Below, in pieces: positions 1-64,000 of a stretch of 64,000 nucleotides of DNA (the stretch's first letter is position 1; each line of letters starts with the position of its first letter). A model generated the notes under the pieces. The model ran no database searches, was not told the origin of the DNA, and was given only the letters and a program-made list of their open reading frames with translations. Source of the DNA: Macrostomum hystrix (Eukaryota; Animalia; Platyhelminthes); NCBI GenBank assembly GCA_950097015.1, contig CATNEN010000028.1, positions 1 through 64,000 on the forward strand, read 5' to 3'. Position numbers and translations under genes: made by a program.

Positions 1-1
1 C

Positions 2-200
2 AACGAATACAAAAAGCGGTTTACTAAATATCGCAACTACTAAAATCACAAACTCAAAACTCACCTCATTAAATGTGTTTGTAAAATTATTTTTTTTATA
101 ATCATCGTAAACTTCATCAAAAAAACTAAAAATATAACCTCACTTTTGCGCTTCGCAGGATTATTACTCGTACATCATATACAGCTGAGAGCAATGATAA
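2..200 (+). repeat. Left outer unique segment of the terminal inverted repeat
   Basis: aacgaatacaaaaagcggt...gagagcaatgataa matches the reverse complement of 34646-34844. Confidence 0.93.
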
Positions 201-3200
201 GGAAGGAAACATTATCTGTGAACACGGCTGTAAAAATTTCAGAGCCCTGACGTGTCGCGTCTCGGAGTTGTAGACCCTCCGAGTCCCCCCCACTCTGATA
301 TCTCCCATTTTAAAAGTACTTTTCGTCACCTCACTGAATCTGGTGGTCAAAAGAAGCTGAAAACTCAGATCTGGAAGGAAACATTATCTGTGAACACGGC
401 TGTAAAATTTCAGAGCCCTGACTAGTCGCGTCTCGGAGTTGTAGACCCTCGAGTCCCCCCCACTCTGATATCTCCCATTTTAAAAGTACTTTTCGTCACT
501 CACTGAATCTGGTGGTCAGACGAGGCTAAAAACTCAGATCTGGAAGGAAACATTATCTGTGAACACGGCTGTAAAATTTCAGAGCCCTGACTAGTCGCGT
601 CTCGGAGTTGTAGACCCTCGAGTCCCCCCCACTCTGATATCTCCCATTTTAAAAGTACTTTTCGTCACCTCACTGAATCTGGTGGTCAGACGAGGCTAAA
701 AAACTCAGATCTGGAGGAAACATTATCTGTGAACACGGCTGTAAAATTTCAGAGCCCTGACTATTCGCGTCTCGGAGTTGTAGACCCTCGAGTCCCCCCC
801 ACTCTGATATCTCCCATTTTAAAAGTACTTTTCGTCACCTCACTGAATCTGGTGGTCAAAAGAAGCTGAAAACTCAGATCTGGAAGGAAACATTATCTGT
901 GAACACGGCTGTAAAATTTCAGAGCCCTGACTAGTCGCGTCTCGGAGTTGTAGACCCTCGAGTCCCCCCCACTCTGATATCTCCCATTTTAAAGTACTTT
1001 TCGTCACCTCACTGAATCTGGTGGTCAGACGAGGCTAAAACTTAGATCTGGAAGGAAACATTATCTGTAAACACGGCTGTAAAATTTCAGAGCCCTGACT
1101 ATTCGCGTCTCGAGTTGTAGACCCTCGAGTCCCCCCCACTCTGATATCTCCCATTTTAAAAGTACTTTTCGTCACCTCACTGAATCTGGTGGTCAAAAGA
1201 AGCTGAAAACTCAGATCTGGAAGGAAACATTATCTGTAAACACGGCTGTAAAATTTCAGAGCCCTGACTATTCGCGTCTCGGAGTTGTAGACCCTCGAGT
1301 CCCCCCCCACTCTGATATCTCCCATTTTAAAAGTACTTTTCGTCACCTCACTGAATCTGGTGGTCAAAAGAAGCTGAAACCTCAGATCTGGAAGGAAACA
1401 TTATCTGTAAACACGGCTGTAAAATTTCAGAGCCCTGACTATTCGCGTCTCGGAGTTGTAGACCCTCGAGTCCCCCCCACTCTGATATCTCCCATTTTAA
1501 AAGTACTTTTCGTCACCTCACTGAATCTGGTGGTCAAAAGAAGCTGAAAACTCAGATCTGGAAGGAAACATTATCTGTGAACACGGCTGTAAAATTTCAG
1601 AGCCCTGACTAGTCGCGTCTCGGAGTTGTAGACCCTCGAGTCCCCCCCACTCTGATATCTCCCATTTTAAAAGTACTTTTCGTCACCTCACTGAATCTGG
1701 TGGTCAAAGAAAGCTGAAAACTCAGATCTGGAAGGAAACATTATCTGTGAACACGGCTGTAAAATTTCAGAGCCCTGACTAGTCACGTCTCGGAGTTGTA
1801 GACCCTCGAGTCCCCCCCACTCTGATATCTCCCATTTTAAAAGTACTTTTCGTCACCTCACTGAATCTGGTGGTCAAAGAAGCTGAAAACTCAGATCTGA
1901 AGGAAACATTATCTGTGAACACGGCTGTAAAATTTCAGAGCCCTGACTAGTCGCGTCTCGGAGTTGTAGACCCTCGAGTCCCCCCCACTCTGATATCTCC
2001 CATTTTAAAAGTACTTTTCGTCACCTCACTGAATCTGGTGGTCAGACGAGGCTAAAAACTCAGATCTGGAAGGAAACATTATCTGTGAACACGGCTGTAA
2101 AATTTCAGAGCCCTGACTATTCGCGTCTCGGAGTTGTAGACCCTCGAGTCCCCCCCACTCTGATATCTCCCATTTTTAAAAGTACTTTTCGTCACCTCAC
2201 TGAATCTGGTGGTCAAAAGAAGCTGAAAACTCAGATCTGGAAGGAAACATTATCTGTGAACACGGCTGTAAAATTTCAGAGCCCTGACTAGTCGCGTCTC
2301 GGAGTTGTAGACCCTCGAGTCCCCCCCACTCTGATATCTCCCATTTTAAAAGTACTTTTCGTCACCTCACTGAATCTGGTGGTCAGACGAGGCTAAAAAC
2401 TTAGATCTGGAAGGAAACATTATCTGTAAACACGGCTGTAAAATTTCAGAGCCCTGACTATTCGCGTCTCGGAGGTTGTAGACCCTCGAGTCCCCCCCAC
2501 TCTGATATCTCCCATTTAAAAGTACTTTTCGTCACCCTCACTGAATCTGGTGGTCAAAAGAAGCTGAAAAACTCAGATCTGGAAGGAAACATTATCTGTA
2601 AACACGGCTGTAAAATTTCAGAGCCCTGACTATTCGCGTCTCGGAGTTGTAGACCCTCGAGTCCCCCCCACTCTGATATCTCCCATTTTAAAAGTACTTT
2701 TCGTCACCTCACTGAATCTGGTGGTCAAAAGAAGCCTGAAAACTCAGATCTGGAAGGAAACATTATCTGTAAACACGGCTGTAAAATTTCAGAGCCCTGA
2801 CTATTCGCGTCTCGGAGTTGTAGACCCTCGAGTCCCCCCCACTCTGATATCTCCCATTTTAAAGTACTTTTCGTCACCTCACTGAATCTGGTGGTCAAAA
2901 GAAGCTGAAAACTCAGATCTGGAAGGAAACATTATCTGTGAACACGGCTGTAAAATTTCAGAGCCCTGACTAGTCGCGTCTCGGAGTTGTAGACCCTCGA
3001 GTCCCCCCCACTCTGATATCTCCCATTTTAAAAGTACTTTTCGTCACCTCACTGAATCTGGTGGTCAAAAGAAGCTGAAAACTCAGATCTGGAAGGAAAC
3101 ATTATCTGTGAACACGGCTGTAAAATTTCAGAGCCCTGACTAGTCACGTCTCGGAGTTGTAGGACCCTCGAGTCCCCCCACTCTGATATCTCCCATTTTA

Positions 3201-6200
3201 AAAGTACTTTTCGTCACCTCACTGAATCTGGTGGTCAGACGAGGCTAAAAACTCAGATCTGGAAGGAAACATTATCTGTAAACACGGCTGTAAAATTTCA
3301 GAGCCCTGACTATTCGCGTCTCGGAGTTGTAGACCCTCGAGTCCCCCCCACTCTGATATCTCCCATTTTAAAAGTACTTTCGTCACCTCACTGAATCTGG
3401 TGGTCAAAAGAAGCTGAAAACTCAGATCTGGAAGGAAACATTATCTGTGAACACGGCTGTAAAATTTCAGAGCCCTGACTAGTCGCGTCTCGGAGTTGTA
3501 GACCCTCGAGTCCCCCCCACTCTGATATCTCCCATTTTAAAAGTACTTTTCGTCCACCTCACTGAATCTGGTGGTCAGACGAGGCTAAAACTTAGATCTG
3601 GAAGGAAACATTATCTGTAAACACGGCTGTAAAATTTCAGAGCCCTGACTATTCGCGTCTCGGAGTTGTAGACCCTCGAGTCCCCCCCACTCTGATATCT
3701 CCCATTTTAAAAGTACTTTTCGTCACCTCACTGAATCTGGTGGTCAAAAGAAGCTGAAAACTCAGATCTGGAAGGAAACATTATCTGTAAACACGGCTGT
3801 AAATTTTCAGAGCCCTGACTATTCGCGTCTCGGAGTTGTAGACCCCTCGAGTCCCCCCCACTCTGATATCTCCCATTTTAAAAGTACTTTTCGTCACCTC
3901 ACTGAATCTGGTGGTCAAAAGAAGCTGAAAAACTCAGATCTGGAAGGATAACATTATCTGTGAACACGGCTGTAAAATTTCAGAGCCCTGACTAGTCGCG
4001 TCTCGGAGTTGTAGACCCTCGAGTCCCCCCACTCTGATATCTCCCATTTTAAAAGTACTTTTCGTCACCTCACTGAATCTGGTGGTCAGACGAGGCTAAA
4101 AACTCAGATCTGGAAGGAAACATTATCTGTAAACACGGCTGTAAAATTTCAGAGCCCTGACTAGTCGCGTCTCGGAGTTGTAGACCCTCGAGTCCCCCCC
4201 ACTCTGATATCTCCCATTTTAAAAGTACTTTTCGTCACCTCACTGAATCTGGTGGTCAAAAGAAGCTGAAAACTCAGATCTGGAAGGAAACATTATCTGT
4301 GAACACGGCTGTAAAATTTCAGAGCCCTGACTAGTCGCGTCTCGGAGTTGTAGACCCTCGAGTCCCCCCCCACTCTGATATCTCCCATTTTAAAAGTACT
4401 TTTCGTCACCTCACTGAATCTGGTGGTCAAAAGAAGCTGAAAACTCAGATCTGGAAGGAAACATTATCTGTAAACACGGCTGTAAAATTTCAGAGCCCTG
4501 ACTATTCGCGTCTCGGAGTTGTAGACCCTCGAGTCCCCCCCACTCTGATATCTCCCATTTTAAAAGTACTTTTCGTCACCTCACTGAATCTGGTGGTCAA
4601 AAGAAGCTGAAAACTCAGATCTGGAAGGAAACATTATCTGTAAACACGGCTGTAAAATTTCAGAGCCCTGACTATTCGCGTCTCGGAGTTGTAGACCCTC
4701 GAGTCCCCCCACTCTGATATCTCCCATTTTAAAAGTACTTTTCGTCACCTCACTGAATCTGGTGGTCAGACGAGGCTAAAAACTCAGATCTGGAAGGAAA
4801 CATTATCTGTAAACACGGCTGTAAAATTTCAGAGCCCTGACTAGTCGCGTCTCGGAGTTGTAGACCTCGAGTCCCCCCACTCTGATATCTCCATTTTAAA
4901 AAGTACTTTTCGTCACCTCACTGAATCTGGTGGTCAAAGAAGCTGAAAACTCAGATCTGGAAGGAAACATTATCTGTAAACACGGCTGTAAAATTTCAGA
5001 GCCCTGACTATTCGCGTCTCGGAGTTGTAGACCCTCGAGTCCCCCCACTCTGATATCTCCCATTTTAAAGTACTTTTCGTCACCTCACTGAATCTGGTGG
5101 TCAAAAGAAGCTGAAAACTCAGATCTGGAAGGAAACATTATCTGTAAACACGGCTGTAAAATTTCAGAGCCCTGACTATTCGCGTCTCGGAGTTGTAGAC
5201 CCTCGAGTCCCCCCCACTCTGATATCTCCCATTTTAAAAGTACTTTTCGTCACCTCACTGAATCTGGTGGTCAAAAGAAGCTGAAAACTCAGATCTGGAA
5301 GGAAACATTATCTGTAAACACGGCTGTAAAATTTCAGAGCCCTGACTATTCGCGTCTCGGAGTTGTAGACCCTCGAGTCCCCCCCACTCTGATATCTCCC
5401 ATTTTAAAAGTACTTTTCGTCACCTCACTGAATCTGGTGGTCAAAAAGAAGCTGAAAACTCAGATCTGGAAGGAAACATTATCTGTAAACACGCTGTAAA
5501 TTTCAGAGCCCTGACTATTCGCGTCTCGGAGTTGTATACCCTCGAGTCCCCCCCACTCTGATATCTCCATTTTAAAAGTACTTTTCGTCACCTCACTGAA
5601 TCTGGTGGTCAAAAGAAGCTGAAAACTCAGATCTGGAAGGAAACATTATCTGTGAACACGGCTGTAAAATTTCAGAGCCCTGACTATTCGCGTCTCGGAG
5701 TTGTAGACCCTCGAGTCCCCCCCACTCTGATATCTCCCATTTTAAAAGTACTTTTCGTCACCTCACTGAATCTGGTGGTCAAAAGAAGCTGAAAACTCAG
5801 ATCTGGAAGGAAACATTATCTGTGAACACGGCTGTAAAATTTCAGAGCCCTGACTAGTCGCGTCTCGGAGTTGTAGACCCTCGAGTCCCCCCCACTCTGA
5901 TATCTCCCATTTTAAAAGTACTTTTCGTCACCTCACTGAATCTGGTGGTCAGACGAGGCTGAAAACTCAGATCTGGAAGGAAACATTATCTGTAAACACG
6001 GCTGTAAAATTTCAGAGCCCTGACTATTCGCGTCTCGGAGTTGTAGACCCTCGAGTCCCCCCCACTCTGATATCTCCCATTTTAAAAGTACTTTTCGTCA
6101 CCTCACTGAATCTGGTGGTCAGACGAGGCTAAAAACTCAGATCTGGAAGGAAACATTATCTGTAAACACGGCTGTAAAATTTCAGAGCCCTGACTATTCG

Positions 6201-9200
6201 CGTCTCGGAGTTGTAGACCCCTCGAGTCCCCCCCACTCTGATATCTCCCATTTTAAAAGTACTTTTCGTCACCTCACTGAATCTGGTGGTCAAAAGAAGC
6301 TGAAAACTCAGATCTGGAAGGAAACATTATCTGTAAACACGGCTGTAAAATTTCAGAGCCCTGACTATTCGCGTCTCGGAGTTGTAGACCCTCGAGTCCC
6401 CCCCACTCTGATATCTCCCATTTTAAAAGTACTTTTCGTCACCTCACTGAATCTGGTGGTCAAAGAAGCTGAAAACTCAGATCTGGAAGGAAACATTATC
6501 TGTAAACACGGCTGTAAAATTTCAGAGCCCTGACTATTCGCGTCTCGGAGTTGTAGACCCTCGAGTCCCCCCCACTCTGATATCTCCCATTTTAAAGTAC
6601 TTTTCGTCACCTCACTGAATCTGGTGGTCAAAAGAAGCTGAAAACTCAGATCTGGAAGGAAACATTATCTGTGAACACGGCTGTAAAATTTCAGAGCCCT
6701 GACTAGTCGCGTCTCGGAGTTGTAGACCCTCGAGTCCCCCCCACTCTGATATCTCCCATTTTAAAAGTACTTTTCGTCACCTCACTGAATCTGGTGGTCA
6801 AAAGAAGCTGAAAACTCAGATCTGGAAGGAAACATTATCTGTGAACACGGCTGTAAAATTTCAGAGCCCTGACTAGTCACGTCTCGGAGTTGTAGACCCT
6901 CGAGTCCCCCCCACTCTGATATCTCCCATTTTAAAAGTACTTTTCGTCACCTCACTGAATCTGGTGGTCAGACGAGGCTAAAAAACTCAGATCTGGAAGG
7001 AAACATTATCTGTAAACACGGCTGTAAAATTTCAGAGCCCTGACTATTCGCGTCTCGGAGTTGTAGACCCTCGAGTCCCCCCCACTCTGATATCTCCCAT
7101 TTTAAAAGTACTTTTCGTCACCTCACTGAATCTGGTGGTCAAAAGAAGCTGAAAACTCAGATCTGGAAGGAAACATTATCTGTGAACACGGCTGTAAAAT
7201 TTCAGAGCCCTGACTAGTCGCGTCTCGGAGTTGTAGACCCTCGAGTCCCCCCCACTCTGATATCTCCCATTTTAAAAGTACTTTTCGTCACCTCACTGAA
7301 TCTGGTGGTCAGACGAGGCTAAAAACTTAGATCTGGAAGGAAACATTATCTGTAAACACGGCTGTAAAATTTCAGAGCCCTGACTATTCGCGTCTCGGAG
7401 TTGTAGACCCTCGAGTCCCCCCCCACTCTGATATCTCCCATTTTAAAAGTACTTTTCGTCACCTCACTGAATCTGGTGGTCAAAAGAAGCTGAAAACTCA
7501 GATCTGGAAGGAAACATTATCTGTAAACACGGCTGTAAAATTTCAGAGCCCTGACTATTCGCGTCTCGGAGTTGTAGACCCTCGAGTCCCCCCCACTCTG
7601 ATATCTCCCATTTTAAAAGTACTTTTCGTCACCTCACTGAATCTGGTGGTCAAAAGAAGCTGAAAACTCAGATCTGGAAGGAAACATTATCTGTGAACAC
7701 GGCTGTAAAATTTCAGAGCCCTGACTAGTCGCGTCTCGGAGTTGTAGACCCTCGAGTCCCCCCACTCTGATATCTCCCATTTTAAAAGTACTTTTCGTCA
7801 CCTCACTGAATCTGGTGGTCAGACGAGGCTAAAAACTCAGATCTGGAAGGAAACATTATCTGTAAACACGGCTGTAAAATTTCAGAGCCCTGACTAGTCG
7901 CGTCTCGGAGTTGTAGACCCTCGAGTCCCCCCACTCTGATATCTCCCATTTTAAAAGTACTTTTCGTCACCTCACTGAATCTGGTGGTCAAAAGAAGCTG
8001 AAAACTCAGATCTGGAAGGAAACATTATCTGTGAACACGGCTGTAAAATTTCAGAGCCCTGACTAGTCGCGTCTCGGAGTTGTAGACCCTCGAGTCCCCC
8101 CACTCTGATATCTCCCATTTTAAAAGTACTTTTCGTCACCTCACTGAATCTGGTGGTCAAAAGAAGCTGAAAACTCAGATCTGGAAGGAAACATTATCTG
8201 TAAACACGGCTGTAAAATTTCAGAGCCCTGACTATTCGCGTCTCGGAGTTGTAGACCCTCGAGTCCCCCCCACTCTGATATCTCCCATTTTAAAAGTACT
8301 TTTCGTCACCTCACTGAATCTGGTGGTCAAAAGAAGCTGAAAACTCAGATCTGGAAGGAAACATTATCTGTAAACACGGCTGTAAAATTTCAGAGCCCTG
8401 ACTATTCGCGTCTCGGAGTTGTAGACCCTCGAGTCCCCCCACTCTGATATCTCCCATTTTAAAAGTACTTTTCGTCACCTCACTGAATCTGGTGGTCAGA
8501 CGAGGCTAAAAACTCAGATCTGGAAGGAAACATTATCTGTAAACACGGCTGTAAAATTTCAGAGCCCTGACTAGTCGCGTCTCGGAGTTGTAGACCCTCG
8601 AGTCCCCCCCACTCTGATATCTCCCATTTTAAAAGTACTTTTCGTCACCTCACTGAATCTGGTGGTCAAAAGAAGCTGAAAACTCAGATCTGGAAGGAAA
8701 CATTATCTGTGAACACGGCTGTAAAATTTCAGAGCCCTGACTAGTCGCGTCTCGGAGTTGTAGACCCTCGAGTCCCCCCCACTCTGATATCTCCCATTTT
8801 AAAAGTACTTTTCGTCACCTCACTGAATCTGGTGGTCAGACGAGGCTAAAAACTTAGATCTGGAAGGAAACATTATCTGTAAACACGGCTGTAAAATTTC
8901 AGAGCCCTGACTATTCGCGTCTCGGAGTTGTAGACCCTCGAGTCCCCCCCACTCTGATATCTCCAATTTTAAAAGTACTTTTCGTCACCTCACTGAATCT
9001 GGTGGTCAAAAGAAGCTGAAAACTCAGATCTGGAAGGAAACATTATCTGTAAACACGGCTGTAAAATTTCAGAGCCCTGACTATTCGCGTCTCGGAGTTG
9101 TAGACCCTCGAGTCCCCCCCACTCTGATATCTCCCATTTTAAAAGTACTTTTCGTCACCTCACTGAATCTGGTGGTCAAAAGAAGCTGAAAACTCAGATC

Positions 9201-12200
9201 TGGAAGGAAACATTATCTGTAAACACGGCTGTAAAATTTCAGAGCCCTGACTATTCGCGTCTCGGAGTTGTAGACCCTCGAGTCCCCCCCACTCTGATAT
9301 CTCCCATTTTAAAAGTACTTTTCGTCACCTCACTGAATCTGGTGGTCAAAAGAAGCTGAAAACTCAGATCTGGAAGGAAACATTATCTGTAAACACGGCT
9401 GTAAAATTTCAGAGCCCTGACTAGTCGCGTCTCGGAGTTGTAGACCCTCGAGTCCCCCCCACTCTTATATCTCCCATTTTAAAAGTACTTTTCGTCACCT
9501 CACTGAATCTGGTGGTCAAAAGAAGCTGAAAACTCAGATCTGGAAGGAAACATTATCTGTGAACACGGCTGTAAAATTTCAGAGCCCTGACTAGTCGCGT
9601 CTCGGAGTTGTAGACCCTCGAGTCCCCCCCACTCTGATATCTCCCATTTTAAAAGTACTTTTCGTCACCTCACTGAATCTGGTGGTCAAAGAAGCTGAAA
9701 ACTCAGATCTGGAAGGAAACATTATCTGTGAACACGGCTGTAAAATTTCAGAGCCCTGACTAGTCACGTCTCGGAGTTGTAGACCCTCGAGTCCCCCCCA
9801 CTCTGATATCTCCCATTTTAAAAGTACTTTTCGTCACCTCACTGAATCTGGTGGTCAAAAGAAGCTGAAAACTCAGATCTGGAAGGAAACATTATCTGTA
9901 AACACGGCTGTAAAATTTCAGAGCCCTGACTATTCGCGTCTCGGAGTTGTAGACCCTCGAGTCCCCCCCACTCTGATATCTCCCATTTTAAAAGTACTTT
10001 TCGTCACCTCACTGAATCTGGTGGTCAAAAGAAGCTGAAAACTCAGATCTGGAAGGAAACATTATCTGTAAACACGGCTGTAAAATTTCAGAGCCCTGAC
10101 TATTCGCGTCTCGGAGTTGTATACCCTCGAGTCCCCCCCACTCTGATATCTCCCATTTTAAAAGTACTTTTCGTCACCTCACTGAATCTGGTGGTCAAAA
10201 GAAGCTGAAAACTCAGATCTGGAAGGAAACATTATCTGTGAACACGGCTGTAAAATTTCAGAGCCCTGACTATTCGCGTCTCGGAGTTGTAGACCCTCGA
10301 GTCCCCCCCACTCTGATATCTCCCATTTTAAAAGTACTTTTCGTCACCTCACTGAATCTGGTGGTCAAAAGAAGCTGAAAACTCAGATCTGGAAGGAAAC
10401 ATTATCTGTGAACACGGCTGTAAAATTTCAGAGCCCTGACTAGTCGCGTCTCGGAGTTGTAGACCCTCGAGTCCCCCCCACTCTGATATCTCCCATTTTA
10501 AAAGTACTTTTCGTCACCTCACTGAATCTGGTGGTCAGACGAGGCTAAAAACTCAGATCTGGAAGGAAACATTATCTGTAAACACGGCTGTAAAATTTCA
10601 GAGCCCTGACTATTCGCGTCTCGGAGTTGTAGACCCTCGAGTCCCCCCCACTCTGATATCTCCCATTTTAAAAGTACTTTTCGTCACCTCACTGAATCTG
10701 GTGGTCAGACGAGGCTAAAAACTTAGATCTGGAAGGAAACATTATCTGTAAACACGGCTGTAAAATTTCAGAGCCCTGACTATTCGCGTCTCGGAGTTGT
10801 AGACCCTCGAGTCCCCCCCACTCTGATATCTCCCATTTTAAAAGTACTTTTCGTCACCTCACTGAATCTGGTGGTCAAAAGAAGCTGAAAACTCAGATCT
10901 GGAAGGAAACATTATCTGTAAACACGGCTGTAAAATTTCAGAGCCCTGACTATTCGCGTCTCGGAGTTGTAGACCCTCGAGTCCCCCCCACTCTGATATC
11001 TCCCATTTTAAAAGTACTTTTCGTCACCTCACTGAATCTGGTGGTCAAAAGAAGCTGAAAACTCAGATCTGGAAGGAAACATTATCTGTAAACACGGCTG
11101 TAAAATTTCAGAGCCCTGACTATTCGCGTCTCGGAGTTGTAGACCCTCGAGTCCCCCCCCACTCTGATATCTCCCATTTTAAAAGTACTTTTCGTCACCT
11201 CACTGAATCTGGTGGTCAAAAGAAGCTGAAAACTCAGATCTGGAAGGAAACATTATCTGTAAACACGGCTGTAAAATTTCAGAGCCCTGACTATTCGCGT
11301 CTCGGAGTTGTAGACCCTCGAGTCCCCCCCACTCTGATATCTCCCATTTTAAAAGTACTTTTCGTCACCTCACTGAATCTGGTGGTCAAAAGAAGCTGAA
11401 AACTCAGATCTGGAAGGAAACATTATCTGTGAACACGGCTGTAAAATTTCAGAGCCCTGACTAGTCACGTCTCGGAGTTGTAGACCCTCGAGTCCCCCCA
11501 CTCTGATATCTCCCATTTTAAAAGTACTTTTCGTCACCTCACTGAATCTGGTGGTCAGACGAGGCTAAAAACTCAGATCTGGAAGGAAACATTATCTGTA
11601 AACACGGCTGTAAAATTTCAGAGCCCTGACTATTCGCGTCTCGGAGTTGTAGACCCTCGAGTCCCCCCCACTCTGATATCTCCCATTTTAAAAGTACTTT
11701 TCGTCACCTCACTGAATCTGGTGGTCAAAAGAAGCTGAAAACTCAGATCTGGAAGGAAACATTATCTGTGAACACGGCTGTAAAATTTCAGAGCCCTGAC
11801 TAGTCGCGTCTCGGAGTTGTAGACCCTCGAGTCCCCCCCACTCTGATATCTCCCATTTTAAAAGTACTTTTCGTCACCTCACTGAATCTGGTGGTCAGAC
11901 GAGGCTAAAAACTTAGATCTGGAAGGAAACATTATCTGTAAACACGGCTGTAAAATTTCAGAGCCCTGACTATTCGCGTCTCGGAGTTGTAGACCCTCGA
12001 GTCCCCCCCACTCTGATATCTCCCATTTTAAAAGTACTTTTCGTCACCTCACTGAATCTGGTGGTCAAAAGAAGCTGAAAACTCAGATCTGGAAGGAAAC
12101 ATTATCTGTAAACACGGCTGTAAAATTTCAGAGCCCTGACTATTCGCGTCTCGGAGTTGTAGACCCTCGAGTCCCCCCCACTCTGATATCTCCCATTTTA

Positions 12201-15200
12201 AAAGTACTTTTCGTCACCTCACTGAATCTGGTGGTCAAAAGAAGCTGAAAACTCAGATCTGGAAGGAAACATTATCTGTAAACACGGCTGTAAAATTTCA
12301 GAGCCCTGACTATTCGCGTCTCGGAGTTGTAGACCCTCGAGTCCCCCCCACTCTGATATCTCCCATTTTAAAAGTACTTTTCGTCACCTCACTGAATCTG
12401 GTGGTCAAAAGAAGCTGAAAACTCAGATCTGGAAGGAAACATTATCTGTGAACACGGCTGTAAAATTTCAGAGCCCTGACTAGTCGCGTCTCGGAGTTGT
12501 AGACCCTCGAGTCCCCCCACTCTGATATCTCCCATTTTAAAAGTACTTTTCGTCACCTCACTGAATCTGGTGGTCAGACGAGGCTAAAAACTCAGATCTG
12601 GAAGGAAACATTATCTGTAAACACGGCTGTAAAATTTCAGAGCCCTGACTAGTCGCGTCTCGGAGTTGTAGACCCTCGAGTCCCCCCCACTCTGATATCT
12701 CCCATTTTAAAAGTACTTTTCGTCACCTCACTGAATCTGGTGGTCAAAAGAAGCTGAAAACTCAGATCTGGAAGGAAACATTATCTGTGAACACGGCTGT
12801 AAAATTTCAGAGCCCTGACTAGTCGCGTCTCGGAGTTGTAGACCCTCGAGTCCCCCCCACTCTGATATCTCCCATTTTAAAAGTACTTTTCGTCACCTCA
12901 CTGAATCTGGTGGTCAAAAGAAGCTGAAAACTCAGATCTGGAAGGAAACATTATCTGTAAACACGGCTGTAAAATTTCAGAGCCCTGACTATTCGCGTCT
13001 CGGAGTTGTAGACCCTCGAGTCCCCCCCCACTCTGATATCTCCCATTTTAAAAGTACTTTTCGTCACCTCACTGAATCTGGTGGTCAAAAGAAGCTGAAA
13101 ACTCAGATCTGGAAGGAAACATTATCTGTAAACACGGCTGTAAAATTTCAGAGCCCTGACTATTCGCGTCTCGGAGTTGTAGACCCTCGAGTCCCCCCAC
13201 TCTGATATCTCCCATTTTAAAAGTACTTTTCGTCACCTCACTGAATCTGGTGGTCAGACGAGGCTAAAAACTCAGATCTGGAAGGAAACATTATCTGTAA
13301 ACACGGCTGTAAAATTTCAGAGCCCTGACTAGTCGCGTCTCGGAGTTGTAGACCCTCGAGTCCCCCCCACTCTGATATCTCCCATTTTAAAAGTACTTTT
13401 CGTCACCTCACTGAATCTGGTGGTCAGACGAGGCTAAAAACTCAGATCTGGAAGGAAACATTATCTGTAAACACGGCTGTAAAATTTCAGAGCCCTGACT
13501 AGTCGCGTCTCGGAGTTGTAGACCCTCGAGTCCCCCCCACTCTGATATCTCCCATTTTAAAAGTACTTTTCGTCACCTCACTGAATCTGGTGGTCAAAAG
13601 AAGCTGAAAACTCAGATCTGGAAGGAAACATTATCTGTGAACACGGCTGTAAAATTTCAGAGCCCTGACTAGTCGCGTCTCGGAGTTGTAGACCCTCGAG
13701 TCCCCCCCACTCTGATATCTCCCATTTTAAAAGTACTTTTCGTCACCTCACTGAATCTGGTGGTCAGACGAGGCTAAAAACTTAGATCTGGAAGGAAACA
13801 TTATCTGTAAACACGGCTGTAAAATTTCAGAGCCCTGACTATTCGCGTCTCGGAGTTGTAGACCCTCGAGTCCCCCCCACTCTGATATCTCCAATTTTAA
13901 AAGTACTTTTCGTCACCTCACTGAATCTGGTGGTCAAAAGAAGCTGAAAACTCAGATCTGGAAGGAAACATTATCTGTAAACACGGCTGTAAAATTTCAG
14001 AGCCCTGACTATTCGCGTCTCGGAGTTGTAGACCCTCGAGTCCCCCCCACTCTGATATCTCCCATTTTAAAAGTACTTTTCGTCACCTCACTGAATCTGG
14101 TGGTCAAAAGAAGCTGAAAACTCAGATCTGGAAGGAAACATTATCTGTAAACACGGCTGTAAAATTTCAGAGCCCTGACTATTCGCGTCTCGGAGTTGTA
14201 GACCCTCGAGTCCCCCCCACTCTGATATCTCCCATTTTAAAAGTACTTTTCGTCACCTCACTGAATCTGGTGGTCAAAAGAAGCTGAAAACTCAGATCTG
14301 GAAGGAAACATTATCTGTAAACACGGCTGTAAAATTTCAGAGCCCTGACTATTCGCGTCTCGGAGTTGTATACCCTCGAGTCCCCCCCACTCTGATATCT
14401 CCCATTTTAAAAGTACTTTTCGTCACCTCACTGAATCTGGTGGTCAGACGAGGCTAAAAACTCAGATCTGGAAGGAAACATTATCTGTGAACACGGCTGT
14501 AAAATTTCAGAGCCCTGACTAGTCGCGTCTCGGAGTTGTAGACCCTCGAGTCCCCCCCACTCTGATATCTCCCATTTTAAAAGTACTTTTCGTCACCTCA
14601 CTGAATCTGGTGGTCAGACGAGGCTAAAAACTTAGATCTGGAAGGAAACATTATCTGTAAACACGGCTGTAAAATTTCAGAGCCCTGACTATTCGCGTCT
14701 CGGAGTTGTAGACCCTCGAGTCCCCCCCACTCTGATATCTCCAATTTTAAAAGTACTTTTCGTCACCTCACTGAATCTGGTGGTCAAAAGAAGCTGAAAA
14801 CTCAGATCTGGAAGGAAACATTATCTGTAAACACGGCTGTAAAATTTCAGAGCCCTGACTATTCGCGTCTCGGAGTTGTAGACCCTCGAGTCCCCCCCAC
14901 TCTGATATCTCCCATTTTAAAAGTACTTTTCGTCACCTCACTGAATCTGGTGGTCAAAAGAAGCTGAAAACTCAGATCTGGAAGGAAACATTATCTGTAA
15001 ACACGGCTGTAAAATTTCAGAGCCCTGACTATTCGCGTCTCGGAGTTGTAGACCCTCGAGTCCCCCCCACTCTGATATCTCCCATTTTAAAAGTACTTTT
15101 CGTCACCTCACTGAATCTGGTGGTCAAAAGAAGCTGAAAACTCAGATCTGGAAGGAAACATTATCTGTAAACACGGCTGTAAAATTTCAGAGCCCTGACT

Positions 15201-17133
15201 AGTCGCGTCTCGGAGTTGTAGACCCTCGAGTCCCCCCCACTCTTATATCTCCCATTTTAAAAGTACTTTTCGTCACCTCACTGAATCTGGTGGTCAAAAG
15301 AAGCTGAAAACTCAGATCTGGAAGGAAACATTATCTGTGAACACGGCTGTAAAATTTCAGAGCCCTGACTAGTCGCGTCTCGGAGTTGTAGACCCTCGAG
15401 TCCCCCCCACTCTGATATCTCCCATTTTAAAAGTACTTTTCGTCACCTCACTGAATCTGGTGGTCAAAAGAAGCTGAAAACTCAGATCTGGAAGGAAACA
15501 TTATCTGTGAACACGGCTGTAAAATTTCAGAGCCCTGACTAGTCGCGTCTCGGAGTTGTAGACCCTCGAGTCCCCCCACTCTGATATCTCCCATTTTAAA
15601 AGTACTTTTCGTCACCTCACTGAATCTGGTGGTCAGACGAGGCTAAAAACTCAGATCTGGAAGGAAACATTATCTGTAAACACGGCTGTAAAATTTCAGA
15701 GCCCTGACTATTCGCGTCTCGGAGTTGTAGACCCTCGAGTCCCCCCCACTCTGATATCTCCCATTTTAAAAGTACTTTTCGTCACCTCACTGAATCTGGT
15801 GGTCAAAAGAAGCTGAAAACTCAGATCTGGAAGGAAACATTATCTGTAAACACGGCTGTAAAATTTCAGAGCCCTGACTATTCGCGTCTCGGAGTTGTAT
15901 ACCCTCGAGTCCCCCCCACTCTGATATCTCCCATTTTAAAAGTACTTTTCGTCACCTCACTGAATCTGGTGGTCAAAAGAAGCTGAAAACTCAGATCTGG
16001 AAGGAAACATTATCTGTGAACACGGCTGTAAAATTTCAGAGCCCTGACTATTCGCGTCTCGGAGTTGTAGACCCTCGAGTCCCCCCCACTCTGATATCTC
16101 CCATTTTAAAAGTACTTTTCGTCACCTCACTGAATCTGGTGGTCAAAAGAAGCTGAAAACTCAGATCTGGAAGGAAACATTATCTGTGAACACGGCTGTA
16201 AAATTTCAGAGCCCTGACTAGTCGCGTCTCGGAGTTGTAGACCCTCGAGTCCCCCCCACTCTGATATCTCCCATTTTAAAAGTACTTTTCGTCACCTCAC
16301 TGAATCTGGTGGTCAGACGAGGCTAAAAACTCAGATCTGGAAGGAAACATTATCTGTAAACACGGCTGTAAAATTTCAGAGCCCTGACTATTCGCGTCTC
16401 GGAGTTGTAGACCCTCGAGTCCCCCCCACTCTGATATCTCCCATTTTAAAAGTACTTTTCGTCACCTCACTGAATCTGGTGGTCAGACGAGGCTAAAAAC
16501 TCAGATCTGGAAGGAAACATTATCTGTAAACACGGCTGTAAAATTTCAGAGCCCTGACTAGTCGCGTCTCGGAGTTGTAGACCCTCGAGTCCCCCCCACT
16601 CTGATATCTCCCATTTTAAAAGTACTTTTCGTCACCTCACTGAATCTGGTGGTCAAAAGAAGCTGAAAACTCAGATCTGGAAGGAAACATTATCTGTGAA
16701 CACGGCTGTAAAATTTCAGAGCCCTGACTAGTCGCGTCTCGGAGTTGTAGACCCTCGAGTCCCCCCCACTCTGATATCTCCCATTTTAAAAGTACTTTTC
16801 GTCACCTCACTGAATCTGGTGGTCAAAAGAAGCTGAAAACTCAGATCTGGAAGGAAACATTATCTGTGAACACGGCTGTAAAATTTCAGAGCCCTGACTA
16901 GTCACGTCTCGGAGTTGTAGACCCTCGAGTCCCCCCCACTCTGATATCTCCCATTTTAAAAGTACTTTTCGTCACCTCACTGAATCTGGTGGTCAGACGA
17001 GGCTAAAAACTCAGATCTGGAAGGAAACATTATCTGTAAACACGGCTGTAAAATTTCAGAGCCCTGACTAGTCGCGTCTCGGAGTTGTAGACCCTCGAGT
17101 CCCCCCCACTCTGATATTTCCCATTTTAAAAGT
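201..17133 (+). repeat. Left arm: tandem array of 170-bp satellite, ~100 units
   Basis: Unit gaaggaaacattatctgt(a/g)aacacggctg...ctcagatctg recurs every 170 bp (e.g. tctgatatct at 14051, 14221, 14391). It ends at aaaagt (17133). The first ~6 kb has many 1-bp homopolymer indels, probably sequencing noise. Confidence 0.98.
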
Positions 17134-17640
17134 GGGCACAACACAACACCCTCACTCTGAGATGCCTGCGTATTTTTAGCGTTGAGTTGCGCAACATGTA
17201 GGGATGTAATGCGCAATTGGTAATACAGGGTAATATTTTTGCCTTGTCGTGCACATGGGTCTCAATTTTTGCATGTTGGATCTGATTTTTGCTATTTGTT
17301 TTTTTATTATTTGAAGTACTAATGCCCTCTTATGTTTGTCGGCTTTTGAGGCTTTAGCGTTTGAAGTTGAGTGTTGAGATTTCAAGCCTCGTGTTTTATA
17401 GTCTTCGCATTATTAAAAGCCTTCGTATTTTATAGTGACGATTGCGTATCCTCTATTGCATTTAGTTCTTAGTGCTTTGTCCTTACGTTTTATCGCTAAT
17501 GCCTGACAAAATAAGTGTTCTGGGGTGTGTACCGTGCTCTGTTTTACACTAGTAGCTGGAATATCCAATCAGCTGCTTTATCTGCTTCTTGCTTGCTATC
17601 TCATATCCCTATCCGAACAACCCATGCATAAATTTTCGAG

Positions 17641-17646
17641 TATAAA
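17641..17646 (+). promoter_or_regulatory. Possible TATA box of the transposase gene
   Basis: TATAAA about 60 nt upstream of ATG 17702. Motif match only. Confidence 0.25.
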
Positions 17647-17701
17647 GCCTTGAGGAAAGCAGATTTCAATCGTCTGCTAGTATATTCATATATTTTTAAC
17701 C

Positions 17702-20700
17702 ATGATTTTCAGTCTTCGCATCATTGCTTTACTTTCAATTTTCTTTATTTCCAAAGCAACCCACAATCGACGCATTTCTTTTTTTGAACTGTCGCCTGAA
17801 TATTTTGAAGACTATAGTGATGAGTGCCTTGGCAAATCATTTCGCTGTCCCTATGGTGCTTGCGGGCAAATTCTGAGCAAGCTTTCAGCAAAGAACACTA
17901 TTGAAAACCGTCGAGTTGTCTGGCTTTATTATCAGCGTAAAATTGTCGGTAAGTCAAAATCTTCTGTTTCGAAAAGAAAGAAAACTGCTAATCATAAATC
18001 TGCTGTGGTAAGATCCACTCGAGTTGCTGTTGCTGCTTCTGTTGTGCCTGGCCGTGGTGCTGTTGCTGCTTCTGTTGTGCCTGCTCGTCGTGCTGTTGCT
18101 GCTTCTGTTGTGCCTGCCCGGGGTGCTGTTGCTGCTTCTGTTGTGCCTGCTCGTCGTGCTGTTGCTGCTTCTGTTGTGCCTGCCCGGGGTGCTGTTGCTG
18201 CTTCTGTTGTGCCTGCCCGGGGTGCTGTTGCTGCTTCTGTTGTGCCTGCTCGTCGTGCTGTTGCTGCTTCTGTTGTGCCTGCCCGGGGTGCTGTTGCTGC
18301 TTCTGTTTTGCCTGCTCGTCGTGCTGTTGCTGCTTCTGTTGTGCCTGCTCGTCGTGCTGTTGCTGCTTCTGTTGTGCCTGCCCGTCGTGCTGTTGCTGCT
18401 TCTGTTGTGCCTGCCCGGGGTGCTGTTGCTGCTTCTGTTGTGCCTGCTCGTCGTGCTGTTGCTGCTTCTGTTGTGCCTGCCCGGGGGTGCTGTTGCTGCT
18501 TCTGTTGTGCCTGCTCGTCGTGCTGTTGCTGCTTCTGTTGTGCCTGCCCGGGGTGCTGTTGCTGCTTCTGTTGTGCCTGCTCGTCGTGCTGTTGCTGCTT
18601 CTGTTGTGCCTGCTCGTCGTGCTGTTGCTGCTTCTGTTGAGCCTGCCCGTCGTGCTGTTGCTGCTTCTGTTGTGCCTGCCCGGGGTGCTGTTGCTGCTTC
18701 TGTTGTGCCTGCTCGTCGTGCTGTTGCTGCTTCTGTTGTGCCTGCCCGGGGTGCTGTTGCTGCTTCTGTTGTGCCTGCTCGTCGTGCTGTTGCTGCTTCT
18801 GTTGTGCCTGCCCGGGGTGCTGTTGCTGCTTCTGTTGTGCCTGCTCGTCGTGCTGTTGCTGCCTCTGTTGTGCCTGCCCGGGGTGCTGTTGCTGCTTCTG
18901 TTGTGCCTGCTCGTCGTGCTGTTGCTGCTTCTGTTGTGCCTGCCCGGGGTGCTGTTGCTGCTTCTGTTGTGCCTGCCCGTGGTGCTGTTGCTGCTTCTGT
19001 TGTGCCTGCCCGTGGTGCTGTTGCTGCTTCTGTTGTGCCTGCCCGTCGTGCTGTTGCTGCTTATGTGGGGCCTGCTCATGGAAGTAATGACGCTTGTGGT
19101 GATGATATGAGTGATTCTAGGAGTGGTGATGCTGGGAGTGATGATGCTGGGAGTGAGGATGCTGGGAGTGATGATGGTTGGAGTGATGATGCTGGGAGTG
19201 AGGATGCTGGGAGTGATGATGCTGGGAGTGAGGATGCTGGGAGTGATGATGCTGGGAGTGAGGATGCTGGGAGTGATGATGGTTGGAGTGATGATGCTGG
19301 GAGTGATGATTCAGAAGTAAGGGACTGTACTAATGCTGAAGTTGCTGTTGATTTCGAGAGTGGTGCAAGCGGATCAATAACTAATTTAGTTTTTCATTTT
19401 CGAATAGCTTGGAGCCAGTGGAAAAATAACTTTTTTATCAGGCGGGGAGAAAAAATGCATTCGATATGTCAGAGAACCGCTTTTTGGTGGCTAAACTGCA
19501 TTCGTGAAAATTATCGACAATATTGCTCTTCGAATGTGGAAGCAAGTAACTGTGTTCTTAAATTTAAGAATCGATATCTGAACTTTCCAAATCTCAGAGC
19601 ACAAAAGCCAAAATATTTCGTAAAACAGGTCGCATTATGCCAGCATCCCGCATGCAAAATAGTACACGATTTTAGAATTATAGATTTTCCAACTGAAAAT
19701 GAGCCTGTGGTGGTAGTTGTTAATTCTAAAGGTGAGAAGAATCATAATCATCCAACGATGTCTAGAATGACGCCATTAGAATCAGAAAGGATAGCAAAAC
19801 TACTTGAAACTGAAGCACCAACTGATGTACATGATAGACTACTCTCGGAAATGACAGATAAAGAGATAAAGGAAAATGACTTTTCTCGATCAAAAAATTT
19901 GGATGCCATTCGGCGGGTAAACGCGAAGCGGTTGGTTGCCGCAGAAGAACGGCTGCATAAAAATGTTGAAGTCGAAATTGCTGCTTTGCAACGAATACTG
20001 AGCGAAACAGACACAGAGAGTAAGAGTATACGCGGATACATTCAAGCTGTGTCTCGCCATCCATTTCATGTACATCTGTACCTCGAAAGACAGCTTAGAC
20101 TTGTTACAAGTAGGCCGCAGTGTGTTTTACATCTAGATGCCACTGGAAGCATTTTCAAGAGAATGAATTTCGCAGGTAGCCAAATATTTCTTTACTCGCT
20201 GACAATGCCCTCCGATAACGGTCAGACGCGTGGTGTGCCTGTGGCCGAAATGATAACAAGTGAGCATAGGACCAAATCAATCCAACACTTTTTGTTTTCT
20301 GTCCGCGCAGATTTGGGCACACTAGCAAGCAGTACTATTATGTCGCATGACTATTTACCCGCTGTCATCGTCACGGACTTCTCTTGGGCTATGTTACACT
20401 CGGTATGCCAGTCATTTGGCACCAGCTTAGAGCAATACCTTATTGATACGCATTGTGCGTTACGCATGGGGAAACAAATCAAGTACACGATTCCATTCAT
20501 TTGCACAAATCACGTAATCCGTGCGTTCATTAATGGCATACAACTAAAGTCTAAAACTGCGGAAGGTAAAGCTATGCGGGAATTATTTATTAGCGCATTT
20601 GTCTTTTTATTACATCAGGAGACTTTTGAAGCGTTTGAAACTACCTTGAGTCTCACTGTAGATACATTTTTAGGGCAGCGAGATCCGAAAGAATTAAGAT

Positions 20701-22133
20701 CAGCGATTAACAATTGGGAAACTGAGCCCGTGGACGAAGAATATTCGCTCTACAACGACGATGAAATAAATAACGATAAGGAAGAGCAGGCCGAAAGTTC
20801 TCGATTTGTTTCTCTGCGCGAAGGCTCTCCGTACATTTTTCTTTTCAAGTCCCGACAGGCAAGTATTGATGCAACCGACGAGCCAGCCGGGCCATTTAAA
20901 AGCTATTACTCACCAAAACTGCTGGTTTACTTGCTGAAGCACTGGTGTAGTTTAGCTCCATTGTTCTGCCATTTCATCGGGAGTATCAAGAGCTTCAGAA
21001 AGAATAAAAGTTGGTTTTCAAACTCTTACGTAGAATCGTACTTTTCAGACGTTAAATCTCGAAAAACAAGGTTCGGCAAGGCTTCCAGGGTGAACGTGTC
21101 GAGTTTTATTTGCGGACGGTTAAAATATTTAAAAACAAGATTAACAGCTTTCGACATAATCAACAAAGTAGGGAAAGCAACGTTATCTGGAAGGAAGAGA
21201 AAGCACGAAGATATTTCCTTTTCTCGCGAGGAGTGGCGAAGGGCCGAGCGGGTTAGTCGTTCAAAGTACAAGCGACAGAGAACAGAATCAGCGACAAAGA
21301 ATAGAAAGCAGCAAGGCACAGCAGAACGGGAACAGGTGTGGTGCACCCGCGCTGGAGACTTCCTAACTGAGTTTGATAGAGAATCATTGGAACCCGGAAA
21401 GTGGCTTTCTGTCGGAATAGTAAATTCATTCATACATCTACTTTGCGTATGCAACCCAAGCAGCAAAGCGGGCCACCTACCATCCAGCTTCTTTAGCTGC
21501 ATTCGCAAAGGAGATTCGAGCGCTGCGATTGACATGCTAAGAGCGACAGTTTCAAACAAATGCACCCGTTTAATCTGTCCGATTCTTCAGAACGACCACT
21601 TCTACTTAGTCTATATTGACACAACACGCAAAGAACTAGCTGTCCTAGACACAAAACCTATCTCAGATAAGTCGATACCAAAACATTTTATAAAACTATG
21701 GCAAAACCTAATCAAAAGCACCACCAGTATTCGCGAAGACATGCCAGAAATTTTAGGTACGTATAAAAATAAATCAATGTTGAGATCATTGCAGTTTGAT
21801 GGTCATAGCTGTGGTGTATTTGTCTGTCTGTACGCGAAAGTTCTAGTAACATCCGTTGATACCGAGTTCCGAGCTTTGTGCTTTCCAACAACGGAGGGAT
21901 TTCTTAACAGAGCTCGAATCTGCATCTGGAAAGACTTGGAAAGAGAAAATGAAGAATCCACCAACTCGTGCGTTCGCTGTCATGAAGCTGAACCCAGTGC
22001 GACTGGAACTTGGCTGCAATGTGATCTTTGTGATTCATGGCTGCACCATGAGTGTGCATCGAAAGATATGCACCAGCGCCACGCGTCCAACGGCTACGTC
22101 TGCTGCTGTGCCGAGTACGCAGCAACGCGATAG
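17702..22133 (+). CDS. MULE/NOF-like DDE transposase fused to Ulp1 (C48) protease and PHD finger; ~1476 aa if a single +1 frameshift at 18483-18487 is corrected
   Basis: C-x4-C...HNH zinc-binding DBD-like motif (19638-19751). DDE core: LDATG (D 20136), VTDFSWA (D 20376), CxxH = CTNH (20502-20513), SNSYVES (E 21033). Ulp1 motifs: LEPGKWLS..IVN, HFYLVYID (H 21597), VLDT (D 21648), QFDGHSCGVF (Q 21792, C 21810). PHD CVRC..WLQCDLCDSWLHHEC..YVCCC (21969-~22110). The 312-aa ORF (17702) and 1369-aa ORF join if one G is removed. Confidence 0.88.
18026..19062 (+). repeat. Coding 33-bp minisatellite (AVAASVVPARR/G), ~31 copies
   Basis: gctgttgctgcttctgttgtgcctgc(t/c)cg(t/g)(c/g)gt repeated in frame within the transposase N-terminus. 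Confidence 0.95.
19128..19310 (+). repeat. Coding 15-bp repeat (DAGS[D/E]), ~12 copies, acidic linker
   Basis: gatgctgggagtga(t/g) repeated. Confidence 0.9.
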
Positions 22134-22204
22134 CTGGATGGATGCACCAAGAAGTGCAGCGAAAAAATGTACTCACACTAATTACTAAAAGCTACTTGCT
22201 TAAA

Positions 22205-22210
22205 AATAAA
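22205..22210 (+). terminator. Polyadenylation signal of the transposase gene
   Basis: AATAAA about 70 nt after the stop at 22133. Confidence 0.45.
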
Positions 22211-22440
22211 ATGTCAATTCTGTAGTTTTTGTTATAACAACAAGTCAATTCTGTAAACAATTATGGCACCGCTTTGCAATGTAAAACTGTGAATAATCTA
22301 AGCTGCAAAATATTATAAGACATATGCAAAATAGTGGCCTTTGTGTGACACAGAAACACTAATACGAACAAAAACCTTAAAAAATAAACAAAAATCTTCT
22401 AACACCGAACTTAAAATATATTAAAGACTTTGTGAAAAAC

Positions 22441-22485
22441 TCTGCCTTAGCCAGTCCCAAGCCTGGTTTCAAAAAGAGGAGGGCT
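22441..22485 (+). mobile_element. Short fragment resembling the conserved 5' segment of RTE-clade retrotransposons
   Basis: tgccttagccagtcccaagcctggtttcaaaaagaggaggg resembles the GCCAGTCCCAAGCCCGG..AAAGGAGGAGGG motif I recall from RTE 5' regions. From memory, not aligned. Confidence 0.35.
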
Positions 22486-22591
22486 CACGAAAAATTTACC
22501 AAAAGCAAATCTTAAATTATATTCAGTAAAATCAAAAAAAAAACTACAAAAAATACAGACTACAAAAACAATAGCTCCTTCGAAACCTCAT

Positions 22592-25500
22592 TTTTCAGCT
22601 TCTTTTGACCACCAGATTCAGTGAGGTGACGAAAAGTACTTTTAAAATGGGAGATATCAGAGTGGGGGGGACTCGAGGGTCTACAACTCCGAGACGCGAA
22701 TAGTCAGGGCTCTGAAATTTTACAGCCGTGTTTACAGATAATGTTTCCTTCCAGATCTGAGTTTTCAGCTTCTTTTGACCACCAGATTCAGTGAGGTGAC
22801 GAAAAGTACTTTTAAAATGGGAGATATCAGAGTGGGGGGGACTCGAGGGTCTACAACTCCGAGACGCGAATAGTCAGGGCTCTGAAATTTTACAGCCGTG
22901 TTTACAGATAATGTTTCCTTCCAGATCTGAGTTTTCAGCTTCTTTTGACCACCAGATTCAGTGAGGTGACGAAAAGTACTTTTAAAATGGGAGATATCAG
23001 AGTGGGGGGGAATCGAGGGTCTACAACTCCGAGACGCGACTAGTCAGGGCTCTGAAATTTTACAGCCGTGTTCACAGATAATGTTTCCTTCCAGATCTGA
23101 GTTTTCAGCTTCTTTTGACCACCAGATTCAGTGAGGTGACGAAAAGTACTTTTAAAATGGGAGATATCAGAGTGGGGGGGACTCGAGGGTCTACAACTCC
23201 GAGACGCGACTAGTCAGGGCTCTGAAATTTTACAGCCGTGTTTACAGATAATGTTTCCTTCCAGATCTGAGTTTTTAGCCTCGTCTGACCACCAGATTCA
23301 GTGAGGTGACGAAAAGTACTTTTAAAATGGGAGATATCAGAGTGGGGGGACTCGAGGGTCTACAACTCCGAGACGCGACTAGTCAGGGCTCTGAAATTTT
23401 ACAGCCGTGTTCACAGATAATGTTTCCTTCCAGATCTGAGTTTTCAGCTTCTTTTGACCACCAGATTCAGTGAGGTGACGAAAAGTACTTTTAAAATGGG
23501 AGATATCAGAGTGGGGGGGACTCGAGGGTCTACAACTCCGAGACGCGAATAGTCAGGGCTCTGAAATTTTACAGCCGTGTTCACAGATAATGTTTCCTTC
23601 CAGATCTGAGTTTTCAGCTTCTTTTGACCACCAGATTCAGTGAGGTGACGAAAAGTACTTTTAAAATGGGAGATATCAGAGTGGGGGGGACTCGAGGGTC
23701 TACAACTCCGAGACGCGACTAGTCAGGGCTCTGAAATTTTACAGCCGTGTTCACAGATAATGTTTCCTTCCAGATCTGAGTTTTCAGCTTCTTTTGACCA
23801 CCAGATTCAGTGAGGTGACGAAAAGTACTTTTAAAATGGGAGATATCAGAGTGGGGGGGACTCGAGGGTCTACAACTCCGAGACGCGAATAGTCAGGGCT
23901 CTGAAATTTTACAGCCGTGTTTACAGATAATGTTTCCTTCCAGATCTGAGTTTTTAGCCTCGTCTGACCACCAGATTCAGTGAGGTGACGAAAAGTACTT
24001 TTAAAATGGGAGATATCAGAGTGGGGGGGACTCGAGGGTCTACAACTCCGAGACGTGACTAGTCAGGGCTCTGAAATTTTACAGCCGTGTTCACAGATAA
24101 TGTTTCCTTCCAGATCTGAGTTTTCAGCTTCTTTTGACCACCAGATTCAGTGAGGTGACGAAAAGTACTTTTAAAATGGGAGATATCAGAGTGGGGGGGA
24201 CTCGAGGGTCTACAACTCCGAGACGCGACTAGTCAGGGCTCTGAAATTTTACAGCCGTGTTCACAGATAATGTTTCCTTCCAGATCTGAGTTTTCAGCTT
24301 CTTTTGACCACCAGATTCAGTGAGGTGACGAAAAGTACTTTTAAAATGGGAGATATCAGAGTGGGGGGGACTCGAGGGTCTACAACTCCGAGACGCGAAT
24401 AGTCAGGGCTCTGAAATTTTACAGCCGTGTTTACAGATAATGTTTCCTTCCAGATCTGAGTTTTCAGCTTCTTTTGACCACCAGATTCAGTGAGGTGACG
24501 AAAAGTACTTTTAAAATGGGAGATATCAGAGTGGGGGGGACTCGAGGGTCTACAACTCCGAGACGCGAATAGTCAGGGCTCTGAAATTTTACAGCCGTGT
24601 TTACAGATAATGTTTCCTTCCAGATCTGAGTTTTCAGCTTCTTTTGACCACCAGATTCAGTGAGGTGACGAAAAGTACTTTTAAAATGGGAGATATCAGA
24701 GTGGGGGGGACTCGAGGGTCTACAACTCCGAGACGCGAATAGTCAGGGCTCTGAAATTTTACAGCCGTGTTTACAGATAATGTTTCCTTCCAGATCTGAG
24801 TTTTCAGCTTCTTTTGACCACCAGATTCAGTGAGGTGACGAAAAGTACTTTTAAAATGGGAGATATCAGAGTGGGGGGGACTCGAGGGTCTACAACTCCG
24901 AGACGCGAATAGTCAGGGCTCTGAAATTTTACAGCCGTGTTTACAGATAATGTTTCCTTCCAGATCTAAGTTTTTAGCCTCGTCTGACCACCAGATTCAG
25001 TGAGGTGACGAAAAGTACTTTTAAAATGGGAGATATCAGAGTGGGGGGGACTCGAGGGTCTACAACTCCGAGACGTGACTAGTCAGGGCTCTGAAATTTT
25101 ACAGCCGTGTTCACAGATAATGTTTCCTTCCAGATCTGAGTTTTCAGCTTCTTTTGACCACCAGATTCAGTGAGGTGACGAAAAGTACTTTTAAAATGGG
25201 AGATATAAGAGTGGGGGGGACTCGAGGGTCTACAACTCCGAGACGCGACTAGTCAGGGCTCTGAAATTTTACAGCCGTGTTTACAGATAATGTTTCCTTC
25301 CAGATCTGAGTTTTCAGCTTCTTTTGACCACCAGATTCAGTGAGGTGACGAAAAGTACTTTTAAAATGGGAGATATCAGAGTGGGGGGGACTCGAGGGTC
25401 TACAACTCCGAGACGCGAATAGTCAGGGCTCTGAAATTTTACAGCCGTGTTTACAGATAATGTTTCCTTCCAGATCTGAGTTTTCAGCTTCTTTTGACCA

Positions 25501-28500
25501 CCAGATTCAGTGAGGTGACGAAAAGTACTTTTAAAATGGGAGATATCAGAGTGGGGGGGACTCGAGGGTCTACAACTCCGAGACGCGAATAGTCAGGGCT
25601 CTGAAATTTTACAGCCGTGTTTACAGATAATGTTTCCTTCCAGATCTGAGTTTTCAGCTTCTTTTGACCACCAGATTCAGTGAGGTGACGAAAAGTACTT
25701 TTAAAATGGGAGATATCAGAGTGGGGGGGACTCGAGGGTCTACAACTCCGAGACGCGAATAGTCAGGGCTCTGAAATTTTACAGCCGTGTTTACAGATAA
25801 TGTTTCCTTCCAGATCTGAGTTTTCAGCTTCTTTTGACCACCAGATTCAGTGAGGTGACGAAAAGTACTTTTAAAATGGGAGATATCAGAGTGGGGGGGA
25901 CTCGAGGGTCTACAACTCCGAGACGCGACTAGTCAGGGCTCTGAAATTTTACAGCCGTGTTCACAGATAATGTTTCCTTCCAGATCTGAGTTTTCAGCTT
26001 CTTTTGACCACCAGATTCAGTGAGGTGACGAAAAGTACTTTTAAAATGGGAGATATCAGAGTGGGGGGGACTCGAGGGTCTACAACTCCGAGACGCGACT
26101 AGTCAGGGCTCTGAAATTTTACAGCCGTGTTTACAGATAATGTTTCCTTCCAGATCTGAGTTTTTAGCCTCGTCTGACCACCAGATTCAGTGAGGTGACG
26201 AAAAGTACTTTTAAAATGGGAGATATCAGAGTGGGGGGACTCGAGGGTCTACAACTCCGAGACGCGACTAGTCAGGGCTCTGAAATTTTACAGCCGTGTT
26301 CACAGATAATGTTTCCTTCCAGATCTGAGTTTTCAGCTTCTTTTGACCACCAGATTCAGTGAGGTGACGAAAAGTACTTTTAAAATGGGAGATATCAGAG
26401 TGGGGGGGACTCGAGGGTCTACAACTCCGAGACGCGAATAGTCAGGGCTCTGAAATTTTACAGCCGTGTTTACAGATAATGTTTCCTTCCAGATCTGAGT
26501 TTTCAGCTTCTTTTGACCACCAGATTCAGTGAGGTGACGAAAAGTACTTTTAAAATGGGAGATATCAGAGTGGGGGGGACTCGAGGGTCTACAACTCCGA
26601 GACGCGAATAGTCAGGGCTCTGAAATTTTACAGCCGTGTTTACAGATAATGTTTCCTTCCAGATCTGAGTTTTCAGCTTCTTTTGACCACCAGATTCAGT
26701 GAGGTGACGAAAAGTACTTTTAAAATGGGAGATATCAGAGTGGGGGGGACTCGAGGGTCTACAACTCCGAGACGCGAATAGTCAGGGCTCTGAAATTTTA
26801 CAGCCGTGTTTACAGATAATGTTTCCTTCCAGATCTGAGTTTTCAGCTTCTTTTGACCACCAGATTCAGTGAGGTGACGAAAAGTACTTTTAAAATGGGA
26901 GATATCAGAGTGGGGGGGACTCGAGGGTCTACAACTCCGAGACGCGACTAGTCAGGGCTCTGAAATTTTACAGCCGTGTTCACAGATAATGTTTCCTTCC
27001 AGATCTGAGTTTTCAGCTTCTTTTGACCACCAGATTCAGTGAGGTGACGAAAAGTACTTTTAAAATGGGAGATATCAGAGTGGGGGGGACTCGAGGGTCT
27101 ACAACTCCGAGACGCGACTAGTCAGGGCTCTGAAATTTTACAGCCGTGTTTACAGATAATGTTTCCTTCCAGATCTGAGTTTTTAGCCTCGTCTGACCAC
27201 CAGATTCAGTGAGGTGACGAAAAGTACTTTTAAAATGGGAGATATCAGAGTGGGGGGACTCGAGGGTCTACAACTCCGAGACGCGACTAGTCAGGGCTCT
27301 GAAATTTTACAGCCGTGTTCACAGATAATGTTTCCTTCCAGATCTGAGTTTTCAGCTTCTTTTGACCACCAGATTCAGTGAGGTGACGAAAAGTACTTTT
27401 AAAATGGGAGATATCAGAGTGGGGGGGACTCGAGGGTCTACAACTCCGAGACGCGACTAGTCAGGGCTCTGAAATTTTACAGCCGTGTTCACAGATAATG
27501 TTTCCTTCCAGATCTGAGTTTTTAGCCTCGTCTGACCACCAGATTCAGTGAGGTGACGAAAAGTACTTTTAAAATGGGAGATATCAGAGTGGGGGGGACT
27601 CGAGGGTCTACAACTCCGAGACGCGACTAGTCAGGGCTCTGAAATTTTACAGCCGTGTTCACAGATAATGTTTCCTTCCAGATCTGAGTTTTCAGCTTCT
27701 TTTGACCACCAGATTCAGTGAGGTGACGAAAAGTACTTTTAAAATGGGAGATATCAGAGTGGGGGGGACTCGAGGGTCTACAACTCCGAGACGCGACTAG
27801 TCAGGGCTCTGAAATTTTACAGCCGTGTTTACAGATAATGTTTCCTTCCAGATCTGAGTTTTTAGCCTCGTCTGACCACCAGATTCAGTGAGGTGACGAA
27901 AAGTACTTTTAAAATGGGAGATATCAGAGTGGGGGGACTCGAGGGTCTACAACTCCGAGACGCGACTAGTCAGGGCTCTGAAATTTTACAGCCGTGTTCA
28001 CAGATAATGTTTCCTTCCAGATCTGAGTTTTCAGCTTCTTTTGACCACCAGATTCAGTGAGGTGACGAAAAGTACTTTTAAAATGGGAGATATCAGAGTG
28101 GGGGGGACTCGAGGGTCTACAACTCCGAGACGCGAATAGTCAGGGCTCTGAAATTTTACAGCCGTGTTTACAGATAATGTTTCCTTCCAGATCTGAGTTT
28201 TCAGCTTCTTTTGACCACCAGATTCAGTGAGGTGACGAAAAGTACTTTTAAAATGGGAGATATCAGAGTGGGGGGGACTCGAGGGTCTACAACTCCGAGA
28301 CGCGAATAGTCAGGGCTCTGAAATTTTACAGCCGTGTTTACAGATAATGTTTCCTTCCAGATCTGAGTTTTCAGCTTCTTTTGACCACCAGATTCAGTGA
28401 GGTGACGAAAAGTACTTTTAAAATGGGAGATATCAGAGTGGGGGGGACTCGAGGGTCTACAACTCCGAGACGCGAATAGTCAGGGCTCTGAAATTTTACA

Positions 28501-31500
28501 GCCGTGTTCACAGATAATGTTTCCTTCCAGATCTGAGTTTTCAGCTTCTTTTGACCACCAGATTCAGTGAGGTGACGAAAAGTACTTTTAAAATGGGAGA
28601 TATCAGAGTGGGGGGGACTCGAGGGTCTACAACTCCGAGACGCGACTAGTCAGGGCTCTGAAATTTTACAGCCGTGTTCACAGATAATGTTTCCTTCCAG
28701 ATCTGAGTTTTCAGCTTCTTTTGACCACCAGATTCAGTGAGGTGACGAAAAGTACTTTTAAAATGGGAGATATCAGAGTGGGGGGGACTCGAGGGTCTAC
28801 AACTCCGAGACGCGACTAGTCAGGGCTCTGAAATTTTACAGCCGTGTTCACAGATAATGTTTCCTTCCAGATCTGAGTTTTTAGCCTCGTCTGACCACCA
28901 GATTCAGTGAGGTGACGAAAAGTACTTTTAAAATGGGAGATATCAGAGTGGGGGGGACTCGAGGGTCTACAACTCCGAGACGCGACTAGTCAGGGCTCTG
29001 AAGTTTTACAGCCGTGTTCACAGATAATGTTTCCTTCCAGATCTGAGTTTTCAGCTTCTTTTGACCACCAGATTCAGTGAGGTGACGAAAAGTACTTTTA
29101 AAATGGGAGATATCAGAGTGGGGGGGACTCGAGGGTCTACAACTCCGAGACGCGACTAGTCAGGGCTCTGAAATTTTACAGCCGTGTTTACAGATAATGT
29201 TTCCTTCCAGATCTGAGTTTTCAGCTTCTTTTGACCACCAGATTCAGTGAGGTGACGAAAAGTACTTTTAAAATGGGAGATATCAGAGTGGGGGGGACTC
29301 GAGGGTCTACAACTCCGAGACGCGAATAGTCAGGGCTCTGAAATTTTACAGCCGTGTTTACAGATAATGTTTCCTTCCAGATCTGAGTTTTCAAGTTCTT
29401 TTGACCACCAGATTCAGTGAGGTGACGAAAAGTACTTTTAAAATGGGAGATATCAGAGTGGGGGGGACTCGAGGGTCTACAACTCCGAGACGCGAATAGT
29501 CAGGGCTCTGAAATTTTACAGCCGTGTTTACAGATAATGTTTCCTTCCAGATCTGAGTTTTCAGCTTCTTTTGACCACCAGATTCAGTGAGGTGACGAAA
29601 AGTACTTTTAAAATGGGAGATATCAGAGTGGGGGGGACTCGAGGGTCTACAACTCCGAGACGCGACTAGTCAGGGCTCTGAAATTTTACAGCCGTGTTCA
29701 CAGATAATGTTTCCTTCCAGATCTGAGTTTTCAGCTTCTTTTGACCACCAGATTCAGTGAGGTGACGAAAAGTACTTTTAAAATGGGAGATATCAGAGTG
29801 GGGGGGACTCGAGGGTCTACAACTCCGAGACGCGACTAGTCAGGGCTCTGAAATTTTACAGCCGTGTTTACAGATAATGTTTCCTTCCAGATCTGAGTTT
29901 TTAGCCTCGTCTGACCACCAGATTCAGTGAGGTGACGAAAAGTACTTTTAAAATGGGAGATATCAGAGTGGGGGGACTCGAGGGTCTACAACTCCGAGAC
30001 GCGACTAGTCAGGGCTCTGAAATTTTACAGCCGTGTTCACAGATAATGTTTCCTTCCAGATCTGAGTTTTCAGCTTCTTTTGACCACCAGATTCAGTGAG
30101 GTGACGAAAAGTACTTTTAAAATGGGAGATATCAGAGTGGGGGGGACTCGAGGGTCTACAACTCCGAGACGCGAATAGTCAGGGCTCTGAAATTTTACAG
30201 CCGTGTTTACAGATAATGTTTCCTTCCAGATCTGAGTTTTCAGCTTCTTTTGACCACCAGATTCAGTGAGGTGACGAAAAGTACTTTTAAAATGGGAGAT
30301 ATCAGAGTGGGGGGGACTCGAGGGTCTACAACTCCGAGACGCGAATAGTCAGGGCTCTGAAATTTTACAGCCGTGTTTACAGATAATGTTTCCTTCCAGA
30401 TCTGAGTTTTCAGCTTCTTTTGACCACCAGATTCAGTGAGGTGACGAAAAGTACTTTTAAAATGGGAGATATCAGAGTGGGGGGGACTCGAGGGTCTACA
30501 ACTCCGAGACGCGAATAGTCAGGGCTCTGAAATTTTACAGCCGTGTTTACAGATAATGTTTCCTTCCAGATCTGAGTTTTCAGCTTCTTTTGACCACCAG
30601 ATTCAGTGAGGTGACGAAAAGTACTTTTAAAATGGGAGATATCAGAGTGGGGGGGACTCGAGGGTCTACAACTCCGAGACGCGACTAGTCAGGGCTCTGA
30701 AATTTTACAGCCGTGTTCACAGATAATGTTTCCTTCCAGATCTGAGTTTTCAGCTTCTTTTGACCACCAGATTCAGTGAGGTGACGAAAAGTACTTTTAA
30801 AATGGGAGATATCAGAGTGGGGGGGACTCGAGGGTCTACAACTCCGAGACGCGACTAGTCAGGGCTCTGAAATTTTACAGCCGTGTTTACAGATAATGTT
30901 TCCTTCCAGATCTGAGTTTTTAGCCTCGTCTGACCACCAGATTCAGTGAGGTGACGAAAAGTACTTTTAAAATGGGAGATATCAGAGTGGGGGGACTCGA
31001 GGGTCTACAACTCCGAGACGCGACTAGTCAGGGCTCTGAAATTTTACAGCCGTGTTCACAGATAATGTTTCCTTCCAGATCTGAGTTTTCAGCTTCTTTT
31101 GACCACCAGATTCAGTGAGGTGACGAAAAGTACTTTTAAAATGGGAGATATCAGAGTGGGGGGGACTCGAGGGTCTACAACTCCGAGACGCGACTAGTCA
31201 GGGCTCTGAAATTTTACAGCCGTGTTCACAGATAATGTTTCCTTCCAGATCTGAGTTTTCAGCTTCTTTTGACCACCAGATTCAGTGAGGTGACGAAAAG
31301 TACTTTTAAAATGGGAGATATCAGAGTGGGGGGGACTCGAGGGTCTACAACTCCGAGACGCGACTAGTCAGGGCTCTGAAATTTTACAGCCGTGTTTACA
31401 GATAATGTTTCCTTCCAGATCTGAGTTTTTAGCCTCGTCTGACCACCAGATTCAGTGAGGTGACGAAAAGTACTTTTAAAATGGGAGATATCAGAGTGGG

Positions 31501-34500
31501 GGGACTCGAGGGTCTACAACTCCGAGACGCGACTAGTCAGGGCTCTGAAATTTTACAGCCGTGTTCACAGATAATGTTTCCTTCCAGATCTGAGTTTTCA
31601 GCTTCTTTTGACCACCAGATTCAGTGAGGTGACGAAAAGTACTTTTAAAATGGGAGATATCAGAGTGGGGGGGACTCGAGGGTCTACAACTCCGAGACGC
31701 GAATAGTCAGGGCTCTGAAATTTTACAGCCGTGTTTACAGATAATGTTTCCTTCCAGATCTGAGTTTTTAGCCTCGTCTGACCACCAGATTCAGTGAGGT
31801 GACGAAAAGTACTTTTAAAATGGGAGATATCAGAGTGGGGGGGACTCGAGGGTCTACAACTCCGAGACGTGACTAGTCAGGGCTCTGAAATTTTACAGCC
31901 GTGTTCACAGATAATGTTTCCTTCCAGATCTGAGTTTTCAGCTTCTTTTGACCACCAGATTCAGTGAGGTGACGAAAAGTACTTTTAAAATGGGAGATAT
32001 CAGAGTGGGGGGGACTCGAGGGTCTACAACTCCGAGACGCGACTAGTCAGGGCTCTGAAATTTTACAGCCGTGTTCACAGATAATGTTTCCTTCCAGATC
32101 TGAGTTTTCAGCTTCTTTTGACCACCAGATTCAGTGAGGTGACGAAAAGTACTTTTAAAATGGGAGATATCAGAGTGGGGGGGACTCGAGGGTCTACAAC
32201 TCCGAGACGCGAATAGTCAGGGCTCTGAAATTTTACAGCCGTGTTTACAGATAATGTTTCCTTCCAGATCTGAGTTTTCAGCTTCTTTTGACCACCAGAT
32301 TCAGTGAGGTGACGAAAAGTACTTTTAAAATGGGAGATATCAGAGTGGGGGGGACTCGAGGGTCTACAACTCCGAGACGCGAATAGTCAGGGCTCTGAAA
32401 TTTTACAGCCGTGTTTACAGATAATGTTTCCTTCCAGATCTGAGTTTTCAGCTTCTTTTGACCACCAGATTCAGTGAGGTGACGAAAAGTACTTTTAAAA
32501 TGGGAGATATCAGAGTGGGGGGGACTCGAGGGTCTACAACTCCGAGACGCGAATAGTCAGGGCTCTGAAATTTTACAGCCGTGTTTACAGATAATGTTTC
32601 CTTCCAGATCTAAGTTTTTAGCCTCGTCTGACCACCAGATTCAGTGAGGTGACGAAAAGTACTTTTAAAATGGGAGATATCAGAGTGGGGGGGACTCGAG
32701 GGTCTACAACTCCGAGACGCGACTAGTCAGGGCTCTGAAATTTTACAGCCGTGTTCACAGATAATGTTTCCTTCCAGATCTGAGTTTTCAGCTTCTTTTG
32801 ACCACCAGATTCAGTGAGGTGACGAAAAGTACTTTTAAAATGGGAGATATCAGAGTGGGGGGGACTCGAGGGTCTACAACTCCGAGACGCGAATAGTCAG
32901 GGCTCTGAAATTTTACAGCCGTGTTCACAGATAATGTTTCCTTCCAGATCTGAGTTTTTAGCCTCGTCTGACCACCAGATTCAGTGAGGTGACGAAAAGT
33001 ACTTTTAAAATGGGAGATATCAGAGTGGGGGGGACTCGAGGGTCTACAACTCCGAGACGCGACTAGTCAGGGCTCTGAAATTTTACAGCCGTGTTCACAG
33101 ATAATGTTTCCTTCCAGATCTGAGTTTTCAGCTTCTTTTGACCACCAGATTCAGTGAGGTGACGAAAAGTACTTTTAAAATGGGAGATATCAGAGTGGGG
33201 GGGACTCGAGGGTCTACAACTCCGAGACGTGACTAGTCAGGGCTCTGAAATTTTACAGCCGTGTTCACAGATAATGTTTCCTTCCAGATCTGAGTTTTCA
33301 GCTTCTTTTGACCACCAGATTCAGTGAGGTGACGAAAAGTACTTTTAAAATGGGAGATATCAGAGTGGGGGGGACTCGAGGGTCTACAACTCCGAGACGC
33401 GACTAGTCAGGGCTCTGAAATTTTACAGCCGTGTTCACAGATAATGTTTCCTTCCAGATCTGAGTTTTCAGCTTCTTTTGACCACCAGATTCAGTGAGGT
33501 GACGAAAAGTACTTTTAAAATGGGAGATATCAGAGTGGGGGGGACTCGAGGGTCTACAACTCCGAGACGCGAATAGTCAGGGCTCTGAAATTTTACAGCC
33601 GTGTTTACAGATAATGTTTCCTTCCAGATCTGAGTTTTCAGCTTCTTTTGACCACCAGATTCAGTGAGGTGACGAAAAGTACTTTTAAAATGGGAGATAT
33701 CAGAGTGGGGGGGACTCGAGGGTCTACAACTCCGAGACGCGAATAGTCAGGGCTCTGAAATTTTACAGCCGTGTTTACAGATAATGTTTCCTTCCAGATC
33801 TGAGTTTTCAGCTTCTTTTGACCACCAGATTCAGTGAGGTGACGAAAAGTACTTTTAAAATGGGAGATATCAGAGTGGGGGGGACTCGAGGGTCTACAAC
33901 TCCGAGACGCGAATAGTCAGGGCTCTGAAATTTTACAGCCGTGTTTACAGATAATGTTTCCTTCCAGATCTAAGTTTTTAGCCTCGTCTGACCACCAGAT
34001 TCAGTGAGGTGACGAAAAGTACTTTTAAAATGGGAGATATCAGAGTGGGGGGGACTCGAGGGTCTACAACTCCGAGACGCGACTAGTCAGGGCTCTGAAA
34101 TTTTACAGCCGTGTTCACAGATAATGTTTCCTTCCAGATCTGAGTTTTCAGCTTCTTTTGACCACCAGATTCAGTGAGGTGACGAAAAGTACTTTTAAAA
34201 TGGGAGATATCAGAGTGGGGGGGACTCGAGGGTCTACAACTCCGAGACGCGAATAGTCAGGGCTCTGAAATTTTACAGCCGTGTTCACAGATAATGTTTC
34301 CTTCCAGATCTGAGTTTTTAGCCTCGTCTGACCACCAGATTCAGTGAGGTGACGAAAAGTACTTTTAAAATGGGAGATATCAGAGTGGGGGGGACTCGAG
34401 GGTCTACAACTCCGAGACGCGACTAGTCAGGGCTCTGAAATTTTACAGCCGTGTTCACAGATAATGTTTCCTTCCAGATCTGAGTTTTCAGCTTCTTTTG

Positions 34501-34645
34501 ACCACCAGATTCAGTGAGGTGACGAAAAGTACTTTTAAAATGGGAGATATCAGAGTGGGGGGGACTCGAGGGTCTACAACTCCGAGACGCGACACGTCAG
34601 GGCTCTGAAATTTTACAGCCGTGTTCACAGATAATGTTTCCTTCC
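22592..34645 (-). repeat. Right arm: inverted tandem array of the same 170-bp satellite, ~71 units
   Basis: Reverse complement of the left-arm unit with the same diagnostic variants. The outermost unit carries the private variant gacacg (34591-34596), mirroring cgtgtc (251-256). Confidence 0.98.
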
Positions 34646-34844
34646 TTATCATTGCTCTCAGCTGTATATGATGTACGAGTAATAATCCTGCGAAGCGCAA
34701 AAGTGAGGTTATATTTTTAGTTTTTTTGATGAAGTTTACGATGATTATAAAAAAAATAAATTTTACAAACACATTTAATGAGGTGAGTTTTGAGTTGTGA
34801 TTTTAGTAGTTGCGATATTTAGTAAACCGCTTTTTGTATTCGTT
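34646..34844 (-). repeat. Right outer unique segment of the terminal inverted repeat (may extend further right)
   Basis: Reverse complement of 2-200. Confidence 0.93.
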
Positions 34845-35631
34845 TACTCAGTTGGTTGAGCAAATTTGTTTTATTCTATGAAAAAATGTATTAAAAAACG
34901 TTTTGTGAAAGTAAACCATTTTTTGTGTGTTGTGCGCAAGTCCGTCGATATTTATTAATTTTATTCTCAATAATGATATTTTCGGACCGATATATAAGTA
35001 TTTCATCTGTTAGAAGTCTTTTTATTAGTTGCTTGTCGATTTTTTGTTGGCTATAACATAATTTTTTTCTGGTACTGGTTCTGGTACTGGTTCTGGTACT
35101 GGAAGTATAGACGTAGCTAAGGAGTAGGCCTACAGTACATCCAAAAATTGTATTGTCAGCAAATATATTTTATTTGTTGCATGTATCATCAACCGAACAA
35201 GAATATGCATTTTTTTAACTTCAAACCTAAGCTACAAATTTTATATTTTAGATATCATGATAAATCAAAAGCCAAGTTATAGAAAACTGTTTTGTCTTTC
35301 TACATAGTATCTGCTTTTGCAATTTTGTCAAATTGTTATTCATGTTTTTCATCTAAAACCAAACAATGATTTTCATGTATATTCAAACCAAACAGAGAAT
35401 TTGATGTTCAGTTTTTTAATTTGAGTGAGTTGTTTAATATTATTTTAAGGAGTGATCTATCATGAATTAGGTCATTTGAAAGAATTTTTATGCTCTATAA
35501 ATAACTACATTTATGGTAATTTAATTGGAAAGCAACCACATATAATCTTAGTCTAAAGTACATGCTGAAAAAATGCTGTCAAAAAGTATGCTTTTGTGAT
35601 AAAAATTTCTACTGAAACATCCATATCTTTC

Positions 35632-35996
35632 AGGGGGTTGGTGGCAGAGCGGTTAACGCGTTTGCCACTCGCACCACAGTCCCTAAGTTCGATTCCATGG
35701 CGAGGCCACATTTATTTGGGGCGCAGCTGCTGAGAGAAGGTTGGGGGGCTTGTCATGCAATTTACGCCCTTGAGGGCCAACCTCCAAGGCACAGTGAGAG
35801 TGTACACTGCCTGACGATGAGAAAGTCAGGGCAGATGTACACACCTGTGTGAGCGTATGCCTGCGTACAGTATCTGTGTGCGTGTGTGCTCAGGAGTCAG
35901 CGAAATGGGCAGAATTGCCTCCTTGCTGGCTGCGGGTCTAGTGTCACCAAACTATGTGTCATTGCCCGCAGCCCTCCTGCAATTATTATTATTATT
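35632..35996 (+). mobile_element. tRNA-derived SINE, full length, with 13-bp TSD
   Basis: A box TGGCAGAGCGG (35642-35652), B box GTTCGATTCC (35687-35696), (ATT)n tail. TSD atccatatctttc at 35619-35631 and 35997-36009. Confidence 0.85.
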
Positions 35997-36438
35997 ATCC
36001 ATATCTTTCTTTCTTTTTAATGCTTCATTGCATGTCATGCCTTAGCTTGTAAATAATTTCATTGACATTCAAAATAGTTGTTCTGTGAAATACAATAGCT
36101 TGTTTCTGTCTTGCACAAGACCAAGGAAGGAGTCAAAATTCTTGTTCGGTTTTGAAGATGATGTTTGGTTGATGATACATTACCCTAGCCATATTATTGC
36201 TGACAACAAAGCCAAAAGCTGAACAAAAACTTTCATTTTATTAGATATCATTAGTTTTTTTCAGAAATATTTTTTAATTATAATAGTCTTATTCAATTTC
36301 TGTTATATTATTAGAGTTGTTAAGCACCTAAACAAAAAAATGTTTCTATAATGTTTATATGTATATATAAGAATACATATTTTTATAATTTTTTAATAAT
36401 AATTTTATAATTCTTTCAGACTAATAAATTTTAAAATC

Positions 36439-37276
36439 ATGGGAAAGCACAAGTCAAAGAAGCATGCCACTGAAGAAGCTGAAGCTGAGGAGGTTGTAGC
36501 TACTGAAGAGGCTCCAGCTGAGGCAGAGGAAGCTACAGAAGGCACTGAGGCAAAGGGTCGCAGGCCACAGGTGGGTCAAATTGACTAGCATTGACTTTTT
36601 GGTTAGCTATGGTTAGCCTCTTTTACTCAAGACAGTTTAATCAAGACAGTAGAAATAAACAATCCTTATTTCTAACGCTGTAGCCTACTTCAGGCTATTA
36701 ATCCCATGGTTTAACCTGGGGCTGAGGGATATGACCTCATGGTCTAGCCAAGGACTGGAGAATCAACCATAAAAGGTGTGCTAAAAGTTCTTCTGGAAAA
36801 GCAGCTGAATGTGTGTAGTGTATCAGCACTATATAATTAGGTCTAACCCACCCTCTACCCAACAGGTGAAGAGGTCCTACGAGGAACAGTTGCACTACGT
36901 GACACCAATTTCCAATCCCATGGCGCCAAAGAAGACCAACAAGAAGCTGCTCAAACTGATTCGCAAGGCCAAGCGAAGCAAGCGAGTACACCAGGGTGTG
37001 AAGCTCATCCCGAAGCTCATTGTCAAGAAGCGACAATCCGGCATTGTTGTGATCGCCGGTGACGTCACCCCAATCGATGTGGTGTCTCACCTGCCCCTGC
37101 TACTAGAAGAGCACAGCATTCCCTATTGCTATTCGCCATCCAAACGTGAAATCGGCGCCGCCTGCGGCTCCAGGCGCGGCATCGCCCTGGTGTTTGTCCA
37201 GCGGCACGACGACTTCGGCGACCTGTTCGATAAGATGCGCGACCGACTGCTGGAGCTGCCGCTGCCGATCTCTTGA
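36439..37276 (+). CDS. NHP2: H/ACA snoRNP subunit NHP2 (L7Ae family); exons 36439-36570 and 36866-37276, 180 aa
   Basis: Phase-0 GT-AG intron (cag|gtgggt ... aacag|gtg). The protein has PISNPMA..KKLLKLIRKA, GVK, GIVVIAGDVTPIDVVSHLP, PYCYSPSKREIGAACGS and C-terminal LPLP, as in NHP2. Acidic N-terminal exon. Confidence 0.9.
36704..36836 (+). ncRNA. Candidate intronic H/ACA-like RNA (unconfirmed)
   Basis: Hairpin 36706-36770 with an internal loop, ANANNA-matching ATAAAA at 36769-36774, a weaker second hairpin, and ATA at 36831-36833. Length ~130 nt. Confidence 0.2.
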
Positions 37277-37689
37277 AGGCTGAATTTGGCACCTTTTGAC
37301 TGACATCGTGTTTTATCACTGGGCTTGGGGTATTATTAGTGTGTTAGAATAATTAATGTGCATTTTTATCTGGGTCAATGGGTGGATTAAAGTCCAAAAG
37401 TTGTTTTCATTGTTTGTCTGCTTGTACATACTCTCCGTTATGTGTTCTTTAAAAGTTAAATAAGTTTTCGCAGCTTTTAACAGCAGTACTGCAGTTTGTC
37501 AATTAAATCTATAAAACTAAGCTGACGCAAGCTCCGGCCATTCTAAGGAGTCCTGGCTTTATCGCACGAATGTGCCATGCGTCCGTTTTTTAAAATGCTG
37601 CATTTCTGGAATTGTGCCTTGTTCTTCCTTCACTTTTAAAGGACATTTCTTAGGTTGCATGACACCCACTGCCCTTCACATTCAACCCT

Positions 37690-38835
37690 TCGCCTTTCCC
37701 ATCGACCCTTATCTCACCCCTGCAATTCCCTTCGACCCTTCACTCAGCCCTGCAATTCCCATCGACCCTTCTTTCACCCGACCCCAGCACTTCCCTTCGA
37801 CCCTTCTCTCACCCCTGCACTTCCCTTCGACCCTTCTCTCACCCCTGCACTTCCCATCGACCCTTATCTCACCCCTGCAATTCCCTTCGACCCTTCACTC
37901 AGCCCTGCACTTCCCTTCGACCCTTCTCTCACCCCTGCACTTCCCTTCGACCCTTCACTCAACCCTGCACTTCCCTTCGACCCTTCACTCAGCCCTGCAC
38001 TTCCCTTCGACCCTTCTTTCACCCGACCCCTGCACTTCCCTTCGACCCTTCACTCAGCCCTGCACTTCCCTTCGACCCTTCACTCAACCCTGCACTTCCC
38101 TTCGACCCTTCACTCAACCCTGCACTTCCCTTCGACCCTTCACTCAACCCTGCACTTCCCTTCGACCCTTCACTCAACCCTGCACTTCCCTTCGACCCTT
38201 CACTCAGCCCTGCACTTCCCTTCGACCCTTCACTCAACCCTGCACTTCCCTTCGACCCTTCACTCAGCCCTGCACTTCCCTTCGACCCTTCTTTCACCCG
38301 ACCCCTGCACTTCCCTTCGACCCTTCACTCAGCCCTGCACTTCCCTTCGACCCTTCTTTCACCCCAGCACTTCCCTTCGACCCTTCTCTCACCCCAGCAC
38401 TTCCCTTCGACCCTTCTTTCACCCCAGCACTTCCCTTCGACCCTTCTCTCACCCCAGCACTTCCCTTCGACCCTTCTCTCACCCCAGCACTTCCCTTCGA
38501 CCCTTCTCTCACCCCAGCACTTCCCTTCGACCCTTCTCTCACCCCAGCACTTCCCTTCGACCCTTCTCTCACCCCTGCACTTCCCTTCGGCCCTTCTCTC
38601 ACCCCAGCACTTCCCTTCGACCCTTCTTTCACCCCAGCACTTCCCTTCGACCCTTCTCTCACCCCAGCACTTCCCTTCGACCCTTCTCTCACCCCAGCAC
38701 TTCCCTTCGACCCTTCTCTCACCCCAGCACTTCCCTTCGACCCTTCTCTCACCCCAGCACTTCCCTTCGACCCTTCTCTCACCCCAGCACTTCCCTTCGA
38801 CCCTTCTCTCACCCCCTGCATTTACCTTCGACCCT
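37690..38835. repeat. 30-bp pyrimidine-rich minisatellite, ~38 copies
   Basis: ccctgcacttcccttcgacccttcactca(g/a) switching to ccccagcacttcccttcgacccttctctca. Confidence 0.95.
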
Positions 38836-38934
38836 TCCCTCACATTCAGTCATTCCCCTCAGCTCAGGTATATAAAAACGCATCTAAAACTGTAAATTAT
38901 CGGCTCCGCAGTGCACTAGACTAAGCCAAAGGCA

Positions 38935-39318
38935 ATGTCAGACGAAGTGAACCCGAAGGCCTATCCTCTAGCCGACGCCGTGCTAACAGAGAAAATCCTG
39001 GAACTGGTGAAACAGGCAGTCAGTTACAAGCAGTTAAAGAAGGGCGCCAACGAGGCAACGAAGGCTTTGAACCGCGGCCTAGCCGAATTCATTGTGATGG
39101 CCGCCGATGCCGAACCATTGGAGATCCTGCTACACTTGCCGTTGCTGTGCGAGGATAAAAATGTTCCCTATGTGTTTGTGCGCTCCAAGGTGAATTTGGG
39201 TCGCTGCTGCGGTGTCTCGCGTCCGGTGATCGCCTGCGCTGTGCTGCAGAATGAGGGCTCAGAGCTCAAGCCGCTGATTAATACGCTGCAACAGTCTATT
39301 GAGAAGCTGCTTATTTAA
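38935..39318 (+). CDS. SNU13: SNU13 / 15.5K / NHP2L1 (box C/D and U4 snRNP protein), 127 aa, intronless CDS
   Basis: [71 protein letters not shown]: near-canonical SNU13. Confidence 0.97.
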
Positions 39319-39751
39319 TGCAAAATGAATTGCTTGCCAAACCGACTGCCTTCTTTAGAAGAGAAGCAATTCTAAAGTTTTTATTTTATGTTTTCTGTGC
39401 GGCAATAAGGTTCGCATTATCGTTATACCCTAATCAAAGTATCACGTGTCTATTATTGGATGTCCTAATTAGCCTGTGTACATACTGGCAGCCACCTCAC
39501 TCCACCCGCTCTGATTGGCTGGCTTTACCGTAAATAATAACGCTCACATTTTTTATTGCTGAATTAAACAGTCTGCAATTTTTGTGTAGCTAGTGAAGCA
39601 TTTTTTCTCTTTGATGTGTTTAAATTGAGCTTTGCATAACAATAAAATATAGTTTTACAGCTAATAAAAAAGCTTTTTTAACATTTCATCTGCTGAAACT
39701 AATTTGGTAAACTATGATATTTGTTGAACGTTATCATTTCTTCTGCGTAGA

Positions 39752-40486
39752 ATTCCAGCTGCGATTCCAGCTATTACTCTAGCTGCGATTCCAGTTACTA
39801 CTGCAGCTGCGATTCCAGCTATTACCCTAGCTGCGATTCCAGTTACTACTGCAGCTGCGATTCCAGCTATTACCCTAGCTGCGATTCCAGTTACTACTGC
39901 AGCTGCGATTCCAGCTATTACTCTAGCTGCGATTCCAGTTACTACTGCAGCTGCGATTCCAGCTATTACCCTAGCTGCGATTCCTGCTATTACTCTAGCT
40001 GCGATTCCAGTTACTACTGCAGCTGCGATTCCAGCTATTACCCTAGCTGCGATTCCAGTTACTACTGCAGCTGCGATTCCTGCTATTACTCTAGCTGCGA
40101 TTCCAGTTACTACTGCAGCTGCGATTCCAGCTATTACCCTAGCTGCGATTCCAGTTACTACTGCAGCTGCGATTCCAGCTATTACCCTAGCCGCGATTCC
40201 AGTTACTACTGCAGCTGCGATTCCAGCTATTACTCTAGCTGCGATTCCAGCTATTACTCTAGCTGCGATTCCAGTTAGTACTGCAGCTGCGATTCCAGTT
40301 ACTACTGCAGCTGCGATTCCTGCTATTACTCTAGCTGCGATTCCAGTTAGTACTGCAGCTGCGATTCCAGCTATTACCCTAGCTGCGATTCCAGTTACTA
40401 CTGCAGCTGCGATTCCTGCTATTACTCTAGCTGCGATTCCAGTTACTACTGCAGCTGCGATTCCAGCTATTACTCCAGCTGCGATT
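39752..40486. repeat. 24-bp minisatellite with two alternating variants, ~30 copies
   Basis: agctgcgattccagctatta(c)(t/c)ct alternating with agctgcgattccagttactactgc. Confidence 0.93.
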
Positions 40487-40994
40487 CTTTTTTATGTGAA
40501 ATTATGCGTTCCTAGTTCCTAATTTTTATTACGAGTGGATATTGTTTATCTGACTATGTCTGATACTTTGTCCCAATATTTAATGAAGTATTCGAGGTAA
40601 GTAATAGCCTGTACTAAAATAAGTGGTTTGAGAGCAGGACTAAAATTTTGCTTCGATAAAAAAAGTTTTAGAAAAATGTAGGTTATTTTGTTCGCTATCT
40701 GTATATTATGTATTTTGTAGAAAATGTAAATATATACGCACCGAATACTACTATAGAATTAGACTGGCAATGAAAGACTATGATTATATATAGACGTTTT
40801 GTTAGTAATCAGTGAGGTCGGAGTTAGTTTACAGGACTTGTCTAGTGTAAAGCCTATACATGTTAACCACACGATAAAATGATCGAAAAATCAATTATCA
40901 AGCTATTAAAAATGTTGCTCACACACGAAATGACCCAAGCTGGTTATAAAAAAATTGCATACGTACTGAAACTCAGCATTAAACAGTTCATGCT

Positions 40995-43900
40995 TCAGGT
41001 AGCCGCACTCTCATGCAGCCGTTCTCTAGCAGAGTTGTCGGCCTCAGCATCGGCTCTGCATCGCGAGCTAAGCAGTCCGAACTTGTACAACAGCAGCAGG
41101 AGGACTGAGGAGACCACTGCCAGGAGCGCCGCGGGCCCGATGATGGCAGGCAGGAGAATGTTCAGCTGATTCGCTTCGGTCACTGCAAAATGTCCAGTTG
41201 GATTTCGAAGAGGTCCAGTTAAATTTTAAAGAGGTCCAGTTGGACTTCGTAGATGTCCAGTTGGATTTCGAAGAGACCAGATTGATTTCGAAGAGGTCCA
41301 GTTGGATTTCGAAGAGGTCCAGTTGGATTTCGAAGAGGTCTAGTTTAATTTTAAAGAGGCCCAGTTGGATTTCGAAGAGGTCTAGTTTAATTTTAAAGAG
41401 GTCCAGTTGGATTTCGAAGAGGTCTAGTTTAATTTTAAAGAGGCCCAGTTGGATTTCGAAGAGGTCCAGTTGGATTTCGAAGAGGTCCAGTTGGATTTCG
41501 AAGAGGTCTAGTTTAATTTTAAAGAGGCCCAGTTGGATTTCGAAGAGGTCTAGTTTAATTTTAAAGAGGTCCAGTTGGATTTCGAAGAGGTCTAGTTTAA
41601 TTTTAAAGAGGCCCAGTTGGATTTCGAAGAGGTCCAGTTTAATTTTAAAGAGGCCCAGTTGGATTTCGAAGAGGTCTAGTTTAATTTTAAAGAGGCCCAG
41701 TTGGACTTCGAAGAGGTCTAGTTTAATTTTAAAGAGGTCCAGTTGGATTTCGAAGAGGTCTAGTTTAATTTTAAAGAGGCCCAGTTGGACTTCGAAGAGG
41801 TCCAGTTTAATTTTAAAGAGGTCCAGTTGGACTTCGAAGAGGTCTAGTTTAATTTTAAAGAGGTCCAGTTGGATTTCGAAGAGGTCCAGTTTAATTTTAA
41901 AGAGGTCCAGTTGGATTTCGAAGAGGTCTAGTTTAATTTTAAAGAGGTCCAGTTGGATTTCGAAGAGGTCCAGTTTAATTTTAAAGAGGCCCAGTTGGAT
42001 TTCGAAGAGGTCCAGTTTAATTTTAAAGAGGCCCAGTTGGACTTCGAAGAGGTCCAGTTTAATTTTAAAGAGGTCCAGTTGGACTTCGAAGAGGTCCAGT
42101 TTAATTTTAAAGAGGCCCAGTTGGACTTCGAAGAGGTCTAGTTTAATTTTAAAGAGGTCCAGTTGGACTTCGAAGAGGTCTAGTTTAATTTTAAAGAGGC
42201 CCAGTTGGACTTCGAAGAGGTCTAGTTTAATTTTAAAGAGGTCCAGTTGGATTTCGACGAGGTCCAGTTGGATTTCGAAGAGGTCCAGTTGGATTTCGAA
42301 GAGGTCCAGTTGGATTTCGAAGAGGTCCAGTTGGATTTCGAAGAGGTCCAGTTGGATTTCGAAGAGGTCTAGTTTAATTTTAAAGAGGTCCAGTTGGATT
42401 TCGAAGAGGTCCAGTTGGATTTCGAAGAGGTCTAGTTTAATTTTAAAGAGGTCCAGTTGGACTTCGAAGAGGTCCAGTTGGACTTCGAAGAGGTCCAGTT
42501 GGATTTCGAAGAGGTCCAGTTGGATTTCGAAGAGGTCCAGTTAGATTTTGAAGCCTAAACCCCACCGTTGATTTCTTGACCAGCTTGCGTAGCTGCAGAG
42601 GTGGAATCCTCAGTTTTCGTAAAATCCGGCGAATGCGTGGTGGCAGTCGTCGGGCAGAGGCCCAGCTGGCGCAGGCATTGATTGAACCAGCGAGTCTGAA
42701 TGTGGAGTCGGGAGTCGTCAGCGCCAACCGGCGGACAGGCCTCGCAGATGCAGCCTTCAGCAATAAATTCATAAGCCGGACAGGCCGAAATTACTGAGGC
42801 GCATGCGGCGCGCTGATCGGCGGCATTGCAACTGCTGGCAGCGAATCGCTCTGACGATGAAAGAATGGGAAAGCTAGGTTGGTACTTTTACCAATTAAGT
42901 TGGGTCAGTCGATTAGCACTGTTTTTCTTGAAAAATCCAGATTTTAATCGAAAGATGAAAAGATTTGATTACAATATTTGAGGAGTTTCTTGGTAGATTT
43001 CTAGATTTTGACGAGAAATTTTGTAGATTTAGACTCGGAGATTTTTCATGGATAAGTTAGATACTTGATGGATTAGTTGGATAATTGATGGATTAGTTGG
43101 ATACTTGATGGATTAGTTGGATAATTGATGGATTAGTTGGATACTTAATGGATTAGTTGGATACTTGATGGATTAGTTGGATACTTAATGGATTAGTTGG
43201 ATACTTGATGGATTAGTTGGATACTTCATGGATTAGTTGGATACTTGAAGGATTAGTTAGATAATTGATGGATTAGTTTGATACTTAATGGATTAGTTGG
43301 ATACTTAATGGATTAGTTGGATACTTGATGGATTAGTTGGATACTTGAAGGATTAGTTGGATACTTGATGGATTAGTTGGATACTTCATGGATTAGTTTG
43401 ATACTTAATGGATTAGTTTGATACCTGATGGATTAGTTGGATACTTAATGGATTAGTTGGATACTTAATGGATTAGTTGGATACTTGATGGATTAGTTGG
43501 ATACTTCATGGATTAGTTGGATACTTGAAGGATTAGTTAGATAATTGATGGATTAGTTTGATACTTAATGGATTAGTTGGATACTTAATGGATTAGTTGG
43601 ATACTTGATGGATTAGTTGGATACTTGATGGACTAGTTGGATACCTGATGGACTAGTTGGATACCTGATGGATTAGTTAGATACTTAATGGACTAGTTGG
43701 GTACTTGATGGACTAGTTGGGTACTTGAAGGATTAGTTGGATACTTGATGGATTAGTTGGATAATTGATGGATTAGTTGGATACTTAATGGATTAGTTGG
43801 ATACTTGATGGATTAGTTGGATACTTGAAGGATTAGTTGGATACTTGATGGATTAGTTGGATACTTCATGGATTAGTTTGATACTTAATGGATTAGTTTG

Positions 43901-44735
43901 ATACCTGATGGATTAGTTGGATACTTAATGGATTAGTTGGATACTTAATGGATTAGTTGGATACTTGATGGATTAGTTGGATACTTGAAGGATTAGTTGG
44001 ATACTTGATGGATTAGTTGGATACTTCATGGATTAGTTAGATAATTGATGGATTAGTTTGATACTTAATGGATTAGTTTGATACTTGATGGATTAGTTGG
44101 ATACTTGATGGATTAGTTGGATACTTGATGGATTAGTTGAATACTTGATGGATTAGTTGGATACTTGATGGATTAGTTAGAAACTAAATGGATTAGTTGG
44201 ATACTTGAAGGATTAGTTGGATACTTGATGGACTAGTTAGATACTTAATGGATTAGTTGGATACTTGATGGATTAGTTGGATACTTGAAGGATTAGTTGG
44301 ATACTTGATGGACTAGTTGGATACCTGATGGACTAGTTGGATACCTGATGGATTAGTTAGATACTTAATGGACTAGTTGGGTACTTGATGGACTAGTTGG
44401 GTACTTGAAGGATTAGTTGGATACTTGAAGGATTAGTTGGATACTTGAAGGATTAGTTGGATACTTGAAGGATTAGTTGGATACTTGATGGATTAGTTGG
44501 ATACTTAATGGATTAGTTGGATACTTGCTGGATTAGTTGGATACTTGATGGATTAGTTGGATACTTGATGGATTAGTTTGACACTTACAGAGGATAAGTA
44601 CACGAATTGGGAGAAAAGATTTGACAGTATGACAGTTTGATAGAGTTTGAGCAACTCACCATATTTAACAGTCATTGCCAGCACAGGACCACAGGACAGC
44701 GCAAGCAGAAAAAGGATGACAACGTGACCATTCAT
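40995..44735 (-). CDS. Orphan type I membrane protein with 8-Cys ectodomain (possibly TNFR-like); exons 44735-44660, 42850-42566, 41182-40995; 182 aa
   Basis: Phase-1 GT-AG junctions join in frame (tatg|gtgagt, cag|agcg, aacg|gtgggg, gcag|tgacc). Signal peptide MNGHVVILFLLALSCGPVLA; Cys-rich exon SSCNAADQRAACASVISACPAYEFIAEGCICEACPP...QCLRQLGLCP; S/T stalk; TM segment ILLPAIIGPAALLAVVSSVLLLLLY; short tail. Confidence 0.7.
41190..42545. repeat. 21-bp intronic minisatellite, ~64 copies, two variants
   Basis: gaggtccagttggatttcgaa and gaggtctagtttaattttaaa. Confidence 0.95.
43050..44580. repeat. 20-bp intronic minisatellite, ~76 copies
   Basis: gattagttggatacttgatg with point variants. Confidence 0.96.
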
Positions 44736-45186
44736 TTACCGCATAAAACGACTGCTTGATAAAAATAAAAAGAAAAATTAATTTTTTTATTTAGACTTTT
44801 ATTAGAATGCAACTGCTAAATTTGTTTTCAAATAATTGCATAAATAAATTTTTTACGTCTTATAAAAAAATGTCAAAATAAAACAAAGATACACATGTAA
44901 AAAGTACTTAACTATAAAGTATGCAGACAATTCCGATTTCGACGGAAGTAAATTGCACCGCTTTTGGTTTGTTTAAGTTCGTGGGTGCAATTTTTAGCGC
45001 CATAATTCGAATGAAGCTATTAAAAAAGCAAAAGAGCTGTGCTTGAAAAGAACTGAACATAGGTAATGCTGTTGCAAGTTTTGCCTAGATAACTAAGTAC
45101 AGCGGTACATTCTCGCCTTTGATGCACACACGCACTCGAATGCAACCAACCTTAGAAAAAACCACACAGTAATTGCCTCACCTCAG

Positions 45187-46685
45187 CCACATGAGAACAC
45201 CTGAGTACTTGCTGAGCACACTCCTACCACATGAGAACACCTGAGTACTTGCTGAGCACACTCCTACCACATGAAAACACCTGAGTACTTGCTGAGCACA
45301 CTCCTACCACATGAAAACACCTGAGTACTTGCTGAGCACACTCCTACCACATGAAAACACCTGAGTACTTGCTGAGCACACTCCTACCACATGAGAACAC
45401 CTGAGTACTTGCTGAGCACACTCCTACCACATGAAAACACCTGAGTACTTGCTGAGCACACTCCTACCACATGAAAACACCTGAGTACTTGCTGAGCACA
45501 CTCCTACCACATGAAAACACCTGAGTACTTGCTGAGCACACTCCTACCACATGAAAACACCTGAGTACTTGCTGAGCACACTCCTACCACATGAAAACAC
45601 CTGAGTACTTGCTGAGCACACTCCTACCACATGAGAACACCTGAGTACTTGCTGAGCACACTCCTACCACATGAAAACACCTGAGTACTTGCTGAGCACA
45701 CTCCTACCACATGAGAACACCTGAGTACTTGCTGAGCACACTCCTACCACATGAAAACACCTGAGTACTTGCTGAGCACACTCCTACCACATGAAAACAC
45801 CTGAGTACTTGCTGAGCACACTCCTACCACATGAAAACACCTGAGTACTTGCTGAGCACACTCCTACCACATGAAAACACCTGAGTACTTGCTGAGCACA
45901 CTCCTACCACATGAGAACACCTGAGTACTTGCTGAGCACACTCCTACCACATGAAAACACCTGAGTACTTGCTGAGCACACTCCTACCACATGAAAACAC
46001 CTGAGTACTTGCTGAGCACACTCCTACCACATGAAAACACCTGAGTACTTGCTGAGCACACTCCTACCACATGAAAACACCTGAGTACTTGCTGAGCACA
46101 CTCCTACCACATGAGAACACCTGAGTACTTGCTGAGCACACTCCTACCACATGAGAACACCTGAGTACTTGCTGAGCACACTCCTACCACATGAGAACAC
46201 CTGAGTACTTGCTGAGCACACTCCTACCACATGAAAACACCTGAGTACTTGCTGAGCACACTCCTACCACATGAAAACACCTGAGTACTTGCTGAGCACA
46301 CTCCTACCACATGAGAACACCTGAGTACTTGCTGAGCACACTCCTACCACATGAAAACACCTGAGTACTTGCTGAGCACACTCCTACCACATGAAAACAC
46401 CTGAGTACTTGCTGAGCACACTCCTACCACATGAAAACACCTGAGTACTTGCTGAGCACACTCCTACCACATGAAAACACCTGAGTACTTGCTGAGCACA
46501 CTCCTACCACATGAAAACACCTAAGTACTTGCTGAGCACACTCCTACCACATGAAAACACCTGAGTACTTGCTGAGCACACTCCTACCACATCAAAACAC
46601 CTGAGTACTTGCTGAGCACACTCCTACCACATGAGAACACCTGAGTACTTGCTGAGCACACTCCTACCACATGAAAACACCTGAG
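45187..46685. repeat. 40-bp minisatellite, ~37 copies
   Basis: ctcctaccacatga(a/g)aacacctgagtacttgctgagcaca. Confidence 0.97.
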
Positions 46686-47501
46686 CAGTCGATGAGTAGC
46701 CCCTAACATAGAGGACTCCATGAGTAGTCAATAATCGAGATCAAATCCATATGAGCATTCTGTGAGCACACCACATCATTTAATAATGAGCTGAGTAGTT
46801 TGAGTACATTGACTACGATTATACCTCCTATCCAAGAATACTTAATTCTCGCTTTCGAAACCAATACAACTGACTTAATTATTACTGTATTGGACTAGAT
46901 CAAGTAGAAGAAGCAGCTGGCAATTGCAACTTCACTGTCACAGTTGCTTTCGTTAAGGCGAATTGCAGCCAATAAAAATGCTTGCTGACGATTATAAGGC
47001 AGTCAAGTTTATTTTAACTAATTAAATTATAAAAAGCTGCATTTTAAGCGCGACAGCATTGAGTAAAACAACTGTCATGATAAAAAAGAAAAAAAATTGA
47101 ACTAAGAAATCAAGAAAAAAATTTAACTAAAGAAATATGCATATAAAATAGATCAAACAAGCACATTAGCTTGCTGTGAGTAGTATAGAATGAGATTAGC
47201 AGCAGCAGGAACAAACATAACTAGAAAAAAGTCTAACAAAAAGTCAACAAGAAGGCAAAAACAAAGCATTGTAACAAGATTAGCTGTCTTCGTCAGTTGA
47301 TCGGCAGTAGGGCGTATGCGTAAAAAATAATAATTGAACGTAGAAAAGCAGAATTGTAAGCTCAAAAAGCATTAGCAATCAACTGACTAGAATGGAAGCT
47401 TCAGCAAATAAAGTCAGATATGAATAATGAGCACTGAGGAGGATCGATGTAGGTAAAAATAAGCTTCACGCGTTCCTCCTTCGGAAGAAATTTCCTACGA
47501 A

Positions 47502-47806
47502 TAATAATAATAATTGATTACACCTGCCCCAATTGGGTCAGATGTGCAGCCGACAGCACAGCCGCAGCTATTGCGCGGCGCATCTGAAGGCTGCGTACAG
47601 CTGTTCAGTCCATGGACTGGGGGGACGCCACACCCACCTTCAATTATCCCAGCTGATGCTGGTACCCATTTAACAGCTGGGTGAACTGAAGCAATGCAGA
47701 GTTAAGTGTCTTGCTAAAGGACACAAATTGTTTCAGTGGAGTCGGGAATCGAACCCCCGACCTTCAAGTCGTTAGTCCGACGCCCTAACCACTAGGCTAC
47801 AACCTC
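47502..47806 (-). mobile_element. tRNA-derived CORE-type SINE with 10-bp TSD
   Basis: Minus strand reads gaggttgTAGCCTAGTGG (A box)...GTTCGATTCC (B box)...tgtgtcctttagcaagacacttaactc...ttcacccagctgttaaatgggtacc (MIR/CORE-like)...(TTA)n tail. TSD ttcctacgaa at 47492-47501 and 47807-47816. Confidence 0.82.
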
Positions 47807-48599
47807 TTCCTACGAAGCACAATCAACAAATCCTAAATCCAGGGCTTTAAGTACTCTTAATTTAATATCAAATAATCTCTATGCTTGATCTTCATTTCTG
47901 TGCTAGCTCGATTACTTTAGGAAATTGTATCGCCGCGGCACTAATCCACGAGTCAATTTTACGACGAAAAAGTGAAAAAAATCAAGCAGCTCCGATAGCA
48001 GTTCCTTCATAATCTAAAAATATAATTCTCGATGATTTATTAGGGCTGACACATCTCAAAGATTTAAAGATGTTATTGGCAATACATAATCAATGCTACA
48101 TGATAGAAATGATTTACAAATCATGCATATGTGCAGTATTGTCATGAATAAAATGAGAACAAGAAACGCTATAAGAATAAAATTAAACACTAAAAACAAA
48201 TAGGATATATTCCATAGTTTCCTATGTGGAGTGTAGACTCGACAGAAAACCGATTCGCTTAAAAAAAACTGGATAAAGAGTCACTGAATTGTTGTGTATT
48301 TCAGGCGAACCTAAACTCATAATATTGAGTATACTATTCAAACAAAACAAATAAATACGGAATATATGTACGATAAGTTCCTTTCTAGGTCACGAGTAAA
48401 AAAACTTAGGAACGAGCGGAACCCTCCTTCGGAGGAGTTTTTCTAAAAACTACAGTTGGACACTTAACTGCTTAATTAAAATCCAACCTAATTCGAGTTG
48501 TAAACTAATCCTAAAAAGGCACGTCTAGCTGCTTATTGAGCATGATATAATGCTTAAAGGACAAGCAGGATATAAAAAAAAAACAAATTCGCTGAGTAT

Positions 48600-49508
48600 T
48601 CAATTGAACAGTTCCCGCTTGGCCCGGAAGTTCTCCTGGCGCACCCGCTTCGCCTCCTCCTCGGCCTGCCGACGGCGCTGCTCCTCGCGCAGCTCGGCCT
48701 CGTGCTGACCGCCGTCAGCGTGGATGGCAATCTTTGCCTCGAAGAAGTCCTTAGCGCCGCGGACACCGACCTCTTTGACGCTGACAGCTTCAACTCCGAC
48801 ATAAGCGGCGTACCAGGCTAGGAGGTGATCGGAGGAGTCCAGCTGGCCGGCGGCGGCCTTCTTGAACATGCCCAGGAAGCCGCGAAAGTCCAGCTTGGCC
48901 GATCCGGCTGGCGGGGCTTCGAAGTCGCGCAGGAGAGCTTTCAGGCCCAGGTAGGTCTGGGGCGCGCCAAGCCGCTCCATCATGCGGGTCAGGTCCTCGC
49001 GGCCCAGGTAGCCGTCCCTGTGGGCGAATCGTGTTTTGTTAGACTTCTTGCTACCAGGCACTCCTTGGGGCGAGAAACGACCAGTTTTTACCAGCCATTT
49101 TTATTTAAGATCTTTACATCCAGTTTTCGCATGGTCCACTGAAGCCCCTGCCTCCTCAGTCCCTCCCAGAGCCCCGACCGGCCCGCACTTGTCCGCGTCG
49201 AACTCCTCGAAGGCTTCCTTCAGGCGCTCGATGCCACGCCGACCAAATTGTGGAAACTCGGCGTAGGCGTTGAACTTCTTGGACGGCTGCATGCGACGCC
49301 ACGTGACCTCGCCGTTGGGACCGACAGACTCGATGTCGCAGCCGCTAGTAGCTGCACCGGTGCCGGCAGCCGATGTCGAACTGCGCCTACTGGACGCTCC
49401 GGACGATGTTGAAGCCGCTTGCGGAGCAGCTTCCTCATGCTGGGCCTCTGACAGCAGCGCTGTGGGCGACTGCGGTTCCGGCGAGTGAGCCAGCTTGGCT
49501 AATGTGGC
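48600..49508 (-). CDS. EFHD2: Swiprosin/EF-hand domain protein (EFHD1/2 family); exons 49508-49189 and 49017-48600; start unresolved (first in-frame ATG 49292)
   Basis: FNAYAEFPQFGRRGIERL..FEEFDADK|DGYLGREDLTRMMERLGAPQTYLGLK...FRGFLGMFKKAAAGQL...VGVRGAKDFFEAK plus a coiled-coil tail. Phase-2 intron gacaa|gtgcgg...ccacag|g. EFHD1 vs EFHD2 orthology cannot be resolved. Confidence 0.88.
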
Positions 49509-50602
49509 CTGGAGAGAAGAGGCTTGGGTTTGTTACCACCTTCATGCTCATTTACCTAACTTAACAGTTCCCCGATTAGCTTTACAAACAAGTCTACCTA
49601 CCAGCATAGTTATCTATCTACTCTATCTACTTGGCTTTCACGCTACTAATCTATCTACCTTTAAATATACTCTTTCACCTACCTACTATTTCAACTATAT
49701 ATCAAACTAATCTAATCGAAGTGAATGGTGAAACTACAAACTTACTAGAACTTTGCTTGAAGAATAAAAAATTTAATAAAACTGACGAAAGGCGACAATA
49801 GACGAGGCTTAAGTAAAGTTTTAATCTAAAGGATGTGCTTCGCTCAGTGCCAAAAGCGGTAGGAATCTCTTCTGGTCTGCCTCGATCCGTATTTATGCGC
49901 ACAAATTGCATTGCTGTACAGACTAGCAGGCAGGAGGGGGGGAGGAGGGGTGGGTACAGACGCAAGCAGGCAGAAACGGTCTGTCCAACCAACACAACAC
50001 ACAGAAATAGAGCTAAAACACAGTCTACTACAGAATATGCCATCATTTAACAGAAATCTATTCAACTATAAACTGGAGTGAAAAATCGATAATTGCCCGT
50101 GCGAATTGGCACAGGGTCGCACGCTGTTTCTCATATCTGCGGCGTGGCGACTTCCGGAAGGTTGCTGGTCAAAGTTAGTTCAAACCAGCACAGGCTAATG
50201 ATAACAATGTGTGCAATTGAACAGTCAAGTTAATTTATACAAACTTTCACTTTGCGATGTCAACAGCAGGCTAACACTAGAGTTTCCATAGTTGAAATTA
50301 ACAAAAATATACCTGTATAAATTCTGGTGTTCAATAACACTCAATTTTAAAACGGCATTATCTAGAAATTACTTAAACTCTAATAAAAATAATCTAGAAC
50401 TAAACTTTTTGAAAATAAAATTTAAACAAAACTTAATTCAAAACTTTTCAGAACAACAAAAGATAATACCGGAAGACCTCTTTGGCCTTTTATTCTTTGG
50501 TAAATGATAATGGCGTATTTATTTTTTAAGGTCACAAATAAACTGGAAAACAAAAAACCTGGCGATACGAAAGGATTCATTAAATTTTAGTTCCACATAA
50601 TT

Positions 50603-50942
50603 ATGGCTATCGGGATGGGTTCCGTATGGCTATCAGGATGGGTTCCATATGGCTATCAGGATGGGTTCCGTATGGCTATCAGGATGGGTTCCGTATGGCT
50701 ATCAGGATGGGTTCCGTATGGCTATCAGGATGTGTTCCGTATGGCTATCAGGATGGGTTCCGTATGGCTATCAGGATGGGTTCCGTATGGCTAGCAGGAT
50801 GTGTTCCGTATGGCTATCAGGATGTGTTCCGTATGGCTATCAAGATGGGTTCCGTATGGCTATCGGGATGGGTTCCGTATGGCTATCAGGATGGGTTCCG
50901 TATGGCTATCAGGATGGGTTCCGTATGGCTATCAGGATGGGA
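50603..50942. repeat. 23-bp minisatellite, ~15 copies
   Basis: ggctatcaggatgggttccgtat. Confidence 0.93.
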
Positions 50943-50975
50943 TAAAATTAATCGGAATCAATCTAAAATAAGCAT

Positions 50976-53900
50976 CTAGCAATCAGCAGCAGCAGCAGTG
51001 GGGTACAGAAAATCGGCCCTCAGAAACACCCTTTCAACGGCCTCCACTTCAGCCGGCTCACTGGCTTCACCATTGTCTCCTATTCGCTTAGCAGGCTGGC
51101 AGCCGAATCTCCAGCAAACCAGCAGGTGGCCACGGGTGCCGGTAGCCAGTAGCAGCAGCGGCTGCCGACTGTCCGGTGTGTCGTCCAGGCCGGTGTCAAA
51201 CCAGCGCGGAGCCGCCCAGGGCACAGGCAGGGGCACGCAGAGAGACTCAAGCAGTACAGTCTGCAGCAGGCTGGTTAGGCCGGCCACAGCCAGGGGCCGA
51301 GGCCAGCCGGGCCGATAGAGAGCCACGCTGAGACCCAAACTGGCCGACATGCCAAGAATGGTGAACAGCTTGGAGCCGTAAGCGCATAGGAGGACGTCCT
51401 GGCAAGGGGCAGCCATTGTAAAGGCAAGTATTATTCTAGGAAACGTAAAATGCAGTTCCGGAAATTTAAAACGGCGATTCTTAGAAATCTAAATAGCAAT
51501 TCGCAATTAATGCGATTGCGATTCTTAGAAATTTACAATGGCGATTCTTAAAAATTCAAATAGCGATTCTTAGAAATTTACAATGGCGATTCTTAGAAAT
51601 CCGAATAGCAATTCGCATTAAATCCAATTCCGATTCTTAGAAATTCAAATGGCGATTCTTAGAAATTCAAATAGCGATTCTTAGAAATTAAAAGGGTGAT
51701 TCTTAAAAATTCAAATAGCGATTCTTAGAAATTTACAATGGCGATTCTTAGAAATCCGAATAGCAGTTCGCATTAAATCCAATTCTGATTCTTAGAAATT
51801 CAAATGGCGATTCTTAGAAATTAAAAATGGCGATTCTTAGAAATTAAAATTGAGATTATTAGAAATTGAAATGGCGATTCTGTGAAATTTAAATGGCGAT
51901 TCTTAGAAATCAAATGGCGATTAGTAGAAATTCAAATGGCGATTCTGAGAAATCCAAATTGTGCTTCTTAGAAATTCAAATGGCGATTCTTAGAAATCAA
52001 ATGGCGATTCGTAGAAATTCAAATGGTGATTCTTAGACATTCATGGTGATTCTAAGAAATAAAAAATTGCGTTTTTAAGAAATGTAAAATAGCGATTTTT
52101 ATAAGAAAGAATAAGAATACATATATTTGAAATTTAAATGGCGATTCTTAAAATTCTAATAACAAAATGTAACTCACCTCCGATTGAAACGGGCTCTTGT
52201 ATTCTGCAGACTCCTCCACAAGCAGTTTGGCAACCCCGTCGCTATAAATGACTAGGCGGTGCCTAAAAACGCACAGCTTTGTCAGCTCCTCTTCAACTAT
52301 CGCCATGGTAACCAGCTGGCAATGGGACTTAGAGGCTGAGACACAATCTGGGCGCTCATTCCATCTCAGGAAGCCTTTCAAAGGTCTAGGCCAGGCGATG
52401 CGGTCGCCAACTCGCAGACTTTTACAGCCGGCTTCAATCAGTGTCAAAATAGATTCCCGTCTAGTTAGGGCCACGTAGAACTGACGAGTGCCTCCATCTG
52501 GCCGACCAGCCTTCTGGCCCATCGATAGCAGGCGATTTCGACGATAAAGGTCGCCCATATCGGCCTGTAGCGTCACAGCCGCGTGCGGCACCTGAAGCGT
52601 TGGCGGAGGCGGAGGCAACTGCGACGATGACGAGGGCGGCTGCTTAGGGCGAGGCGGCAGCGACCAGAGCAGCAGACGGTTGAGACTGGTGAGCAGCAGT
52701 ACCTGAGACGGGGTGGCAGCCGAGTGTCTATTTAGTTTTTATTTCATTTAATGCGTCCAACGCATCATTTGAATTGTATAAAGACTTGTAGATTAGGCTA
52801 TTCCTCTAGGTTTTTAGACTGCTCCATACTGTCTGCAGGCTGCTTCAAACTGTCTGTGGACAGCTCGAAACTGTCTGTGGACTACTCTAAAAAGTCAAAA
52901 CGGACTGCTCTAAGCTGTCTGTTGTCTACTCCAAACTGTCTACAAGCAGCTCTAAATAGTCTTTAAACGGCTGTAAACTGTCTGCAGACTGCAATAAGGC
53001 GACAATATGGACAGTTACCCAAGCCAACTCACTCACCTGCACCCTGCCGCATTCGCCGCACAAATGCCCAGCCGTAGCCGACACTCTCTCGCCGTCAGTC
53101 AGTCGAATGAAGGCGAACGGCGTAGTCTCAACCGATCGGCCGACAACAGTAGCCGCTGCTTCGGCTAGAGACACGACCGCGTGTAGGCCGCTGTCGACTG
53201 GCGAGGCCACAAGCACGGCGAGGTTAGAATCTCGGCAGTAGCCGTTCGCCCTGGCGTTGGCGTTGGCCCGACCGGCCGGGGCAAAGCCGCGAACGTGTAG
53301 ACGACGGAATCGGACGAGCTGGGTTGACGGCTCGAAATAGTCCAACAGCAGCTCGGCATCGGCGCTGCTGAATGGATTCGAGTGCACCGTCTGACGGATG
53401 ACGGAGGGGTTTTAAATGTAAGGCGGACTAAAGCGGACTTTAAACTAACAAATGGTACTCGAGTTTTAACAAAGTGGCACTAGGATTTTAACAAAATGGC
53501 ACTAGGAGTTTAACAAAATGGCACTAGGATTTTAACAAAATGGCACTCGGATTTTAACAAATGGCACTCGGATTTTAGCAAAATGGCACTAGGATTTTTA
53601 AAACCTGGTAGGGATGTTATGAAATTTTGATTTCGATTTATCTGAATTTCGGAACTTTTGTCGTAGGCAAATTTTGATATAAAAATAATTTCGAAAATGA
53701 GAATCTCGAACCCTTCTAATTCAAAAAATTTTTAGCGATCAGGTCTTAATTAATTAACAACTTTTTTATCTAAATTGAAAACGACAACGCACTCGTTAAT
53801 GCATATAGCTACAAATAGGGCAGTTGGAAGAGTTGAATCGAAATTTGATTTCGATTGGAAAATAATTTGATAAAAACGAAATTTATAAAATCTCTGGTAA

Positions 53901-55504
53901 AAGTTAAAAGCAAGTCTCAGACAATTCCAGCACAAAGTTACAAAGGTTATTCCCAGTTGTTGCTAAGCCTTATTTAGAATTGTTCAACCACTCCTTAGTC
54001 TGCGCATTTGCGCAATATTCATCATTTTTTTAAAACGCCAAAATTAAAAGTAAAAGCTGCAACAGTTAACATGCAAAGCCAAGTCATAGTCATAGTAAAA
54101 ATTGTGCTTCGATAGTTAAAAATAAAATTTTTGAAAACTGCAGAGGAAAACGAACTGCTATTAAGAATACGTTTTGAACTTGCAGTCGCCAAAAGTCAGA
54201 TAGTCTATATCGCCCTAGGAAATACAGGCCAAGCAGAGCGTGTCAGATAAGAACCATAAAGAAAGTCACAAATAAATAATGCGCCCACACACACATGCCT
54301 GTGCGTCATTAGCGAGGTTTTGCGAGACTTCCCACGAATCGAACAAATAGTCAAACTAATAGTTTAATATCTATCGTTCTAGAATATTTACTAAGTAAAT
54401 AAGTATTTATTCACTACTCCCTACTGTGAGTAGGCAAAAAGGTCTGTTAAGTACAGTGTGGTCGAATTTCAACGATTTGGGATTTGAAGCATGACTTTGA
54501 AGAATAGGGATTTGATGAATGGGATTCTAGCCTGATTGGGATTACAGCATACTGTGACTTTAGAGAATAGGGATTTGATGAAAGGGATTCTAGCCTGACT
54601 GGGATTACAGCATACTGTGACTTTAGAGAATAGGGATTTTAGGAATGGGATTCTAGCCTGATTGGGATTACAGCATACTGTGACTTTAGAGAATAGGGAT
54701 TTTAGGAATTGGATTCTAGCATGATTGGGATTGCGGCAAATTGTGAATTTAGAGAATATGGATTTTAGGAATGGGATTCTAGCCGGATTGGGATTGCGGC
54801 AAATTGTGAATTTAGAGAATAGGGATTTTAGGAATGGGATTCTAGCCGGATTGGGATAACGGCAAATTGGGATTTCCATGATTTGTGATTTCACCAAAAG
54901 GCCGATCGGGATGTCATCGTATTAGGATTTCAGCGAATCGGAATTTACTAGTACTCACAAGACCAACCAGAACTCGTTCCTGGTCTTCAGCAGTGTTGCT
55001 ATCGTCGCATTGTGCATCGAGGTCCGGCCCGAATGCGACTTCGGTGCAGGCCAGGTAACTCTCGCCAATGAGTCGTTGAACACGACACCTGGCCAAATTA
55101 TTACTGGATGGAATTCCTGACGATTCCATTGCGCTATAGTCACGATCATCCTCATCATCAAGACCAATGCCACGACAATGAGCTGATGGATCCTGCAGTC
55201 CCAGACGTCTGCCCATCCTTAGCCAGACCCGATTGTCGTCATCGATTCGGCCGCGCCAGCGACGACAGACCAGCCGACAGGCAGCCAGGTCTGACGGTGC
55301 CAACAGGTCCAGGAGTCGATCTTGCAGCTCTGCTGGTAGGCGGCTGCCACACAATGGATCCAACAGGAGACTTAGTCTGGCTGTGCAGGCATCGATCAGA
55401 TGCTGCAGGCCCATTGGAGATAATTGTTCGACCATTGGCAGTGCCACAGACAGCAATGCTGCGTCTGTGGCGCCACTGCTATTAAACTGCTGATTTGTGT
55501 CTGG
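50976..55504 (-). CDS. F-box protein, ~615 aa; exons 55504-54959, 53390-53037, 52702-52178, 51398-50976
   Basis: F-box DPLCGSRLPAELQDRLLDLLAPSDLAACRLVCRRWRGRIDDDNRVW. All three introns are phase 0 with gtgagt donors and cag acceptors, giving a continuous frame to TAG at 50976. First in-exon ATG at 55435. Confidence 0.8.
51460..52150. repeat. Degenerate ~22-bp intronic minisatellite
   Basis: gcgattcttagaaattcaaatg variants fill F-box intron 3. Confidence 0.85.
53450..53600. repeat. Short ~22-bp intronic tandem repeat
   Basis: aacaaaatggcact(a/c)ggatttt x~6. Confidence 0.85.
54490..54870. repeat. 63-bp intronic tandem repeat, ~6 copies
   Basis: gggattctagc(c)tgattgggatt...tttagagaatagggattt; 21-aa period in the spurious ORF 54469-54897. 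Confidence 0.85.
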
Positions 55505-57425
55505 CTGTGGATATATATACAAGTATAATATGCAAGCAGTCCTACTATTAGTAGAAACAATGTAATTTATGTCCAGTAACTAGTTTTTTTACTTTTCTGT
55601 ATCACATTTAAATCTGTGTGTATTTCATATTGCATTCCACTTATTATAGTGTATTTTGCATTTTTTTCTTTCAATTTTTATGCATTCAGTCTGTTATTCT
55701 GTATTAGGTCTAATGTATGAATGTTGGAATGTGTTGTGTCTATTGTTATACTGTATGTTGAGTCCTTCACATATTCAAATGCTTATTGCCCTGTATTATT
55801 AAGCTTCAAGCTATATATGTGTGCATATAACATTATGAGTAGAGAAAACATTTAGAAATATTGTGATTGTGTTTTAAAATATTTAGAGAATAGTATTTGC
55901 TAGTTAAATAGAATAAAGATTAATTTATGACCATAAGAAAATAGCATTTTTGACCATAGAACATTATATTACAAGTAAGAACTAGAATTAATGAAATTTA
56001 TTATTAGGCTCATAGACTCAGCACAAGCAACTCTTGGTTACTCTTAGTAAGTCAGACAGTATTTTTCTACTATTGTCTACTAGTTAGATAATTGAAATGA
56101 TCCACAATGTAGTGAACAAACTTGTTACTTCATTAATCAAGATTTCAATTTTGTGTTGGCTAACTCATTTTAGTTATAAATATAAATTGCAACACTTGAC
56201 TTTTCTAATCAGCAATCTGTTTTCCTATGATATTTTTCACTATACCAACTTTAGATATATGTAATGCAACCCAACTAGTATATAGACCTAGTTCAGACAT
56301 AGTCTTGAAAATTGACAACTAGGCCTACATTAAACTTTTAATATTGGATTTTAGTAACAGAGCAATATGTAGTGGCAAGGGATGGGATGGGTGGATTGAT
56401 ATAGTCATATTGTTGCTGTTTAGCTTCTTTGGCTTTGTATTGTGTGAGTCTGTGACAATAATTATCATCATTAGCTAGGACTAGGTCATAGCAGGGACCT
56501 ATCAAATAAAATAATTGTTATAGCTTTGGGAAAATTAGGCTTACACAATTTGTTCCTCGCAAATTGAAATATTAGGGAAACAAGTTAGGAAAACATGATC
56601 AGTAAAAGTAGGCCTAATAAACATTCAACATGTTAGAGTGATCAAGCTCAAGCTGTGCTCTTGAACTATGACTCATAACCTGCGTCTGTTACAGGTCACT
56701 TTGGTAAACTGTAAAATATGTCAATACATACGGCTTCGCTGCCTGAAACGCTGTACCCTAAGATGATAGTTTTATAGGTTGGACCCGACAGTTTTACTCA
56801 ATATTTTTTGTGATGCAGGTTCTTTTCTTCTTCGTAGAAAACAAATAAAGCATTAGGTTTAAACAAACATTTCACTGCAAGCATAAAAAACTTTAGTATT
56901 TAAAATTATTTAGGCTTTAAATTAATTTTTTATATTGTTTAACACAAATTTAAACGCTTTTTATTACCATAGCTATGATTTTAAATTTTCGTGGCAATAT
57001 TGCTCACTGTATCACCATCTATTTCATGTCGCCAGTTGCATCTCATCCCACATCTTTTTTGTATGAGCCTTTGCTACATGCGTTAAAAAACTTGACGCAG
57101 GTGGCCACTATGGTTATTATAGGGGAAGGGCCGAAGTCTGACAAAATGGGGCATGTATAAAGCGCGAATAATTAAAAATCGTAATCCACCGCTGAAATTT
57201 AAAGCAAATGTATTTAAAATATACTGTATATCAGATATCCAACGACCAGTTCTTAATAATAAAGTCGAAATATAGCGATGAGCGTATCGAGTGGGAATAT
57301 TAATTGTTGGCTTCATTAATTCTTGCGGCAGTATTGCATAAGAAGCGTTGTGCTTGTCGTGTCTCTAATTATACAAGCAGTCATGTTGCCCACGCATTCA
57401 TGCTTTTGCCACGCGTCAGTTGGCT

Positions 57426-57746
57426 TCAAAAGTGAGTCACCGGCTCAGTCTGCAGGCCGGTCACCTCCAGTGGCTTTTGAATGCTGTTTCCATCTTCACC
57501 AACTGGCAGCGGCTGAAACATGCGCAGGTGAACAAACTCCGAGTTGCCGATTCGCACCTTCACAAAGTAATTGGTGCCGGCCACCACCTGGGAGGCGATG
57601 AGAACCGGTTCGAACCGGTCCACCGAACGGCCCAGCCGAGTTTCAACGCTGGCTCTTGTGTCGATTAGAAGGGCTAAATCCTCTTCCGTTGGCGTTCTCG
57701 GCTTGCTGATTCCGCCGGGATATTGCTGCTGCTCGTTGCCAGCCAT
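57426..57746 (-). CDS. Type 1 cystatin (stefin / cystatin-A/B family), 106 aa
   Basis: N-terminal PGG, QVVAGTNYFVKV, FVHLRMFQPLP, C-terminal THF; no signal peptide. The ATG at 57746 lies just after an acceptor (cacag, 57758-57760), so the ORF-track start at 57773 is probably not used. Confidence 0.93.
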   Translation of the reverse strand: MAGNEQQQYPGGISKPRTPTEEDLALLIDTRASVETRLGRSVDRFEPVLIASQVVAGTNYFVKVRIGNSEFVHLRMFQPLPVGEDGNSIQKPLEVTGLQTEPVTHF

Positions 57747-57794
57747 GGTCGCGTCGCCTGTGAAGAGATGCAACGTATCGGATTGTCAGAGGAA

Positions 57795-58243
57795 AGATGA
57801 GAAACGTGAGAGATGAGAAACGGGAGAGATGAGAAACGGGAGAGATGAGAAACGGGAGAGATGAGAAACGGGAGAGATGAGAAACGGGAGAGATGTGACA
57901 ACGGGAGAGATGAGACACGGGAGAGATGAGACACGGGAGAGATGTGACAACGGGAGAGATGAGACACGGGAGAGATGAGACAACGGGAAAGATGAAACAC
58001 TGGAGAGGTGAGACACGGGAGAGATGTGACAACGGGAGAGATGAGAAACGGGAGAGATGAGACACGGGAGATATGAGACACGGGAGAGATGTGACAACGG
58101 GAGAGATGAGACACGGGAGAGATGAGACACGGGAGAGATGTGACAACGGGAGAGATGTGACAACGGGAGAGATGAGACACGGGAGAGATGAGACACGGGA
58201 GAGATGAGACACGGGAGAGATGAGACACGGGAGAGATGAGACA
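57795..58243. repeat. 16/17-bp purine-rich minisatellite, ~27 copies
   Basis: acgggagagatgagac / acgggagagatgtgaca. Confidence 0.92.
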
Positions 58244-59379
58244 TCTCTAGCTCAATTTAGTAGGCCGGATCTAGCTCAACGCATCGAAGACCCCTGTACT
58301 TTAGTGGCAATAACATTTTGACCATGGCTCAGACAAAAGGCTCATGGAATTCAGACATCAAACTTATGCCTTACATCGGGAAGAAGTGGAAAAACTATTT
58401 TAAAAATGTTAGATTCCGTAATTAAAAATATCGTTCCTTAACTTCTAAAGAAAGCTAGTACAATTAAGAGATATACATTAAATTTGCCTGCTTCAAACAA
58501 ACAGCGTGGCCTAATAGAATTTTTTAAGCAAACATAAACCAAACTCACTGACTTACCTGTCAAAAGTCTGCTTGAAGCCAATAATAACTGTTTAATCGAT
58601 TGAATATAGACTTGTGCTGTGAAAGGTTGCAGAAAATCTTGCCTTATTTATGCGCTTTTTAGGCTAAAGCGATTCAGTACAGCTAGGCAGCCTAAAGCTA
58701 TTATCAATTGTTTGCATCTCGTTGGCGCAGATTCAAGCAAGTGGGAATGCCCACGAGTCTTACGTGTGCAGCGTTGTCTCAATTGGCGAAATTTTTGTTT
58801 TTCAATCCGCACACGATTTTAGCCGCATGCTTGATGGACCGACTTGAACAGTTAGATTAAAGTTTCACCGAGGAGGACATCCGGTAATATTGCAGTTATC
58901 ATATTGACAACTGTAATTACGAAGTAAATCACATTCAATTTAACTAAATAAGGTCATTTTAGTTTTAAACATTTCACCATTTTGTTGTTAATTGGCACGC
59001 AGTGAATTTGAGAAATTGGATCTAATCCACAAGATGCTAAAGTTGCTAACAGTCATGCAGCTGCTTTCCAATTCATTTTGAATTTGGTTTTCCGCTAATC
59101 TGCAGATGGCAAGCGCAAATTTTATGAAATCAGAAGCAGCATTGGCTTCTGTTGTACGGAGATTAAAATTCATAGAAATTATAATCCTCCGAGCCTTTGC
59201 AATTTTTTTCCTACCTTTGTGCTCTAAGCCAGTGGATAATATGTTGACTAGAAAAGTGCAATCATTTCCAATAAATTTTCACTGCCAAAAAGCCAGAAAA
59301 TGTAAAAAAAATTTCCTGTTTACGACGATTTCGGCAGTACTGAGTTTTAAAGAGATTATCGACTATATACGAGCTTAGC

Positions 59380-59810
59380 ATGCATCCATTCCATTCCATC
59401 CATTCCATCCATTCCATCCATTCCATCTATCCATCCATTCCATCCATTCCATCCATTCCATCAATTCCATCTATCCATCCATTCCATCCATTCCATCCAT
59501 TCCATCCATTCCATCTATCCATCCATTCCATCCATTCCATCTATCCATCTATCCATCCATTCCATCCATTCCATCTATCCATCCATTCCATCCATTCCAT
59601 CCATTCCATCCATTCCATCCATTCCATCCATTCCATCCATTCCATCTATCCATCCATTCCATCCATTCCATCCATTCCATCCATTCCATCCATTCCATCC
59701 ATTCTATCTATCCATCTATCCATCCATTCCATCCATTCCATCCATTCCATCCATTCCATCCATTCCATCCATTCCATCTATCCATCCATTCCATCCGTTC
59801 CATCCATTTC
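59380..59810. repeat. CCATT/CCAT/CTAT compound microsatellite
   Basis: (ccattccat)n with ctat interruptions. Confidence 0.93.
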
Positions 59811-59824
59811 TCCAACCCTATTAT

Positions 59825-61215
59825 TCCCCCATTCCCAATCTTATCTACTCCCTGTCTCATGCGTTCCCAATCTTATCTACTCCCTGTCTCATGCATTCCC
59901 CAATCTTATCTACTCCCTGTCTCATGCATTCCCCAATCTTATCTACTCCCTGTCTCATGCAATCCCCTATCTTATCTACTCCCTGTCTCATGCATTCGCC
60001 TCTTATTTACTCCCTGTCTCATGCATCCCAATCTTATCTACTCCCTGTCTCATACATTCCCAATCTTATCTACTCCCTGTCTCATGCATTCCCCAATCTT
60101 ATCTACTCGCTGTCTCATGCATTCCCCAATCTTATCTACTCCCTGTCTCATGCATTCCCAATCTTATCTCCTCCCTGTCTCATGCATTCCCCACTCTTAT
60201 CTACTCGATGTCTCATGCATTCCCCAATCTTATCTACTCCCTGTCTCATGCGTTCCCAATCTTATCTACTCCCTGTCTCATGCATTCCCCAATCTTATCT
60301 ACTCGCTGTCTCATGCATTCCCCAATCTTATCTACTCCCTGTCTCATGCGTTCCCAATCTTATCTACTCCCTGTCTCATGCATTCCCCAATCTTATCTAC
60401 TCCCTGTCTCATGCATTCCCCAATCTTATCTACTCCCTGTCTCATGCAATCCCCTATCTTATCTACTCCCTGTCTCATGCATTCCCCAATCTTATCTACT
60501 CCCTGTCTCATACATCCCCAATCTTATCTACTCGCTGTCTCATGCATTCCCCAATCTTATCTACTCGCTGTCTCATGCATTCCCCAATCTTATCTACTCC
60601 CTGTCTCATGCGTTCCCAATCTTATCTACTCCCTGTCTCAAGCATTCCCCAATCTTATCTACTCCCTGTCTCATACATCCCCAATCTTATCTACTCCCTG
60701 TCTCATGCATCCCCAATCTTATCTACTCCCTGTCTTATGCATTCCCCTATCTTATCTACTCCCTGTCTCATACATCCCCAATCTTATCTACTCCCTGTCT
60801 CATACATCCCCAATCTTTTCTACTCCCTGTCTCATACATCCCCAATCTTATCTACTCCCTGTCTCATACATCCCCAATCTTATCTACTCCCTGTCTCATG
60901 CATTCCCCAATCTTATCTACTCGCTGTCTCATGCGTTCCCAATCTTATCTACTCCCTGTCTCATGCATTCCCCAATCTTATCTACTCCCTGTCTCATACA
61001 TCCCCAATCTTATCTACTCCCTGTCTCATACATCCCCAATCTTATCTACTCCCTGTCTCATACATCCCCAATCTTATCTACTCCCTGTCTCATGCATTCC
61101 CCAATCTTATCTACTCCCTGTCTCATACATCCCCAATCTTATCTACTCCCTGTCTCATGCAATCCCCAATCTTATCTACTCCCTGTCTCATGCATTCGCC
61201 TCTTATCTACTCCTC
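59825..61215. repeat. 31-33-bp minisatellite, ~43 copies
   Basis: ccccaatcttatctactccctgtctcatgcatt with short length variants. Confidence 0.94.
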
Positions 61216-61769
61216 CCATATTTTCCATCCCTTAGAGAATCTTGAAATCCTTAAAATCGACTGCGGACCGGCGAATTTTGATTCAAACAATGACATTTGA
61301 AGCATCGCCAGCTGATAAGTACTGTTATTTTCTTGTTTATTTCCACGCCTCTAGATTTTCGCGCCGATAAAGCATGCAGTGCCCTCTCAGATTTCTGGCA
61401 GCATTGGGGCACAGCTGACTGGCTGCCTCGCCGAAAGCGCGATTTGGCATTAATATCAGCGAGCAGTCAACTGAAACTGATACCCGCGGACACATCTTTT
61501 GGACGAGACCGCGCGAGGTAATGAAATAGGGGCGGCGGTGGGAGATCAGACAGAAGTGCGCGAATAAGAAGTCTGCTTTCATATGCTCAGGATCATATCA
61601 TCCACTTCACTAGTGATGCAAACGTACGTAAACAGAATGCGCATATACCTTTGCAGGTTATGTGGCATTGCTTATCCAAGTGCGAAATGAAGACCTCACT
61701 TTTTTGCCATGTCAATAAGCACTTACCTTAATTTAGCTCTCATGCTGCTCGGCGGCGAACACTGGCTTC

Positions 61770-62345
61770 CGACCAACCCCTTTCTCTAGTGTACACTAGC
61801 CAGCTGCGACCAACCCCTTTCTCCAGTGTACACTAGCCAGCTGCGACCAACCCCTTTCTCTAGTGTACACTAGCCAGCTGCGACCAACCCCTTTCTCCAG
61901 TGTACACTAGCCAGCTGCGACCAACCCCTTTCTCCAGTGTACATTAGCCTGCGACCAACCCCTTCCCAGAGCGTAAACTTGCCAACGACCAACCCCTTCC
62001 CCAGTGTACACTTGCCAGCGACCAACCCCTTCCCCAGCGTACACTTGCCAGCGACCAACCCCTTCCCCAGCGTACACTTGCCTGCGACCAACCCCTTCCC
62101 CAGCGTACACTTGCCAGCGACCAACCCCTTCCCCAGCGTACACTTGCCAGCGACCAACCCCTTCCCCAGCGTACACTTGCCTGCGACCAACCCCTTCCCC
62201 AGCGTACACTTGCCAGCGACCAACCCCTTCCCCAGCGTACACTTGCCAGCGACCAACCCCTTCCCCAGCGTACACTTGCCTGCGACCAACCCCTTCCCCA
62301 GCGTACACTTGCTTGCGACCAACCCCTTCCACCAGCGTACACTGA
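61770..62345. repeat. 37-bp then 33-bp related minisatellite
   Basis: gaccaacccctttctc(t/c)agtgtacactagccagctgc x~4, then gaccaaccccttccccagcgtacacttgccagc x~12. Confidence 0.92.

Positions 62346-64000: not shown

What the first reader, a model, noticed from the sequence alone, without database searches (positions are those of the whole stretch)
2..34844. ~35-kb foldback transposon whose inverted arms are kilobase-scale arrays of a 170-bp satellite
Seen: ~199-bp unique outer IR, then ~17 kb and ~12 kb inverted arrays of one 170-bp unit around a 5.5-kb transposase core. Known: foldback elements with tandem-repeat TIRs exist (Drosophila FB-NOF and Tetris, Arabidopsis FARE, Phantom MULEs), but the arms I know of are far shorter. 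Inference: this is an autonomous or recently autonomous MULE that carries and amplifies a satellite-scale array, i.e. a mobile satellite or satellite-seeding element.
Basis: partly seen in the sequence, partly recalled or inferred. Interest (0 to 1): 0.9.

Follow-up and report, generated by a model that had tools for sequence, protein, structure and literature searches.

The report
Rehavkus-type foldback transposon with giant arms
This is a structurally complete cut-and-paste DNA transposon of the little-studied Rehavkus group, probably in a Macrostomum flatworm, whose two inverted ends have each grown into a 12-17 kb array of a 170-bp repeat; beetles have the same kind of element, so it is an extreme new example, not a new kind of thing.

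Summary
A 199-bp unique inverted repeat (2-200 / 34646-34844) bounds two inverted arrays of one 170-bp unit (about 100 and 71 copies). These flank a 5.5-kb unique core with one long ORF.

The outermost ~16-18 monomers of the two arms carry the same sequence variants in mirror order. That is what a true long terminal inverted repeat predicts, and an inversion inside ordinary satellite does not.

The ORF encodes, in order:
- a WRKY-fold zinc finger;
- an RNase-H-fold DDE/CxxH transposase;
- a SENP/Ulp1-like protease with its catalytic residues intact;
- a PHD finger.

No Pfam transposase model detects it. Its catalytic motifs match the published Rehavkus alignment almost residue for residue (LHLDATGS, PV.EMITSEH, VTDFS.A, FSN..VE..F..VK).

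Rehavkus elements are already described in Tribolium as foldback transposons with a TIR plus variable subterminal tandem repeats (a 164-bp unit in Rehavkus-1_TC). Some of those inverted termini exceed 11 kb, and derived satellite arrays reach 80 kb.

The premise that known arms are far shorter is outdated. Mobility, target-site duplication and genome-wide seeding cannot be tested from this window. Verdict: a new, extreme member of a known kind.

The parts
2..200 (+). Left outer unique terminal inverted repeat (at least 199 bp; cut by the window start)
   Evidence: Aligns to the reverse complement of 34646-34844 with two 1-nt indels. Absent from the rest of the window.
201..17133 (+). Left subterminal array, 170-bp unit, about 100 copies
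   Evidence: TRF 99.7 copies, 97% matches. 100 monomers delimited; the outer ~40 carry many 1-4 nt indels.
17134..17701 (+). Unique 5' non-coding part of the core
   Evidence: The array ends inside a monomer at 17133. No inverted counterpart at the other inner junction.
17702..18483 (+). Upstream ORF segment starting at an ATG. It is out of frame with the transposase ORF because of one extra G in a G run at about 18483.
   Evidence: ORF list. GGGGG instead of the GGGG seen in the other units of the 33-bp repeat.
18025..19075 (+). 33-bp minisatellite (31.8 copies) lying in the open frame upstream of the transposase. It is followed by a 15-bp repeat at 19112-19310.
   Evidence: TRF. Reads as the AVAASVVPARG repeat.
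19107..22133 (+). Transposase ORF from the first in-frame Met after the 33-bp minisatellite array to the stop (1008 aa, no internal stop)
   Evidence: 6409 cluster representatives related to it at E<=1e-3.
19515..19787 (+). N-terminal four-stranded zinc-finger DNA-binding domain (C57, C86-x4-C91, H121-x-H)
   Evidence: AF2 model pLDDT 80. 12 of the 13 best Foldseek PDB matches are WRKY domains. The Cys/His residues are invariant or nearly invariant in 79 relatives.
20136..21035 (+). DDE catalytic core: D (20136), D (20376), CxxH (20502-20513), E (21033)
   Evidence: Invariant or nearly invariant columns. AF2 pLDDT 86.7. Foldseek matches IS256-family ISCth4, P element, Hermes and RAG1/Transib transposases. 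The motifs match the Rehavkus reference alignment.
21360..21848 (+). SENP/Ulp1-like (C48) cysteine protease domain with His, Asp, Gln and Cys in place
   Evidence: phmmer hit to SENP2 at 2e-06. The aligned positions are HFYLVYID, LDT and LQFDGHSCG.
21957..22103 (+). C-terminal PHD-type zinc finger
   Evidence: Weak PDB hits to PHD fingers (E 0.1-0.3). Pfam PHD found in 9 of 45 relatives.
22134..22591 (+). Unique 3' non-coding part of the core
22592..34645 (-). Right subterminal array, the same 170-bp unit inverted, about 71 copies
   Evidence: TRF 70.9 copies, 98% matches. Same polymorphic sites and variant classes as the left arm.
34646..34844 (-). Right outer unique terminal inverted repeat. 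The flank begins TACTCAGTT at 34845.

Best explanation
Window 2-34844 is one copy of a Rehavkus-type foldback DNA transposon. Rehavkus is a cut-and-paste group affiliated with the Mutator superfamily. The host is probably a Macrostomum flatworm.

Each end consists of a unique TIR of about 200 bp followed by a subterminal array of a 170-bp unit. By analogy with the foldback MULE Muta1, the subterminal repeats probably carry the transposase-binding sites, and more copies strengthen binding and excision.

Here the arrays have expanded to about 100 and 71 copies, most likely by unequal exchange or replication slippage in their inner parts, which now differ between the arms. The outer ~3 kb has stayed collinear between the arms.

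The single ORF encodes a WRKY-fold zinc-finger DNA-binding domain, a DDE/CxxH RNase-H-fold transposase, a Ulp1-like protease and a PHD finger. From Met 19107 it is open with all catalytic residues present, so the copy is structurally competent.

Shown: the architecture, the homology, the conserved catalytic residues, and the mirror collinearity of the outer arms.
Inferred: transposition, binding sites in the 170-bp unit, the expansion mechanism, and any role in seeding satellite arrays.
For: Architecture.

Mirror order of variants: the outermost ~16-18 monomers carry the same variant position by position in both arms. They differ by 0-3 substitutions per mirrored pair, against 3.4 for random inter-arm pairs, with one extra monomer on the left.

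Shared polymorphism: both arms have the same polymorphic sites at similar frequencies.

Transposase:
- large family;
- invariant or nearly invariant D, D, CxxH, E;
- confident AF2 model;
- best fold matches to the ISCth4/IS256 transposase (1.2e-4), P element (1.8e-4), Hermes and RAG1/Transib;
- WRKY-fold N-terminal domain. That fold is the DNA-binding domain of MULE transposases (PMC1702500, abstract).

Rehavkus identity: the motif blocks of Rehavkus-1_TC in the published alignment are LHLDATGSV, PVFEMITSEH, VVTDFSFA, LCCAHFMK, PLWS and FSNAPVENWFCQVK. The window has LHLDATGSI, PVAEMITSEH, IVTDFSWA, ICTNHVIR, PLFC and FSNSYVESYFSDVK.

Literature:
- Rehavkus has TIRs of 26-412 bp, one ORF, a PHD finger and a 9-bp TSD.
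[quoted passage not shown] The Rehavkus-1_TC unit is 164 bp, termini carry up to 50 repeats or exceed 11 kb, and derived arrays reach 80.5 kb.
- Subterminal repeats enhance binding, cleavage and excision in Muta1.

Related loci: a homologue in another organism (L001) is flanked by inverted arms containing 187-bp tandem repeats. Another (L006) has 16 copies of a 186-bp unit just 3' of the gene.
Against: - The left flank lies outside the window, so no target-site duplication can be shown. The one visible flank base (pos 1 = C) does not match the T predicted by a perfect 9-bp duplication of TACTCAGTT.
- No second copy, empty site or excision footprint is available.
- No Pfam transposase model detects the protein, and the fold search cannot separate IS256/Mutator from P element.
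- The ORF that starts at ATG 17702 is broken by a 1-nt frameshift.
- Whether a 35-kb element with 12-17 kb arms can still be mobilised is unknown.
- Two homologue loci with 10-kb flanks (Holothuria L007, Mytilus L008) show no flanking arrays. In L002 and L009 the 166-bp arrays on the two sides of the gene are in direct orientation.
Confidence: 0.8

Rival explanations
1. Same element, but dead. The copy is an immobile relic whose arms have expanded beyond what the transposase can synapse. In that case the arrays now evolve purely as a local satellite or palindrome, and the ORF is decaying or on its way to domestication.
For: One frameshift in the longest reading frame. The inner two-thirds of the arms have diverged in order and copy number. 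No other copy is visible in the window. The database holds no close relative; the best identities are 28-31%.
Against: From Met 19107 the 1008-aa ORF has no stop, and all catalytic residues of the transposase and the protease are present. Both TIRs are nearly identical. The frameshift is a homopolymer length change of the kind that also litters the first ~7 kb of the window, so it may be a sequencing error.
Confidence: 0.3
2. This is not a transposon. An ordinary 170-bp satellite block suffered an inversion, and a transposase-like gene merely sits at the breakpoint.
For: The inner junctions fall at different monomer phases and there is no inner inverted repeat. The arms differ in length and in their internal order.
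Against: A unique 199-bp sequence caps both outer ends in inverted orientation, and the sequence beyond the right cap is non-satellite. The outer ~3 kb is collinear in mirror order. The gene between the arms belongs to the one transposon group already known to carry such termini.
Confidence: 0.05
3. Assembly artefact: an inverted duplication created by chimeric or fold-back long reads, or by mis-joining of repeat arrays at a contig end.
For: The left repeat starts at base 2 of the window. The first ~7 kb has many 1-4 nt indels per monomer, as at a poorly polished contig end. Long near-identical arrays are hard to assemble.
Against: Fold-back artefacts give a perfect palindrome around a point. 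Here a 5.5-kb non-palindromic core with a single coherent ORF separates arms of different length and different internal variant order. The architecture matches that published for the same transposon group in other assemblies.
Confidence: 0.07

Closest known systems
Rehavkus DNA transposons of Tribolium (Rehavkus-1_TC, Rehavkus-3_TC, and the TfSat06-bearing Rehavkus-1_TC-like elements)
   Same: The catalytic motifs of the transposase match. [quoted passage not shown] Arms can reach satellite scale: up to 50 repeats, over 11 kb.
   Different: The host is a flatworm, whereas a 2019 survey listed Rehavkus only from insects and an annelid. The arms are 12.3 and 17.1 kb and the whole element is ~35 kb, against 4.9-18.5 kb for the Repbase consensus elements. 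A Ulp1-like protease domain is fused to the transposase; the sources I read do not mention one for Rehavkus. The minisatellites lie in the 5' part of the ORF, not before the 3' TIR. The repeat unit shares no sequence with those of other hosts.
Tetris / Foldback (FB) elements of Drosophila
   Same: Foldback architecture with tandem repeats inside long TIRs. TIR-220 repeats of Tetris also form kb-size satellite-like arrays.
   Different: Tetris appears non-autonomous and carries no transposase of its own. No sequence relationship was tested or seen here.
Muta1 (Aedes aegypti; Phantom/MULE, type 2 foldback)
   Same: TIR with subterminal tandem repeats. Experiments show that the repeats increase transposase binding, cleavage and excision. 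This supplies the mechanistic model used here.
   Different: Muta1 has nine short subterminal repeats, not ~100 units of 170 bp. It is a canonical MULE, whereas the protein here fails the Pfam MULE and FLYWCH models.
Tm1 (Meloidogyne) and Galileo (Drosophila)
   Same: Foldback-like composite TIRs of variable length built from tandem repeats around a transposase gene.
   Different: Tm1 uses ~14-bp repeats and a FLYWCH+MULE Phantom transposase. Galileo uses a P-superfamily (THAP) transposase. Both show that the foldback architecture is convergent across superfamilies.

Membership tests
Rehavkus (Repbase group, MULE superfamily sensu Yuan & Wessler) | Transposase catalytic core homologous to reference Rehavkus transposases | tested here: met
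   I compared motif blocks by eye against the published alignment (Rehavkus-1_TC, -3_TC, -1_HR). LHLDATGS is 8/9 identical, PV.EMITSEH 9/10, VTDFS.A 6/8, CxxH is present, and FSN..VE..F..VK is 9/14. No formal tree or E-value against Repbase proteins was possible.
Rehavkus (Repbase group, MULE superfamily sensu Yuan & Wessler) | TIRs of tens to hundreds of bp (26-412 bp listed) | tested here: met
   An outer inverted repeat of at least 199 bp with two indels.
Rehavkus (Repbase group, MULE superfamily sensu Yuan & Wessler) | [quoted passage not shown] | tested here: met
   About 100 and 71 copies of a 170-bp unit. The trait is described.
Rehavkus (Repbase group, MULE superfamily sensu Yuan & Wessler) | 9-bp target-site duplication | tested here: inconclusive
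   The right flank is TACTCAGTT. Only one base of the left flank is visible (pos 1 = C, where T is expected). Either the TIR extends beyond the window with a mismatch or the duplication is imperfect.
Rehavkus (Repbase group, MULE superfamily sensu Yuan & Wessler) | PHD finger in the transposase protein; single ORF | tested here: met
   One long ORF. A C-terminal C4HC3-type motif gives weak PDB PHD hits. Pfam PHD is found in 9 of 45 relatives.
Rehavkus (Repbase group, MULE superfamily sensu Yuan & Wessler) | Minisatellite before the 3' TIR | tested here: inconclusive
   33-bp and 15-bp minisatellites are present, but in the 5' part of the ORF. The 3' non-coding core has none. If the subterminal array itself is what the source means, the feature is met.
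Mutator/MULE sensu stricto, including Phantom | Pfam MULE (PF10551) transposase domain, and for Phantom an N-terminal FLYWCH domain | tested here: not met
   The window protein and 45 relatives give no hit at E<=0.01. At E<=10 there are only 2 of 79 MULE hits (best 0.11) and 1 of 79 ZSWIM1-3 RNaseH-like hit (0.004), and FLYWCH is not among the listed families.
Mutator/MULE sensu stricto, including Phantom | WRKY-GCM1-fold zinc-finger DNA-binding domain | tested here: met
   AF2 model of residues encoded by 19515-19787 (pLDDT 80). The best Foldseek PDB matches are WRKY domains, with probability up to 0.99 and TM up to 0.69 but weak E-values of 0.04-2.
Mutator/MULE sensu stricto, including Phantom | Catalytic fold closest to IS256/Mutator rather than other DDE superfamilies | tested here: inconclusive
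   The ISCth4 (IS256 family) transposase is the top hit at 1.2e-4, but the P element transposase is practically equal at 1.8e-4, with Hermes and RAG1/Transib close behind.
Foldback elements (structural class) | Long inverted termini built of tandem subrepeats, with a distinct outer domain | tested here: met
Satellite DNA | Long homogeneous tandem arrays of a ~170-bp monomer that are abundant in the genome | not testable with these tools
   Array length and homogeneity are met within the element. Genome-wide abundance cannot be assessed: the host genome is not searchable here, and a 21-kb syntenic M. lignano stretch has no copy.

The most novel reading that the evidence does not exclude
The element is currently mobile in a flatworm genome and acts as a vehicle that deposits ready-made 10-kb-scale 170-bp arrays at new loci, which would be a true mobile satellite. 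The fused Ulp1-like protease and PHD module, which recurs with UCH and OTU variants across this very large and Pfam-invisible transposase family, would then be a chromatin or SUMO-directed counter-silencing device that lets such elements persist.
Probability: 0.15. Interest if true: 0.7.

Novelty: new member of a known kind. Interest (0 to 1): 0.45.

Why it matters
The element gives a clean, fully sequenced example with both ends, both arrays and an apparently intact transposase in one record. It shows the stage at which subterminal repeats of a foldback transposon have reached satellite dimensions while still attached to their TIRs. That stage sits between "repeats inside a TE" and "free satellite array", the transition proposed for Tetris and for the Tribolium Rehavkus elements.

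It also extends Rehavkus to Platyhelminthes. Together with the profile search (6409 cluster representatives, including mussel and sea cucumber), it shows that this group is far larger and more widespread than the handful of Repbase entries suggests. The group is also missed by Pfam-based annotation.

Tried and rejected
- Pfam on the ORF, on 45 full-length relatives and on 79 cores: no transposase family found.
- Sequence search of PDB with the core profile: nothing relevant.
- Exact look-up of two window proteins in the assembly index: not on record.
- Literature search for three strings of the 170-bp unit: no paper.
- Zisupton+Ulp1 search: no paper. The KDZ/Zisupton idea was dropped because Pfam's KDZ models did not hit.
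- The Phantom paper (PMC2927773) and my guessed PMC id for Yuan & Wessler 2011 (PMC3093488, from memory) could not be retrieved. I therefore could not confirm whether the bracovirus hit O92526 is one of the published viral Phantom proteins.
- Empty-site test with the syntenic M. lignano contig L010: only exons align, at ~83% nt, so the insertion site cannot be compared.
With the 6-sequence alignment it returned 10 short metagenome contigs with no informative termini.
- Contigs of the two best-scoring relatives end at the gene, so they say nothing about termini.
- Similarity between the 170-bp unit, the 199-bp TIR, and the 187-, 186- and 166-bp units of other hosts: none found.
- A simple fold-back read artefact was rejected because the core is not palindromic and the arms differ.
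Full report
**1. The observation**

Tandem Repeats Finder reports a 170-bp array at 201-17133 (99.7 copies, 97% matches). It reports the reverse complement of the same unit at 22592-34645 (70.9 copies, 98% matches). GC skew changes sign between the arms.

Window 2-200 aligns to the reverse complement of 34646-34844 with two single-base indels. The alignment continues into the first monomer, which carries the same rare variant in both arms.

The 5.5-kb stretch between the arms is unique. The 170-bp unit, the 199-bp repeat and the core do not occur in the other 29 kb of the window. The description is therefore correct.

The one limitation is that the left repeat begins at window base 2, so the left flank is unseen.

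**2. Fine structure of the arms**

I cut the arms into 100 and 71 monomers. I classified them by five polymorphic columns.

Read from the outside inwards, the strings begin BCCFEAAABICFEAAABGA on the left and BCFEAAABICFEAAABGA on the right. The outermost ~16-18 monomers (~3 kb) are thus collinear in mirror order apart from one extra monomer.

Mirrored pairs differ by 0-3 substitutions, whereas random inter-arm pairs differ by 3.4 on average. Further in, the order diverges, and both arms show a ~22-monomer (3.7 kb) periodicity. Both arms share the same polymorphic sites at similar frequencies.

This pattern fits a genuine long terminal inverted repeat whose inner parts have since expanded and been reshuffled independently. 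It is not what an inversion within a pre-existing satellite would leave.

The inner junctions fall at different monomer phases, and there is no inner inverted repeat.

The outer ~40 monomers of the left arm carry many 1-4 nt indels, while the rest of the arms carry almost none. This looks like poor consensus quality near a record end. I infer that the window may start at a contig start.

**3. The gene**

The ORF 18024-22133 is open throughout. Its 5' part is a 33-bp minisatellite followed by a 15-bp one. An ATG at 17702 opens the same repeat-encoded peptide in another frame. The two frames are joined by a single extra G in a G run at ~18483, which is either a real frameshift or a homopolymer error.

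From Met 19107 the ORF is 1008 aa without a stop.

Pfam finds nothing in it.

PDB sequence search finds a SENP2-like Ulp1 protease domain (2e-06) with His, Asp, Gln and Cys aligned. It also finds weak PHD-finger matches at the C-terminus.

The first ~640 residues have few word-sharing relatives (six, 22-30% identical). A profile of these relatives retrieves 6409 cluster representatives at E<=1e-3 and 1067 at E<=1e-30. Named examples come from Mytilus coruscus and Holothuria leucospilota.

Across 79 relatives, C57, T254, C374, H377, E551 and K558 are invariant. C86, C91, H121, D252 and D332 are at least 90% conserved. In the window these are LHLDATGS, VTDFSWA, CTNH and SNSYVESYF. That is a DDE triad with the CxxH motif.

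None of 45 full-length relatives has a Pfam transposase domain. Their accessory domains are PHD (9), Peptidase_C48 (8) and UCH (2), and one earlier hit has OTU.

**4. Fold**

AlphaFold2 with the 79-sequence alignment gives pLDDT 86.7 and pTM 0.80.

Foldseek against PDB gives these best matches:
- ISCth4 (IS256 family) transposase, 1.2e-4;
- Drosophila P element transposase, 1.8e-4;
- Hermes, 2.6e-3;
- RAG1/Transib, about 5e-3 to 1e-2.

The protein is therefore an RNase-H-fold transposase with a helical insertion domain. The fold search alone does not fix the superfamily.

The N-terminal four-stranded domain was modelled alone (pLDDT 80). It matches WRKY DNA-binding domains in 12 of the 13 best PDB hits, with probability up to 0.99 but weak E-values. 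The WRKY-GCM1 fold is the DNA-binding domain of MULE transposases (PMC1702500).

At lax thresholds, the only transposase-type Pfam hits among the 25 listed families are Mutator-type. These are MULE in 2 of 79 members (best 0.11) and ZSWIM1-3 RNaseH-like in 1 of 79 (0.004).

Against predicted viral structures, the single strong hit is an uncharacterised protein of Chelonus inanitus bracovirus (1e-10).

**5. Family assignment**

A survey of Mutator evolution (PMC6446971) uses the Repbase group Rehavkus as the outgroup to MULEs. It describes Rehavkus as having a 9-bp TSD, TIRs of 26-400 bp (up to 412 bp in the supplementary table), one ORF, a PHD finger and a minisatellite.

Its supplementary alignment contains the Rehavkus catalytic cores. 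Rehavkus-1_TC reads LHLDATGSV, PVFEMITSEH, VVTDFSFA, LCCAHFMK, PLWS and FSNAPVENWFCQVK. The window protein reads LHLDATGSI, PVAEMITSEH, IVTDFSWA, ICTNHVIR, PLFC and FSNSYVESYFSDVK.

I take this block-by-block agreement as showing that the window transposase is a Rehavkus transposase. It is a comparison by eye and not a tree, because the Repbase proteins are not available to the tools.

Other papers treat Rehavkus as part of the MULE superfamily.

**6. What is already known about such elements**

[quoted passage not shown] The reported cases are:
- Rehavkus-1_TC (9.5 kb) carries 5-8 copies of a 164-bp unit.
- Rehavkus-3_TC copies carry up to 50 repeats in their inverted termini.
- TfSat06 forms inverted termini over 11 kb long in Rehavkus-1_TC-like elements.
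- TCsat12 has expanded to arrays of 80.5 kb.

For the foldback MULE Muta1, more subterminal repeats strengthen transposase binding, are needed for cleavage and raise excision frequency (PMC5499845). Tetris in Drosophila virilis is the earlier example of foldback-TIR repeats becoming satellite.

The present element is an extreme instance, with arms of 17.1 and 12.3 kb and a total of ~35 kb, against 4.9-18.5 kb for the Repbase consensus elements.

**7. Relatives in other organisms**

Six homologue loci with 10-kb flanks gave the following:
- L001 has the gene between inverted arms containing 187-bp tandem repeats.
- L006 has 16 copies of a 186-bp unit starting ~480 bp after the stop, but nothing upstream.
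- L002 and L009, from one sample, have 166-bp arrays on both sides, mostly in direct orientation.
- L007 (Holothuria) and L008 (Mytilus) have none.

Unit lengths cluster at 164-187 bp without any sequence similarity between hosts. The association is frequent in this family but not universal.

**8. Host**

An L7Ae/NHP2-like exon at 36875-37273 is 95% identical in protein to a Macrostomum lignano protein. The M. lignano contig carrying it is syntenic, with NHP2-like, a second L7Ae gene and an EF-hand/AIF-1-like gene. It aligns only in exons, at ~83% nucleotide identity.

The window therefore comes from a Macrostomum relative or a diverged paralogous region. No empty-site comparison is possible.

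**9. Rivals**

- An inversion within ordinary satellite is contradicted by the unique outer caps, the mirror collinearity and the identity of the gene.
- A fold-back assembly artefact is contradicted by the non-palindromic core and the unequal, differently ordered arms. Only reads can exclude mis-assembly of copy number.
- A dead relic of the same element remains quite possible, because mobility is not shown.

**10. Verdict**

It is a new member of a known kind and of moderate interest. It would rank higher if the host genome shows that it is mobile and seeds arrays.

Noticed in passing
window 18025-19310: The open frame upstream of the transposase domains is built of a 33-bp minisatellite (31.8 copies, AVAASVVPARG) and a 15-bp one (13 copies, acidic DAGSD-type). 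Two relatives (P0005 in L002, P0009 in L009) also have repeat-encoded N-terminal regions, with periods of 51 and 108 bp.
   Followed up: partly
window ~18483: A single extra G in a G run shifts the frame between the ATG-initiated ORF (17702) and the transposase ORF. The first ~7 kb of the window also shows many 1-4 nt indels per monomer. Together these suggest homopolymer-type consensus errors near a record end.
   Followed up: partly
family-wide (alignment A4; P0002): Relatives of this transposase carry interchangeable C-terminal ubiquitin-like-protein protease modules: Peptidase_C48 in 8 of 45, UCH in 2 of 45, and OTU in P0002. PHD fingers occur in 9 of 45. The transposase core itself has no Pfam model, despite 6409 cluster representatives.
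   Followed up: partly
BFVD entry O92526 (Chelonus inanitus bracovirus): This is the only strong structural match among predicted viral proteins (E 1e-10, 572 aligned columns). It is an uncharacterised polydnavirus protein and presumably a transposase of this or a neighbouring group. I could not confirm from the papers held whether it is one of the published viral Phantom proteins.
   Followed up: no
window 37696-62357: The right half of the window is packed with unrelated minisatellite arrays. Their periods are 30, 48, 42, 20, 40, 23, 22, 63, 16, 9 and 33 bp, and each is 0.3-1.5 kb long. They lie between conserved genes. The NHP2-like to EF-hand gene distance is ~11.7 kb here against ~6 kb in the syntenic M. 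lignano contig L010.
   Followed up: partly
window 36875-37273, 38934-39331, 48599-49513(-): Host genes: two L7Ae/NHP2-like genes and an EF-hand (AIF-1/EFHD-like) gene. They are in the same order as on M. lignano contig NIVC01002885.1, and the exons are ~83% identical in DNA.
   Followed up: partly
window 47737-47806 (-): An Rfam tRNA match just above the gathering score (30.5 against 29 bits). ARAGORN did not call it, so it may be a degenerate tRNA or a tRNA-derived repeat.
   Followed up: no
L002 3908-4986 and 15961-16803; L009 16004-16557: Two different transposase homologues from one environmental eukaryote assembly (ERZ25072999) are both surrounded by the same 166-bp (331-bp dimer) tandem repeat. 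The arrays are mostly in direct orientation, which does not fit a simple foldback layout.
   Followed up: partly
window 370-540 (monomer): The 170-bp unit contains several short palindromes: GACTAGTC, TTTTAAAA, AAAGTACTTT, CTCGAG and GATATC. It shares only a 9-mer with the 199-bp TIR. Whether any of these is a transposase-binding site is unknown.
   Followed up: no
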